Shown here: one piece after another, positions 1 to 61,820 of the stretch | Layout: each line of letters begins with the position of its first letter | How positions within the stretch are numbered: the first letter of the stretch is position 1 | DNA from: Elsinoe ampelina | Lineage: Eukaryota | Reading direction: 5' to 3' | Length of the DNA: 61,820 bases | NCBI GenBank assembly: GCA_010093995.1 | Contig: ML992502.1 | Coordinates: 1,520,635 to 1,582,454 of the forward strand | The notes under the pieces: model-generated | Seen by the model: only the letters and a program-made list of their open reading frames with translations | The model's database searches: none | Told to the model about the DNA's origin: nothing | Translations under genes and position numbers: made by a program

Positions 1-1433
1 AACATTTGTTTTATTAACTACTATTACGTAAAGGAGAAAGAAGTTCACCTATATACTAATAGCGTAATAAGAGTAAAGTCCCTTAACTAGTATAAGATAC
101 ACTTATATAGATACTACTATCTTATAGTAGAAGCTACTAACTACTATAGCGTTATAAAGAAGATTCGCTAGTACTTCGAGTTAGTAGAGATAAAGAGATA
201 TAACTTAGTACTAGGCTAGATATAGCTCTTTAGTATTAACCTAGATATCGATTAGTAAAGCTAGAGGTAGAGACATTACTCTACTAGCGTTAATATAACG
301 CTCCTAATAGCGGAAGAATTTGCTAAGGAAATGTTAGAGTAGCTATAGTACTATATAGTTTTCTTAAATATAATCTATAAAGATAACACTTTAACGTTAT
401 AGAGTAGACTTCTAAGCTAGCTCTATAACTTCTTAGATGTATTTAACAATAAGAAAGCTATTACTATACCTCCTCCGGCGCTATATAACTACTTAATCGA
501 ACTTATTAAAGGGAAGTAACCTCTATAGAAATCTATTTACGCCCTCGTAGAGACAGAGCTAAGTACTCTTAGAGAGTACCTAGCTAAGAATTTAAAGCTA
601 GGCCGTATTTGCTACTCTACTAGCTCTATAGAGGCTTCTATTCTCTTTATACCTAAGGCTAATAAGTCGCTACGTCTCTATATCGACTACTAAGGTCTTA
701 ATAACGTCTTAGTAAAGAACTACTATTCTTTGCCCCTTATTACTAAGATACTCGATAGAATCTAGAGGGCTAAGGTATACTTAAAAATAGATCTTAGAGA
801 TATATACTACTATATCTAGATTAAGGGAGGCAACGAATAAAAGATAGTATTCTAATATAGATATAGATATTTTAAATATATAGTTATACCTTTTAGCCTC
901 GTAAACGCTTCTACTACCTTCTAGTTATATATTAGCTAATACCTCGATAGCTTAGTTAATTACTACTATATTATCTATATAGACAATATTCTTATCTACT
1001 TCTAAGATTCGTTATAGTACCGTAGGTATATTAAAGAAGTTCTAGTATAACTTAGGAAGTATCTTCTTTTTATAAAGGCTTCTAAGTACGCCTTTAAAGT
1101 TAAGGAAGTATAGTTTCTAGAATATATTCTAGGCCTCGAGAGTATCTCGATAGAGCTCTAGAGAGTTTAAGCTATTATAGACTAGCTAGAACCTACTTCT
1201 CTAAAAGAACTCTAGATCTTTCTTAGATTTATAAACTTTTACTAATAGTTTATTAATAGCTATATAGAAATAATAAGACCTATAATATAACTACTTATAG
1301 AGAGCAAAAATAGAAAATAGGTAGGTCCTTTCTACTTTACTAATAGTGCTAGGCAATTATTCTAACATCTTAAAGACTACTTTATAACTACTTCTCTTCT
1401 ATAGTTTTTTAACAAAAGTAAGAATATAAGAAT
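1..1433 (+). pseudogene. Gypsy-1 pol part 1 (protease end, reverse transcriptase)
   Basis: De-RIP reading gives LRLCIDYQGLN...SKIDLRDAYH.IRIKGGDEWKTAF...MPFGLVNAPATFQ...YMDDILIYS. The YxDD motif is at ~977-988 (tat ata gac aat). Many RIP stop codons. Confidence 0.93.
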
Positions 1434-1757
1434 TAGAGTAGTTAGTAGGTAGTAGGTATTCTACTACGGGTAGGGTAAGGTATTATTTCTTAGCACAGTA
1501 GGTATAGGTTAAGTAGAGTATTCTTAGTAGTAGGTATAGTAGAGGTTAGGTAGTAGGTATTTCGCGTGCCTAAATACTCTACCTACTATAACCTACGCCT
1601 ATACGTAGGTAGGTATTACGTAAGTAATAGAAGCTTCTCTTAATTCTCTAATATAAGACATTATATAGAATTTAAAATCAGGAAGAATAGTAATAATTAT
1701 AGTCTCTAATTATAGCATCTTATACGCTTAGTTATCGTATTTATAAATAGTTCTATC

Positions 1758-4490
1758 CTATGCCCTTATAGACAATCTTATACGCTTTACTAGAGGCTTA
1801 TTATTATTAATATTATTGTCCTTCTCGTAATTACTTAGAACAAAGTTACTCTCTTAAGAAGGTAGCTTAAGTAAGTTATCTACCTCGTCTATAGTAGTAT
1901 CTTTATAACTACTATTAATAGTATCTTAATAACTACTAGTAATAACATTGCTACTTAACAAAGAGGGACTTATTATAAGCTTTATAATAATAAGCTACTA
2001 GATAGTTTATATAGTAAGCTAGTATCTTCTATTACTAATAATATTCTTTGCTATGTTAAAGATATATTCGATACCTACGCTAGCTATTAGTATAGCAAGA
2101 ATATTATAAGCGACTTTAGTAAGCTATAGAAACTTCTTCTTGTTAGTCTTTTACTAACTAAGCAACTTAAATTTAGTCCCTAGTTAAATTCGGACAGGAG
2201 GAATACTAAGGTAATTCTTACTCTCTTAATATATAGTTCGTCTCTCCTTCTCTCGTTCTAGAGATATAGACCCTATACTAGATTAGAAGCTAAAGCTAGT
2301 CTACGGAGAGGTAATCTATATAGGTACTCGAGGTCGACGGAACTAATTCTCTTTATTATTAGACAAGATTATAGCGTTAAGGGTTTTAGGTTAACTTAAT
2401 AGTGATTTACTATTATAATAACTAAGGTAGTTAAGGAACTACTCGCAATACTTCCCCTTATTAGTTTTAGCCTAGGTCTTATCCTATATTACTATTAGCT
2501 TTACTATAATAATATATCTATAAGCTATAAACCTTATAGGGAGTTAGCTTTTATAAAGGGTCGAGAATAGTGCTATAATTAAAGAGGTAACCTCTTTTAT
2601 TATTAGTGTAAGAATAGTACTTTAATAGTTTATCTTAACTATATTACGCTACCCTTCTAACTACTATAGGCTAATACTCCTTATTATTCTTCTTCTTGCC
2701 TATAATACTATTCTTAATTATATTAAGAAAGTTAAATAGTTAATTGTATATTATCTAGATATATAAGATCTATAGGTAGCTAATAGTACTTAGAGAGGTA
2801 GTTACTTCCTTAAAGTTCTTAAGCATTTTTATAACTAGCTTAAGGTAATTCTATTCTATACTATTAAGATAAAGACGCTTAAGATCCTTATAGTCTAGAT
2901 TACTAGTGTTATTACTAACTAAGTTAGATCTAGTACTAGTAGAGCCTTTTAGTGCAATTTCCTACTTAAGCTATTTATTAATAAATAGCCTAAGCTCGAG
3001 ACTATACTTATATATATTAAAGGTTAAGTTCTACTACGTCTTAACATCTTAAATAATAACCTTACGCTCTTAAGGCGTTATAGTTTATTAGAGGTTAATA
3101 AACCTCTTAAACTATTAAGGTAATTAGTTAATAGTAATATAAGTTACATAAAGCTAGTAATTTATTAGACTATAATTAGAAACTATAATTAGAAAGCTAA
3201 CCTTCTAAAGCGAGTTTAGTACCGAGAGTTTAGTAGAGATATCTTTTAAGTACTATCTTTTAAGCCTAGTAGCCTACTCTTCTTCCTTAGTAGTCTAAAG
3301 GTTAAGGTGCTTAATAATGTCTTATATAACTAAGTTAATAATATATATAAGGCATGGAATAGTATTCTCTTACGAGTTCTATATAATACCTATCTATCTT
3401 AGAAGCTTATATATAGTCTTACGTAACGTACGATTATTACTTATATTATCCGTAGTAATTACTAGAAGCTAGTTCTAGAGATTGTACTACCGGAGTACCT
3501 ATACAAGCTTAGTAGCTATATTCTGCCCTATATATTAACCGCGAAGTAGTACTATATCTAATAGTTGTTCCCGGAGCTACTATTAGTCGTTAATATAATA
3601 AGCTTTAATTATAATAAAGCCTAAGTAGTTATTAGTAGACTAGCTATTAAGTGTAATTAAAATCTTTATAGTCTTATTAAGATTCTATAATAAGCTTTTA
3701 TAGAGAGTCTTAAATTCGTTAATAAAGAGTGTAGCGAAATAACTACGGCTTAGTATAAGTGCTCCCGGGTATAAGAACTATATAAACTGTTAAAATAATA
3801 GTTGCTTAATAGTATAGAAGAACTAATTATAGTTAACAACTGTTTAAACAAGCTCTAATTAGAAGCGAGTAACTAAATATAATAGAACGTTTTTCTAATT
3901 AATTACTAGATAAGCTCGAAGTTGTATAAGTACTTAGACTACTAGTACTTCCTTATAGACTAGTCTTATTACTTTCCTACAAAAATTTAACTCTCTATAT
4001 TTGCTTATTATATTAGTACTATTCTTTCCTAGCGTAGAGTAGGTAAGAGTATTACTACACTATAGGTAGTAAACGTATAGACGGCTATCTAATACCTATA
4101 TAGCTTCTCTAAAATATCTCTATACTTGTCTAGTTCTTAGTTTTAAGTTCTAGTATAGTATATAGAACTCCTTAGAGTAACTATAGCGAGATACCTAAAG
4201 TGTTAAGTTCTACTATGTTAAGAAGCTTTAGAGGTCTATTTATTTATTAGGACGTACTAAGAGATTAAGCGTTAGACACTTTAGAAGATACTATTATATA
4301 GGCTAACTACCCTTATTGTGTTATTATATAGTAAAACGATAGTTAAGCAAATCTTAAGGGATAGAGATTACTATAACTAATAGAGTTAATAGAAGACGTA
4401 GTTATAGATTAATTAGATTATTAGAGTCTACTATAGTAGAGTAGAGGTTATATAGTATTATAGACAGTATAGATATTTATAATGTTATAC
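1758..4490 (-). pseudogene. hAT transposase (RIP-inactivated)
   Basis: Minus-strand de-RIP motifs: BED-like finger VHCPQC...MSKH...C (~3980-4080), PF..VEQ..F...PSR (~3740-3820), catalytic ITLDGWS (~3640-3660), dimerisation domain FPQLAKVARD.LAIP.ASVG.ER.FN (~2045-2140). Start approximate. Confidence 0.9.
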
Positions 4491-4781
4491 TTATTTAGCT
4501 ATATAATTTTAAATAATAGATTTGTTTTTAGACTATTAGAAAGTCTTCTTTACTATTACTTTACGTAAGGCATTTTAAAACGCGCTAGTAGCCTCTATAT
4601 AATTATAAATATTAATTATAACTAACATTTTCAATTCTAACCTTTAAAGCATATAATAAATAGAAAGGATTAAAGTATTATTATATTATATTATTATAGT
4701 AAAGAAATTTATTACTCTCGCTATACTATTTCTCTAGTATAAAGTACTACCTAAAGCTCTAACCCTTAACGTATTACCGAC

Positions 4782-5286
4782 CTAGAACTTCTTATAGTAG
4801 CGCTTAGCGAGGCTAGAGTCCTTAGCCTAGATAGTAATACGCTTAGTATAGATAGTATTAAGGTTTATATCTATATATAGTGTTAATAGAGAATTTAACA
4901 TATATTAGATAAGTATATACCTTCTATATATCTAATAATAAATGCCTCTACTAATTCCTAGAGAGCTCTAATTACACTAGTCTAGAAGTAGAGGTTAGAC
5001 TTAAAGTTCTAAGCGATCTTATAGATAAGGTAAGAAAAGAAAAGCTTATAGAATAATAGAGTAACTTCTTTCTAGTAGCGACAAATCTCTTAGAGAGCGA
5101 CAGCTAGCTTCTATTAGTTCTATACTATAATTAAAGACTATAATAATTACTACCGGGCTTATATCTATACTTCTTTCTAGGCTTAGCTCCGGATTATAGC
5201 GCCTTCTTTATAGTAGGTTACTTCCCTTTATAACCTCTTTCTCTAGGACTAGTAGTAGCTTAAGGACGATTCTTAGTACGTGCTAT
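4782..5286 (-). pseudogene. Histone H3-like gene inside hAT element; 3 exons (5286-5151, 5103-4921, 4870-~4782)
   Basis: Direct translation after removing two GT-AG introns (5150-5104, 4920-4871): (M)ARTKNRP*...KPRKKYRYKPG|TVAL*EICRY*KEVTLLFYKLFFSYLIYKIA*NFKSNLYF*TSVIRAL*ELVEAFIIRYIE|DINLNTIYTKRITI*AKDSSLAKR. This is H3 RYKPGTVALREIRRYQK...LVREIAQDFKSDLRFQ...EDTNL.AIHAKRVTIQ.KD with transitions. The 3' end may extend to ~4727. Confidence 0.93.
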
Positions 5287-5631
5287 AGTAAAATAAGAGG
5301 TTATTTATGTATAGCTAAGGAGTTAAAGTTCGTATGTAAAATTTTAATATATATAAAATAGTAAAAAGAGAAGGCTAGAGTAAGAAATATAAAATCTATT
5401 ATTAGATGCGCTATTTACTATTAATAATAAGAATAATAGAAGAATAATAAATAACTTATATAACAATAGCTTTCTTGTTTCTTATCCTAGCTTTCCCTTT
5501 TATTATTTTATACATTTATAAATTGTAATTTTTAACTTTAACTTTACCTTTATACTTTTACCTCTTTTACTTACTTTATGTATAATTTATATACTACAAA
5601 TACTCTTTTTATTACATTTAATTAAATATCT

Positions 5632-6890
5632 ATACCTATAGAAGATATTAAGATAGAGTAGAAAGAGCAGGTAGTAATTAAGTAAGAAGAAGACTCTAGG
5701 AAGAATATTCTAAAGGAATTGTTAGAAGTATTAATTATAGTTTCTTATTATATATAGTTACTAATAATGCTAGAGGTTTAATTCTAAGTAGTAGGAAATT
5801 AAATACTAGATCTCTTAGCGTAGTACTAGTTAAACTAGAAAAGGCTATAAGACTAGATTTGTCGCTAGATACTCTAGACCTCTAAGTTAAAGCACTTATA
5901 CTATTAAGTAGAGAGATTATACTTCTTAGCGCATATATAAGAAGTAAGCCCTAGCTACTACTTATATAGTAGATTATAAAGCAGTTAGTACTTTACGTAA
6001 TAAGATTAAGACAGAGGATAGGTAGGACTAGCTCTCTACTAATAAGTAGAATGTCAAAATTAATAATACTATTAATAATATAGAGGAGAAACGCTTTAAT
6101 AAGTAGAGGAGCGGTAAGTCTATTATTATAGTATACTATTATAGTAGTACTAATTATTATAGGTAAGTAGCTTAAATCTATATTTATATAGACCTATAAG
6201 AAATAGACTAGCATTAGAAAGACTCTATAAAAGTAAGAGTATAATAAGATTATTAAGCATATCTAAGATAATATAGTAGTAAATTAGTAAGGCAAATAAT
6301 AGCTAATATAAGCCTATATATATATCTACAGTACTAGCGGTATTATCGAGAAGCTATAGCGCTAGATTTACTAGGATAGCTATATAAGCCTTATTACTAA
6401 CGACACTAATAATAAATAGGCATATAAGATTTTTTTTAAGTAGCTTAAAGAGCTTTCTCCTACGGAATTAGTAGTCTTATAGGATCCTAACTAGTAGTAA
6501 GTTTATTATAGTCTTTAATTATAGTATATTCTAACAATTATATAGGTAAGTTATTCCTTTACCTCCTAAGTATAAATACATCTCCGAGCTTAAACTCCGT
6601 AGTACTAGGCTATACTATAAAGGAGATAATAATAACAAGTATAAGAAGGAGATTAAGGAGAATAAGGATAAGATCGAAAGGATATTAGATAAAGAAGCTA
6701 GTAGTAAGAAGAATAATTATTTAAGTGTTAAAGTTAAAGATAAGTTAGATAGTAAGGATAAGAATAATAAGGTTATAGAGTACTCTAAGCTTAAGACTAA
6801 CACTAATAATAATAATAAGGATAAGGATATAGAGGATAAGGATACTACTAAGGTTAAGGATAAGGAGATGTCTAATACCTAGGTATAATA
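5632..6890 (+). pseudogene. Unknown degenerate gene in hAT element, divergent from the H3-like gene, with acidic C-terminal tract
   Basis: Codon-like purine-rich frame starting ata cct ata gaa gat (MPMED..). The tract at 6620-6880 reads as D/E/K-rich (gat aat aat aac aag...gag att aag gag) and becomes D/E-rich on de-RIP. Probable introns. No family recognised. Confidence 0.5.
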
Positions 6891-7191
6891 GGGATTAAAA
6901 GTGCAAAATCTGTAAGTAGTAGTATTAGAGAATACAGTTTGTAATTAGAATCTATAATTAGTAATCCTCTCTTATTAACTTTTAAGATTACTACTTAAAC
7001 TTTTTAGATTACTAATACTCTACTAGGTATAAAATTAATTACTCTACTCTACTCTATCTACCTCCTAGTATACTCTACTCTTACCTACCTTAGCGTAGGT
7101 ATACTAAGAGGTAGGTAGGGTATAGGTAGAGTAGAGTATAGGTATCTAAATTGTATACCCTACTCTACCTACTAACTACTCTAATAAGAAT

Positions 7192-8623
7192 ATATACTAA
7201 CTTCTCTAGATTTGCTATCTCTAGAATTACTATATAACTATTTAGCAACGGCGGAGAGAAGGTAGTCTAATAGCACTCTATTATATACTATTTATAGAAA
7301 CTATAGAGAGTAGAGTTAAACTAGCCTATATATAACTAAGAGCTACTTACTGTCCTTATAGTAGCGCGCTACTAGTAGTAGTATCTCCTCTCTATTTCTT
7401 CTACTACTACTATATTTATAGATTATAATAATCTAAAATACTTCTTAATAACTAAGACGCTCTTAGTTTAATAGGCCTACGTTAGCGAAGAGCTATTATA
7501 ATATAATATCTAGATTACCTATAACCTAGAGAAGCTTAATTCTATCGATAAACTATTAAGAAGACTAGACCTAAATACTAGAGATAAGTAAGCTAAGGTA
7601 GACTTATACCTATAGGTCCTAAGAGACTTATATAAGAGGCTAGAGAGACGTCTTCTCCTTAATACTATAATAGTAACTAAGTAAGTTAAGTTAACCTAAG
7701 ACGTATAAGGTAAGATACTAGATATAAACTTAGTAGTTACTAAGGACTTCTTACCGAGATAGTATAGTAAGGTAGAGTATACTAGGAGATCTAAAGATAC
7801 CTAAGAGAGTGTTATAGCCTAAGGCAAGATACTAGATATAGATATAGAAGCTAAGATAGCTCTCTATAAAGGTAGAGATAGTAGGTCTACTTCTCTAGAG
7901 GTAAGTAGTTCCTTTTACTATTCCCTATAGATAACTATAGTAGAGAGATTATAGAGAGATCGTAGAGAACTTACTAGCCCTAGACATCTATATATAATAG
8001 CTACGAAAGAAGACAATATATATAAAGAGGTACTACTAAGACTACTTAGCCTAGTAAAGAGGCTATAGTAGTAAGATACTATAGTAGAAACAACGCTAAA
8101 GCGTCTTAGCAATTCTAAAGAAAGAGAGACTACTAAGAGAAAGAGCTAGAGATAGTAGAACAATAGCGTTCTACTATTTTAAGATAAAGTCTTTATCCTA
8201 GCTATAAAAATGCTAACTATAGAGATACTCTATAGGAATTATAATAATCTAATAGTAGGCTACCTCGGAATAGAAAAGACACTCTTTATACTAAAGTAGA
8301 AGTACTATTAGAAGGGTATAACAATAGATATTACTAGATATATAAATTACTATAATAAGTACTAAAGAATAAAGGTTCCTCGATATTAGCCCTATAGTAA
8401 AATATAGGCTCTAAGATTGCTCTCTATTAGAGAAGTACTCTAGTATTAGTTAATAGACTTTATTACTAATTTACCTCTAGCGAAGAACTAATAGAGCTCC
8501 GTTACTAATTTAATTTTAGTACTAGTAGATAGAGTGTCTAAATATATTAGATATATTCTAGTAAGAAAAGATATAGAGGCCTAAGAGTTAGCTAATATTA
8601 TAGAGAGGGAGATCCTTAGTTAC
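7192..8623 (+). pseudogene. Gypsy-1 pol part 2 (RNase H, integrase N-terminus)
   Basis: De-RIP motifs HTDSSGFAISGIL, NWPIHDQELL.V, ITDHNNLKYF, integrase HD...AGYLG..KT, and IDFITDLP. Confidence 0.88.
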
Positions 8624-8825
8624 TGTTAAGCGGAAGGCACGTTTAAGGGTAGAGTATTATATAGAACCAATCTACACACTAGTTAGGTAATAGACGAGTT
8701 AATTAATTAAGGAGTCTATCTACCGAAGGAAAGAACAGCTATAAATCCTTAGGACTTAGCATTATATAACCTATAGTTATATAACCTTCGGGCCTGATTA
8801 TCTAGAGAGAGCTATATTCTTAGCA
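8624..8825 (-). repeat. Copia-1 3' LTR
   Basis: tgttaagcggaagg...ttcttagca, near-identical to 13676-13877. Confidence 0.95.
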
Positions 8826-8849
8826 CTCCTACTTAGCTCCTGTAGATGA

Positions 8850-11800
8850 GCTATTAGGTTAATAATAAGCTAAGTTGCTTTACAAACCTCGTAAAGTTCT
8901 AACCTTGTAATAGCTTAGTTAACCTATTAGCTACTATATCTACTGTCCTTACAAACTTAACCTGTATCCTCTAGTCCCTCTATAGCCTCCTAACGTAGTA
9001 GTAAGTAACATTAATGTGTTTTGCCCTTTTATAAGTATATAGCTCCTTCACAAGTAAAAGAGCTACCTAGTTATCACTATTGATCTTAGTAGTGAAAGGT
9101 GATCTTATTATTGCTTTCTAAGACTCCTTTATAGTTAGCTTCTAAGGTGATTAACTAACTATCTTATAACAGCCTATGTCTCTTAGTAACTGAGATAGAA
9201 ACTATAATCTCTTTGCATAAAAGCATATTACTATATATTTAGCCTCTATAGTAGAGGTTAAAACAGACTTCTACTTCCTACTTATCTAGCTAATAGGACC
9301 ACCTATAAGTATAAAGACGTATCTAAGAATAGAGACTCTGTCTGTCTTGTCTAAGGCATAGTCTGAATTAGAATATCCCTTAAGAGTCTTGTTACTATTT
9401 CTCCTAAATACTATACTAAGATCTTTAGTTAATCTAATGTATCTTAATATCCTCTTTATCTTAATAGCATAGCTGTCTATTAGATCTACTATGAACTAAC
9501 TAAGCCTTCCTAAGGCAAAGGCAGTGTCTAGTCTTATTAGGGTACTAAGGTACATCTAGCTTCTAATAGCATATAAGTACTTAGTTCTGCTAAACCTTAC
9601 ATCTTTAGTCTAAGCTCTCTAAGGAAGCTTATTGTCTATTAGCTGCTTTATTAGAGTAGCCTTGTTAGAGGTTATGTTAAGCCTTTATAGCACATCATCT
9701 ATATAGTAGGTCTAGTTAAGCCTTAAGGTTCCTTGTTGTCTGTTTCTTATAACCTTAACCCTAAGAACTTTGCTAACCTTACTAAGATCCTTAATCTTAA
9801 AGATTCTACCAAGCTCTTGCTTAAACTACTAGATGTTCTCTTTACTTTATGCTACAAATAGTATATTATTAATATAAACTAAGAGAATAATCTTCTTGTT
9901 ATAGTATATAAGAAGATAGGGGTCTACTTTGCTCTAAGTAAAGCCTAGCTTTAAAAGCTTAGAGATATAGTGCTAATTCTAATCTCTAGTAGCTTACTTA
10001 AGTCTATATAAGCTCCTAAGAATGCGGAAGGCAATACTAGGTTAGACCTTAAGTCTAGGTAGTAGCCTTATATAAATTACTTCCCTAAGGAATAATTCTA
10101 TAAAGGCATTATTAATATCTACCTAATAACATTTAAGGTTAAGTATACATACGATAGCAAAGAATAGTCTTAGTATATCTACTCTAACTATTAGTATAAA
10201 TGTGTCTTTATAGTTAATGCTATACTTCTATAAGAAGCCTCTAGTAACAAGTCTAGCCTTAAACTTCTTAATAGAGCTATCCGTGTTGTACTTGATATTA
10301 AAGACCTACTTAGATGTTACTAAGTTTAATCCTTTTAGAGGGACAACCTCTTCCTATGTGTTGTTTAATCCTAGAGTATTAAGCTCTACATTAATTACTT
10401 TCTACTACTTGCTTCCCTAAACTAGATTAGCAATAGCCTTATAGTAGTCTCTTAGAATTAGGACATATTATTTAATAGAGGCTGTTATAGTAATTTTATT
10501 AACCTTATCTTGCTAATTAATACACTTAGCAATAAATGCTCTATAATGCTTTACCTTAGGCTCTTTATTATTAGATTCTTTATCTCTTAATCTCTTAAGT
10601 GATTAACCTACATAATTAGGTAATATAGATTAAACTATTAGCTCTTCTCTACGTTAGAATTCTGCAAGGTTAATAGGGTTAACCCTTAGGATCTCGATAT
10701 ATAAGAAGATTCTTCCTATAGGCGCTTCTTGCTAAATAGGCTAGTCTAATTAGTCTACCTTAGGATTAAGCCGGGCTCGGATCTAGGTTAGTCTACTAAT
10801 TAGTCTCCTAACTAGTGCTTAATTACTTGTGGTGCTAATCTTAATACTAAGATTAATATTCCTACCTTTCTCAAATTTAGAGAACTTAACATTTAGTAAT
10901 ATAACTACTACCTTCCTATTAGGTGCCTATATCTTATACATCCTGTTAGTTCTATCTATATAGCTAAGGAATACTTCTACTCTCCCTCTGTCTATAAGCT
11001 TATCTTTTCTTCTATATATAGGAAAGGACTTTAGGTTTATATAGGTGTATACTTTACAGCCCTAGACTCTAATATAATTAACTAATAGCTTAATACCTAT
11101 ATAGGCCTTAATTAGTATAACTTGCTCATTATTAATCATAGGTCCAGTTGCTGTCCTATTCCTTAGATATATATCTGCCTAAACTACTTTAGGCTAGAAC
11201 TTTTTTAGCATCTTTAAGTCCTTAAGCATTGCTCTTATGCCATTCTCTAAGGTTTAGATGCCTTTCTCTACTAGTCTATTCTAGATTAAATTATATAGCT
11301 TAGTAGTTGTATAATAGATGCCTTCTTAGCGCTTCTACTGCTTTAGGATCTTGTTAAGCTTACTAGTATTGTCTAATCTAGTAACTTTAACTTTAGTATT
11401 ACTTTCCTTCTTAACCCTTAGCTTCTACTTAATAAGCCTCTATAGGGCTTTATCTCTTGTCTTAAGTAGTATAATCTATGTTATCCTTAAATAGCTGTCT
11501 ACAAGCTCTAGGAAGTATCTAAATCCTTCTCTACTTGCTTTAATTAGGCTATAGATATTAGCATAAATAAGCTAAAGAACCTCTAGTCTTCTCTATAAAG
11601 TTTTACCTCTTCTATTCCTTATCTTTGTTAAGGAACAGACCTTATATAGGATTAACAAATCATGGTTTAAATTAATAAGCTTCTTAAGGGTTATAACCTT
11701 ATAAAGATCCCTAAGCTTCTTAACTCTAAGGTAAGCAAATCTCCTATGCTAGAGTTAGTACTCTATATTAGAGTTGTCGGGTCTTAAATTAATAAGATCC

Positions 11801-13450
11801 TTATATTACTTATCCTAGGTTAGATATATATACTTAGTGTATAATATAATTACTAGCTAAGTAGTAAGGAATGCTATATCCTAATTAGCCAAATCTAGAA
11901 TTAAGCCGGGCTTAGATCTAGAACGCAGCTTTTAATTAGCTAACTGCTTAAAGAGGGATTAGATAATATATATCCCTCCTCGAATTCTAGCTTTAAGTAG
12001 TAGCTGCTTTTATAAATTAAGAACAAGAAAAGAATTTAAATTAAGAACTCTAGAAACTCCTAAATCTATACATAGCTTACAATAGGAGACTAAATTAATA
12101 CTAAGATTAGGTATATAAAGAGCTTATATCTTTATCTTATCTCCCTTCTTAGTCTTAATAACAGTAGTTCCTATTAACTATAACTAAAGGTAACCCCCTC
12201 TAACCTAGATCTATTAAGTGCATATCTTGCTTAATAGGCCCCTAAAGAGAGTTAGCTTGTCTATTATATAGTTAGATGCTCTAGAGTTAAGCATCTACTA
12301 ATGATGTAGAAGCTTACCTTATACCTCTAATGCAGAGCCTATAGTCTTAAGTTCTTTAGCACTAGAAAGAACTTCTAGTAGTGGAGATAGAGATGTTAAT
12401 AGAAAACCTCCTTTAGTAGCTAGATAGGCTTTGCCTTTCCTCTTTAACTTAGCTACTTCTAGAGAATCTATTCTCTTAGTAAGCTGTCTTATAAGCTTAA
12501 GTAGCTCCTAGCGTTTAGGTAACTATCTCCTTATAGGACTAGCTCTTTTAGTGACCCTATAGGAAGGCTAGACATGCTTCTTAGCTTGTTAGAGATAAGG
12601 GCACCTAGACATAGAGTGTCTAGGTTCCTTATACAAGATGCATGTGTAAGTTAAACTCCTACTAGTTCCTTATAGTCTGCCTCTTACAAACATAGTAGAT
12701 TCCCCTTCTCCCTTCTAGGCTTCCTTTTCCTTAAGGATATTATAGATCTTATCTATACTAAGGTATAGCTAAGTATCTAAGGCATCTCTTGTAGATAACT
12801 ACGAAGCTAGAAGAGCAGCAAGCAGAGTTTAGATTCTTGTAGTTAGTGTAGAGTATTACTTAATCTCTAAAGATCTATTAATCCTCCTTCCTAATATGGT
12901 TAGGTGTAACTAGGCTTCTAAGATAGTTATCTTATTACTTATAGTGTATATAACGAACTCTCTCTATAATTGTCTTACCTATATACCTATCTACTTTGTA
13001 TACTTACTCTTTAGCTTCTCCTAAGCTAGTTTAGCCTACTACTATTCCTAAATCATCTCTTAATCTCTTTCTAAGATATACCTATAGATCTAGTAAAGGG
13101 TAGCACTATTCTTCTCTACTAACTAAGAAGAGTACTAGGAGTCGAATAAGGAAGCTAATAATAACCCTAGAGTTATCACTAGTAGTTTAGTAAGGGAAGT
13201 AAGGGTCTATAACACCTTCTTAGATACTAGCTAGAGCTCCATCTATTAGAACTACCTCTTATAGTTGTCTTTCGAGAGTGTTAGCACTAGCTGCCTTAAT
13301 TAGGTGTTGTTATCCTCTATAGTTAAGGATAAGTTCTAGGAGAGAAGAAAATTTAAATAAATAGATAAAGGTTAGGTTCCTTTTAATAAATGACCTTTAA
13401 GATTGTTGTTTTGTTAATAACAGCTAATAAACGGCAGCTGTTATGCATTT
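8850..13450 (-). pseudogene. Copia-1 gag-pol polyprotein (RIP-damaged)
   Basis: Zinc knuckle C..C..P.H....CP (~12600-12645), protease WMLDSGASN (~12270-12300), GAG-pre-integrase, integrase, RT and RNase H motifs on the minus strand. Ends approximate. Confidence 0.88.
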
Positions 13451-13675
13451 ACAGGGTTAAAACCTGTACTAGACTACGTTAGGGAGTCCTTGCTTAATGC
13501 ACTAAGCAACTAGTCTTTTACGCTTTATACCGCCTCTACTAATCTGTCTAGAATCGGATAATAAAGGGGATACGGAGGAGTATACCAGGGAATCCGGCCT
13601 AATTTTGATAAAGCAGATACTTAACTGCTTTATATATAATCCTATACTAGTGCTATAAGCTCCGGGCTTATAACC

Positions 13676-13877
13676 TGTTAAGCGGAAGGCACGTTTAGGG
13701 GTGGAGTATTATATAGAACCAATCCGCACACTAGTTAAGTAATAGACGAGTTAATTAATTAAGGAGTCTATCTACCGAAGGAAAGAACAGCTATAAATCC
13801 CTAGGACTTAGCATTATATAACCTGTAGTTATGTAACCTTCGGGCCTAATCATCTAGAGAGAGCTATATTCTTAGCA
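13676..13877 (-). repeat. Copia-1 5' LTR
   Basis: Direct repeat of 8624-8825, adjacent to the PBS-like motif. Confidence 0.95.
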
Positions 13878-13882
13878 GTTAC

Positions 13883-14840
13883 TATAGGTTCCTAAGAAGC
13901 TAGATTACTAATAGGGGTACTCTATTTAAGTCTAAATTTTAGACGTTTCTCTACTAGAGATAGAAGGTCTAGAGATACCTCTCGATAGTATTCTACTCTT
14001 AAACTAATAGCGCTACGGAGAGGTAGAACTAGATAATTAAATAGTACCTAAGAGTGTTTATTAATTTCTACTAAGATAACTAGCTATACTAGCTATATTA
14101 GGCCGAGTTTTTCTATAATAGCTCCTATAGCGCGTCGCTAGAGGTAAGCCTACTCTACTACATTTACGGAATAGTTCTATATCTCCTTAACAACGTTAAG
14201 ACTAACGCTATAGAGAAGAAAGTAGCTCTATAACTACTAGAAGCACTAGTAGTAGAAGTAAGAGTAAAGGCTCTATAAGACATAAGAGAAGAACTTAAGT
14301 AGTATAGACTTAATACTATTACGTAGTAGAAGGTGTACTATAATAAGAAGTACTAGCTAATAAGGTTTAAGAAAGGCTAAGAAGTTATACTAAGTACTAA
14401 GAACCTCTAGTCTCTCTAGCTAAAGAAGAAGCTAGTAGTAAAGTTTATAGATCTATTTACTATTACTAAGATAGTAAGCTACTAAGTATACTAACTTAAC
14501 CTTCTAGTATATATAAAATCGATTTACTCGACCTTTTATATATCTCTCCTTAAGGCTTATTAACAAAGTAATAACGTTACTTTACTACTAGTAGAGATTA
14601 AGGAAGAAGAAAAATACAAGGTTAAAGAGGTAGTTAATAAGAGCCTTATTAGAGGTAAGACTTACTATAAGGTACTCTAGAAAGGCTATTCTAAAGAGAA
14701 AGCTAGCTAGGAGCTAATAGAGTATCTACGGAATACTATTAGCAAAATTAAGAACTTTAAGAAGAAGAGCCTTATTCTAAGTATAATAGCAAAGTAATAC
14801 TATATTAAGTAAAAGGCTTATAAGGCTTAAAGAGCTTAAA
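13883..14840 (+). pseudogene. Gypsy-1 pol part 3 (integrase core, GPF/Y module, chromodomain)
   Basis: De-RIP motifs YGFPRSWITDRGTLFKSKFW, STAFHPQTDGATERQNQ, KFIGPF, and chromodomain YEVEEVV...YKVLWKGY....SWE (~14613-14715). Confidence 0.9.
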
Positions 14841-14949
14841 CTTACACTATAGAGAAAGAGAGAGGTAAGAGAATAGTATAAGATTAAGATTTAAAAAAGT
14901 AAGTCTATATTATAAAAAAGTATAACGTTAGCTTAATAATATATCTCTA

Positions 14950-15560
14950 ATATAACACTAGTAGATTATAAGAGGTCTATCTTAACTCTATCCTCTAAAT
15001 CTTTAGGCTTATCTAGCTCTACTAGCTTAAGGACAAGATCGCTACGTAGGGACTCTATTATATCTTTATTAGACTCCTAAACATAGATAGTAGTATTAAA
15101 GGCACGCTAGGTCGAAATAAGACTCTTAATAAGTAGAGTATAAGAGATGTTATACTACTATAGATTAGCTATTATAGTAACGACATAGAATAAAAACATA
15201 TAAAGACATATTTAGTATAGAAGTATTAATAGAGGTAGTAGCGGAGAAAAGTGCCTATATCGTTATTATAAATATATTAGAACTAGGCCTACTCGCGGTT
15301 AAGGTATATAGTAGTCTAGCGGCAAATATAAGACTTATACTAATAGTAGTATACTAGCGTAGCATAGTTAGAAGAGGTCTAGAACTATAGAAACTTAGGC
15401 TTAGAGCTCTTACTATAGTTATAGTTATAGTTACTAGAGAAGTCTCTACTAAATCTAAGATAGTATATCGCCCCTATAATAATATTAGTAATCTCTAGAG
15501 ACTTAAAGGACATAGCGTAGCTAGAGTTATTAATCTAATTAGTAGAGATATAGTAGGTTA
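14950..15560 (-). pseudogene. Antisense accessory ORF remnant in Gypsy-1 3' region (Cys-rich on de-RIP)
   Basis: Codon-structured minus-strand stretch convergent with pol, with repeated tat/tac codons that revert to Cys. Frame and introns uncertain. Confidence 0.4.
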
Positions 15561-16148
15561 TAATACTATAGGATTCTAATATTATAGTATAGAAGTTAAG
15601 TAGATAGAGAGAATAAAAGATCTAAGAAGATTAAGGAGAAAAAGAGAAAAGATAGTATATATATATTACTTCTCTATTATCTAAACAATAATACTCTTCT
15701 TAATAATATCTACCTTAACAATAGACCCTTAATAATATAATAATACCTAAGGGGATAATAGGCCCCTAATAAAGGAGCAAGGGTAATCTAAGAGCTATAG
15801 CTTTACTAGGGGCTAAAAAATAAAAGACTTAGATAAAAAGAAGAAGTAGAAAGTAAAAAACTCTATAAACTCTAAAAGACAAAATCTATCTCCTATAGCT
15901 CTAAGCTATTACATCGACTAAGGAACCTATACTTATACCTAGAAACCTAAAGACTATACTAGTAACTACTTTAACTCCTTAAATCTCTTAAGCTCTACTA
16001 GTAGTACTACTAGAGGCTAGCGTAGTAGCGTAGGCAGAAGCCTTCCTAGTAGGCTAGGCGCTAATAATCCTTACTAATAACTCGTTAGTCTTTTAGCTAC
16101 TAGTAAGTAAGGTAGCAAAGTTCTTATAAGTCGTAGATAAATCGTTAT

Positions 16149-16349
16149 TATTAAGAATATAGCTCTCTCTAGATAATTAGGCTATAAAGTTATATAACCT
16201 TAAGTTATATAATGCTAAGGCCTAGGGATTTATAGCTGTTCTTTCTTCTAGTAGATAGACTCCTTAATTAACTAACTCGTCTATTACCTAATTAGTATAC
16301 GATTAGTTCTATACAATATTTTACCCCTAAACGTGCCTTCTACTTAATA
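16149..16349 (+). mobile_element. Solo LTR of the Copia-1 family
   Basis: Reverse-complement match to 8624-8825 over ~200 bp. 5-bp TSD GTTAT at 16144-16148 and 16350-16354. Confidence 0.93.
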
Positions 16350-16442
16350 GTTATTAGAGTTAGATTCTTCTCTCTTTCTCTTCTTCTTAGCAGAAATATA
16401 TTTAGCCTTAAGAGTAGTAATATATTCTACTATTGCAGCGTA

Positions 16443-16629
16443 TATAAGGGCTTAGTATTAGAGCGGTACTTAGTAGCGGCTAGTTCCGCTTACGTAATGT
16501 ACTTAAATATCCTACGTAGCACTTACGCCCGGGGCTTAATAGTAATTAGTTCTACTACTAATAGACTATTTAGTTAGATAGGCGTTCTCTATATTACGAC
16601 ATATATAGCTTTAATATAAGGCTTTAACA
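16443..16629 (+). repeat. Gypsy-2 5' LTR
   Basis: tataagggcttagtattagagcgg...ggctttaaca, repeated at 54746-54932. Confidence 0.92.
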
Positions 16630-16729
16630 GTTCTAATTACTCTCCTATAGTTATAATCTATTAGACTCTATAGACAACTAGAACTCTATTAGTAAGGCGC
16701 CTATACCTTATATAAACAATATTATAGAG

Positions 16730-19700
16730 ATAGACTCTATCGAGTAGACTCTCCTAGAGGAAGAAGAAACTCTCGTAGAGTAGCTACTACACCTACGTAC
16801 TAAGCGTAAGTATTTAAAGCTAGAGCTTAAGGCTTAGAGCCTCGAGGAAGAGATTAAGTAAATACATTATATATACGATATAGAATACTACTAAGGAGGC
16901 TTTAACTATAGCTTACGTACTTCTACTAAGCCTATAGTAAGTAACGCTAGTATATAGAGTATATATAGCAGTAGTAGACTATTTATAAGGCTATTCTCTA
17001 GATAACCTCGACTAAGAGAATCTTATCTCTATTAGAGTAAGACTCTAAAAGAGGTAAGATCCTTCCTAAAGAATCTCGAGGTTATCTTTACTCTAGCCTC
17101 TAAGGCTTACTCTACTAACTAGTAGAAGGTGCTATATAGAGTTATATTCCTTATAGGTAAGCTAGATAAGATATAGTACTACTACTATTACGTAGATAGC
17201 CTAGAAGACTATATATAGAAGTAATTCTACTAGTTTATATAGGATATAGTTAATAACTCTATTAACCGTAGAGTACGTATAACTCTCGTATATAAGAGTA
17301 CTTAATAATATAAGGGCTAATCTATCTAGGTCTTCGCCTTAGAGCTTACTACCCTCGAGGAGTAACTAGCTCTCTACTCTAAGAAGTAGAAGGTATACTA
17401 CCTCCTTACTAAGCTATAGCCTACGCTACGTACTACTATTATTAAACACTATACTATTCTAGCTATGCGCTAGGAATTAGTCTCTTTAGGCTTATATATC
17501 GAGTCTATAGACTATACTAGTAGTAAGCGCACTATATACGAAGATAAAAGTAACTACCTACGTAAGTATAGTAGTTATAGTAGCCCCTAAGAAGAATACT
17601 ACTACTAGTCTAGTAGTAGCTCTTAAGCTCGCTATAAGTATAAAGCTACTAACTTACCTACTAAATAGTTTAGTAGGTAGAGGAGTTTCTCCGACAAGTA
17701 GAAGAAGAATACTAAGTACTATAGCTATAGTAAAACTAGTTATATTAAGCTAGAGTATAGGTCGAGGCACTTATAGAGAAACTACAAGTTATAGGTAGTA
17801 CGCTAGGTTACTACTAGAGACAAGGTTAATAACTCTAAGCTAGTAAACTCTAAGGGCTTAGCTAGGGAGCGTAACTAAGCTCTTCTTCTCTTCCTGTCGA
17901 CACTTACCTATTACTACTCTATTATAGTACTATTATAGCACCTATAAGGCGCAAAGACTATATGTTTCTTATAGACAACTATATAGAAGTTAATCTTATA
18001 TCTTAGGTATTTACCCTTTATTACGACTTGCTAAGGGTTAAGTATACTTAGTATCTAAGTATATTTTCCTTTATAAGGTAAGCTAGATTCTACTACGGTA
18101 TATACTAGCTTTATATATGTCTAGTAGACTTCTATAGTAACCTTAGGGAGACAATTAGCCTCTTCTACGCTATAGACTTAGGACTAGGCTCTCTAGTTAT
18201 CTTAGGGCGCCTATAGTAAAGAAGATAATATATAATTATAAATAGCGCTATAGATAACTAGTTATATAGCTACTTCTTATATATAGTTTACTTACGTAAA
18301 CTAGAAGACTTTATAAAGAACCTTAAGAATAAGCTAAAGGTATATACTATAGTATAGACTCCGTCTAAGGAGAGCACTTATACTATAGGTAACTTAGCTC
18401 TTTCGCTAAAGTTCGTAGAGTTCTTTAATATCTTTATATATAAGGACATTACTAACTTATTACGCCTACTAGGCGTAGAGTATATAATTAAGCTAGAGCT
18501 AGGTAAGAGGCCTTTGTTCTAGCTCTTATATAATCTCTTAGTTAAGAAGCTTAAAGTGCTTAAGGACTATCTTAAGACTACTTAATTAAATAGGTAGATT
18601 AGGCGCTCTATAAGTAAGGTAGGTACTTCTATCCTATTTATGCCTAAGAAAGATAGTAATTTACGCTTATATATAGATTATTAGGGCTTAAACGAGGTAA
18701 CTATTAAGAATTACTACTTGCTTCTACTTATTAGTAAGATGCTTAATTAGCTTAGGTAAGCCTAGTAGTTTTCGAAGTTAGATCTAAAGAATGTCTACTA
18801 TAGGATCTCTATTAAGCGTAGCAACGAGTAAAAGACTATATTCTATATATACTATAGCTATTTTAAGTACTTAGTTATACCTTTTAAATTAACTAATGCC
18901 CTAGCTACCTTCTAAGCGTATATTAATAAGGCGCTAGATAGGCTAGTTAATACTATCTATATTATTTACCTTAATAACATTCTTATCTATAGCAATTTAA
19001 GGGAGAACTATATATATTATATTTATAAGATTCTAGTAAGGCTATAGAAGTTTACTTTATATACTAACCTTAAGAAATGTAAATTCTTTACTAAGGAGAT
19101 AGAATTTCTTAGCTATATTATCTCTACTATAAGCATCTCGATAGATCCTAGTAGAGTAACTATAATTAAGAATTAGCCGAGGCTAAAGAGTTATTATAAG
19201 GTCTAGTAGTTTACTAGCTTTATAAACTTCTATTATTACTTTATATAGCACTACTCTAAGATTATTACCTCTCTCTCTAGCCTTCTTAAAGGCTTAGTTA
19301 AAGGTCGTAAGTATAGCTCTTTTATATAGGGCATAAGCAAATAGTAAGTATTTAAGGACATTAAGAACGCCTTTATACGTGCCTCTATCCTTCGTTACTA
19401 TAATTCTATACTGCCTCTATATATTAAAAGCAATATATTAAAGTTTATAGCGGCGGCAATTCTATCCTAGCTATTCGATAGTACTTAGTACCTAATTACC
19501 TTTTAGTCGAGGAAGTTTATCCTAGCTAAGTATAATTACGAGATATATAACTAAGAGCTATTAGCAATTATATATACATTTAAGTAATAGTAATACTACC
19601 TCGAAGGTGCCTTATATATAATTTAAGTACTTACTAACTATAATAATCTCTAAGGATTTATAAAGCTAAAATAGCTAAATAGCTAATAAGGTTACTAGGC

Positions 19701-21480
19701 TACCTTCCTTGCTACTTTTAACTTTATAATAGAGTATTAGCTAGGCATAAGGAACCTAGCTAATATACTCTCGAGGCGCCCTAACTACGTAGTAGAAAAG
19801 TAAGAGGTATTATATCTCCTTTCTACTCTTTAGAATAAGCTTTATATATAGGACTAGACTACTAATGTTAAGGAAGCTACTCTGCTTATTAGATATATCT
19901 ACGCTATATGTAAGGCTACTCTAGAATAGGCCTAGGCCGCCTATATACTATATAGTAGCGACTTCTTTTCTAAGAACTCCTAGAGGCTTATAACGACCTA
20001 GTAAGTTATAGTTATAGCAACTATAAGGGAGAATCCCTTTAAAGATCTATTTACTAACCTAATATTAGTAGTAGAGCTACTATAAGGATAAGACTCTAAG
20101 ATTATAAAGCTATATTTATAAGTAGGAAGTAGTAGAGATAAGAGTAGAGCGCTATAGAATATATAAGATAATTTTCTCTTCTATAAAGAGTTACTAGTTA
20201 TTCTAAATAATAGTACACTTAAGGTATAGGTACTATATATATACTATAATAGCGAATAGACTAGTTACTTCGGTAAGAATAAGACGCTTAAACTTCTCTT
20301 ATAGAAGTACTTCTAAGTAACTATAAGAAAAGACGTTAATAACTATATATAGTTATACTAAGTATACTAGAAATATAAGGCGCGCTACTATTGCCTCTAT
20401 AGCGAGCTACGTATACTACTAATGCTAGACTACCTATAGTAAGAAATTATAATAGATTTTATTACTAACCTACTACTAAGTAAGTAAGGTAGTAGCGTCT
20501 ATAATATAGTACTAGTAATTATAGCCTATTACACTAAGATGTTACTATATGTCTCTACTACTAAGAAGTATACGTCTATAGAGCTAGTAGAGATTCTACA
20601 TAACTACGTTATTTACTATTATAGTGTCCTAAGGGGAATAGTAAGTAATTAAGGATCGGTCTTTACTAGCTAGTTCTAGAGTAAATTCTATTACGAAACA
20701 CGTATAAAGCGTAGGCTTAGTATAGCCTTTTACCCGTAGATAGATAGCTAAACTAAGTAGTAAAACTAGACGTTAGAATAGTACCTAAGGTACTACTATA
20801 TAGAGCTATAGAACAACTAGGCTAAATATCTATTATAAGTAGAATTTGTAAGTAATAATAGCATTTATACTACGCTATATATAAGCCTCTTCTAAATAAT
20901 ATATAGCTACTATCTAGAGTTAGAGGTAATAGCTATTAAGTCTTAGGACAAGACTTTAGAGAGAAGAGTACTAGTAGTAGTAGAGTTAGTATAATACTTA
21001 TAAGATACATATACGAAGCTAGTAGAGTAATAGAAAGAGGCTTCTACCTACTAGGCTAAGTACTATAATAGGAAGTATATACTAAGGATATATAGCATAG
21101 GTAACTTAGTACTACTCTTAGCTAAGAACTTATAGCTATCTATACTAAAGAAGAAGATAGAACTATAATTCCTTAGCCTATTCCGTATACTTAACGTAGT
21201 TAGATCGTAGGTATATTACCTAGCTTTGCCGAGTTAGTATTATATCTATAATGTCTTTTATATATCTCTTCTTAAACTATAGATAGATAGAGCTAGTAAG
21301 GAGCTAAAGAAGAGTATACCTCTCGCTAACGAAGTAGATAAGTAGATAGTAGAGAAGATCCTAGGTAAGAGAACTACGAAGAGTAAGGTATTCTACTTAG
21401 TAAAGTAGAAGGACTAGCCTATTAAGTTTAATAGCTAGGAATCTAAAGAGAATTATATAAATATAAGAGAGCTAATTACT
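16730..21480 (+). pseudogene. Gypsy-2 gag-pol (RIP-inactivated); chromodomain cut by Gypsy-3, tail resumes at 28510
   Basis: De-RIP gag knuckle KCYGCGKTGHIKPEC (~17714-17760), RT YLDDILIYS (~18967), RNase H, integrase HHCC and FHPQTDGQTERQNQ (~20730), chromodomain W.VEKILG...YLVKWKDWP..F.SWEP (~21340-21445). Confidence 0.92.
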
Positions 21481-21998
21481 TGTTACGAACTAGTAGGACA
21501 GCTAAAGCGTAGGGACGTTAGGACTAATTAAACTACTAAGGTTATTACGTAACCTAGCCTAACGTTTACCTAGTTCTCTATCTTCTCTAGCAGCTCTACC
21601 CCGGGGACTATAGAGTACGTAGGTTACTAGCGGACGTATACTCTATATTGCCCCCGACTCTTACTATAGAGCATATAGAGCATATAGAGTACATAGTAAA
21701 GAACATATATATATAGGAGTAGTCCTTACCTTATATAAGTACTATAGTTAACCTCGTCTAGATAGCGAACACTAGTATTGCTAAGGCTAGCCTTTATAAT
21801 ACTATCTAATTGTACTTTATTATCTATAAGACATACCTTCTCCGACTCTTACCTTAGTACTATACTACTATAGAAGTAGAACTACCTCGTTCTTAGCTTA
21901 GCTTAGACTACTAGCGTAGGCTATATTTAGACGGTTCGTAACATTTTAACTACCCTTACTATAGTATAGTACGCTACGAGGTTAATAAGTAACTCTTA

Positions 21999-24051
21999 CT
22001 CTAAGTTACTATTAGTATCTTTAATCGCTAGTAAGCTAGAAAAGCTTACTATTAACGATATGTCTACTACTAGTTTAACCTCGGGCGAACATAGAAGGTC
22101 TTTTAGTATAGAAGGATAGAGTAAGCCTAAGTTAGAAGTAGAACTCTTCTATAGGAACTACGCCTACTTAAGGCGCTTCCTTATTTAACTTAAAGCCTTC
22201 TTCGCTCTAGAGAGAGATAAGTACGCTAACGACGTAGTAAAGGTCTTCTATACTAGGATATACCTTAAGGGCGCTACCTTCGGGTAGTTCGAGCCTTATA
22301 TAAGTAGCTACCTAGATAGATAACTAGGCCTAGATACAAAGGCTATCTTTAAGAGCTTTAGCATCTTCTAGGCAAAGATTAAGCAAGTCTTTAACGTATC
22401 TAATAAGGAACGCGTTGCTATAACAAAGATCCGACAACTATAACAACGTAGGTCTATAGCCTAGTACTATTCCTAGTTCTAATAACTTGTAATATATCTA
22501 GACTAGGACGATAGTACTAAATACTTAGCATTCTATTAAGGACTAAGCGACTTAGTTAAAGACTAAATAATACCCGAGCTACCCGATAGCCTTTAGGAAC
22601 TAGTAGACACTATAATTACTATCGATAACAGACTTTACAAACGACGTATAGAACGTTATAGAGGATATAAGGTAAATACTAGATATATACGTTCCTCTCG
22701 AAACTATAGAGACCCTATAGAACTTAATACTATATACGAAGGCTGCCCCTTATAGGTATAAGGCTATAGCTATAGAGGAAAGTTCCTTAGTAGAAAAGAG
22801 AGAGAGAAGTATAGATAAGACAATCTATATTTTAAGTATAAAAGACCTAGGCATCGGGCTAGGGACTACCGATAAGAGGCACTAGCCGATAGATTACATA
22901 TAATAGTTGCTAGGCTAGTAGAAAAAAAGGCTAACACTACTATAGAAGACCTAACGACCTTTAGTGTAGGTAAGGAAATATAGAAGAAGTCTATAATAAC
23001 TCGAGAGATAGTAGAATTCTCTCTAGATGTTATGCTTAATATCTCTACAATCGATAGTAAATAATAAAGCTAATACGCGACGCTATTATAGATAGTATAT
23101 TACGATAACTCTTGTTATATTTACTTATTAGATAAGTAGGAATCTAGTTAGTTCCTATATAAGCTATCTAAGCGTAGGTAACTAACGAAATAGCTAGACT
23201 AGGAACTTAACCTAGAAGGGCTCCCTATAATTAGTAGTAATAGTAACTAACCTTAGAAGGTAGTTAGCGACAATTACTAATATACGATTATTAAGACAAA
23301 GTATTAGGACGTAAGTACTATACAATAATATAGTAGCTTTACCTTTAGCCCTTACGGCGTACTATAAGGAAAGGTATATTATATGTCGCTCTAGAAATAT
23401 ATAAATCTAAATTACAAATAGTACTATACTATCTACTTATACGACGTACTTAGAGAAGATACTATTAGTCTTAAATATACTACGGACTTCTCGGTAATCG
23501 AAATAGATAGTACTATTCTCTATAGCTAAGTAAGAGAATATACTTAGTATAGCCTTACTAACTATAACTATACTAGGGGTAGTAGCGACGAAGAGAAATA
23601 TAACGAAGAATATACCGAATAACTATAATATAACAATACGGATAAGAACTTATCTAATAACAATAATAACGACGACGATATGCTACTACTAGGCAAACGA
23701 CTTAAAGTATACCTTATAGAGATATAGAGGAATTATATAATAATATATACCTACTACTAGAATAAGACACGATAAGACAAATCTATATAACTTATTTTCG
23801 TCTTTAATACTAATGCCTAGCTACACCTAGAAGGAATAGTTATACTAATATAGGTATATAATACTACTTAGTACAACTAGTAGAGAATTATTAGACTTTA
23901 TAGTTACTAAGGGACTTAGGCGCTAGAAGTTTACCTTACTATGTTAAATAGCGACAAAATACAACTTGCCTAATAGATATAGTACTAATAGTAGATACGT
24001 ATAGGAAGGAATTAGCTACTTATCTAAGGAGCTATAATGACAAAAAACTAG
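21999..24051 (+). pseudogene. Gypsy-3 gag with long C-terminal extension
   Basis: ATG at 21999, capsid-like region, knuckle CFKC.RPGHRARDC (~22827-22870), then an H..L.W..CYDD.C..H motif (~23075-23125) and an acidic tract (~23580-23680). Ends at AAAAAAC-TAG. Confidence 0.8.
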
Positions 24052-24090
24052 CTAGTTGTCGCCTAATAAGGTAAGACAACAACACTAGCT
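24042..24090 (+). promoter_or_regulatory. Putative -1 ribosomal frameshift signal (gag/pol) of Gypsy-3
   Basis: Slippery heptamer A AAA AAC (24042-24048) directly before the gag stop, followed by an inverted repeat gttgtc...gacaac. Confidence 0.7.
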
Positions 24091-27000
24091 AAAGCCTTAA
24101 CATAATAAAGATCTATATGTTAAACTACTTTATACTAGAAGTCGAAATATAAGGGAGTAAGGTAAGAGCAATAATAGATTTAGGAGCTAACTATAGCTAC
24201 GTCTCTATAATAGTTACTAATTAGCTTAAACCTTATTAACACTAGAAGGAGTTACCTTACCTACTTACTATAGTAGATAGAACCTCTATAGGGAAGGACG
24301 GGAAAGTTACTTAGGAACTATAAAATGTTATAATTAAAATTAGAACATATATAGAAAAACGATTAATCGATATAGTAGACATATAGTATAATATAGTACT
24401 TAGTATAGACTAGCTTTAATAACATAATCTAGACGTAGACTAGATTAAAGGAACACTCGAATTTCCTAAGTATAATTATAAAACGTAGAGAGTTTAATTA
24501 GCTCTATAGATACTAACTATAAAGATAGTATAGGTACGACTAATAGTTAGGGCTATTACTAGCGTAAGTAATTAAGTACTTCCGCTAGAATATAAAGACT
24601 TCGAGGACTTATTTAAAGAAAGAGAAGGCATCGTAGCCTTATTCTAATATAAACTATAGAATTACGAAATACTCTTTAAAGAGAGTAAATCCCCGATATA
24701 CTATTAAGGTCTTATACTACTATTAAAATAAGAGAAGAACGTCCTTAAGAACTACATCGATAAGTACTTACTTAAAGGATTTATACGACTATTAAAATTA
24801 CCTATTACATACGGAGTGCTTTTTATACCTAAAAAGGATAGGATATTATAAATATATATTAATTACTAGAAACTTAATACACTTACTAGGAAGAATCGCT
24901 ATCCTCTACTAAGGATCGACGAACTTTAAGACCGACTACTTAGAGCTAAATAGTTTACCGTAATTAACATTAGGGACGCCTATTATTAAGTATAAATAAA
25001 GAAGGGCAAGGAGTAGAAGATAGCTTTTAGGACGTAATAGAGTCTATATAAGTACCTCGTTATGCCCTTTAGGTTAACTAACGCTCCTATAACTTTCTAA
25101 GAGTTAATTAATAATACTCTATAAGAATACCTTAACAACTTTGTCTTAGTATATTTAGACAATATTATTATCTTCTTAAAGATGTATAATAAACATATAG
25201 GACATATTCGTAAAGTACTATAGAAACTAAAAGAAAAAGACTTACTAGTAAAGCTCTCTAAGTACAAGTTTTATAAACATAAGATATAATTTCTAAGCTA
25301 TATTATATCTACTAACAGTATCGGACCTAACCTAAAAAAGATTAAGTTAGTAAATAACTAGCTAGAACCTACTACGGTTAAGGAGGTTTAAGTGCTACTA
25401 GAGTTCTTTAACTACTACTATAAGTTTATTAAAGGATTCTCTAAGGTAGCTACGCTAATATCTAACCTTATAAAGAAAGAAACTAGATTTATCTTCGATA
25501 AGAAATATAGGTAGGCCTTTAAGAAGCTAAAGCTTAGACTTATAATAGTACCTATCCTAGCACTCTTCGACCTAGACTAATAAGCACTACTAGAAACAGA
25601 TGCCTTGGACTTTATAATAGAAGCATATCTAGCGTAGAAGGACGTAGAAGAATAACGCTACCTAATTGTATACTACTTACGAAAAATGACTAGACTTAAA
25701 CTTAACTACGATATATACGATAAGGAGTTACTTACGATTATAGAGGTATTCTACGAATAGAGAGTATACCTAGAAGAAACAACCTTACCTATATAAGTCT
25801 ATACCGACTATAAGAACCTATTATATTAGATAATAACTAAGGTTCTTAATAGACGATAGGTTCGATAGTTAGAAACACTTATAAGCTATAACTTTTAGAT
25901 CTACTATATTAAGGGATTAGAGAACGGTAGAGTAGACGCTCTTAGCTAACAACTAGATTACTTAAAGAACATAACAATAATAGAGGCCTCTATACTAAAG
26001 TAGCAAGATAGCGCTCTAGTCTATAAGCACCTAAAGGTAGAGTAGTTATATAGCCTTACCTAGGAGCTTACGTAAGAATAGAAGAAAGAAGTTATTTAAA
26101 TATACTATAATAACCTAATAGTAGAGTATAGTAGGATCGATAAGACTATTAAACTTATTATATAAAACTACCTATAGAAAGAACTCCGAAACGATGTTAA
26201 GATATATATCGCCGTATACGATACATACTACAAGTCTAAGCACTTACGACATAAGCTATACGGCCTATTATAACCCTTACTACTACTAGATAAACTATAG
26301 CAATTAGTTACGATAGACTTTATAGAACCTTTACTACTATTAGAAGAACCTCTTATAGGTGTAAAGTATAATAGCATCCTAGTCCTAGTAGATAGATTTA
26401 TAAAGTATTACTACTTTATACTATATAAGATAATAGTAACTACCGAGGATATAGCCTTTGCCTTCCTCTAAATAATTGTTTTATAATATAGAGTACTACG
26501 AGACCTAATAACTAATAGAGATAAGCTATTTACGTTACAATTCTAGTAATTATTTATAGACCTACTAGGAGTTAAACATAAGCTATTAACCTTCTTTTAT
26601 CTACAAATAGACAGACAAACTAAATAGGCAAATTAAGTACTAGAGTAGTACCTACGATGCTACCTAAACTATAAGTAAGACTTATAGGCGACACTATTAC
26701 TACTCGTAGAGCTCGCTATTAATAATAAAAAGTCAGCGAATAGAATTTTACTATTCTACGTAAACTATAGAATATACCTGGATCTACACTATAATACACT
26801 TAGAATTAAGCTAATATCTAAGGACACTAATATACTAGTAGCTAACATTAAGAAACTATACGACTAGCTATACTAAGATATAGTATTTATATTACAAAAA
26901 ATAGTAGAGTTTACTAACTAGAAGAGAATTATAGGACTAATTCTATAGGAGAGGGAGAAAGTTTACCTCCTTAGTAAAAACATTAAAACGAAACGACTAA

Positions 27001-27430
27001 GTAAGAAACTTAACTATACTAAACTAGGACCCTTTAAGATCCTAGAAAAGAAAAATAAGAACGTATACAAACTAGAACTACTAAGATATATAAGAATCTA
27101 TCTAGTCTTTTATATATTACTACTAGAGAAAGTACTATAGAATACTATACCTAGACCTATCGAACTAGATAAAGAAACATAGGAGCTATAGTATAAGATT
27201 AAAAGGGTTTTACGTTATAAACTTATAAAAGAAAAACGCTACTATCTTATTTACTAGAAGGGATATTAGTATAGCGAAGTAATATAGGAACTAGAGGAGC
27301 ACCTTACCTCGTAAGTAATCCTAGATTACTAGATTAAGAACCTATCCTAAGTAAACTAACTAGACAGACCTAGCACTCTAAATACTAAACAAAAACAAGA
27401 ACGCCTAAGGAAGATTACTTAACTAATAGA
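24050..27430 (+). pseudogene. Gypsy-3 pol (protease, RT, RNase H, integrase, chromodomain)
   Basis: De-RIP motifs AM.DSGA (~24170), YLDD (25152-25163 tat tta gac aat), ETDALDF, NYDIYDKELL, integrase, chromodomain YLIHWKGY...E..WEP (~27240-27295). Confidence 0.92.
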
Positions 27431-27967
27431 AGTACCTTAATTGTTACTAAGTAAGGAACTCTAATCGGAGTTAGGCATAAATAATTACTAGTCCTATAGT
27501 AGGACAGGATCTACCGACAATAGTATTTCCTCCTACTCTAAGACTTGAATATAGGTCTCTTCTAGAGAGATTACTTTCTCTACTTTATCCTCTAACTTTT
27601 ATATCTCTTCGCATAGGCGAAGCTTATTACCTATAGCTCTTTAATAAGCCTCTTTTACCTTTTTATAAGCTTCTTTAGCTTCCTTTCTAGTAGCCTTAGC
27701 TATAACTAATTCCTTTCGTAAATAAATACGCTTAGACTAGAGATGCTACTATTCTAATTTTGTTACTTAAATATTATAACTTAAGTAGTTACTTGCGATA
27801 TACTAGCTATAAATACCCGACCGAATATAGACTTTATAGTCTAGCTCTTTCGACTTATAACAAGAGTAAGCTTATAGTATGTTAGTTCTAAATAGTTTAA
27901 TAAACTCTAAAAGGTTCTTTCGTACAGATATACTAGATTTACTATGCCTTTAACAACTAGAAGGCAT
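27390..27967 (-). pseudogene. Gypsy-3 antisense accessory ORF: six-Cys Zn-cluster-like motif plus coiled coil
   Basis: ATG at 27967. De-RIP reading MPSSRQRH...ACSRCKSKGLDCKVHIRSGICGQCIASNHSSCNI followed by a K/E/A-rich helix (RKEAKEAYKKVKEAY..). Confidence 0.7.
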
Positions 27968-28611
27968 ATTTAGTATATAGCGCGTAAGGATAAGGAAGAA
28001 TACTTACTTATTAGAATAACTTAATTAAGAGAGGAGAGTAATATTACGAACTAGTAGAATAGCTAAAGCGTAGGGATGTTAGGACTAATTAAACTACTAA
28101 GGTTATTACGTGACCTAGCCTAACGTTTACCTAGTTCTCTATCTTCTCTAGCGGCTCTACCCTAGGGACTATAGAGTATATAGGTTACTAGCGGACGTAT
28201 ACTCTATATTACCTCCGACTCTCGCTACGGAGTATATAGAGCATATAGAGTACGTAGTAAAGAACACATATATATAGGAGCAGTCCTTACCTTATATAAG
28301 TACTATAGTTAACCTTATCTAGATAGTAAACACTAGTATTACTAAGGCTAGCCTTTATAATACTATCTAATTATACTTTATTATCTATAAGACATACCTT
28401 CTCCGACTCTTACTTTAGTGCTATACTACTATAGAAGCAGAACTACCTCGTTCTTAGCTTAGCTTAGACTACTAGTGTAGGCTATATTTAGATAGTTTAT
28501 AATATTACTATATACAAGTTATAGCTAAGAGTAGCTAAGAAAGGTTACTAAAGGTGTAGATTATAAAGCATATAAGTAGACAAATTATATAAATACATAA
28601 ATAGGGCAAAG

Positions 28612-29045
28612 TAGGGTAGTCGAGTAGGTTAATACTATACTCTTTAGAGTATAGTAATTACAATGTAACTTTTCGTGAAATTTTTGTGTTTTTTGATATT
28701 TTAACGTGTATTAGTAAGCGTATTTTACTAATAAAGATATTTTGTCTATACTATCAAAAATTTTGCATTTTTTAGTACTATTTTTGCTTATGTAATCTTA
28801 GATCCTGATTTTTAGTAGTGATTTCAAATTTCTTTCTTTTTCTAAAAATCAGGATCTAGGATTACGTAAGCGAAAGTAGTACCAAAAAATGTAGAATTTT
28901 TTATAGTATAGAAAAAATACTTTAGATTATAAAAGAAGCTTACTAATACACGTAAAAACATCAAAAAACACGAAAATTTCACGAAAAGTCACGTTGTAAT
29001 TACTATACTCTAAAGAGTATAGTATTAACTCACTCGACTACCCTA
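28612..29045. mobile_element. 434-bp foldback MITE, probably hAT-type
   Basis: Ends tagggtagtcgagt.. and ..actcgactacccta. 8-bp TSD GGGCAAAG at 28604-28611 and 29046-29053. The ~200-bp arms are inverted repeats around a ~26-nt spacer (~28816-28841). No coding capacity. Confidence 0.92.
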
Positions 29046-29399
29046 GGGCAAAGGGTAGACTCCTTGTCTAGGGAAATGCATTTTAATAAAGTACTATACT
29101 TACACTACTATTATAAGTATTAACCTAAACTCTATACTCTATTATGCTCTATATAAGGCCTTATTATAGGTATAGTACTAGGGATATATATCTAGCTTAT
29201 ATACGCCTACTTGTCCTTATTACTATCCTCGTCTACCTCTATACTAAGATCCTCCCCTATAAGTACTATAGAGACTATAAGCTACCTACTAGCTATAATA
29301 TAGTTGATTTTAGTAGTAGAACTACTAGAGTTATATACTATCTAAACCTATTAGCTATATTTATAACATATAAGAAGTATAGTCTAACTTACCTCCTTG

Positions 29400-30056
29400 C
29401 TAATAGTAATTAAGCTATAAAGGCTATACCTAATCTTCTATAGCTTCTTAACTTTCTTACGCTTAAGTATAACACTACTAAGTAAGCTACCTATAGGCTC
29501 TATATAAGGAGTTAAGACCTCGCCGACGACCTTGTTCTTATTAGTATAGTATGTCTTAAGTATAGTCTTAAACTTCTTAACCTTAGGGACGTTCTTATAG
29601 GCTATAGCGCGTATATACTTCTTAGCTATAGTAATGCCGGCCTAATTAGAAGCCTTAAGCTTAGTAACTACGTTAAAGGCGTTAATATATATATTATATA
29701 GAATAGATAGAAGTAGCTCGTATATGTACTTACTATAGGTATAGTATTTATACTTACGATAGAAGAAGATACTAAAGTTACCTCTAGTATAGACATAACC
29801 TACTATAAATTAGTTATGTCCCTTATAAGAGCTCTATTAGCTTACCCTTAGTAACGCTATTAGTATACCTAGTATAGGTATTAGTCTTCTCTTTAGAAAG
29901 TAAGGAAGTTATAGAGTTAGCGCTAGTAGTAATAGCTCTCTAGGTACTAGTAGACCTTACGCTATAAGTATTAGCTATAAGAGGGCCGGAGTTAAATAAT
30001 ATAATAGTTATAAGTAGTACGCTTATATAGTAAGAAGTTAATAAAATATAGATATG
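29400..30056 (-). pseudogene. Antisense accessory ORF remnant in Gypsy-2 3' region (Cys-rich)
   Basis: Minus-strand de-RIP reading includes C.RC... and GCVCAGGDFGVFFCRKCECCARGKHTCELLP (~29710-29800), followed by a helical tract. Ends approximate. Confidence 0.5.
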
Positions 30057-30415
30057 TTTTAGATAGAAAAGAAGAACGTAAGGAGAAATAATACATTATA
30101 AAATCCCTAACGCTAGAGAGCTACGTTAGACTACTTCTAAGTAACTAACTTAGTTTAACTTAGTTTAATATAATTCCCTAGTTACCTCTAGGTCCTACTT
30201 AGAAGTAATATAGTTTTTCCCTATAGAAATCTAAAAACCTCTAATGCGTAGTAAATAGAGATAGCCTAATAGTAGATAGCATACTATATGTATCTCTTAT
30301 CTTAGTTTAAGCGTTTCTTAGTTTATAAAGTAATTAGTTCGTGTCTACTCTATAAGCTTAATAATATTAATTATAGAAACATTCTATTACGTAGCTTACT
30401 TTATAGTATATATTA

Positions 30416-32457
30416 TATATGTCTATATATTATATAGACCTTGTAATTCGTCTACTATGTCTAGAAAATTATATAAGGTCGCTAGAATATATATATTGCT
30501 TTATATTCTACCTAACGCTACTCTTAATAATAATATATATACTATCTTCTTATAATTCTATATTCTTATCTCTTAGTTCTATAAAAGTATCTCTATCTAG
30601 TAGATGTCTATTCTCCTTAATGTCTAAGATACTACTACTATACTTTAGGCCGATTTAGTACTATAAGACTAGTTTATATAGTAGGCCTCTAAACTTCTTA
30701 CGTATAAAGGATAAAAAGTTTATTTACGTCTATATATCTAAGAAATCCTTCTACTATACCTCGACCGCTAGTAAATTGCTATTAAGTTATCTATCTTAGA
30801 ATAGTATAGTACACGTATAATTAAGTAGCCCGGGTAGATGTTGCTATTAAGTCTATTAATCCTTATATATACTAACTACGACCTAACTTAGTTTAGTAGT
30901 AGTTAAAGTTATAACAAGGTTACTATCTATATTAGGTATCTACGCTAGCTATACTTCTATCGTAGGAGTTGCTATAGAGCGATTAAGTACTTCGCTTCTA
31001 TATACGAACTAAGTAGTACCTTAATGCGCTATAATAAGGCGTTTAGCCTTAATTAGACACTCTTCTCGATCTATTAGTATTAAACTTAAGAAGCTAATAG
31101 AAGAATTAAGCTTACCTCTTAAAAGGTACTTAGTAGAAGCATTTTGTACTAGTGCTATATAATAGCTATTACCTCTGCTATTAGGCCTGTTATTATATAC
31201 CGGACTTCTCTATAAGTTAGTTTAAAGTTAAGTAGACCGAACTAAAACGAGAAGGTATATATATACCTTTCCCTTATATCTTCTCTATCTAATAGTCCCT
31301 CTATAGTATTAGTATAAAGAGATATATTTAACACTACTACTACAATAGTAAGTCTATTTCTCTTAATGCACTTAGCGAAGCTAAGTTTTAGCTAACAAAG
31401 GATAAGAACCTATCTTAGGCTAATCTACGCTAGAAAGTTATTCTAAATGCTTAGTTAAATATAATTAAGTTCTAAAGGTTCTATACGTTTAAATACTAGT
31501 ATTCCCTTAGGTAAGTAGAACTTAACCCCGTCTACTTACTTAACTAAGAGTATATAAATCATTACTAGAAGGGAGGAAATAAGAAAGAGTATTAGTTTGT
31601 TAAAGTAATAGTAAGTACTAGCTATTATAGCTAAGCCTATATATCTGACAAAGGCTACTTAGAAGGCTTTATATATTAAAGGACTCCTAAAGCGTTTACG
31701 CTACTATATATAAGTAATTAATTAATAAGTACATCTAGCGCGTACTAAATTACTATCCTTGTATTAGTACTTTCTTTTCTCTAGTAGCCTACGTGCCTAA
31801 TTCGGTAGCTCGCTATTCTCTAGCCCCTTAGCTAGCTATTCGTAGTAGAGTATCTTACTTACTATTTGTGTAATATTGTTATAACTATAGTAGAGTGCCT
31901 CTCGGAGCTATATATATATTAATAAGTAATTAGCTTTAGCTACGTAACCTATTTTACTAGCTATAACTATAGAAGAGTATTTGCCTATAGTTCTCTATAG
32001 ATAAAGTACTAGTAGCTAGTTACAGACCGAGCGCTAGTACTATATAATTCGTAGGAGTAGCTATTAATTGTCTAATGTTAGTAATATTATATTATAATCT
32101 ACTTTAATAGCTATACTTATACGTAGATTGTTATATACTACCTCGAAAATATTAAGATACTAGTTTAGTACGTTCTATTACTTCTGCTTTACTATCTTAA
32201 CCGGCATAGAGACTAATATTAGACTATTCTTGTTAGGTTATAGCTCTCTTAAACTCGGATCGAGAGTAGTAATGTCTAATTTATACCTTCTCCTTTGTCT
32301 TTAATGTTATATTTATAGCCTACGTAGTTAGCTTAGTCTCTCTTAATACTAAAGCCTTACTCTACTTTATCCTAGTTAAAATAACTTAAATTATTATCTT
32401 CGGAATACTTATTAGTCTTATAGTCTAAGCTATATAAGCACTAACGTGCCTAAGATA
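30416..32457 (-). pseudogene. Cargo gene A, unknown ~650-aa Cys/Trp-rich protein (RIP-damaged)
   Basis: Long minus-strand frame whose stops are nearly all TAG/TAA revertible to Trp/Gln/Arg. Starts MSQARWCSCGSDCE.. on de-RIP. No family recognised. Confidence 0.5.
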
Positions 32458-33199
32458 TCTTAGTTCGTAATAGTTCTAATAAAGAGATATATAGGTATAA
32501 GAGAGTTAGTAAGGTAGGCCGAAATAATATATACTATAAGGGGGATAGATAGTTATCTTATATATATTATAGTAACTTAGCATTAGTTTAAGTTAGATAA
32601 TAGCTTAGTTTAGTATTTAGAGTGCATAACTTTCTTCTAATTAGAATTAGTTATATCTATCTATACCCTATAGTAATCTTAACTAGTAAGAGTATTAAAT
32701 TAGACTTGTAGCTAGGTCTAACTCGTAGAGTGCTAATTACTAGAAGCTAAACTAAAAAAGAAAGCTACTTAAACTTACTTAGACTAAATACTTAAACTAA
32801 ATATAGTATTTATTATTAGGTTAAGCAATAATTAGAGTAGAAATATATAAAGAGAAATTACAAATTAAACTTAGACTAAGTAATTATATACTAATTCGAA
32901 AGACTATAGGAACTAGCTATTATATATATAGACAGGTAGTATAATTTATATAGTAGCTTCCTTATTAATTACATTAGTAGTCCCCTCTTTATCGAGTAGT
33001 ATATCTTCTAAGTGCTAAAAGCATTAATTGCTTACTATCTCGCTATCTAAGGTGTTTAAATAAGATATACTAGATAGAGTAGCTTATCTTCTACTAATTA
33101 TATTACAATAGGGGGCAGGTGTTAATTAGCTATTAGTAACTATATATAGTAATAGTAGAGTAGCACTATTAGTGTAGTGTTATATATCCTTATTTAATC

Positions 33200-34640
33200 T
33201 AAATAAGCCTCTTAATACTCTACTAGTAAGGTCTATAAAGGCAATACTAAACGCGTAAAAAGCTTTACTAATATACTTCCTAAGTATATTATTCTCTTAC
33301 TAGAGTTATTTAATTAAGCTTACGTTCTTCTCCGCTATTAATTGTAATTAGCCTACTTCCTACTAAACAAGTATAATGTCTTCTTCTAGGAGTTGCTATC
33401 TATTAAGCTATTTAGGCTACTAGGTCCTATGTTGCTTTTACTAGCTACTAACGTAATTATACTCTTCTCTGTATATATATAGTAGAGAGCTTCTAATTTA
33501 AGCCTCTAGCTAGTTAGGGAGACTATTAGAAGACTATACTTTAACACCTAAATAGATAAGAGAAGCCTATATACTTAATCCTATAGTCTAGATGTTAGCC
33601 GCTAGAGAAACAAGGTTAGTATAATTAATATCTATACTTAGAAGCCTAGCTAAAAGATACTAATAGACCTAATAGATTAATAGTAGAAGGATAGATAAGT
33701 AATTCTAAAGGGCAATTTAGTTAAAAGGCAAGAAAGGATAAAGCATAGTAAACGAACTAAAACTCTAAAGTTTAGTAGTAGGTATAGCTTAGCATAGATT
33801 ACTCTACTACTTTTTAGTTTAACTTAGTCTACTACTAGACTATTCTTCTTTATACTTGCTTCGGCTAGATACTTTCCTTAATCTTATTGCCTTATAAGGA
33901 TATAAAGAGGTAAACTATATAATATCTTAGATAAGATAATAGCCTTAAACTAGATAGTATTCTCTATTATAGCGAAATATAGTATTCTATTATCCTTCTA
34001 ACCTATAACATTGCTTTACTTGTTATATATATAGTAGTCTATTATAATTAATATTACTCTTAGCTAATTAAACTTAATATCTATATCCTTCTTAGATATA
34101 GTAGTTATAGCTTTATAACGTATAAGTAGAAGATCTCTAATCGAGTAGACAGGATATATCTCTCTATCCTTACGAACTACTAATAGTATATTGTCTAGTT
34201 AATTAGAGAGTAAAGGCGCTTATAATTATAATTAGTAATTTAAGGATTTATTCGAGGTAAGCGTATTAGTACTATTCTATACTTCTCTAGGCTTATATAA
34301 TCTTAAGTGTAACTATACCCGCTAATGTCTAAAATTAGTACTTATCTTATAGACGAGAGTATAGAAGGTAGCTTAACTATTGCTACTCTCTAAGAGCTCT
34401 ATCGTATATCGAAATATATACCGAATGTTATTACTATCTAGTGCTACTAGAAGTACCTTCTTCTCTAACTTTCTCCTATTAGAAATCGACCTAAATATTC
34501 TTCTAACTATGCCTTTACCTATTATAATATCCTCTAAAAGACTATATAAGTCTCTATAGCCTTTATTATCGAGGGTAAGAGCTTACTTAATAGCTTTAAT
34601 TAAGCATATCGCTAGTTAATAAGAAGTAGATATAGATATA
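33200..34640 (-). pseudogene. Cargo gene B, unknown (RIP-damaged, probably spliced)
   Basis: Codon-structured minus-strand sequence with intron-like AT tracts. No motif recognised; limits approximate. Confidence 0.35.
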
Positions 34641-34865
34641 GCTATAGAGGAGAGAAGAGAGAGAGTAGAAGAGCAGTAGTATAGATAGCAATTCGGTGTA
34701 AGTGTTACTCGCGATAGATAAGCCTTAGATCTTAGTTTACTTATAAGAGAGGCATACTAGAATTATACTTAGTTATAATTAGTTAGCCTAAACTAATACT
34801 TGTAGAACTATAAAGTTTAACGCGCTAAACTTTATCTCTTCTTAGTTTTATTATATGCTTATTAC

Positions 34866-35666
34866 GTAGTAATATAACTATATTATAAATACGATTTGTA
34901 ATAATGCCTTAGTTCGTACTCTCTACTTATACTAACCTAAATATAGGTGTTAGTGTCCCTAGTATAACCTTTTCTCTCCTCTCTATCTAACCTCGACAAT
35001 AGCTAGCTATCTATTATAATAGATTCCTACGCCTAGTACACTATAATTATTAATTATTATATATACTATAGCGACTCTAATATTTACTTCTACCTCGCTA
35101 TTACTACTACTTCTAATAGTATCCTCTATACTAGCTATGTTATATTTGTAGAATTAACTACTACTAGTACCTAGTAGTTACGCTAGAGCAAATCTATTAT
35201 AGTATACCTCTCTATCTTGCCTACTACGCCGCTATAGGCTTAAGGGTATATAAGGAGACTCCGATATTTCTTTTCTTCTCCCCGCTAGCGCTACTCTTTA
35301 TAGCTTCCTTTACACTAGCTATGTATTATTAGTAGAATTAGCTACTATCTCTACCTAGTAGCTATGACTAACTAAATCTATTACGGAGTATCTCCTAATC
35401 TTATAGATAGCGCTACTAAAGGTTCTAGTGTATAAAAAGAGAGTAGAGGAGCTAGCGTCTACTAGAAATTACCTGCCTTATAGTATAAGAATGTTAAGGG
35501 GAGAATTATAAAGGAATAACTAGTATAACAAAGGGGAAGAGATAAAGGCATATCGCGGGCAAAGATATATCTACTACCTTCTACTAGATAGTAGCTTACT
35601 ATAGAGAGCGTTATAGGCGGAGCTATATTAGTAGTATTCTCTTTTATAATTGCTTTTATAGTAGAG
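34866..35666 (+). repeat. ~800-bp direct repeat R1, copy 1 (copy 2 at 42142-42931)
   Basis: cttatactaacctaaatatagg...ccctagtataaccttttctctcctctctatctaacc... is shared, differing mainly by transitions. Contains an internal ~190-bp-period partial repeat (agaattaactact...cctagtagttacg...aaatctatta). Confidence 0.93.
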
Positions 35667-36424
35667 TTTTATTATTAGTAGTGCTTTATTATAACTTTCT
35701 TACGTTAGTGATATACTTCTTTCTATATAGATTATATACCTGTCGCTTTAATCTCTCTCCTTTAACTAGTAAACAAAATCTCCTTGTCTAATATATATAA
35801 GTATACTATATATCTTTCTTTATTCTTTGTTATTTATCTTATCTCCTATCTACTATAAAGATATTAAGGTTGTTACTTTATACAATAATACTCTTTATTA
35901 AATAGTCCACTAGCTATTTAGAGCATATATAACTTTGTATATAGTACTAATATACAAGTGTTTAGTATAGTTAATTACTTTAATACTAATTTTCTACGAT
36001 AATTAGTACTTATAATATCCTCTAATAGCTATATTTTGTTTGCTTACCTAATTTATACTCTATAATATTTGTTAGTAGTAAACTAACTTATTTACTTTTA
36101 GTTCTAGTATTAACCTAATATTAGTAATTATTATATATTACTATTAGTATATATAAAATATAGACTTAGTTAACTTAGTTTACTTTTAGGTCGAGGCCCG
36201 AACTAGATCTTAGTTATAAGTATACTACTTACTTTAGTATACTATCTTAAATACAAATTTTATTATATTTAAAAAGTTACTACTTACTTTCTACGTAGCA
36301 TTTTAATATTATACTAGGTAGTAGGTATTTATAATTACTACTATTTACTCTATAGCGCTTAACTTACTATACTTAGTTCCTAGCTATATAATCTTAACTC
36401 CTCTAACCTTACCTACCTTATATA

Positions 36425-37759
36425 ATGTCTTTACTAGTAGATATTCTTACACTTATTAAATATATATAATAGTACTATACTGCCGAAGATAAAGAAGCTA
36501 AAGGTCGCTACTAAACCTATAGAAAAGATTCTACTTAATAACCTTATACTAGCTCTTATTAAGAATACGCTTTATAATAATAATATTAGTAAGAAATCTA
36601 TCTAATTCTTCTTTAATTAGGACAACTAGTAATACTCTACTATATTTATAAGGATAAAGGAAATAATCTTAAAAGTCTTTATAGAATCTAATATTAAAAT
36701 TAAGAAATAAGATAGAAGTAAGTTATATAATCCTAAGGTGCTTAAAGCACGCCTTAAAATTAAAACTAGGCTACTAAATAGCACGCCTAACAATTTCTAG
36801 CTCTTTATTAACTAACTAGATTAGAAAGATCTAGACTAGTTTAAGGAGAACTTATAGACTATAGTTAATATTAACAAGATAAAAGCTATATAGCGATTAT
36901 TCTAAAATACTATACAATTAATAAGGGTAAATCTCCTATTAGTTAAAAGGGAAAGAATAACATTACTAGGCAAAGAAGGCACCTAGAGTCTATATCCTTT
37001 AGCTACCTCGTCTATATAGATACTAATACTCTTCTAAGTAAGAACACTATCCTCGGAGAGATATATAACTTATATAAAGACAAGTAATAAGAGATTAGAT
37101 TTATATATATAGCCTTATTATAGAATATTTAGCTTTAACTAGGGGCTAGTATTTAATTATATCTAGATTAATATTAAATTTGCTACGATCTAGATTATAG
37201 AGGTTATCGAAGTAGATACTATCTCGTATCTAATATTAAGAAAGAATATCTACGTCTATAACTTAAGAAAGCCTAGTACTAGCAAGGACAAGAATTGTTA
37301 CGTTAATTACTATATTAGTAAGCTTAGACAGATCCTTAATATTAGAGGTAATTACCTCTAACTCTACTAGCTTAATACGTATAACTCTATATAAGTCTTT
37401 ACTATTAAAGACTCTTTCGATCTAGATGCTACTATTACTAAGTATATTATAACTCTTATCCCTAGTACCTATAAGATCTTTCTTTATCTTACTCCTTCTA
37501 TAGTATCTATTAAAGATCTTCTTAACTTTATATAGAGTAAGTTTACCTCTTCTCTATTTATCTATATATACTAACACTTATAGATAACTCTTATCGATAT
37601 TATAGTAGCTAGCAACTACTTCCTATAGCTAAGGCTACTATAGAAGAGGACTCGGAAGTGTTTCTTACTTCTAAGAAGCTTTACTTTATAGATATTAACA
37701 CTAATAAGAAGTATAAAGGAGATTAGTAGAAAAAGAATATTATAATATAGAACGTTTAA
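36425..37759 (+). pseudogene. Cargo gene X1, unknown family, paralog of X2
   Basis: ATG at 36425. De-RIP FFDQDNQQYSAVFMRTKE (~36607) and FDPDAAIA..I.TL.PG...IFLHLTPS (~37415-37500) match X2 at protein level. Confidence 0.65.
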
Positions 37760-37989
37760 TACCTATAATAGTAATTAAACTACTAAAGGTAAGAGTAGTA
37801 ATACTACTATGTTTTATTTGCTATTATGTTATTTATAAAACTATTTAGTTCTTAACTAATAAAGTTTTATTTAGCTTGTTCTACCTCTAAGAGGCTATAG
37901 CCCCTATAAATCCTATAATTTCTATTATTGTTATTAGAAGTAAACTTACTTAATAGTTCTATAACTATAGCTAGATAGATTCTAACTAA

Positions 37990-39420
37990 CCTAGCGACTT
38001 AGTTTAGGGTATAGTCTTACTTCGTATAGTTTTAGAAAAATATAGCTTCTTCTCCTCTACTAGAAGAATATAGCCTATTTAGACTATAGTATATACCGCC
38101 GAGGCACTATCTATATTCCTATTACTTTAATAGCTTAAAGAATATTATATAAGCTACTATACACCTAAGGCTAGCTATCTATCTAAATAAATATAATCTC
38201 TCGAAGCTCTTTAATACCTCTTCTAAGTTTTACTTTATTACTAGTAACTTTCTATAGCCTGCCTAGTATACTATAACGTATTAGAGTAAAGAGAGTAAGT
38301 CCGAGAAGATAACAACTTACTTCTACTAATATAAGATTAATATTAGTATTAAAAAAGTAATATGTTCTTAATATTATTAACAATAGAAACGAAGTAATAC
38401 TACTATAGATATAATAGACTAGGTCGTTTAATAATAAGTAAAACAAGTTAGTAGGATAGAATCTTATCCCCTATTATAGTAGAAGTAATAGTATAAGTTT
38501 TAGTTCTATACCGAACTTAGAGTTAACTAAATTAAATAAGAATAGTATAGTACTATAAAGGAGCACGTAGGCGTTACTACTAATATAGTTATTAGGCTTT
38601 ACCCTTATATACTAGCGAGGTTTATACGTAGTATACTTAGAGGTTAATAAAGAATTCCCGCTAACTATTATTAGTTCTAGCTACTACCTTCTAATAAATA
38701 GTAGAGACACTTTAGGTTAGGTTATGCCTCTTAACTAAGTATAAACTCTAGTTAGTTTAGTTAGCCTAAAACTAGAAATACGCTTATTTTATATTAGGGT
38801 AGATAAGTCCTTTAAGGGAATACTATAACGCCTAGCTATCTTATACCTCTCCTCGTTAGGTAATTACTACTCGGTATTAGTATAGCTCTACTAACTACAT
38901 ACATAGGTTTAGTATTAAGCTTAATATTTAATATAAAGTTAATTATACTAAGAGAAAGGGATTAGATATTTACTACTTAATAAAGACAGCTTCGATATAG
39001 TAGAGCTAGTCTCTATCTATAGGCAGTAAAGACGTACCTATTATAAAGAATAAGAGAGAATAAACTAGACATAATTTAACTTAATATTACTATATAATAT
39101 AATAAGAGGCAGCTCTCTACCTATACGAAGGTAATATAAGAATAGTTAAAGTCTATTATAGCTCCCTTTTCGTAAATATAATAGTCACTTCTCGTTTCTA
39201 GTTTAAAATCTTTATATTAGTCCCTATATAGATAGCTAAACTTCTATTTATTCCTCTCGACATGTATCTTAACCTAATTATAAAACATCTAGTAGCTATA
39301 TCTACTTTTATGTCTTATTAGGTTTAAGATATTCTTAACTAAGACTTTAAAGTTTTAATTAAGGATAGATATCTTATTTCTTTAGTAGTACTATATATAT
39401 AAATTACTTCGTATATAAGG
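37990..39420 (-). pseudogene. Cargo gene C, unknown (RIP-damaged)
   Basis: Minus-strand codon-structured region. The 64-aa ORF at 38252-38446 looks like a surviving stop-free piece of it. Strand and limits uncertain. Confidence 0.35.
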
Positions 39421-39599
39421 GAGTATACCTTAACTATAATTATAAAGACGCTATATAAGAGAGAGTAGTACGGAATAATATTTATATTTAATAAGTAAAA
39501 GGAACCTAGAGGTAATTATACTAGATATTGTTATAAGCTTACTTTATTTACTTTGCTACTCTACTAGTATAGGAAGAGTAATAACATTAACTAACATTA

Positions 39600-41282
39600 T
39601 AGCAGGGGCTATAGATACTCCTTAGACTTTATACCCCGAGCCGAAGTAGTAGATAAGTATATAGCTAGCGCTATACTAGATTAGGAATATAGAGTCTTTA
39701 TGTTATTATCTCTAAGATTATAGAACGGAAAGCCTATAGTTAGAAGACTAAGAGGTAGTAAAGAATTATTTGTGCGTATAACTCTATAGCGCTAGTAGTA
39801 GCTATAGTAGTTAGTTTAACTTAGTTAGTTTAGTTCGGTTGTTACTAATAAGAGAGCTATATCTATAATAACTTAAGAGAATTCCGAATAGCTAAGCTAT
39901 TAGGATTAGTAAGAGCACTAAAGTTGTTATTATTAATTATAAAGAGGAATTTATAGTAAGCTACGTAGGTATTATTAGAGTAGCTATATCGAAGTAAACT
40001 TACTTCGAGAAGGCTACGCTAGTTAGTTTATAACTAGAAATAGTATATAGTTCTATAACAAGTAGAGTACTAGTGCTTCTACCTTAATAGTGTAACTTCG
40101 CTTAATACAAAGTTAGTATATAGATCTAATTATTATAGTAGACTTCCGATAGTACCTTAGAGAATATAATATTCACTAGCGTAGATATAATAATAGTATT
40201 TATGCTTAAGCTAACTATACTATCCTATTAGCCGAAGAAGTAGATTAACTATAGCTATAATATACCAATGATAATATAGAAGGTTATATAAGATAATATA
40301 GCAAAGTAAACGAACTAAAAGCGTAGTTATTTAAACTAATAGAGAAGTAATAGCAAATTATTAGTTTATCCTTATTAAGATTAGTTAAGGAAACACTTAC
40401 AATTTTTACCTAAAAAGTACTAGTTTCAGTTTAGTAAACTAATTAACTACTCCTAACAGATTAACTATAGGCATAAACGACCTAACGTTATATAGCCGAG
40501 GTATCTTTATATACTACTATTGCTATTTTTTCGTAGAGGCTATTTATAACTAACTTATTATAATACTAGTAACAAGTTAAGACATAAGATAGTAAGAGCT
40601 ATAAATCGTTTACTAGCTAAAATTATTATACCTACGCGGCACTCTCTGTTTTATAATTGCTATAAAAGCCTCTACTAAGGACAATAGCGTAACAATAGCT
40701 AATTAAGTATAGTATTATTTAATATTGTCCTTAAGTAAGAGACAGCTAATAAACTCTATTACCTAGATATATTAGAGTAAACTCTATCTTAACGTGTCTA
40801 GTACTATAGCGTAGATACAATTTTAGCTTTAGTCTACTAATACTATATAATAGCTTAGTTCTATTAGCTCTACTACGAATTATAGTAAATAAGAACTAAA
40901 CTAAGTAACGAGGTAGAAATAATAGTCTATAGCTAGCATAGAGTGTCCTTCCCTCTTTACCTACTATATAGTATAGCATAGTAGATAATTCTCTTAGTCT
41001 CTTTACTAACCTTAACTCTTAATCTCTAGTACGTAGAACAGACAGTAATAGTAATAGTAGGCTTAATAGCGACATACACGAGGAAGAGAAGGGCATAGAT
41101 AAGATTATAATAGGAAGTATATATAAGAAAGAGTAAGTAATTATAGTAAGTATAACTAGTAGTATATCTATAAGGCAAAGTGCTAGGAGGTTATCCTTAT
41201 CTAGTAGAGCTATATCTAATTATACTACGTTTAAGATAGTAACTAGTATACTAGCTAGTAGTAAGGAGTTAGTAATAGACAT
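39600..41282 (-). pseudogene. Cargo gene Y1, unknown, Ser/Pro-rich N-terminus shared with Y2
   Basis: ATG at 41282 inside repeat R2. De-RIP MS.TNSSPPASMPV...SSPPSPSPSVPRARGRE. Downstream extent uncertain. Confidence 0.4.
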
Positions 41283-41340
41283 AGTTTATTCTTAGTTCGC
41301 GTTAACTAATCTTATCTAGATCTCTCTAAGTCTATAATAC
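40830..41340 (+). repeat. ~510-bp direct repeat R2, copy 1 (copy 2 at 48282-48792)
   Basis: agtctatagctagca.agagtgtcctt...gacatacacgaggaagagaagggcatagataag...taagtctataata is shared between the copies. Confidence 0.93.
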
Positions 41341-41717
41341 ATTCTTTGCCCCGAGTGATTAATAAGATATAGCTTAGCTAGAGACTCTCGGCTTAGCGCT
41401 CTAACGTTTAATAAAAGGTAAGCTACTAACTTAGATAGATAATTTTAATTCGAGTTAGATCGTTATAGTAGAAGCGCCTTCTAGTAGAATACACTTGCCG
41501 CGGACTACTAGCCTCTATATAATGTTCTAATAAATCTACTTCTACCTACGTAAGAGTACTAAAGATATATCTAAGTTACATATGTAAAGGCTATAGTAGT
41601 CTAACTAATAGTAAAATAGTATTTACTAGTAGGAAGCTTACTTAGCTTAAATTTAGTAGTATAAATTGTTGCTTTACTCTATCTCTAGCATATTATATAT
41701 AGTAGTAGTAGAGAGTA

Positions 41718-42015
41718 GTCGGCAGGGGACAGCTAGTAGTTTATTATATTAAACTAATAATTTCTTAGTTCTCTCTCTCGAAGTTTAAAGATAACTTAAA
41801 ATTTTAACCTAACTATAGCTGGTAGAGGATAGCTAGTAGTTTATTATATCGAACTAATAATTTCTTAATTCTCTCTCTTAAAGTTTAAAGATAACTTAAA
41901 ATTTTAACCTAACTATAGCCGGCAGGGGATAGCTAGTAGTTTATTACGTCGAACTAATAATGTCTTAGTTCTCTCTCTTAAAGTTTAAGAATAATCTAAA
42001 ATTTTGACCTAACTA
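41718..42015 (+). repeat. Tandem repeat, 3 x 100 bp
   Basis: Units start at 41718, 41818 and 41918 (g.cggcagggga.agctagtagtttatta...aaaattttaacctaacta). Confidence 0.96.
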
Positions 42016-42141
42016 GATTAAGTACTCCTCGAAACTTAATTACGTAATACTATTTAATTATATTCTTCTCTAAAGTTAAGTATTATATATTTAGAGACTT
42101 ATAATCTTTATAGTATTATAAATATGTTATAAACCCTATTT

Positions 42142-42931
42142 GTAGCGATATAACTATATCGTAGATACGATTTACTATAACGCCTTAGTTTACGCTCTTT
42201 GCTTATACTAACCTAAATATAGGCGTTAGCGTCCCTAGTATAACCTTTTCTCTCCTCTCTATCTAACCTTAATAATAGCTAGCTATCTATTATAGTAGAT
42301 CCCCTGCCTAGTAAACTATAATTATCTATTGCTATATATACGATAGTAACTTTAATATTTACTTCTACCTTGCTGTCGCTACTACTTCTAATAGTATCCT
42401 CTATACTAGCTATATCGTGTTTATAGAATTAACTACTGCTAGTACCTAGTAGTTACGCCGGAGTAAATCTATTATAGTATACCTCTCTATCTTGCCTACT
42501 ACGCCGCTATAGGCTTAAGGGTACGTAAGGAGACTCTAATATCTCTTTCCCTCTCCCTACTACTACTACCCTTTATAGCTTCCTTTATACTAGCTACGTA
42601 TTATTAGTAGAACTAACTACTATCTCTACCTAGTAGCTACGACTAAGTAAATCTATCGCGGAGTATCTTCTAATCTTATAGATAGCGCTACTAGAGGTTC
42701 TAGTATACGCGAAGAAAGTAGAGGAGTTAGCGTCTATTAGGAATTATCTACCTTATAGTATAAAAATATTAAGGGAAGAATTATAGAGGAACAACTAGTA
42801 TAATAAAGAGAAAGAGATAGAGGAATATCGTAGGTAAAGATATATCTACTACCTCCTACTAGATAGTAGCTTACTATAGAGGGCATTATAGGCAGAGCTA
42901 TACTAGTAGCGTCCTCTCTTGCTATTACCTT
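42142..42931 (+). repeat. Direct repeat R1, copy 2
   Basis: Matches 34866-35666. Confidence 0.93.
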
Positions 42932-43754
42932 CCTAGTAGAGCTAGGTAAGAAATAAAGCATATTTGTAATTATATAGAATATACTATTAACTACTCGTTC
43001 TGCAGAATATATAGCCTTTACTCTACTCTACTACTTAATTCCGTATATAGTAATTATAAAGTCTAGATAATTAGATAGTAGTATATTACTTTCTTTATTC
43101 CTTTACTAGTATCTATAAGCTATACTATACACTATATATACTATGCCCTTTATTCTGCTATAGGCTACTAACTACCTTCTATTTGTGTTCTATTACTATT
43201 GTCCTTCGTATATAAATACTAGTTTCGCTATTAAAATATTGTTTAATTATTTTATATTAACTACTACTATATTTCCTCTATTTATTAGACTATTATCCCT
43301 TAAGATCTACCCTAAATACGACAATAGTATCCTTAGTATATATAGCATATAAAATAAAAGGTAACTAAGTATATAGACTATAGTTACTCTTAGTTTAGTA
43401 TCTAAACTAAGTAATTTACTATTATATATATACTATATCTAGTATACTACTATATACTTAGTTTAGAGCCTAACCTAAGTTAACTAAATTTAGGTTACTT
43501 CTCTCCTTAATTACTTTAGTTTACCTTTGTTTATACTCTCTTATATATAAATAAATAACTTATATAGCTCTCTAGTATTTCTTTAACCTCTTTAACTTCT
43601 CTTTTAAGCGCTCTTTACTTAAATATCTCCTCTTTAGTTAAGTTTTAGTTAGGCATATATTATAAAGTATATAGACCTACTATGTTAATAAATTCTCTCC
43701 TTAATTCTTCTAAACTTATAAATATATAATACCTTTATAAGATCTCTTCTTTAA

Positions 43755-45100
43755 TATCTACTATACCTACTTAACCTATTTACTAAATATTATTCTAAGC
43801 TTTATTTATAGTATATACTAAGCTTATAGACATATATAATATGTCTAAGAATTAGCTTAATAGCGCTAGTATAGCTACTAATAATATTCCGCTTTATAAA
43901 AGACCTCCTATAGAAATTTAAGTATAGCTTAATAAAAATCTTAAGATTAAGAGATTCTTCCTTAAATTCTTTAACTAGGATAACAACTAGTATACTACTA
44001 TATATATAAGAGCGTAAGAAGAATATAAGAATACCTATATAGTTCTAGGACTTAAATATAAGAAACCTTAGGATAGTAACGTTAATATAACTATAATTAT
44101 AAATAATATTAAAACTTCCCTATAATACTCTTAGAATAACTATACGAAGATCTTCTTTTAAAGACTATACTATTAAGACTAAGACTAGTTTAAGAGGAAC
44201 ATTAGAAACTATAATAATATATCTAGTTATAATATTATTAAAGATTTTGTCCTTACTATTAAGGTATAAAAGCTTAGGAATAAGAAGAATTAGACTAAAG
44301 TAGATAAGAAGGCTTATTCTAAGAAGCACATTAGAAAGTGCCCCTCTACTACCTAGTCTAATAGTAGACTCTCTAAAAGATTAAAGACTTCTATACTTAG
44401 TAGCGGACTTATAGGTATAGATATTAATTACTATACTAGTTAGCCTATACGTTAGTAGTAAATACTAGAGGACATGTCTTATCTAGTCTAGAGTATTATT
44501 AATAAAACTATTATTAACTTTATAATTGTTAAGTAATTAAATATTAGCCCGGGCGTAATTATAAAGAGAGAATATTTATATTATCTATAGGTGTTTAGTC
44601 TAAGAATTTTAAGGTTATATCCGGGGGATTATAATCTAAACGTATATAGCCTTAATAACATTAGGCTATTCCTAAAGGAGAAGAAGTTAGTTAGTAATAA
44701 TATTATTCTTATATAGATAGATTATATAGAGCTATATAATATTCTACCTATCTTAGACAACTACGACCTATATACTACTATAATTAACTATGTTAACTCC
44801 CTAGTTAAAGGTAGTAATATAATCTTTATCTATCTTACGCCTAGTACGGATCTAGTTAAGAAGCTCTCTAAAGAAGTACTTTATAAGTTTAATACTTAGT
44901 TCGACTTAGGTATATACTAATATACTTAGTTAACTCTCTTTAGTATTATAATAGTTAAAAGCTATTAACTCTAGTCTAGAAGGAAGAGAAAGAGAAACCT
45001 CTAGCTCCTCTATCTCTAGCTAAGCGCCTACTACCGCGTAAATCTACTTCTAAGAAGTAACCTAGCTCTCTACTACCTAACAAGAATAATACTACTATTA
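43755..45100 (+). pseudogene. Cargo gene X2, paralog of X1, possibly fused to the downstream SNF2 domain
   Basis: De-RIP FFDQDNNQYAAMYIRAQE (~43967) and YDPYAAMIDYVNSLVEGGNVIFIHLTPG (~44762-44845). Intron-like segment after HLTP at the same place as in X1. Runs through a Pro/Lys-rich linker toward the helicase. Confidence 0.6.
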
Positions 45101-47845
45101 ACAATTGTCCTACTTAGGTAATAGAAGACAAATACTATAAGTAATGCTAAAATAGCAATTAGTATCCCTTTATAATTATACCTAGTAAGAAGTAAGTAAG
45201 GTACTATATTCCGTTAGTCTCTAAGACACTATCTATACCTATTCTAGCGCTTATAACTTGTATATTTAATAAGACTCTTAGTAGCTTAAACTTCGTTAAA
45301 CTTTATACTATAAACAATAACGACAATAAGTAAACTAGTAATAATCTAGCTAACTAAAGCTTTATCTCTATAGGCACTAGAATCAATTACTAGTCTAAAG
45401 AGTTCTAGAAGAGAGTCTATAACTTTATAAGCTTTAAGAAAGACATCTACTTACTAAACGCTAGTATATAGTGTTTTAGTTAGAATAAGAAGTATCTAGT
45501 TAAGGTAGTATAGATGTACTTAGCGCTTATTATACTTAAGAAATACCTCGAAGGCTACCTAGTATTTATATTTATATATAAGATAGAATTTAGAAAGACT
45601 CCGATAGAACTCTTCTTTCTCTTACTAATTTAAAACTTAAATAAAAAGGTTATCTAGGATACTAACTATACTACTATATCTAAGAATAAGTAGAGTAAGT
45701 ACTAGAAGGTAAAGACACTAGTTAATAAGCTATAGCTAGATATTGCTTCTATAGATACTATTAGCTATAATCTAATTATTAGCGGATTAAACGTAATAAA
45801 ATAGTAGGTGTAGAAGATATAAAAGTTTATACCTAATATAAAGGTTGTTCTATACTAGGGAAGAATATTCTAAGCTATATAAGAAGATAAGTATAGCGAT
45901 ATATATAATATAGATACTTTAATTTGCAAAGAGAATCTATCTATAGGCTACCGCTAATAGGAGTCTTAGCTAATAGATAAGTCTAGTAAGCCTATTAACA
46001 CTATTATAGTCTTATAACTAGTCGATATATATAAGTAACACCCCCGGACCTTATAGATAAATAATTAGTTCTTCTTTACTACTTATAACACTATAATCTA
46101 CTACTTCCTTAGTAAGAATAATATAAATACTAAGGATTAGAACTTTGTTCCTAAGGGATAAGAGAGAAAGCTAAGGTCTACGCCTATAAACTAGGCCGCT
46201 ATTATCTTTAATAAGTTCTATTAGGTTACTAGCTAGAAGATATAGACCTAGTGTTATTTAGGAATACTACTAGAGAGGCCTTTTATACTAGGTATAAGTA
46301 GGACACTATTTATTAAGTGCTTAAACATAGTAGCGTTCTTAATAGTAGCTATATATAAGGACTTTAGATTAGAAAAGCTTAATATAAATAGAAGTAAAAT
46401 AGGAGAATTTAATAAGAACTATATCTATAAATCTAAGTAGGAGCTAACTAAGGCTAAGAATAATAAATATTAAGTAACACTAAAGATAACACTAGATAAG
46501 ACTTAATAAGCTATTGCTAATAAGCTTAACTTCTAAATAGTATTAGACTATGCCTTTGTAATTAATAAATAGTATAAGGTAAATAACAACTCTAGTAAGT
46601 TTAATAAAAAGAGAAGTATATAGTTTATAGAAGAGATTATAGCAACGGTCGGTAAATAGAGTACTATCCTTATAAATATTCTTATTAAGATAAATATAAA
46701 CTATATCTAGAAACCTTTCGATACTACTCCCGGTCTACTAGCTATTAGAGTTCTACTATATTCTACCTTTAACTTAGAGATTACTATCGAGGATAAGTAT
46801 CTTTATAGTCTTATAAATATATAGAAGAAGATCGAACAGGATATAGATAAGAGTATATAAGAGGTAATTAATAGGCAAAAGGACAAATCTAATAAGCCTA
46901 AAGTAACATTAGAGATAATCCTTAATAAGAAGACTAAGGAGCAAATACTAAACCTAGTTACGCTACTACTACTTTTCTCTATATTTCTTGCTCTTATAGA
47001 TATATTCTAGAATAATCCCGTAGTTATAGAAGAGTTTAGCAACTTTACTATTAAGTTTGCTTACGAAATTATATATAACTCCTTAGAGATAGCGCTATAG
47101 TAGTATATAGACAAGATCTACGCTAGTTCTTAGATAAAGGTCCTTTATAGTGTTATTTCTAAGATTATTAAGTAGAACGTCTCCTATTCGAAGGAGCTAA
47201 AGAGATAAGTAATTATCTATATATTTACACTATTAGTACTAGTAGTTACTACGATAGTTAGTTTAGTCTATTTAGTCTATTTAGGTTATTACTAATAAGA
47301 GTATAGTATCTAAAATAGCTCGAGAAGTACCTAGACAGCAAAGCAATTAGGATTAATAAGGATACTAATATAGTTGTTGTCTACTATAGAATAACATCTA
47401 TACCTGCCTATATAGACATTATTAACATAGCTATGTCTAATAATACGTTTATTAAACCTAATAGGCCGGAAGGCTTAAGGATCTTAATTACCTAGAGTAG
47501 AGCTATTAAGACTAGTCTTAATCTAAACTACTTCGATACTATAATCTTACTCGATATAGCGTTAGTATTATAATCCGTCCTTTAGTATCTAGCTTAGGTC
47601 TATAGAAATATTAAGTCTTAGAAAGCTAACTATATAGAGGCGTTTATAATAAAGCTAATAGCTTTGTTCTATAGGCCTCTAGAATAGCTTAATAGTAGAT
47701 AGAGTAGGCTATCGATAATATAAAAGGTCATTTATAAGGAAATAGAGAAGTAGAGGGCAGAGATCTAGAAACTTTAATAAGCTATAGCAAAGAAGAATAT
47801 AATTATTATAGATAATAATTAAGATTACTAGATAATAGTCTAACT
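45100..47845 (+). pseudogene. SNF2-family (SF2) helicase/ATPase cargo gene, RIP-inactivated
   Basis: Ordered de-RIP motifs: Walker A IF(A)HEMGFGKT (~45568-45600), Ia I.SGLNV..QW..K..KF.P..KVV.Y.G (~45775-45860), Walker B I.FDEFH (~46201-46221, ttt aat aag ttc tat), V/VI ETGLNL..FDT.ILLD......LQHLARVHR (~47505-47607). Confidence 0.82.
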
Positions 47846-48281
47846 ATATTACCTAAAAATATAATTCTTTAGTTTAGTAGACTAATTTAGTTCCCTATAT
47901 ATGTTAAACTATCTTTTAGATTACCTAATATAATATAGTATCTAAACGTTTCTTACTTTCTACTATCGCTAAAATTTAGCTAGCTAACTCTAACTACAAA
48001 TTTAGATCTTAAGTAATAAATATAGATATACTAAGGCAAATTAGTAAATGCTTAGCCTACGGGAAGATTATATAATCTAGTAAAGGCCTTATCTAATATC
48101 TACTATATTACTAGAGGAGAGAGCTACTAATAAGTAATATAGCGTAAGTCTTACTAGAGTAATATAGCAATAGACATCTACGTAGAGATAATACTAGTAA
48201 TAATCCTTACTTATTTAATAAGGGAAAGTACTTACTATCTAATAAAGGCTAACGAGGTAGTATTACTAGTAATGTACGACA

Positions 48282-48792
48282 TAGTCTACTAATACTAAAT
48301 AACCTACTAGTCTACTTTACTCCGCTACAAATAATAGTAACTAAGAATTAAACTAAACACTAGAGTAGAAACGAAAGTCTATAGCTAGCAGAGAGTGTCC
48401 TTTCCCCTTTGCCTACTATATAGTATAGTATAGTAGATAATCCTCTTAGTCTCTTTACTAACCTTAACTCTTAACCTCTAGCACATAGAATAGATAGTAA
48501 TAGTAATAGTAGGCTTAATAGCGACATACACGAGGAAGAGAAGGGCATAGATAAGGTTATAATAGAAGGCATACACGAGAAAGAGTAAGTAATTATAGTA
48601 AGTACAACTAGTAGCATATCTATAGGGCGAAGTACTAGGAGGTTATCCTTATCTAGTAGAGCTATATCTAATTATACTACGTTTAAGATAGCTACTAGTA
48701 TACTAGCTAGTAGCGAAGAGTTAGTTATAGACATAGTTTATTCTTAGTTTACGTTAACTAATCTTGTCTAGATCTCCTTAAGTCTATAATAT
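48282..48792 (+). repeat. Direct repeat R2, copy 2 (contains minus-strand ATG at 48734 of paralog Y2)
   Basis: Matches 40830-41340. Confidence 0.93.
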
Positions 48793-48859
48793 ATATACTA
48801 ACACTAACGATAAACTAAATTATAATTAGTTAGGCGAGACTTAACTAAAGTAAGCCTTT

Positions 48860-51565
48860 ATTAGTAGTATAGACGTAGGTCTTGCCTAGTAGCTTATAAA
48901 GGAGAAACTTAGTAGAGCTATAATTACGTAATTACTTAAAGATCTATATATATAACCTCTAGTAGAGAGCCTTAGTTAGTAAACTACGAATAAACTAACA
49001 AAGAAGATAGAGAATTTAGATACAGGCGGGGGTATTAATAGCTAGTAGACCTTAAGCTTTATACTAAATACTAATTGTAGGTCTAAAAGATATACGTTCT
49101 AGTATCTAGATATTCTTATAGCAATACGCTTCTTGCTTAGCTATTATAGTTTCGTAGTAGACATAGACTATAGCCTATATAGAGTCTTTATAGAAGCTGT
49201 TAAGAGTAAGCTACTATAACAAGTATACACTAAAATAGTAAGTAGCGACTAGTAGTAGAACACACAAAAGCGACTTAGGATACTAGGGGCTACTATTATC
49301 CTATTAATCGTCGTAAGTAATTAGACCTAAGTAATAAACTATTAAGGAGATCTTATAGTATATACTATCTATCTATTATTAGGTAACCTAAAGGTAGAAG
49401 CACGTAATAGCAACTACTAGCTAGGGTAGTTACTAATTAGCTTACTTCCTATTATTAAAGATAGTAGTAATATTATTAAGGAGAAGACCTACTACACTTA
49501 TATAAAGAAAATCTTTAACGCCGTTATTAATTGCTACTTAAGAGAAGGTAAAATAATCTCCTATATAAATAGAAAGAGGTAGAGGTACTTCTCTATACTT
49601 ACTACTATATCTACGAATTACGCTAAATAGGTTACTATAACTAGTGTAAAGTCACTATATTATTATATAAGTTACCTAATTGGTAAGGACGAAAGAGAGG
49701 ACCTAGTAGTTACTATACTATTCTAAACTTACTACTCTACGTAGCAATAATAGCGCTTATAGAGAGAAGTATATAAGAGTTAGTAGCGAGGTAAGAAGAT
49801 AGATATAAGCTCTTAGGTTTATATAGTTAGTTACTTTACATAGGATCTTCTATATACTAATATTTACTACGTAATAGTACTAGATATTCTATACTAACTT
49901 CTTAAAGGCGTTTTAATATATATCTTATACTAGACTTAAAAATTGCTCTAGAATTTAATGCCTATATAGAGATTACTATAGTATATAAAGGCTAGAGAGA
50001 CTATGTAGCGAATAGACTACTAGTGCTTAGTAAAGAAGATTATACTTAATATTATTAACAAGTATTTCGATAGTATACTAGTGTTTCCTAGCATCCGATA
50101 CTTCTTATACTACTTAGCTATTAAGCAATAGACAGGTTAAGAGTAGAAGAGTATTATACGCTAGATACTTCTAGTATTTATACTACTACTTAAGGAGGTT
50201 AAGGCACCTTAAGCTATTAAGTTTATACGCGTACTAGTTAACTTTATATTACTAGTGAACTATAAGACCTATAATAACGATATACTCTAGTATATTAACC
50301 TTGCGCTCTTTAGGATAAACAAGTATAAAGAAACCTTTTAGGCCTATTATAGTAATAGGAAAGAAGAGAGTAACTTTAACTTTCCGAAATAGTACTTAAT
50401 AATATATTTTTTAAAGGCTATCTATAATTTCGGAGTAGTTACTAGCCTCGATTCTAATTATTTAAAGCATAATTATATATACTTTATTAAGGACGCCTTT
50501 AAACTTATAAATAAGAAGGCTAGATAGAAAGACTAGATTACTACTTATAACACTAAACTAGTAAACATGTTAGTAGTATTTAATAACCCCTCGAAGTTAG
50601 TTAGGCTATTAGCTACTAAACTAATTAAGATCTAGCGTACGCTAGTTAGCGTAAGTAATATAGTAAACGTCACTTCTTAGTTTAGCTAGCCTAGCACTAA
50701 GGAGAAGGCTATATAGCGTATAGTAAGAGAACTAGAGGCGCTTATTAATATACTACCTAGGCTATTACTATAGTAAGTAATAGCAGTGTTTGTCCGCGAG
50801 GCTTGTTAAGGTATAGCTAATATAGGCTCTAACTTAAGAACTAAATACTCTAATTAGTTTAATGCTAAACTAGATCCCGATAGACTCGAACTAGATTCTT
50901 CCTAGGTAAGTAACCTCTATATTAAGTTCTACTATTCTTTAAAGTATAGGAAACTATCCGACTATAATTCTAATAATTCTAATATAGACAAATAAGACTT
51001 TATCTAGTGTATAACTAAATAGTAAGAGATACGTAGCAATAAGAGGCAAGACTAGCTCTAGGTATAAGAATAGATAACAAATAACAAAGGCACTAACGGA
51101 GTATTACCTAATAGCCTATAAGGTAAGTTACTAGCTTATATTATATTTATAATAACTATAGAGGATAGCTTCTAGTCTAGTAGATCGGGCCGGCGTTAAC
51201 GCCTATACTACATAGGAGCGCTAGTAGATCTATATTAGCCTACTCGGCCGGATAGAGTAGCTAATTAAGAGTATAGTATAACACTAATTAAGCCTTAGAC
51301 AAATCAACGCACGCGAGCTAGACGAAATACTCTTACTAGTAGGCATATCTACTTTACCTTATAAATCTACTATAGTATCTATATTATACTAGTAGATAAA
51401 ATAAAGCTATATAGCTAGATATATATTAATAACATAGCCGACTTTAATATATATAATATGCTATAGAATAAGTTATAGAAGTCTAAATAGCTCTACCTAG
51501 CTAAGGCTTTAAAACGAGAGAGGTTAAGATCCCTAGGTATAGTTAGTAAGCGTAGTAGGCATTAA
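48860..51565 (+). pseudogene. Plavaka-family transposase (RIP-inactivated)
   Basis: De-RIP VYTEMASGDWWWNTQKRL..PGATIIPLIVASDQTQVTNHQGDL.AY.IYLSLGNL (~49223-49390), CADGKRRRCFPILAA...YAEQ (~49560-49630), PDILHQLLKGVL (~49880), FNFPKWHL..HF...I..FG...G.DS..SEH.H..FVKDAF..TNK (~50375-50515). These are the characteristic Plavaka motifs. Start approximate. Confidence 0.88.
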
Positions 51566-51899
51566 CAAAGCTAGAGTACTTCTTTTGTAGCTAGAACAAT
51601 TATCTCTTATATTAATAGCCTAACGCTTAGATATACTTAGGTTAACTACTAGACTATGTTAGGTAGGCAAGTTATAATAACTTCTATAAGTATTACTCTA
51701 ACTAGTTAGTTTATACCTATATATTATTAGGTTAGTCCCTAAACTATATAGGGTTCGCGGCCTAAGATGCTTTATATAGTTTTTATACTAAAGAGTTAGT
51801 TTATTCCTTTACTAATTATAATAGCTTAGGAAATTATAGCGAGGCGTTATAGAAGATAGTCTTTAAGATACTTAAGACATACCTTAAGTATTTAGCAAT

Positions 51900-53972
51900 A
51901 GTAGTAAAAGGCTTAGGTTAGTAAGTTATCTTTAGGTTAGTTTTACTAACGGAGTTAGTAGTCTAAGAGGAAAGTTTATTCTCTATAATAAGTTTACTAA
52001 TAAGACTCTAATATAGACGATAGTACTTTACTCTATTTACTATTATATCGTAGAGATCTACTCGATGCTACTAGAGTAGTTACTAAGGACTTATTCCTTT
52101 CTATCTAATAGATAAGATCTATAATAACACTAGCTTAGAAGACCTGCTAGGGAATATTCTTATTAATCTCTATATATATACTATACACAGGAAATAAGTT
52201 AAGAAAGAAGCTACTCTTTAGTATAGTAAGTAGCCTCTTCCTTGTCCTCTAAAGTCTCCTTTATATCTATGTAGGTTATAAGTATTTCCTTATAAGATTA
52301 TTAGTGTATAATATATATATAACAAATCCTGTCTATAAGATTATATACTAGATTATTCTACATGCGCTATTACTATAACTACTACTTAGTAGTAGTAATA
52401 GTAGAGTAGCGGGATATAGTAGGAAAAAGTGTTATTATATCTACCTCTAAGAGAGAGATACTCTCTTTCTCCTCTATACCTTTCTCCTTGCTCTCCGCTA
52501 TAGTAAGGTATACTATAACTAAAGCTACTACTACCGCTTCCTCCGTAACTACTATTACTTATATATAGCTATAACTACGAGTTATTACTAGAAGCTTAGT
52601 ACGCGTTAGAGTGACTTTATCTTTAATATATAGCAATAAAGTGCTACGATCTTAACCTAGACACTGCCTTTATTACCTCTCTAACGACTACCGTAACTAG
52701 CGCTAAGAGCTAGTAAGATAAGAAGTATACTACCTCTACCTTCGCTAGTGTCTATAGCTATGCTAGTATTAAGCTTAGTAAGGTAGAGGAGAAGAGTAAG
52801 AAGCTAAAGGAGCCTCTTATTATTACTAATTACCTCCTTGCTAATAACCTTATAGATAGATAGTTAGAGTAGATCTTAAACTTTCTAGAAAGAGTATTTA
52901 CTTCTCCGCTATAATTGTCTTTAAGCTGTCGTTTAGACTACTATATCCTTAGTACTATCTCCGGGGCTACTTAGATACTATACTAATGTCTATTAGATCT
53001 TACTTTTCTAGGTAGTCTTTTATAGCTTTAGAATTATCCTTCTAGTAGGTATACTATTCCGTGTAAGTAGACGAGGAATTAGCTTAGCCTAAACTAAATG
53101 TCTATTACATTTCCTATACCTGTCTATATTAGTATTAATTTTCTTAGAATAGGCTATAGCCTTACTACTATAGCTACTATTAACGTAGTATATCTAGCTC
53201 TTATTATTATTCTTTTCCTACGTTACTAACGACTTCTAAGTACTAGAATAGGTCTATAGGTATTTATACTTAATGTTGTAACTATACTTAGCTATAATAA
53301 TTAAGTCCTTCTTAGGAAAAGCTTCCTTACATCTATAAGCCTAAGTTATAAACGCTCCTTTATAAGCTTGTTTTATATTGTTAATAATATAGGCCACTAG
53401 ATAGTAGAATGTCACGAACTATCTAAATATAGTCTACGCTAGTAGTCTAAGCTAAGCTAAGAACGAGGTAGTTCTACTTCTATAGTAGTATAGTACTAAG
53501 GTAAGAGTTGGAGAAGATATGTCTTATAGATAATAAAGTACGATTAGATAGTATTACAAAGGCTAGCCTTAGCAATACTAGTGTTCGCTATCTAGACAAG
53601 GTCGACTATAGTACTTATATAAGGTAAGGACTGTTCCTATATACATGTGTTCTTTACCGTGTGCTCTATATACTCTATATGCTCCGTAGCGAGAGTCGGG
53701 GGCAATATAGAGTATACGTCTACTAGTAACCTACGCGCTCTATAGTTTTAGGGGTAGAGCCGCTAGAGAAGATAGAGAACTAGGTAAATGTTAGGCTAGG
53801 TCACGTAATAACCTTGGTAGTTTAATTAGTCCTAACGTCCCTATGCTCTAGCTATTCTACTAGTTCGTAACATAGAACTTATAGGCTATAGGGCAATATA
53901 GGCGCTTTTTGTTAGTATTAACCTTTGTTGCTAGCTATATAGTTACGCGAAAGTGCTTATCTTTAGAGACAT
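51900..53972 (-). pseudogene. Unknown gene convergent with the Plavaka transposase, interrupted by a solo LTR
   Basis: ATG at 53972. Codon-structured minus strand with a Gly/Arg-rich tract (~52470-52590) on de-RIP. No family recognised. Confidence 0.4.
53410..53872 (-). mobile_element. Solo LTR of the Gypsy-3 family (463 bp)
   Basis: Reverse complement of 21481-21943, with tgtcacgaac...gttcgtaaca ends. 5-bp TSD TAGAA at 53405-53409 and 53873-53877. Confidence 0.96.
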
Positions 53973-54267
53973 CTAACACCTTAATAGACAACTAAGTAGA
54001 GACAATAAAATAGAGTTAGAATAAGTATATATTAGTTTAGAGTTTTATGTTATAAGCTAGAGAACAAGGCGTATAATGTCTACTTTCCTATTATAGTAAA
54101 AGCGCTTCTATACCGAGCTCTAATAATGTAAAGTATATACTTCTTCTCTATCTAGTAGATAAGATCTATAATAATACTAGCTTAGAGGGCCCTCTCTAGA
54201 AGATGCTTGTTAATTTCTATATCTATTCTAGTTATAGTAAGTAGAGCATTTATCTAATCTAAGGCAC

Positions 54268-54340
54268 GTATAGTACGTTTAACTAAAATTAGGTAGGTAT
54301 AGTACATTTAACTAAATTTAGGTAGGTGTAGTGCGTTTAT
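54268..54340 (+). repeat. Subterminal tandem repeat (~2.5 x 29 bp) near the right TIR of the giant element
   Basis: gtatagtacgtttaactaaaattaggtag / gtatagtacatttaactaaatttaggtag / gtgtagtgcgttta. Confidence 0.85.
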
Positions 54341-54745
54341 AGCGACCTAATATAGTTAAACTTAGTTTAATATAGAGAAACCTAATATTCTAACTCTCTA
54401 CGCTTAGGACTTTCGTAATGTAAGATTATATAGACTAACCTCTAGTATACTATATCCTTATTATAGCTACTAGTATAAGGCGTATGTCTCCTATAATACC
54501 GCTAGGAATTCTAAGGAAAGTAATATTATTGCTACCGATTAGCTTTAGCGCTATAGCGACTAGATAAACGCCCCTCTAGGAACTAGATTCCTAGGACTAC
54601 TACTACTAGACATTATACGAGATATATATAAGACCTTTATAAAAATACTTTAACTATCTTACGCCTACGTTACCTCCGAATAACACTATATATTATACAC
54701 TTCTAGTCGAGAGCTAAGAATAGCTCTCCTAGAGGAGGAGACAAT

Positions 54746-54932
54746 TATAAGAGCTTAGTATTAGAGCGGCACTTAGTAGCGGCTAGTCCCGCTTATATAA
54801 TATACTTAAATATCCTACGTAGCGCTTGCGCCCGGGGTTTAATAGCAATTAGTTCTACTACTAACGGACTGTTTAGTTAGATAGGCGTTCTCTATATTAC
54901 GATATATATAGCTTTAATACAAGGCTTTAATA
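54746..54932 (+). repeat. Gypsy-2 3' LTR
   Basis: 187-bp match to 16443-16629, preceded by a PPT. Confidence 0.92.
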
Positions 54933-55208
54933 AATAGACATTAGACCTATAAAGGTATAGCTATTATAGCGGAGTCTATAGAGCTAGTAGAAGATATAGT
55001 TATTCTACTCCTTATAGTAGTAAGGGTCGTTAGTAAAGTTAAGGTTATCTAATGTTATATATTTAGTAGAGAGCTTAAGGTAGTTAATATAAGAACTCTC
55101 CTTAATAAGAATAGAGTTAGAGTAACTAGAGAACAATAGCGAAGTACCTTTATACTAGATCTAGCTATAGTTAAGTCTACTAGAGGTAGTACTTACTAGA
55201 GAAGACAT
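54933..55208 (-). pseudogene. 5' part of a Gypsy-1 antisense ORF that continues at 16442 leftwards
   Basis: From ATG ~55208 (MSSLVSTTS...) the frame reads ...IGLMSI and joins in frame to YAAIVE...SAKKKRKREESNS at 16442. It continues past the solo LTR to ~15890. Confidence 0.6.
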
Positions 55209-55725
55209 ATTAAAAGAAGGTTTCTAACGGTGGAGAAAGAATAATAAGACATTAAAGAGATACTAGGAAATATTAGTATAAAATACAAGGTAGAGAGTAG
55301 AGAGCTATACTTTAGTAAAAGGGTTTTTAGAAGAAAGAGAAGAGATATTCTAATAAGAGAGAAGCCTTATATATATATTAGAGCGTTTTATTATCTTATT
55401 GTTATAGACAATAGAAGGCTCCTATACTAATTAAGAGAAAAAAGATATAAGAAGAAATAAGATAGCCTACTAATTATTATTATAGCTAGTATAATAGTAG
55501 CTAGGAGACGAGGGAATAACGTTATTATATATACTAGGTAAGGTAAATTTATATATAAAGTTAAGTAGAGCTATACTTTATATTCCTTACCTAATACTAA
55601 GACTCTATATATAGACCTCTATATACGGTATAACGACGCTCCGAAGGTAGTCTACTCTTTCTCTACTACTAGAGGGTTTTAATAAGAGACTAGCCTAAGG
55701 ATAGGCCTATAGAGAAGAAGGCAAT

Positions 55726-55909
55726 TATAACGGGAACTATAAACTTATAGCTAGTAGACAGACGTTAGAGATACGTTGTTCCGGCTATAATCCTATATAG
55801 TATATATAGTAGTAGTTTCTAACCCTCTATAGAGAGGTTAGGAATTTGTTGTTGTATTTATATAGTATATACTTCTTCTCTATTACTTCTCTATCTCGGA
55901 GACATTATA
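55726..55909 (+). repeat. Probable Gypsy-1 3' LTR (184 bp)
   Basis: Follows a PPT. Ends tataa...ttata (RIP of TGTAA...TTACA). Harbinger coding sequence starts abruptly after it. The partner LTR is not in the window. Confidence 0.65.
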
Positions 55910-56790
55910 CCTACCCTATCTAGATACTCTATTATAAATTCTTCTATTAAGCCTTATAAAGTCTCTTCTCTTTATATAACAAATATGTAGTGCTAATTAT
56001 ATCACTCTAAGTGCTACTAGATATCTAGATAAATTGTAAGTTTTAGTCTTACTTCTAAGGCTACGTTAGTGCTCTTTATAGTACTTATATCTACGCTTAT
56101 GTTCTTAGTAAGCAATTAGCTTAGAGAGATTAAAAAGGTAGCCTATTATAGAATATATTAGCAGTTATAAACTATAAGATAAAGTTTACCTACCTATTAC
56201 TAGGATAGAAGAGATCTACATATAATACTTAAGTACTTACTAACGCTTATACTAAGGGCTTCTCTACTCTAGAAGGCGCTTATTATCTCGCCGATACTAG
56301 ATATAGCAATTAGATTAACATCTTAGTACTCTATCGAGGTGTAAGGTACTACCTCTATAAATATAAGGCTACTAACTAATAGCCTTAAAGTCTAAAAGAG
56401 CTCTTTAATTTATACTACTTATAACTCTATACTATTGTTAAAAGAAGCTTTAGATTACTTAAAAGGTAGTAGCAGATACTAGATAAGTGATTTAAGTTCC
56501 CTTTAATACTTACGTAGGTGTAAATAGTATACTATCTAGCTATGCTTTATAACCTTTTACTAAGTATCTAGGTATCTATCTATCTTAAGGAGGAGAGAGA
56601 GAAGAAGAAGAAGAAGAAGGTCTCTAAGCCTATTAGCTATCTAATAGGTAAAGGGGAGCTAAATTTAAGTAACATATATATAGTTAAATATCGTAATAAG
56701 ATAGCTAAGAATATATAGCGTAACTACTAGCTTAAGCTATAGTAGCGCTAAGGTCGATAGAAAGGGGTAGTAAATAATATAGTATAATTA
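55910..56790 (+). pseudogene. Harbinger (DDE_Tnp_4/HARBI1-like) transposase, N-terminus missing
   Basis: De-RIP FQGCVGAL.GTHI, WRDRKG..SQNVLAV, GWEGSAHDAQVL, YLADAGY, PYRGVRYHL, KELFNLRHSQLR.IVERSFGLLKRRWQIL. Confidence 0.92.
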
Positions 56791-56949
56791 AATAATAGTT
56801 TCTAGTTATTTAACAATCGTTTAGCAGCTTCTATATTTAAATTAAATATATAATAAAGGTTATAAGTAAGTATAAAGAATTAAAGAGGCTATAAAAAAAA
56901 CCTTACTACCTGTCCTAAAAGAGTAATAGTTATATAAGAAGTTAACTTT

Positions 56950-58060
56950 AAGCTATAAAGGCTCTTTATTCTCCTTCTTCTCCTATTATACCTCTCTATC
57001 TACCTCGTCTTTAATAAGTATTATAAGTAGTAAGTTAGTCTATTTACTTATAAGCTTATATCTTATGCCTTTATCTAACTTAAGCTAGTACTCTACTGCC
57101 TCTTTTAAGGCTAGTAAAGCCTTTACCTTTATCGCTAGTATAAGATAAGTAAACTCCTTAGTAAATTTAGTAGTTGTATAAGTAGTAGCTAAAGGCCTTT
57201 TAGCTATCTTATTTAACCTCTTTATTACATTAAGAATAGCTTATATTATCTAGTTTATCTTATCTATCTTTCGCCTCTTATTTAAAACAATTAAGCTTAC
57301 TAGTATACCTATACGTAAGAAGGCTACTAGCGTTAAAGGTAGCTATATAAGGTAAGGGCTTAAAGACTAGCTAAATTTTATAGGCCTATCTAACTCCTCT
57401 ACTGTCTATAGTACCTTCTCCTTCTCCTTCTTCTCCTTACTAACCTTACGTATATTAGAAGAAGTAAGAGCGTACTTACTACTAGCTATAATATTACTCT
57501 AAAGCTTGTTACTAAGATCTAGCTACTTAAATTTGTAGTATTTGAATTTTTAAGCGCCGGTGTAAGAGGTAAAGTACTTCTCTATTATATAAGGCTTAGT
57601 ATATAGTATACTATTACTGTCTATTATCTAACTAGACTAGTAGTAAAGCGCTTTATAATTTAACTAATTCCCCTTTAAAGCTCTATACTTATTATAAACC
57701 TTCTCTTCTATTATATCGCTAGGTTCTATATACTATATTACTACTATAATAATTAGTATAGCCTACTAAAAGGTAATAGCTTTAAAGCTAGATTAAGCTT
57801 GTTTACTAGTAGCCTTCTCTCTTACTAAGAAACTAAGAAATGTAGAGACTATGTCTTTAGTCTAGCTACTATTAAATTGCTACGGCGCTAGCGTCGATAA
57901 CACTATAGAGGTTGCTTAGAAGGTTAGCTAGCTAGCTAGTAGCGCTATTAAGGTTATAATTGCAGTAGTAGAGGGAGTAGTAGAGGGGATAGTAGAGGAG
58001 GTAGATAAAGTGCTTCTTAAGAGGTGTTATATAAGGCTTTTACTTATACGTTTACTAAGA
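56950..58060 (-). pseudogene. Harbinger Myb/SANT-like DNA-binding protein
   Basis: Minus-strand de-RIP G...DSSFKA....AVL...K..Y.ALKGNWLDYKALYHQSGW...YFASH.GA.KFK (~57520-57850). Position opposite the transposase is typical of the superfamily. Confidence 0.72.
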
Positions 58061-58545
58061 CTAGCAAAAAGACTAGTTATCTATATATACAATTATAAGA
58101 GTAAGTGTAAACAACTAGCCTTAATAAGCTAACCTTACTCTATTAGGCCATCGAGTTAGTCTAGCTAGTTAAAAGCGCTACTAGAAGACTAACTATTAGT
58201 TATCGAAGGATACGTAAATTAGTTATCTATTACACCTTCCTAATTAAGTACAAAAAACTAGTTAAATTCGACAAAGGAGACGGCCCCTAAGGACCTTAGG
58301 GACTATCGATAAGAGTACTCTAAAAAGTCTAAGTACTTAGATCTTATAGAACGAATAGCTTCCTCTATATTTTACTATTATACTCTAAGGAACAAGTTAT
58401 AGCGTACGATAGCACATTTAGAAGTTAGCTTGTTATATAAAGCTATATTTCGATAGTTATATAAATCATCTTCGCTATAGAAAGATTAATACTTTACTAA
58501 ACTTCTCTTAGTTCGCTATCTCTCGTAGCTATAATAGGCTTTCTA

Positions 58546-61500
58546 TATTAACTTATGTAGGGGAGGAAAAAGGATTAATTACTACCTAATCCACTAAACT
58601 AAGGTAGATTATAACTACATAAATACTTAACCTAATAAACTAAGAGATAGATAAATTAATAGAACTCCTAAGTAATAACAGATTAAGACAATAACTATCT
58701 AATTTAATTATAAATTAGTAGAGTAGTAGATAAGTGTTTAGTTCTACTAGGGGATAAACTAAATTAGGGTCCTTCTTAGTACTCTAGCTTATACCTCGGT
58801 TAATATACCCCTTTACTAAATAGCTATAAGGCTGTTATAGCTAGTTAGTAGACTACTAACTCGAGGGATAGCTATTATAAGAAGGCCTTATACCTTCTAG
58901 GTAGCAATAACTTAGTTAATCTATTAGCTAAGGTGTCTACTAATAGTATCTATGTCACTAAGATAGAGCTAGATAGATCTCTAGCTAGATTAATCTCTTG
59001 TCTTAGCTAGTAATAATAGATATTAACATAATAAAGACGTGTATTAAGCTTCTTAATTAGACTAGTAATAAGGCCAATTATTTGCTAATTGTTATACTAA
59101 ATACTAATATGCTTAAGGGGATAGATAGAGGCTATTAGCCTCCTCTACTATATAGCTTACTTAGTAGTTTCTATAAGAGTAAGTAATTCTACTTCTATAC
59201 TTAAGGTTATAACTATTAGCTACTTAGTAGCCTTCTAGTTAATTAAGCCTTAGAACATCTTAAATAGATAGCCTTAAAGGCTCTTCCTTAAAGGGTAACT
59301 ACTAAAGCTAGTATCTAATAAGGCTTAGAAGATTAGAGGTAGTATTAAGCTATTAAAGGTAAGAGCTATATCTCTAGTTTTATAGAGATACTAAATTACT
59401 CTATTTACTAGCCTCTAGTAAGTTAGTAATAGATTTGTTAAATGCTCTAATAATCTAGAAGTAGCAAAGGTAACATTAGGCCTAGTAATAACTACTATAA
59501 AGTTAATAGATCTAACCTTCTATTAATATAGGTAGATCTCTTATAGTAATACTTAGCCCTTATAAGGCTAAAGCATCTCTATTAGTAGTAGTGTTAACAC
59601 TAGCCTTATTAGCTCTATAATAAACTTACTATATATCTGTTGTATATATTAGACTTAACTAAGCTAGAGTCTCTTTATTAGTCTATCCCTTGTAACTTAG
59701 ATAGCTAGAAACTAGCTTAGATCTCTAAGCACCTTTATCTCGTATTTAGTATAGAGAGCTATAATAATAGTATTAGCTTTCTCCTTGTACTTCTTAAGAT
59801 ATATAATAGTAATGTTATTCACAAAGAAGAAGATTATTACTTTAGGTATTATCTAGAGGTATAGAGCCTTAGGGGCTTAAGTAAATCTAATGCTCTTTAG
59901 AGTAGTAGTGAATTTAGTATACTAGAGAGCTAGGGCTTACTTTAGGCTATATAGTGCCTTATTAAGTAACAGGATTGCATCTAATAGAGCAATACTAGAG
60001 TAGTCCTTTATAAGCTCCTCTATAACTAACTTAAATCTAGAAGGGATAGTATAGTAGGTAGTCTTATTAATAGAGCTATTAATATAGGCATTAATAATAT
60101 CTATCTAGATAGCCTCTATATCTTTATAAGTAAGTAGAGCTATAAGCATTCTAAAGATCTTAGCTGCTAGAGTTGCTATATAAGTCTCTAACTCTATTAA
60201 TTATAGATTACCTCTTATATAAATCTTTACTTTATACTTTATAATCTCTCCTTTGTTATTAACCTTATAGGTAAACACCTATATTAAAGAAATAGGCTTA
60301 CTACTTGCTTAAGTAGCTAGTATAATAGTCTATGTGTGTTTAGAGTGTAAAGTAAGTAATTTAGCCTTTATAGCTTCTTAAAATTGCTTCTTATAAGGAT
60401 AAGCCTTAAGCTCTTTAATATTAGCTAGTAGTAGAGGGAGATTGTCCCTTAATTCTAGCTTATACTAAGTTAGCTATATTAATAGATAAGCATTAAAGGC
60501 TTAGTAATATCTAGGAGCCTTATTAGTTTATATAAGGGTAGTAATATATACTTACCTTCTTAGCTTCCTTGTTCTTCTTATAGTAAGGATATACTTAGGA
60601 AGAAGGTTAGCTAACCTTATAGCAATTCTTTAAGGGAGTTACTTAGGCTAAGCTTTAACTACCCCTTTAGTCTAAACTTCTATCTTATCTCCTTTAGCTT
60701 TATCTCCTCCTAGTAGTAGAGGAGATAGCTATACTACTATAGATAGTAGTAAGGCTAGAGCATTAAAGAACTATTTATTTAGTAAAGATTCCTAGATCTA
60801 AGCTAGGTTTAGATCTAGAATAGCCTTATCTAATTAGTCTAATAGAGGTAGTAACTAATCTAGTATAATAGAGTAACTCTTATCTAGCTACTAAGATAAG
60901 CTTAGCTCTTAATCTAGATTATACTAACTTAGAGTCTAAGATAGTATCTAGTTCGGCTACTAAACTAGATTCTAAACTAGATTCTAAACTAGATACTAAA
61001 CTAGATACTAAACTAGATACTAAACTAGATACTAAACTAGATACTAAACTAGATTTAGTTTAGTTGTTCCCTCTGCTTTATATACCCCTTTAGATTTATT
61101 AACCTTCTATAGGAGCCTTAGTAGATTAAGTAATCTAATTAGTTTTAGCTAAGGTTATTCCTCTAGCTTATAGAACTAAGTTTTATTAAATCTAATATCT
61201 CTTGTTCTAATAACCTTCTTAGAGGCTAGTATAAAGATCCTAAAGATGTTAGTTAAGTTATAGCTAACTAGATAGCTAATATAAGCCCTTAGTATAAGCT
61301 TATTACTACTTATAACAAGCTTATCTAAAGCATAAGCTTTATATCTAAGTAGCCTAAGATAAGCAACTAATAGAGGGTATCTATAAACTAGCTTAAAAGA
61401 AGTCTTCTAGTCTAGCTTCTTAAGAGGTATTCTATTAATTAGATAGGCTACTAATCTATATAGTTTAGAGTATAATTCTCTTAGTAGATTAGCAAAGATA

Positions 61501-61820
61501 GTAATTACCCTTACTCTCCTTAATAGTATAGCTCCTATCCTTTTATTATAATTATTCTAAGCTTAAGTATAGGGAGTAGATAGCTTATAATAGATTTCTT
61601 TACTGTCTAGGAAGATAGTAAATTTAAGGCTAAAGGCCCTCTTATTATTACTCCTAAGAAATCTAATTTTAAAGCTAAAATTACTTTTAATATAAGTAAT
61701 TATCTTAATATAGATTTTATTAATCTTATATCTATAAGTATAGGTAGTAACTAGTTAATAGTTAGTAGTCCTATAAGTAAAGTAGCTTATATATCTTACC
61801 TTATTATAGCTAGTAAATCT
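58546..61820 (-). mobile_element. Copia-2: Ty1/Copia retrotransposon, 3' part (integrase to 3' LTR), continues beyond window
   Basis: Minus-strand motifs: integrase STPYTQAQNG..ER.G (~61525-61585), FFFVDDI (~59810-59830), RNase H IWCDNQQ.I...RHVDI..HWLRQE (~58995-59105). PPT aaggggta (58806-58813). Probable 260-bp LTR at 58546-58805 with tattaac/gttaata ends. Confidence 0.9.
60959..61054 (+). repeat. Minisatellite, 8 x 12 bp (actaaactagat), in the Copia-2 integrase-RT linker
   Basis: Units at 60959, 60971, 60983, 60995, 61007, 61019, 61031 and 61043. Frame-preserving 4-codon repeat. Confidence 0.95.

Follow-up and report, generated by a model that had tools for sequence, protein, structure and literature searches.

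The stretch of DNA analyzed here, 61,820 nucleotides of a contig from the fungus Elsinoe ampelina and referred to below as the window, very probably carries one copy, inactivated by RIP, of a hAT transposon that has three genes and a high copy number and is of the type described in Pyrenophora tritici-repentis (Ptr), in which a histone H3-like (H3L) gene is an old component whose fold is under selection in the un-RIPed relatives of the element. The other two genes are the transposase and a central open reading frame (ORF). All three genes have decayed by RIP in the window element, and nothing functional is left in the window. Judged from the sequences of the relatives, H3L appears to be an old, selected gene of the element and not a fresh capture.

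Structure and decay of the hAT element

The element spans 5,750 bp (1434–7183) and is bounded by two terminal inverted repeats (TIRs) of 19 bp at 1434–1452 and 7165–7183, each identical to the reverse complement of the other. Immediately outside these repeats are the two copies of an 8-bp TSD, ATAAGAAT, at 1426–1433 and 7184–7191, which are identical at eight of eight positions. The ends were located by scanning for inverted ends with flanking direct repeats, which gave a match of 16 identical positions out of 16 that was then extended by eye to 19 bp. The real sequence yielded a single exact solution for TIR and TSD, and 20 shuffled sequences yielded none. The element was inserted in the pol gene of a RIPed LTR-type retroelement, creating the 8-bp duplication. 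The reverse-transcriptase domain of the interrupted retroelement was identified at 649–1125 (plus strand, frame 1; Pfam RVT_1, E = 2.7e-12) and its RNase H domain at 7184–7468 (plus strand, frame 2; Pfam RT_RNaseH, E = 3.2e-5, with 24.5 bits just under the cut-off of 24.8). Excising the element together with one copy of the TSD (5,758 nt, 1 mod 3) brings these two domains into one frame.

A hAT transposase pseudogene occupies the minus strand at 1800–4392. These limits are approximate, as the upper one is an extrapolation from residue 1 of the related protein P0152, and homology was demonstrated for 4149–1857. Within that range, tblastn aligned residues 82–617 of P0152 to 4149–2530 (E = 7e-82) and a second related protein, P0155, to 2501–1857. 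The 547 residues aligned to P0152 contain 48 in-frame stops, which places the number for the whole gene at no fewer than 48. The hAT C-terminal dimerization domain was recognized at 2216–1980 on the minus strand (PF05699, E = 2e-8, 34.4 bits against a cut-off of 21.4), and a Pfam search of the window at E ≤ 1 did not find DUF659. The TSD, the TIRs, and the dimerization domain that characterize hAT elements are all present; the open transposase gene that would mark an autonomous element is not.

The RIPed central ORF was traced on the plus strand at 5795–6882 through three collinear blocks at 5795–6151, 6321–6395, and 6610–6654. When the central ORF of a related metagenome locus (L005) was compared with the window by tblastn, the first block was matched with E = 4.3e-5. 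RIP-aware local alignments of the three blocks scored 23.5, 16.5, and 15.5–18, compared with shuffled maxima of 18, 12, and 13–19.5, and the third block is therefore borderline. The central ORF ends in a K/N/D-rich open frame that reaches 6882 and is the RIP product of the acidic D/E tail of this ORF. The gap between the central ORF and the divergent H3L gene (5287–5794) is presumed from its position to be a former bidirectional promoter, and the divergent pairing of the two genes also occurs in related loci. A second H3-like copy at 6494–6528 was considered, as 26 nt at 5121–5146 match 6503–6528 exactly in inverted orientation. This candidate was ruled out by its local alignment score of 59, which is below the highest score reached by shuffled sequences (62), and the 26-nt match is an intron motif common to the genes of the element.

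The 61.8-kb window has a G+C content of approximately 30%, and the composition indices of the element and its flanks (TpA/ApT of 1.86–2.2 and (CpA+TpG)/(ApC+GpT) of 0.14–0.22) are an extreme RIP signature. Sequencing runs of three organism labels contributed 1298, 6835, and 732 contig pieces on positions 1300–7300, and in two of these runs the depth climbs steeply inside the TIRs. Transitions account for 525 of 627, 392 of 435, and 312 of 354 of the differing places in the three runs (84–90%). Based on the contig pieces and these transition shares, the element was assigned to a high-copy family whose members differ mainly by RIP-type changes. Among 40 of the 774 differing places that were listed, one falls in the H3L gene (position 4975). 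A run guessed to be RNA gave no contigs on the element, a result that says nothing either way on expression.

The H3-like gene and its un-RIPed relatives

Three exons with 136 codons and two GT-AG introns make up the H3L gene, which occupies positions 4782–5286 of the minus strand. Exon 1 (5286–5151) encodes the N-terminal tail and begins with a start codon that has been mutated to ATA (5286–5284). Exon 2 (5103–4921) encodes the part of the histone fold from alpha-N to alpha-2, as recognized by a phmmer match to the PDB and by the Pfam Histone model, and exon 3 (4870–4782), which includes the stop codon TAG at 4784–4782, was matched by tblastx to exon 3 of the H3L genes in related loci. Intron 1 (5150–5104, 47 nt) interrupts codon T45 in phase 1 and contains a RIPed version of the family motif TTATCACAG, and intron 2 (4920–4871, 50 nt) interrupts codon D106 in phase 1. 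The ATA start and nine internal stops (four TAA and five TAG) make this gene a pseudogene, and that copy itself therefore cannot act. The sequence-only reading from which this work started had described a three-exon gene with intact GT-AG introns, positioned between hAT TIRs, upstream of the transposase and co-oriented with it. The gene was confirmed exactly at 4782–5286 with its two GT-AG introns, though it is not intact, and the placement agrees with the TIRs and TSD found here and with PF05699 lying downstream on the same strand.

Fungal H3 is collinear with the 136 codons of the window gene, with no indels. If the stops are entered as X, exon 2 alone matches PDB chains with E = 1.6e-9 (phmmer), and the best 60 chains listed are all histone H3. 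A HMMER search of a representative protein library with exon 2 returned 1047 proteins at E ≤ 0.001. Of the best 150 of these matches, 59 were examined and found to be canonical-type H3 or mis-predicted fusions, and neither the tail of the window gene nor a recognizable CenH3 was present among those 59. The Pfam Histone score of exon 2 (E = 0.0035) is under the gathering cut-off owing to RIP damage. A word-indexed protein search with the RIPed exon 2 gave no match, a weak test given that RIP destroys the shared words on which it depends; the same search with the RIPed exon 1 gave 32 word-sharing candidates, none of them at E ≤ 0.01, and is subject to the same loss of shared words. On these comparisons, the likeness of 4782–5286 to H3 is beyond chance.

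The ARTK motif is present at the start of the window protein, and loop 1 has the length found in H3 and regains the fungal H3 form if C>T and G>A changes are reversed, in agreement with the earlier claim that both features are kept. Once such changes are undone, 72 of the 92 fold residues from 44 to 135 equal canonical H3. In CenH3s, as a rule, the conserved Q68 is replaced, an ARTK start is lacking, and loop 1 is longer than in H3. Q68 is also replaced in the window gene and its tail is divergent, as might be expected of a CenH3 relative, but the ARTK start, the H3 length of loop 1, and the absence of any CENP-A or Cse4 from the best 60 PDB matches listed for exon 2 make such a relationship exceedingly unlikely. 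The H3L of Ptr is likewise neither H3 nor CenH3 according to the description by Manning et al. (PMC3538342).

Relatives of the element that have escaped RIP were identified using residues 300–690 of the RIPed transposase core (P0151) as the query. This search found five proteins at E ≤ 0.001, among which P0152–P0155 had E values from 2.8e-72 to 1.8e-57 and one was named Boeremia exigua. P0152 in turn retrieved 11 metagenome loci with 37–50% G+C. An H3L gene was found in five out of five loci that reach past the central ORF (L002, L003, L005, L008, and L009). Four other loci (L001, L004, L006, and L007) are close relatives that end before the H3L region, and an H3 match was absent from L010 and L011, which are distant or partial transposase matches. 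The transposases of the five H3L-bearing loci are 52–59% identical to each other, and their H3L genes are situated inside G-rich terminal inverted repeats. A RIP-tolerant search of the loci for the TIR of the window element gave no convincing match. Each of the five H3L genes is an open spliced ORF of 144–164 amino acids, and the H3L of L009 matches the Pfam Histone model with E = 5.1e-27. The introns of these genes fall at KPG/T (phase 1, T45) and FE/D (phase 1, D106), which are the two positions occupied in the window. The first is shared by L002, L003, and L005 and is without an intron in L008/L009, and the second is shared by all five loci.

The loci also have in common a multi-exon central ORF, for which no Pfam match was found. 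In all five loci the gene order is H3L on the minus strand followed by the central ORF and the transposase on the plus strand, whereas in the window the pair formed by H3L and the central ORF has the opposite orientation with respect to the transposase, which places the central ORF on the strand opposite to the transposase and H3L between the two. With this inverted module, the window element represents a structural variant within the family; H3L stands beside the central ORF and is divergently oriented from it in the window and in the loci alike.

Membership of the window gene in the H3L family was assessed at nine diagnostic columns, in which three or more out of four H3L lineages have in common a state that is absent from canonical H3; the window codons were scored with C>T and G>A changes taken as reversible. 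The window gene had the H3L-only state at four columns (Q68S, S86A, C110N, and I124S), the canonical-only state at one (T107), both at three, and neither at one. In addition, the C-terminal ending YY-x-K-F/Y is common to the window gene and the H3Ls, where it replaces the canonical ending. An alternative is that the window genome recently captured its own H3 at the DNA level, in an event unrelated to the other H3Ls. Such a capture would fit the lack of indels relative to fungal H3, the restorable loop 1, and a fold that is slightly nearer to canonical H3 (71 of 90 positions reachable) than to the H3Ls (61–68 of 90), and Dhillon et al. hold the events in Ptr and in the Mycosphaerellaceae to be independent (PMC6710886). 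However, it is very unlikely in view of the four H3L-only states against one canonical-only state and of the features that the window shares with its H3L-bearing relatives, namely the C-terminal ending, both intron positions, the divergent neighbor gene, and a homologous transposase. Because the transposase is homologous and the neighbor gene and introns are shared, we read the window gene as a probable H3L family member that has evolved slowly and not as a separate capture. Pairwise identities of the transposases and of the H3Ls do not co-vary (Spearman rho of −0.75, p = 0.08, six pairs), and co-divergence of the two genes is for this reason not demonstrated.

Since the relatives share both intron positions and derived residues with the window gene, H3L has long been part of this lineage of elements. 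Its probable origin is a fungal H3 gene with introns that an ancestral element of the lineage acquired. The sequence-only reading had proposed a DNA-level capture. That much stands, as the introns indicate descent from an unspliced genomic H3, but the capture was not an event of this copy, given that five un-RIPed relatives carry H3L with the same two intron positions and derived residues, nor, probably, of this genome.

Constraint on the fold and divergence of the tail

Rates of substitution were calculated for the 10 pairs among the five H3L-bearing loci. A dN/dS ratio was obtained for seven pairs; dS was saturated in two, and the remaining pair (L008/L009) was identical. The fold, which is just 64–76% identical among the relatives, had a dN of 0.24–0.34 and a dS of 1.6–2.5 in these seven pairs, corresponding to dN/dS ratios of 0.095–0.156 that are rough because such dS values are near saturation. 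The dN of the tail was two to four times that of the fold (0.47–1.04). The low dN/dS, the five open reading frames, and the conserved splice sites together argue for purifying selection on the H3L fold in un-RIPed relatives, with a tail that appears to evolve fast. Neutral evolution of intact copies, which had been named as an outcome that would speak against a role for the gene, was thus not seen in the fold.

These data also bear on the idea that H3L is a functionless passenger, a transduplicated host H3 that has drifted mostly in its tail and has been amplified merely by lying between the TIRs. The dead copy in the window and the large differences between the tails of the relatives are what a passenger would show. 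Drift has also been suggested for the H3L of Ptr, which 'may have undergone drift' in the words of Manning et al. (PMC3538342), and the hAT-borne H3 copies described in the Mycosphaerellaceae are all RIP-inactivated (PMC6710886). Against this, all five un-RIPed H3Ls are open and have intact GT-AG introns at conserved positions despite the modest identities of their folds, the dN/dS of the fold is low, and the position of H3L adjoining the central ORF is conserved. A passenger is therefore unlikely in our judgment, and H3L likely has some function for the element.

The divergence of the tail in the window was evaluated by comparing each codon with fungal H3 and asking whether reversing RIP transitions would lead back to the canonical residue. 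This was the case for 10 of the 34 residues from 5 to 38 and not for the other 24, and the divergence of the tail truly exceeds what RIP accounts for. Around K9, codons for P, a stop, A (GCT), and T occupy the places of A-R-K-S. Only R8 is reachable here, and the changes A7>P, K9>A, and S10>T are not. Around K27, the sequence in the window is T-I-K-K-A, in which A24, A25, and R26 are reachable, K27 is present, and S28>A is unreachable. The replacement of both ARKS motifs beyond the reach of transitions, as reported in the sequence-only reading, consequently holds for K9 but not for K27, where A-R-K can be restored and S28 alone cannot. The predicted H3L tails of the relatives are very variable. 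The K9 and K27 sites read TARKS and AARTT in L005, KASKS and AARKS in L008/L009, NSAKS and AARKQ in L002, and VAKKP and SARKT in L003, and the tails of L002, L003, and L008/L009 contain insertions. A tail devoid of the K9 and K27 motifs is not a conserved design of the family, because L005 keeps ARKS at K9, L008/L009 keep it at K27, and L002 and L003 keep A-R-K at K27.

H3K9me3 and H3K27me3 are the heterochromatin marks of fungi. If the tail of H3L had been selected to lose the motifs around K9 and K27, nucleosomes containing it could not carry these marks, and H3L would be an anti-silencing histone, as the sequence-only reading had suggested. The alanine (GCT) at K9 in the window, whose neighbors cannot be restored, and the 24 unreachable residues of the tail would suit such a role, as would the altered K9 context in four of five lineages (the window included) and the altered S28 in four of five. 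The role is nonetheless quite unlikely, and the comparison with the relatives speaks in part against it. L005 has T-A-R-K-S at K9, L008/L009 have A-A-R-K-S at K27, and A-R-K stands at K27 in L002 and L003; in the window, A-A-R-K at 24–27 is reachable and K27 itself is present. In no lineage can it be shown that both lysines were absent before RIP. The family in this genome was also not spared by genome defense, which is a weak point against an anti-silencing role since RIP acts on DNA. We regard this role as speculative and retain the reading of H3L as an old gene of the element with a constrained fold and a variable tail.

Comparison with known elements and a possible role of H3L

The precedent that the sequence-only reading cited for an H3-like gene in a hAT element of Ptr is a real one. 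The element described by Manning et al. (2013, PMC3538342) is approximately 5.6 kb in size, is present in multiple copies, and carries a hAT transposase, a central ORF, and H3L. According to the same description, its copies are nearly identical and un-RIPed, ESTs exist for H3L, and the tail of H3L has insertions. The window element, at 5.75 kb, resembles it in size, in its hAT ends, in a transposase with a dimerization domain, in its three genes, and in being multi-copy, and the un-RIPed metagenomic relatives have the same three genes as the published element. Unlike the near-identical, un-RIPed, and expressed Ptr copies, the window copy has been destroyed by RIP, and its tail is without insertions. 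The gene order differs as well: in Ptr, the central ORF precedes the transposase and points in the same direction, an arrangement that can be deduced from a deletion that produced a chimeric ORF. The membership of the window element in a Ptr-type family rests on the published description together with the metagenomic relatives.

A second family, with elements of approximately 9.5 kb, was described by Dhillon et al. (2019, PMC6710886) in Pseudocercospora fijiensis and five other Mycosphaerellaceae. As described there, these elements carry one or two H3 copies that are intronless retrocopies and all RIP-inactivated, and their transposases yielded DUF659 and no dimerization domain; the authors view the events in Ptr and in the Mycosphaerellaceae as independent. 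The window element is similar to this family in that it has an H3 gene carried between hAT ends, an 8-bp TSD, a high copy number, a location in AT-rich blocks, and inactivation by RIP. It is dissimilar in the two introns of its single H3 copy, its size of 5.75 kb, and its match to PF05699 in place of DUF659. Compared by the published descriptions, the window element matches the Ptr element in gene content and size and the Mycosphaerellaceae family in fate only. In the parts of these accounts of hAT-borne H3 on which the comparison draws, no functional test of H3L was found.

With respect to canonical fungal H3, the window gene is alike in its 136 codons, its ARTK start, the length of loop 1, and the 72 of 92 reachable fold positions, and it is unlike in its 24 of 34 unrestorable tail positions, the absence of K9, the residues S68, N110, and S124, the C-terminal ending, and its state as a transposon-borne pseudogene. 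A selfish element that encodes a core-histone variant is also known from bracoviruses, whose H4 has an extended tail and may manipulate host chromatin, but the histone, the host kingdom, and the type of element all differ from those of H3L.

The history that we propose would begin with the uptake of the fungal H3 gene by the ancestral hAT element, after which H3L would have been retained in the un-RIPed relatives as an intact spliced gene with a constrained fold and a fast-evolving tail. In active elements, H3L and the central ORF would be transcribed divergently from the region they share, and the H3L protein would be made and deposited into nucleosomes, altering chromatin to the benefit of the element. 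The acidic protein encoded by the central ORF might, speculatively, be a partner of H3L. Of nine family-specific H3L substitutions, six fall within residues 103–133. In H3, these residues form the H3-H3' contact, and the pairing of H3L with host H3 may therefore be affected. It is conceivable, though we would not call it probable, that H3L belongs to the core of an old hAT lineage with three genes, present in several fungi, and has long been under selection there, not being a 'transduplicated' passenger, and that it forms nucleosomes of its own which act on chromatin for the element together with the acidic central-ORF protein as a chaperone or targeting factor.

The window adds one more fungal genome in which a family of H3-carrying hAT elements expanded before RIP destroyed it, which fits the published picture. 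The diverged, un-RIPed elements that contain the same H3L with its introns, partner gene, and constrained fold shift the view of H3L from a captured fragment toward a functional transposon gene, and intact natural H3L sequences are now at hand for testing the chromatin hypothesis. If it is true that a transposon supplies its own H3, this would represent a new route by which mobile DNA meets heterochromatin-based genome defense.

Repeats surrounding and bounding the hAT element

The RIPed hAT element lies within a Ty3/gypsy-like retroelement, itself RIPed, that occupies positions 1-1433 and 7192-8360 (+ strand) of the window and retains, in order, RVT_1, RT_RNaseH, and Integrase_H2C2 domains. 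With such a host, the hAT element counts as a nested insertion, and its surroundings as a mosaic made up of dead repeats. Immediately internal to its right TIR is an imperfect palindrome of about 120 nt (7026-7159, 72% identity) built of TAGGTA/GGGTAG-like units that appear to correspond, in RIPed form, to the G-rich subterminal repeats found in related loci. Further repeat arms, both inverted and direct, were observed at 8617-8822, 13675-13885, and 16141-16356. They are long (145-161 nt), share 84-89% identity, and are probably LTRs or the ends of other repeat families within the same AT-rich block.

Genes carried by the element and its relatives

The central ORF (window 5795-6882, + strand) is conserved in related metagenome loci, including L009 (1374-2510), L005 (1300-2325), and further loci, and is encoded head-to-head with the histone H3-like gene (H3L) in every case, an arrangement much like the pairing of fungal H3 and H4 genes. 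A Pfam search of the conserved ORF matched no family. The encoded protein contains a K-G-R-P-T-N stretch that bears a resemblance to an AT-hook, and a conserved acidic block rich in Asp and Glu. In the nearly identical elements L008 and L009, H3L (1087-605 and 694-212, respectively, both on the - strand) precisely lacks intron 1 and keeps intron 2, as would be expected if the intron was lost during descent of the element. Among the proteins matched by the transposase core of the window, P0155 (1299 aa, annotated, from an entry named Boeremia exigua) has a hAT transposase part fused to a long unrelated C-terminal part with PF03184; two neighbouring transposons were probably joined here in one gene model.

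A repeated 8-mer associated with introns

Counted over the whole length of seven related loci (L002, L003, L004, L005, L006, L008, and L009), the 8-mer TTATCACA occurs in 7-19 copies per locus vs approximately 0.3 expected (shuffled maximum 3), and the copies are frequently paired with a spacing of 13 bp. It is located shortly 3' of the 5' splice site in introns of all three genes, in the intergenic region between H3L and the central ORF, and close to both element ends, and its orientation follows that of the gene at each place. After RIP the motif reads TTATYAYAG, a form found seven times in the element of the window (expected 0.86; maximum 5), at 5138, 6123, 6154, 6503, and 2504, as well as 3685 and 4691. 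One of these sites falls in H3L intron 1; others coincide with ORF breaks or frame shifts and are read as putative introns of the central ORF and the transposase. Because the RIPed intron motif is common to both segments, 5121-5146 and 6503-6528 form an exact inverted match of 26 nt. TTATCACA is a candidate intron-embedded site for transposase binding or regulation.

Follow-up and report, generated by a model that had tools for sequence, protein, structure and literature searches.

The window analysed here is a 61,820-nucleotide stretch of Elsinoe ampelina DNA, in which positions 30092 to 54422 form an interval bounded by inverted repeats and holding a Plavaka-type DDE transposase gene, two paralogous SNF2 modules of about 6.5 kb each and the remnant of one further conserved ORF (Table 1). 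Its surroundings are consistent with a position inside the untranslated 3' portion of a retrotransposon of the Gypsy type, of which the pol domains lie at 16633–21480 (RT, RNase H, integrase and chromo are detected by Pfam) and the 188-bp LTRs are 100% identical when transitions are ignored. RIP damage had been described as uniform, and so it is, with TpA/ApT of 1.8–2.1 and (CpA+TpG)/(ApC+GpT) of 0.16–0.44 throughout the whole window. The ORF listing for 29–56 kb contains no ORF of at least 100 aa, and in stop-density maps the coding and non-coding frames, the true transposase frame included, are not separable.

Table 1. Features of the interval 30092–54422 and of its margins, in window positions.
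Feature	Position	Strand	Details
Candidate 2-bp TSD	AA 30090–30091, AG 54423–54424		match requires a G>A RIP change at one position
Left TIR	30092–30161	+	starts TACATTA; 22/29 and 45/70 against the reverse complement of the right end
Left arm	30162–33892		no Pfam family, no repeat elsewhere in the window, no significant RIP-aware match
Conserved accessory ORF remnant	33893–34603	-	homologue of the 329-aa ORF (ORF329) at L004 1016–2002
Module E1	34865–41342	+	head 34865–35668, diverged SNF2-like interior, tail 40830–41342
Spacer	41343–42140		100-bp x3 tandem repeat at 41716–42015
Module E2	42141–48794	+	head 42141–42943, putative SNF2-family gene remnant, tail 48282–48794
Putative SNF2-family ATPase gene remnant (aligned part)	45013–47831	+	RIP-aware alignment; whole gene predicted at about 43850–47830
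Plavaka-type DDE transposase gene	48965–51529	+	one frame, 71 in-frame stops, PF18759
Right arm	51530–53404		no Pfam family
Solo LTR, secondary insertion	53405–53877	-	LTR 53410–53872, 5-bp TSD TAGAA
Subterminal tandem array	54247–54339		29-bp unit, 3.2 copies
Right TIR	54353–54422	-	finishes TAATGTA
3' LTR of host Gypsy element	54746–54933	+	partner 16443–16630; purine tract just before 54746

The 29-bp imperfect inverted repeat on which the preliminary description based the limits of the element (30092–30120 against 54394–54422, 22 of 29 positions matching) is well beyond chance, since none of 200,000 random inverted pairs reached this value. The two ends stay in register over 70 bp without gaps, with 45 identical positions (54 when transitions are counted), about 6 standard deviations above the random pairs (mean 20.2, sd 4.1, maximum 40 of 70). 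A scan of offsets of ±300 bp gave one unrelated 21/29 match, and further copies of the TIR were not found within the window. The termini read TA..TA today; to restore CACATTA..TAATGTG (CA..TG), RIP changes of the C>T/G>A kind would have to be reversed at both ends. Target-site evidence is limited to AA against AG, one transition apart, for which the probability of a chance match is about 1/4; a 3-bp TSD is ruled out (TAA against AGA). The subterminal repeats announced for the right end are also present, as the 29-bp array and as a 105-bp direct repeat (52094–52198 and 54141–54245).

For the transposase, a Pfam scan of all six frames, in which X stands in place of each stop, matches PF18759 at E 1.4e-19 over profile positions 4–317 of 325; phmmer with the transposase gives 470 library matches at E ≤ 1e-3 (best 2.4e-69), the named relatives being from Dothideomycetes; and tblastn with query P0004 recovers a single copy in one frame (aa 43–892) at E 1e-54. 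The gene had been placed near the right end, where it does lie, 2.9 kb inside that end rather than at it. It is full-length, about 8% of the codons of its frame are stops and the damage is mainly C>T/G>A. Among 123 family-invariant columns, 60 are identical and another 52 are RIP-compatible, i.e., 112 of 123, against 15–26 in shifted controls. Columns C255 and C258 now read TAT/TAC, and H302, H326 and H335 read TAT/TAC/TAT, from which Cys and His can be restored by reversal of G>A or C>T, while H311 (CTT) is incompatible with such a reversal to His. Judged by the invariant columns, the transposase was a conserved member of its family before RIP.

Most of the remaining interior is taken up by E1 and E2, which have near-identical heads (804 bp) and tails (513 bp), 97–99% identical when transitions are ignored. 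Their interiors are only remotely related: the comparison yields three colinear HSPs (147, 75.6 and 63 bits), and controls stay at or below 41 bits. A six-frame blastp between the modules gave matches that were composition-driven and on both strands, and therefore this comparison was set aside. The 804-bp and 513-bp pairs were also considered as LTR pairs and rejected, as they are interleaved and have no TG..CA ends, PBS/PPT, TSD, RT or integrase.

The preliminary description had named a SNF2 ATPase, and this stands in one respect and not in another. With RIP-aware scoring, aa 391–1166 of an intact SNF2 protein from a metagenomic locus (L004) align to 45013–47250 with a score of 243.2, against nulls of at most 119, and a Helicase-C piece from L001 (aa 95–196) aligns to 47475–47831 with a score of 76.5. 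Conventional searches give nothing comparable: among the domain families proposed for HMMER, PF18759 is matched in the window, while SNF2_N and Helicase_C are not; Pfam on the predicted SNF2 frames returns no family at E ≤ 10; tblastn of the L003 and L004 ORFs against the window returns nothing at E ≤ 1; and the best E of a four-sequence SNF2 HMM against the window is 2.2. The assignment rests on purpose-built scoring and not on Pfam; a first version of this scoring was discarded, with scores that rose with query length. At this level of evidence a SNF2-family ATPase gene at 45013–47831, directly upstream of the transposase and on the same strand, can be regarded as confirmed only indirectly. 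In E1, the SNF2 alignment at 37120–39363 scores 103 (z 5.4 against per-frame shuffles) and is not significant alone under the stricter null, where the six-frame maximum is 85.5 ± 11.4 (maximum 119) and real DNA reaches 118. A similar score, 118, was obtained at 3031–4215; it lies at the top of the SNF2 null and is accompanied by no Pfam match. A homologous-protein search with 43652–44575 (minus strand) found no homologue.

The accessory genes are best understood through L004, an unmutated metagenomic locus, which carries ORF329 on the minus strand, then a 1335-aa SNF2-type ORF and then the transposase. The 1335-aa ORF matches Helicase_C (3.3e-8) and SNF2-rel_dom (4.5e-5, below the Pfam cut-off), and its sole match among solved structures is Rad54-like (6.9e-4). 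In the window, ORF329 is matched by phmmer at 34322–34597 (E 7.5e-9) and by RIP-aware alignment of its aa 58–303 (score 117 against 46.1 ± 6.4 for shuffles), so that the order ORF329-like(-), SNF2(+), transposase(+) is common to both loci, over 33.9–51.5 kb of the window. A SNF2 homologue lies directly upstream of the transposase in three of five metagenomic loci (L004 and, as pieces, L001 and L003); in L005, with a 33%-identical transposase, no SNF2 gene was seen in 10 kb of upstream DNA. TIR-like sequence was not found in L001–L005. Homologous-protein searches with the L004 SNF2 protein and ORF329 each matched only the query itself, and the leads for ORF329 in a protein atlas were all below 0.9. 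What had been called a multi-gene cargo is a conserved accessory set, in an order common to L004, and not a group of captured host genes. Instead of roughly seven other degenerate genes, one further conserved ORF and two SNF2 modules could be placed, the second (E1) more weakly; the arms, in which no genes were identified, total about 5.6 kb.

The same comparison bears on whether the interval consists of unrelated degenerate elements nested in one another, with a TIR that arose by chance or belonged to a small element later filled by other transposons. One solo LTR did insert secondarily, the interleaved direct-repeat pairs resemble LTR pairs at first sight, and Pfam finds the transposase alone. 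However, the pairs have none of the hallmarks of LTR elements, although the same Pfam method detects the neighbouring Gypsy pol, and the gene order over 33.9–51.5 kb is that of an intact locus; contig depth, described next, is also fairly even across 20 kb, apart from the bin of the solo LTR, which is about 13 times higher. We therefore consider a nest very improbable.

Contigs from two sequencing runs cover 34.7–54.7 kb many-fold, with 14,569 and 10,587 pieces at least 80% alike over these 20 kb. Summed contig depth, which is not copy number, amounts to 7,200–12,900 per bin, against about 150–200 for single listed pieces. In X1, differences from the window comprise 1,525 transitions against 17 transversions. 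Two contig joints omit exactly the 468 bp of the solo LTR, an LTR of the same family as the retrotransposon at 21481–28504. Since the contigs differ by transitions and some are without the solo LTR, the element family is multicopy in the runs that contain it, as the preliminary description had proposed. Its view that the whole unit arrived as one piece has to be amended, because the solo LTR, flanked by a separate TSD of 5 bp, was inserted later and other copies are without it. Both runs are from one sample, possibly the source sample of the window, and so are not independent support. At 150–450 bp, the contigs are too short to link the left arm, the modules and the transposase in other copies. 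The contig ends listed, beyond which there are 706 loose ends, do not pile up at 54422, which with contigs of this length counts neither for nor against an end there.

It follows that the contigs do not give the long-range structure of the other copies and, as duplication suffices for RIP, the family could have spread chiefly as segmental duplications within a region rich in repeats, the TIRs marking only an old insertion. This seems to us barely credible, since the LTR is joined elsewhere in the element in some contigs (53872>43446, 53853>47152), which points to dispersed and independently evolving copies, as do the contigs without the solo LTR, and since the transposase was a conserved family member before RIP.

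A more serious alternative concerns size. The ancestral unit may have been about 16–17 kb (an ORF329-like gene, one SNF2 module and the transposase), with E1 and the spacer (34865–42140) gained when two diverged subfamilies recombined unequally or underwent conversion; if they were gained later, the unit that first transposed was smaller than 24 kb. The second SNF2 module accounts for about 7.3 kb of the length. In L004 a single SNF2 gene separates ORF329 from the transposase, E1 and E2 combine near-identical ends with remotely related interiors, and in X1 summed depth is lower over E1 (7,600–10,900) than over E2 and the transposase (11,000–12,900). On the other hand, depth does not equal copy number, E1 is itself covered many-fold, so that the two-module form is also multicopy, and no joint omitting one module is among the joints listed from these short contigs. 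On balance we regard a smaller ancestor as unlikely, although clearly less so than the other two alternatives.

The interval 30092–54422 is probably a single copy, inactivated by RIP, of a cut-and-paste transposon of very large size that belongs to the Plavaka lineage, inserted in a Gypsy element and carrying SNF2 accessory genes; that it is a TIR-bounded DDE element, Plavaka/CACTA-like, was rightly recognised from its TIRs and its PF18759 transposase. To hypothesize on its history, the element would have jumped into the 3' untranslated part of the retrotransposon, its transposase binding the TIRs and subterminal repeats, moving the whole unit of about 23.9 kb and duplicating 2 bp of the target. 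In this history the SNF2-like ATPase would have an accessory role in the element, most likely that of opening or remodelling chromatin, whether to counter silencing or to aid excision and repair. The element may then have been amplified to dozens of copies, all of which RIP would have mutated. For the fuller picture, i.e., an ascomycete Plavaka lineage with its nearest proteins in Dothideomycetes, a divergent SNF2 module (duplicated here) and a conserved ORF, using its own chromatin remodeller for escape from silencing or for excision/repair and reaching dozens of copies of about 24 kb before RIP, we judge the case evenly balanced.

To our knowledge, eukaryotic DNA transposons rarely carry accessory genes, and those known (TET/JBP dioxygenases, methylase/SET proteins, the VANDAL anti-silencing factor) all suggest manipulation of host epigenetic defences. 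A SNF2-like ATPase kept beside a Plavaka transposase, in the window and in three of five metagenomic relatives, would extend this list by a chromatin remodeller and offer a concrete gene pair for testing in intact relatives. The interval also indicates that Starships are not alone in having fed the RIP-degraded, AT-rich compartments of an ascomycete genome, since DDE elements longer than 20 kb did so too. In the literature searched, which does not cover the original Plavaka description, no linkage of SNF2 to Plavaka was found (there was one unrelated co-mention).

Starships are giant elements found in Pezizomycotina that depend on a tyrosine recombinase and measure from tens to hundreds of kb. 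They share with the present element its large size, the carriage of non-mobilising genes and a fungal host; unlike them, it has a DDE transposase, TIR ends and a length of 24 kb. It had been called distinct from Starships, and rightly so, as six-frame Pfam of 30001–54600 contains no tyrosine-recombinase domain, Plavaka being the only family. With CACTA/EnSpm it has in common CAC termini (after RIP reversal), subterminal arrays and a DDE transposase of the same clade, although a 3-bp TSD is excluded here and no TnpA-type second gene is recognised. Plavaka elements as a class have CA..TG TIR ends and 2–3 bp TSDs, compared with TA..TA and AA against AG here.

In the sections of the report on fungal Plavaka consulted here (PMC12730594), Plavaka is reconstructed only from Agaricomycotina, as PlavakaA (termini TGT..ACA) and PlavakaB (CATCA..TGATG). 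A Plavaka-domain transposase, TIRs, cut-and-paste transposition, a possible 2-bp TSD and the possibility of an extra gene are common to those elements and ours, while neither pair of termini matches TACATTA..TAATGTA and our transposase has its relatives in Dothideomycetes. Some fungal Plavaka elements carry TET/JBP as the accessory gene, instead of the SNF2-like ATPase seen here (same sections of PMC12730594); a Tet_JBP domain had no match in six-frame Pfam of 30001–54600 or in 10 ORFs of L003 and L004, sensitivity being limited in RIPped DNA. With the same limit, the domains of PAG2 from the red-algal elements described below (PF01555 methylase, PF00856 SET) were not found in those six frames or ORFs.

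The closest parallels in size are the giant Plavaka/EnSpm elements of red algae, of 16–20 kb with 3–5 extra ORFs in the parts of the sources used here (bioRxiv 10.1101/2025.02.11.637652; PMC6431247): those of Bostrychia have 17.4–19.1 kb and PAG1-3 (bioRxiv 10.1101/2025.02.11.637652), and the Chondrus EnSpm 16–20 kb and 4–5 ORFs (cited in PMC6431247). As far as these parts go, they too are very large, with several accessory genes, internal tandem repeats, high copy numbers and mostly degenerate copies; their accessory set is N6-methylase/SET plus ParB-like/2OG oxygenase, whereas here it is a SNF2-like ATPase plus a conserved ORF, and the present element differs in its fungal host and its inactivation by RIP. 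Since these red-algal giants and the fungal TET/JBP carriers are already reported, the architecture is not undescribed, as had been supposed, and the element is a SNF2-carrying, ascomycete-like variant within the described giant Plavaka/EnSpm elements rather than a new class.

The stretch at 30092-54422, which a preliminary description took to be a large DDE transposon with a Plavaka-type transposase inside, is a real, single, very large copy of a Plavaka-type DDE transposon with conserved accessory genes, which was once multicopy and has been killed by RIP. The Plavaka domain (PF18759) was recovered in a six-frame Pfam scan with stops read as X (E 1.4e-19), and a complete HMMER search across 1.84 billion representatives returned 470 transposase homologues at E<=1e-3 (best 2.4e-69), the named relatives being Polychaeton citri and Aureobasidium pullulans. 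By tblastn, amino acids 43-892 of a 905-aa relative match a single frame at 49070-51553, RIP-aware alignment places the gene at 48965-51529, and it is the sole copy within the window. It carries 71 stops in 855 codons. At the 123 columns that are invariant among seven homologues, the window is identical in 60, recoverable via C>T/G>A reversion in 52, incompatible in 10 and gapped in 1, against 3-7 identical and 8-20 recoverable columns in shifted controls, which argues that the gene was once a normal family member, ruined essentially by RIP.

The whole 61.8-kb window has a G+C content of about 30%, RIP indices are extreme in all 4-kb tiles (TpA/ApT 1.8-2.1; (CpA+TpG)/(ApC+GpT) 0.16-0.44), and no ORF of at least 100 aa is present in 29-56 kb. 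In a self-comparison of the window with A/G and C/T collapsed, in order to look past RIP, the repeats were 97-100% identical with sharp ends, so nearly all differences between their copies are transitions (the repeats are listed in the table).

The 29-bp inverted repeat reported for the element ends was reproduced, with 30092-30120 matching the reverse complement of 54394-54422 at 22/29 positions, a value reached by none of 200,000 random inverted pairs drawn from the window. In the same register a longer terminal inverted repeat (TIR) is identical at 45 of 70 positions, or 54 with transitions counted (null over 70 bp: 20.2±4.1, max 40). This register scores best among offsets of ±300 bp around both ends, where one unrelated 21/29 match also occurs; no additional TIR copies were found inside the window. 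A 29-bp array (x3.2) lies 83 bp inward of the right end. The flanking dinucleotides are AA (left) and AG (right), which form a 2-bp duplication only with one G>A change allowed, and a 3-bp target duplication is ruled out by the flanking bases. The unit as it now stands did not arrive as one piece: the solo LTR has its own perfect target site duplication (TSD) and is thus a later insertion.

Repeats, modules and retrotransposon features in the window
Feature	Position	Strand or orientation	Remarks
Solo LTR	53410-53872	minus	same family as LTR retrotransposon 21481-28504; perfect 5-bp TSD TAGAA
804-bp repeat pair	34865-35668 / 42141-42943		module heads
513-bp repeat pair	40830-41342 / 48282-48794		module tails
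Module E1	34865-41342		bounded by 804-bp head, 513-bp tail
Module E2	42141-48794		bounded by 804-bp head, 513-bp tail
Inter-module spacer			798 bp; holds 100-bp x3 repeat
Structurally complete LTR retrotransposon	21481-28504		463-bp LTRs, TG..CA ends, purine tract before 3' LTR, 5-bp TSD TTACT
203-bp repeat, three copies	8623-8825, 13675-13877; 16149-16359	direct; inverted (-)	

Scanning metagenome contigs with the transposase alignment yielded five loci (L001-L005), with G+C of 0.46-0.53 and without sign of RIP. In L004, the transposase is directly preceded, on its own strand, by an ORF of 1335 aa carrying Helicase_C (3.3e-8) and SNF2-rel_dom (4.5e-5, just below the Pfam cut-off), and a 329-aa ORF (ORF329) lies farther upstream on the opposite strand. 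Homologous pieces of the SNF2 ORF also precede the transposase in L003 and L001, hence in three of the five loci; L002 offers only 1.2 kb of upstream DNA, and L005 (transposase identity 33%) has no SNF2 homologue in 10 kb upstream. The SNF2-like gene of L003 (379-3135) is present as two ORFs (379-1302, 1783-3135), with an intron or decay possible. A short ORF immediately upstream of the transposase match, common to L004 (8371-8901) and L002 (859-996) with 52% over 46 aa, may be an N-terminal exon of the transposase; RIP-aware alignment found no significant counterpart of it in the window.

Plain tblastn of the relatives' ORFs gave no match on the window, and phmmer with filters off placed ORF329 at 34322-34597(-) (E 7.5e-9). 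RIP-aware scoring compares each window codon with all codons that RIP could have converted into it, each reversion being penalised and an offset keeping the mean score negative; the transposase, as control, scored 392 ungapped against 52.7±4.9 for shuffles. The L004 SNF2 protein matched E2 in two colinear same-frame segments (aa 518-587 at 45403-45612, score 99.5; aa 799-848 at 46201-46350, score 107.5), and its gapped alignment (aa 391-1166 at 45013-47250) scored 243.2, far over both nulls, i.e., 60 frame-tiles taken from RIPped DNA that lies outside the element (70.5±12.6, max 118) and thirty shuffles with the maximum taken over six frames (85.5±11.4, max 119). The helicase-C piece of L001 aligned to 47475-47831, the translation of which, by eye, resembles SNF2 motifs V-VI. 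ORF329 aa 58-303 aligned to 33893-34603(-) with a score of 117. The earlier count of roughly seven other genes was overstated; the conserved accessory genes placed here are an SNF2-like gene and the ORF329 homologue. The E1 match (103 at 37120-39363) is within both nulls and only suggestive, although it sits at the offset predicted by the E1/E2 DNA alignment. Elsewhere, 3031-4215(+) scored 118.2 with L004 SNF2 aa 391-771, which is the top of the real-DNA null; the segment has no Pfam match and no DNA similarity to E2, and either the match is due to chance or this is a second helicase-like remnant of great age.

The same six-frame scan found no Pfam domain in any frame of 30001-48300, and in the adjacent Gypsy element it recovered RVT_1 (4.6e-14), RNase H, integrase zinc-binding, SH3 and chromo domains. 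The 804-bp and 513-bp pairs were rejected as LTR pairs, since they are interleaved and neither has LTR hallmarks. Inside each 804-bp head lies a tandem repeat of about 185 bp (35083-35199 / 35271-35383 and 42379-42472 / 42563-42656). Transversions between E1 and E2 are about 1% in heads and tails, whereas the interiors align near random level and still share three colinear HSPs (147, 75.6 and 63 bits; controls, six of real DNA and 15 of shuffled blocks, reached at most 41 bits). Heads and tails were near-identical before RIP, and the 5.2-kb interiors are only remotely homologous.

That the element was multicopy is borne out by short contigs from two runs of one sample. The runs, which may be the window's own source, contain 0.58 and 0.53 of the words sampled from 46000-55900. 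Aligned to 34700-54699 at >=80% likeness, their contigs gave 14,569 and 10,587 pieces; in one run (X1) 3595, 4391, 5068 and 1515 pieces fell at >=99, 95-99, 90-95 and <90%, with 1,525 transition-type differences vs 17 transversions. Single pieces, among those listed, have depths of about 150-200; per 667-bp bin, depths sum to 7,200-12,900 along the aligned stretch. The solo-LTR bin (53376-54042) reaches 152,139 in X1 vs about 11,000 in the surrounding element (~13 times), and this 463-bp LTR family is probably among the genome's most abundant repeats. Two contig joints omit exactly 468 bp, i.e., the solo LTR plus one TSD, and further joints tie an LTR edge to element positions 43446 and 47152. 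Our interpretation is that dozens of copies mutated independently, some of them lacking this LTR and others carrying LTR insertions at different positions; depth of contigs does not equal copy number, and the contigs are too short to demonstrate linkage of element parts in other copies.

The probable host is a Gypsy element with a terminal pol chromodomain at 21346-21477. The 188-bp repeats at 16443-16630 and 54746-54933, 100% identical with transitions ignored and with a purine tract before 54746, fit its LTRs and are consistent with the Gypsy-2 of the preliminary description. Their 5-bp flanks, GCGTA (16438-16442) and AATAG (54933-54937), mismatch even with transitions allowed, and the LTRs may come from recombined elements. 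The complete LTR retrotransposon is inserted directly after the chromodomain. Between it and the Plavaka insertion, 28510-30091 (1.58 kb) lacks Pfam domains and is not repeated elsewhere within the window; as this is long for the region 3' of a Gypsy chromodomain, it may contain another, unrecognised insertion. The direct 203-bp copies, 5 kb apart, are possibly the two LTRs of a small element; the inverted third copy lies immediately before the host LTR.

Plavaka belongs to the EnSpm-related CMCT clade and has CA..TG termini and TSDs of 2-5 bp, PlavakaA ending in TGT..ACA and PlavakaB in CATCA..TGATG, and some families carry TET/JBP (PMC12730594); a red-algal genome is dominated by giant Plavaka elements, 17.4-19.1 kb long and bearing three accessory genes (bioRxiv 10.1101/2025.02.11.637652); and Chondrus has EnSpm families measuring 16-20 kb, each with 4-5 ORFs (as cited in PMC6431247). 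Since giant Plavaka/EnSpm with extra genes are already described, this kind of element is known, and the statement that the architecture had no description was too strong. In the literature searched, Plavaka and SNF2 occur together in a single paper, in an unrelated context, and among the papers listed for SNF2 with CACTA transposases in fungi none is on topic, judged by title or abstract. Compared with the known large Plavaka/EnSpm elements, the present one differs in its host lineage, its termini and its SNF2-like accessory module.

What the first reader, a model, noticed from the sequence alone, without database searches (positions are those of the whole stretch)
45100..47845. SNF2-family chromatin-remodeller-like ATPase as transposon cargo next to the transposase
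Seen: SNF2 motifs I, Ia, II (DEFH), V and VI in the correct order, about 1 kb upstream of the Plavaka transposase, with unusual long inserts and an apparent N-terminal link to unknown domain X2. Known: SNF2 ATPases translocate on dsDNA and remodel chromatin. Inference: an element-encoded accessory for transposition into, or expression from, heterochromatin rather than a recently captured host gene, because the motifs are divergent.
Basis: partly seen in the sequence, partly recalled or inferred. Interest (0 to 1): 0.75.

Follow-up and report, generated by a model that had tools for sequence, protein, structure and literature searches.

The report
Dead SNF2-like ATPase in Plavaka transposon
A mutation-riddled relic of an SNF2-type DNA-dependent ATPase sits just upstream of a Plavaka transposase, and intact relatives in the fungus Aureobasidium pullulans show the same pairing, so this transposon lineage seems to carry its own remodeller-like motor.

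Summary
The window is saturated with RIP-type C-to-T/G-to-A mutation. Ordinary searches see only the Plavaka transposase.

A codon-level scorer that allows for RIP gave three results:
- An SNF2 profile has its best match of the whole window at nt 45772-45924 (30.7 bits). 0 of 40 null chunks reach it. z is 7.2, against -0.5 to 1.3 for DEAD and ResIII profiles.
- A stepwise protein search led to A. pullulans THV91127.1 and THV79365.1, whose single gene models carry both SNF2-rel_dom and Plavaka domains.
- Their ATPase part aligns colinearly to nt 45388-47684 (88 bits; background 24 or less). Motifs I, Ia, II (DEFH), III, IV, V and VI are each reachable from the window's codons by RIP transitions.

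The transposase maps to nt 48851-51529 on the same strand (549 bits). The window copy is dead: 57 stops and one frameshift.

The conserved pairing supports an element-borne gene. Its function is only inferred, element ends were not found, and one metagenome relative has a different arrangement. No SNF2 cargo of Plavaka appeared in the papers I could search.

The parts
45388..47794 (+). RIP-inactivated SNF2-like ATPase gene relic (both RecA-like lobes). Frame nt mod 3 = 1 up to about 47334, then frame 0.
   Evidence: RIP-aware alignment to P0003/P0002 residues about 622-1438: 88.1 bits to nt 47684 and 104.6 bits to nt 47794. Background is 24.1 or less. There are 53 stops in matched codons and 4 in inserted codons.
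45586..45600 (+). Motif I (Walker A). The window reads EFRKT where the homologue has GLGKT.
   Evidence: Every difference is a G-to-A or C-to-T transition.
45766..45861 (+). SNF2-specific block Ia, through the 'YxG' that ends it.
   Evidence: Best match of a bacterial SNF2 profile in the whole window on both strands: 29.6-30.7 bits, 0 of 40 null chunks reach it, Gumbel p about 1e-4. Aligned to P0003 residues 744-764.
46210..46221 (+). Motif II (Walker B, DExH). The window reads NKFY where the homologue has DEFH.
46297..46308 (+). Motif III. The window reads SRTL where the homologue has SGTP.
47203..47226 (+). Block IV strand at the start of the C-lobe. The window reads R*VIIYIF where the homologue has RKVVIVAF.
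47334..47335 (+). The single frameshift inside the ATPase relic.
   Evidence: from the alignment path.
47478..47555 (+). Motif V block (window RILIT*SRAIKTSLNLNYFDTIILLD).
   Evidence: SNF2 profile block V scores 14.2, null maximum 12.9, 0 of 40 reach it. Aligned to P0003 residues 1345-1359.
47583..47606 (+). Motif VI. The window reads *YLA*VYR where the homologue has QISGRVRR.
   Evidence: Not detected with the bacterial SNF2 profile.
48851..51529 (+). RIP-inactivated Plavaka transposase gene, nearly full length, in one frame.
   Evidence: Pfam PF18759, E 2.1e-19, at nt 48986-49915. RIP-aware alignment to P0001 columns 16-953, 548.6 bits, no frameshift, - strand maximum 24.8.
48282..48794 (+). 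Block Y: the stretch just upstream of the transposase start, repeated at 40830-41342.
   Evidence: 88.5% identity, and 97.3% when only purine/pyrimidine is compared.
42142..42941 (+). Block X: the stretch 2.4 kb upstream of the ATPase homology, repeated at 34866-35666.
   Evidence: 86.3% identity, and 98.6% in purine/pyrimidine space.
34866..41382 (+). Unit A: a second X...Y unit in tandem. Its interior is only weakly colinear with unit B, it has no detectable SNF2 signal, and no transposase follows it.
   Evidence: tblastx colinear patches at 37395-37649/44741-44995 and 39707-40009/47154-47456. SNF2 and P0003 scores are at noise level.

Best explanation
Nt 45388-47794 is the RIP-killed remnant of a gene for a divergent SNF2-like (superfamily 2, DExH) DNA-dependent ATPase. 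It belongs to a Plavaka-lineage DNA transposon. It lies on the same strand as the element's DDE transposase (nt 48851-51529) and about 1 kb upstream of it.

Shown:
- Homology and colinearity with an intact protein family in Aureobasidium pullulans, in which the ATPase and the Plavaka transposase are neighbours and are annotated as one 1972- or 2292-residue protein.
- The intact relatives keep the Walker A (GLGKT), DEFH, SGTP and QxxGRxxR motifs, so they look catalytically able.
- The window copy is a pseudogene.

Inferred mechanism: in live elements the ATPase acts as a double-strand DNA translocase made by the element itself. It would work with the transposase, either by clearing or sliding nucleosomes at the element ends or target, or by opposing chromatin silencing of the element. 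It would do this either as a separate protein or, if the predicted splice is real, as an ATPase-transposase fusion. Nothing here tests that activity.
For: 1. RIP context: TpA/ApT is 1.92, (CpA+TpG)/(ApC+GpT) is 0.22, GC is about 0.30.

2. SNF2 profile with RIP-aware scoring:
- The top hit of the whole window, on both strands, lies inside the claimed interval: 29.6-30.7 bits, against null maxima of 21.3-23.5 over 40 and 44 chunks, Gumbel p about 1e-4.
- z is 7.2, against -0.2 (HsdR/ResIII), 1.3 (small ResIII) and -0.5 (DEAD).
- The block chain scores 111.8 against a null of 67.4 +/- 5.6; 0 of 211 null segments reach it.

3. Method control: P0001 aligns to the transposase at 548.6 bits in one frame.

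4. Intact relatives:
- P0002 (THV91127.1) and P0003 (THV79365.1) carry PF00176 (34.4-34.6 bits, cut-off 24.9) and PF18759.
- P0004 and P0005 are ATPase-only open frames with PF00176 at 36.5-36.7 bits.

5. Window against P0003:
- ATPase part: 88.1 bits (104.6 with looser gaps), background 24.1 or less.
- Peaks are colinear from P0002 column 696 at nt 45612 to column 1970 at nt 50386, with none of 24 bits or more on the - strand.
- Two further relatives hit the same place: the L165 paralogue at 41.6 bits and L166_c at 33.2 bits.

6. Motifs I, II and III differ from the homologue only by G-to-A or C-to-T changes. Motifs Ia, IV, V and VI align at the expected places.

7. Family assignment of the intact relatives:
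- hhalign against a bacterial SNF2 core gives probability 92.2%, E 5.8e-7, against 0.6-7.6% for DEAD and ResIII alignments.
- The language-model look-alikes are SNF2-rel_dom + Helicase_C clusters, with a top score of 0.95.
Against: - Standard searches on the window give no SNF2 hit: Pfam E up to 10, PDB E up to 10, 1.84 billion proteins at E up to 0.001.
- With the bacterial SNF2 profile only blocks Ia and V are individually significant. Blocks Q, I, Ib, II, III, IIIa, IV, IVa and VI are not (empirical p 0.07-0.61).
- The intact relatives match only positions 1-91 of 290 of PF00176. Helicase_C is below its cut-off (16.6-16.8 against 23.5). They lack the WNP and RIGQ signatures of block VI and have no PDB hit by sequence.
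- Only 118 of 714 matched codons are identical to P0003 and 94 more are reachable by RIP, so the relation is distant.
- No terminal inverted repeats or target duplications were found, so 'inside the element' is not shown directly.
- Unit A, which shares blocks X and Y, shows no ATPase signal and has no transposase.
- In metagenome locus L165 the ATPase is followed by a second ATPase paralogue, not by a transposase, within the 1.5 kb available.
- The named evidence for linkage comes from one species (two records). The single gene model there may be two merged genes: ATPase-only frames of 854 and 912 residues belong to the same cluster, and in L165 the long open frame is closed by a stop at nt 12577.
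Confidence: 0.8

Rival explanations
1. The ATPase belongs to a separate repeat unit (X...interior...Y, about 6.5 kb, present twice in tandem as units A and B). This unit only happens to lie beside a Plavaka transposase. The ATPase would then be the passenger of another element, or of a non-autonomous one.
For: - Blocks X and Y are repeated with sharp borders, at 98.6% and 97.3% identity in purine/pyrimidine space, while the interiors barely align.
- Unit A ends at 41382, which matches B position 48834, close to where the transposase homology begins. No transposase follows unit A.
- In L165 the ATPase gene is followed by another ATPase paralogue.
Against: - ATPase followed by transposase on one strand is seen both in the window and in the A. 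pullulans gene models, at about 30% ATPase identity (counting RIP-reachable codons). This is hard to get by chance neighbourhood.
- X and Y are related to each other neither directly nor as inverted repeats, so they do not look like element termini.
Confidence: 0.12
2. It is the relic of an ordinary host SNF2 gene, captured once or mutated by RIP spreading from neighbouring repeats.
For: - RIP can spread into adjacent single-copy DNA (recalled knowledge, not tested here).
- No close homologue was found with the window's own translation.
Against: - The nearest intact relatives are joined to a Plavaka transposase.
- The family is unlike canonical host SNF2 proteins: partial PF00176 match and no PDB hit.
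- One metagenome contig holds two paralogues in tandem and another holds a copy broken by a retroelement, as expected of repeats.
- The whole 62-kb window is repeat debris.
Confidence: 0.05
3. There is no gene: the motifs are chance matches in AT-rich sequence.
For: Standard profile and sequence searches are blank. A permissive gap model can chain noise into a false full-length alignment.
Against: Scores are 64 bits or more above every control: the other strand, the rest of the window, a reversed profile and other helicase families. Three independent intact relatives hit the same place.
Confidence: 0.02

Closest known systems
SNF2 family ATPases (Pfam SNF2-rel_dom PF00176 plus Helicase_C; Snf2, Rad54 and RapA types)
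   Same: - Intact relatives pass the PF00176 cut-off.
- The Q-I-Ia region aligns to a bacterial SNF2 core (hhalign 92%).
- They have a DExH box, an SGTP motif III and a QxxGRxxR motif VI.
- The language-model neighbours are all SNF2-rel_dom + Helicase_C clusters.
   Different: - Only the first third of the PF00176 profile matches.
- About 150 extra residues lie between Ia and II, and there is a long insert between III and IV.
- Helicase_C is below its cut-off.
- Block VI lacks the WNP and RIGQ signatures (these names are recalled, not from a call).
- No solved structure is found by sequence.
- It is encoded next to, or fused with, a transposase.
Plavaka (EnSpm/CACTA-like) DNA transposons with accessory genes
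   Same: A DDE transposase of family PF18759 is accompanied by a second gene with a chromatin- or DNA-related activity. TET/JBP dioxygenases are reported in fungal Plavaka (PMC12730594, passages read). PAG1-3 are reported in red-algal Plavaka (bioRxiv 10.1101/2025.02.11.637652, passages read).
   Different: Here the accessory gene is an SNF2-like ATPase. Those two papers name no SNF2 or helicase cargo for Plavaka: SNF2 has 0 occurrences in the first and 1 in the second, in a passage that was not shown to me. The fungal families reconstructed in the first paper are from Agaricomycotina. The named relatives here are from an ascomycete.
Helicase-bearing DNA transposons (Helitron with Pif1-like helicase; AcademH)
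   Same: The element encodes its own nucleic-acid motor besides the transposase. For Helitron this is stated in PMC12730594 (passage read). For AcademH it is recalled; only a search listing was seen.
   Different: The motor family is different (SNF2-like rather than Pif1 or other helicases), and so is the transposase family. No strand-separating role is implied for SNF2-type enzymes.

Membership tests
SNF2 family (PF00176) | Match to the Pfam SNF2-rel_dom profile over the curated cut-off | tested here: inconclusive
   The window read with X at stops gives no hit at E up to 10. Intact relatives P0002-P0005 and the L165 and L166 open frames score 30.1-38.8 bits, over the cut-off of 24.9, but only on profile positions 1-91 of 290.
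SNF2 family (PF00176) | SNF2-specific block Ia (LVVxPxSLxxNWxxExxKF...YxG) | tested here: met
   RIP-aware score 29.7 bits at nt 45769-45861, with 0 of 40 null segments reaching it. hhalign of the intact relatives against an SNF2 core gives 92.2% over Q-I-Ia. DEAD and ResIII profiles give z of -0.5 to 1.3.
SNF2 family (PF00176) | Walker A (GxGKT) and DExH box | tested here: met
   The relatives have GLGKT and DEFH. The window's EFRKT and NKFY differ from them only by RIP transitions. As a relic these sites are not functional in the window.
SNF2 family (PF00176) | C-terminal helicase lobe (Helicase_C, motifs IV-VI) | tested here: inconclusive
   PF00271 scores 16.6-16.8 bits, below the cut-off of 23.5, in P0004 and P0005. 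Motif V is significant in the window (14.2, 0 of 40 null segments). QxxGRxxR is present.
SNF2 family (PF00176) | Block VI signatures DxxWNP and RIGQ (recalled consensus) | tested here: not met
   P0003 reads DTGWIIQMLIQISGRVRRAEMSQ. The bacterial SNF2 block VI scores at noise level in the window.
SNF2 family (PF00176) | Two-lobe SNF2 fold with helical protrusions | not testable with these tools
   Structure prediction did not accept jobs. The Atlas holds no model.
Plavaka transposase (PF18759) | Match to the Pfam profile over its cut-off, and full-length homology to a Plavaka transposase | tested here: met
   70.4 bits against a cut-off of 26.3, E 2.1e-19. 548.6-bit RIP-aware alignment to P0001, which itself scores 223.9 bits on PF18759.
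Accessory gene of a DNA transposon | Lies between the element's terminal repeats | tested here: inconclusive
   No inverted terminal matches above chance, even in purine/pyrimidine space. The 3' end of the element is not defined.
Accessory gene of a DNA transposon | Linkage to the transposase conserved in diverged copies | tested here: met
   The window and the A. pullulans models share the order ATPase then transposase on one strand. The exception is L165. Only one named species besides the window was examined.

The most novel reading that the evidence does not exclude
A lineage of Plavaka DNA transposons in ascomycetes carries its own SNF2-like chromatin or DNA motor. In some copies there are two paralogues, and the motor may be spliced to the transposase as one protein. 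The element would need this motor to reach nucleosomal ends or targets, or to resist heterochromatic silencing. That would be a kind of transposon accessory function not described in the papers I could search, next to the TET/JBP demethylases already known for this superfamily.
Probability: 0.4. Interest if true: 0.8.

Novelty: new variant of a known kind. Interest (0 to 1): 0.62.

Why it matters
Cut-and-paste transposons must work on chromatin, yet very few are known to bring their own chromatin or DNA motor. If a Plavaka lineage carries an SNF2-like ATPase that stays linked to the transposase through deep divergence, it points to a way for a transposon to open or escape silent chromatin. It would stand beside the TET/JBP demethylases found in related elements.

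The intact A. pullulans genes (THV79365.1, THV91127.1) make this directly testable.

On method: a gene invisible to Pfam, PDB and a 1.84-billion-protein search was recovered by scoring codons under a RIP model and by walking from the neighbouring transposase to an intact relative. The same route should work on other RIP-degraded regions.

Tried and rejected
Searches on the window that found nothing for the ATPase:
- Pfam with X at stops over 42-51 kb in all six frames, and on short pieces. Only Plavaka was found.
- phmmer against PDB.
- Word-indexed protein search of the C-lobe.
- Exhaustive phmmer of nt 44941-47340 against 1.84 billion proteins: 0 hits at E up to 0.001.

Scoring variants I dropped:
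- An empirical-codon null inflated the background to 57-72 bits.
- A DP with nearly free insertions chained noise into a false full-length alignment.

Motif calls I corrected or rejected:
- My first motif II call, 'LIDKS' at about 45969, was wrong. The intact homologue puts DEFH at 46210-46221.
- 'VKT' at about 45733 as Walker A, seen by eye, was rejected.

Other negatives:
- Unit A shows no SNF2 or P0003 signal.
- The N-terminal 620 residues of P0003, and the N-terminal frames of L165 and L166, give nothing significant in the window. The Atlas look-alike for P0002 residues 1-430 scored only 0.78.
- Terminal inverted repeats: only chance-level matches.
- A metagenome scan with P0001 found no relative.
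- NCBIfam has no hit for P0004. PHROGs gives only 'DNA helicase'.
- Sequencing runs: two DNA holders from one study under a coded organism, and no RNA holder listed.
- Structure prediction did not accept jobs, so there is no fold test.
- The whole genome is not held.
- Earlier findings of this scan: none.
- Iyer et al. 2014 (PMC3918813), which named Plavaka, is not held. I could not check whether it mentions an SNF2 partner.
Full report
**Setting.** The whole 61.8-kb window has about 30% G+C and no long open frames. It carries a saturated RIP signature: TpA/ApT is 1.92 and (CpA+TpG)/(ApC+GpT) is 0.22, with CpA and TpG at 0.21-0.22 of expectation. It is a patchwork of dead repeats. There are several pairs of direct and inverted repeats, a weak Harbinger-type DDE match at about 56.1-56.6 kb and a Copia-type RT relic near 60 kb. 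No whole genome is held for the window. This scan has no earlier notes on it.

**What ordinary tools see.** With stops read as X, Pfam finds one thing in 42-51 kb across six frames. It is a Plavaka transposase (PF18759, E 2.1e-19, 70.4 bits) at nt 48986-49915 on the + strand. It finds no SNF2 or helicase domain, even on short pieces at E up to 10. The other searches were also blank:
- phmmer against PDB;
- a word-indexed search of 5.8 billion proteins;
- an exhaustive phmmer of nt 44941-47340 against 1.84 billion representatives.

By these tools alone the claim would fail.

**A scorer that allows for RIP.** I collected canonical bacterial SNF2 genes. 171 of 401 genomes searched had a match at E up to 1e-30. 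I took the 30 best loci, all scoring over 250 bits on PF00176, and built a 462-column core profile from all 30. I then scored every window codon by the likelihood of its possible pre-RIP codons. A T before A may have been C, and an A after T may have been G (posterior 0.35). Other T and A sites were given 0.06. The local alignment allowed frameshifts.

Results with the SNF2 profile:
It covers nt 45772-45924 and SNF2 columns 65-111, at 29.6-30.7 bits.
- The null maxima are 21.8 (rest of the window, 40 chunks) and 23.5 (reversed profile, 44 chunks). Gumbel p is about 1e-4.
- The few parameter settings I tried gave 27-31 bits.
- In an ungapped block test, block Ia scores 29.7 (null maximum 13.4, 0 of 40 reach it) and block V scores 14.2 at nt 47478 (null maximum 12.9, 0 of 40).
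- The colinear chain of 11 blocks scores 111.8, against 67.4 +/- 5.6 with maximum 83.6 (0 of 211 reach it). With the block order reversed it scores 75.2.
- The other nine blocks are not individually significant (empirical p 0.07-0.61).
- Profiles built the same way for other helicase families give z of -0.2 (15 HsdR/ResIII loci), 1.3 (10 small ResIII loci) and -0.5 (25 DEAD loci). SNF2 gives 7.2.

So the signal is specific to SNF2, but with this profile it is partial.

**Finding an intact relative.** The transposase region, read with X at stops, found P0001. This is a 963-residue Plavaka-only protein (E 7.8e-32). Scored with the RIP-aware method, P0001 aligns to nt 48851-51529 over its columns 16-953. 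The alignment stays in one frame, has no frameshift and scores 548.6 bits. The - strand maximum is 24.8. This both maps the transposase gene and serves as a positive control for the method.

A search for longer relatives of P0001 returned one protein, P0002. It is THV91127.1, a hypothetical protein of Aureobasidium pullulans, 1972 residues, with Pfam Plavaka and SNF2-rel_dom. Its 90% cluster holds three more members:
- P0003 (THV79365.1, 2292 residues, same architecture);
- P0004 (854 residues), an ATPase-only frame;
- P0005 (912 residues), an ATPase-only frame.

In P0004 and P0005, SNF2-rel_dom scores 36.5-36.7 bits against a cut-off of 24.9. ResIII, DEAD and Helicase_C are below their cut-offs.

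**The window against the intact relative.** P0002 gives a run of colinear peaks on the + strand, from column 696 at nt 45612 to column 1970 at nt 50386. No peak of 24 bits or more appears on the - strand.

The ATPase part of P0003 aligns to nt 45388-47684 at 88.1 bits, with one frameshift at 47334/5. With looser gaps it reaches 104.6 bits and nt 47794. The rest of the + strand gives at most 24.1 and the - strand at most 20.8.

The motifs sit as follows:

| Motif | Homologue | Window reads | nt |
|---|---|---|---|
| I | GLGKT | EFRKT | 45586-45600 |
| Ia | PTLVVSTPKLTQVWVQEIRQF | YNLIISGLNVIK**V*KI*KF | 45766-45828 |
| II | DEFH | NKFY | 46210-46221 |
| III | SGTP | SRTL | 46297-46308 |
| IV | RKVVIVAF | R*VIIYIF | 47203-47226 |
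| V | SGLSLTPADVVIALD | TSLNLNYFDTIILLD | 47511-47555 |
| VI | QISGRVRR | *YLA*VYR | 47583-47606 |

In motifs I, II and III every difference is a G-to-A or C-to-T transition. My own first placement of motif II at about 45969 was wrong, because this family has about 150 extra residues between Ia and II.

Of 714 matched codons, 118 are identical to P0003, 94 more are reachable by RIP and 502 are not. There are 53 stops in matched codons and 4 in inserted codons. The window copy is a long-dead and distant member of the family. Two further intact relatives hit the same place: a paralogue in L165 at 41.6 bits and L166_c at 33.2 bits.

**What the intact family is.**
- hhalign of the intact relatives against the bacterial SNF2 core gives probability 92.2%, E 5.8e-7, over 89 columns (Q motif, I, Ia). 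It gives 0.6% for DEAD, 7.6% for HsdR/ResIII and 5.4% for small ResIII.
- The language-model neighbours of P0002 residues 600-1530 are SNF2-rel_dom + Helicase_C clusters, with a top score of 0.95. They are mostly giant-virus and phage helicases, plus one basidiomycete cluster.
- Against full membership: only positions 1-91 of 290 of PF00176 match. Helicase_C is below its cut-off. Block VI lacks the WNP and RIGQ signatures (recalled consensus). No solved structure is found by sequence. A fold test could not be run.

I therefore call it SNF2-like, not a canonical SNF2 remodeller.

**Is it part of the transposon?** Evidence for:
- Same strand, with about 1.06 kb between the ATPase and transposase homologies.
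- The same order in the A. pullulans models, although only about 30% of ATPase codons are identical or RIP-reachable, and 46% transposase identity between P0001 and P0003.
- Copies that behave like repeats. One is broken by a Copia-like insert in L166. Another stands beside host MFS and Piwi genes at the end of a 76.6-kb metagenome contig in L165.

Evidence against, or still open:
- No terminal repeats were found.
- The single gene model in A. pullulans may be a merge of two genes. ATPase-only frames of 854 and 912 residues belong to the same cluster. In L165 the 1489-residue frame is closed by a stop at nt 12577. Its last 48 homologous residues resume about 0.5 kb later.
- In L165 the ATPase is followed by the start of a second ATPase paralogue (32% identity to P0003 residues 584-699), not by a transposase, within the 1.5 kb that remain.
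- The window itself holds two tandem units, A (34866-41382) and B (42142-48834). They share nearly identical end blocks X and Y (98.6% and 97.3% in purine/pyrimidine space), but their interiors are only weakly colinear. Unit A shows no ATPase signal and has no transposase.

I cannot explain the contrast between the end blocks and the interiors. It keeps alive the rival that X...Y is a unit of its own.

**Mechanism.** Shown: homology, motif integrity in the intact relatives, linkage to the transposase, and inactivation in the window. Inferred from what SNF2-type enzymes generally do (double-strand DNA translocation that moves or removes nucleosomes; established knowledge, not tested here): the element's ATPase helps the transposase reach its ends or targets in chromatin, or counters silencing. 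This would parallel the proposed role of TET/JBP genes in related elements (PMC12730594, abstract and passages read).

**Literature.** I searched the held library for these term sets:
- Plavaka with SNF2;
- Plavaka alone;
- SNF2 with EnSpm and transposase;
- SNF2 with the KDZ names, CACTA and Mutator-like;
- Plavaka with helicase.

I read passages of four papers. None describes an SNF2 or helicase gene in Plavaka. The founding paper (Iyer et al. 2014) is not held, and supplements were not consulted, so prior mention cannot be excluded.

**Verdict.** It is a new variant of a known kind, namely an accessory gene of a DNA transposon.

Noticed in passing
window 34866-35666 / 42142-42941 and 40830-41342 / 48282-48794: Two blocks (X, Y) are 98.6% and 97.3% identical once RIP transitions are ignored. 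The 5.2-5.3 kb between them is barely alignable, and the borders are sharp. This could reflect a mosaic, gene conversion, or shared cis regions. It is unexplained.
   Followed up: partly
window 41716-42015: Three tandem copies of a 100-bp unit (86-90% identity) lie in the 0.7-kb gap between unit A and unit B.
   Followed up: no
window 21481-21948, 28041-28506 (direct) and 53405-53873 (inverted): A repeat of about 465 bp occurs three times. The two direct copies are 6.56 kb apart and 100% identical in purine/pyrimidine space, like the LTRs of a RIP-mutated retrotransposon.
   Followed up: no
window 8622-8825, 13667-13877 (direct), 16152-16357 (inverted): Another repeat family of about 205 bp (85-95% identity), with two direct copies 5.05 kb apart.
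   Followed up: no
window about 56149-56553 (+) and about 59.6-60.0 kb (-): A weak DDE_Tnp_4 (Harbinger-type) match, E 0.015, and an RVT_2 (Copia-type) match, E 2e-5. Both are below the Pfam cut-offs, and both are further dead elements.
   Followed up: no
window 44741-44995 versus 37395-37649: This is the best-conserved protein-level patch between units B and A upstream of the ATPase (39% over 85 residues; '..IF.YLTPS..'). It has no match in the N-terminal part of the A. pullulans protein.
   Followed up: partly
L165 8108-14060: In a fungal metagenome contig, a 1489-residue open frame (N-terminal region plus ATPase, 91% identical to P0004) is followed at once by the start of a second ATPase paralogue of 32% identity. 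MFS transporter and Piwi-domain host genes lie upstream on the other strand.
   Followed up: partly
L166 2620-6620: A relative of the ATPase with 63% identity is cut off after about 290 residues. It is followed by Copia-like Pol_BBD and integrase frames, so it is a copy disrupted by a retroelement.
   Followed up: no
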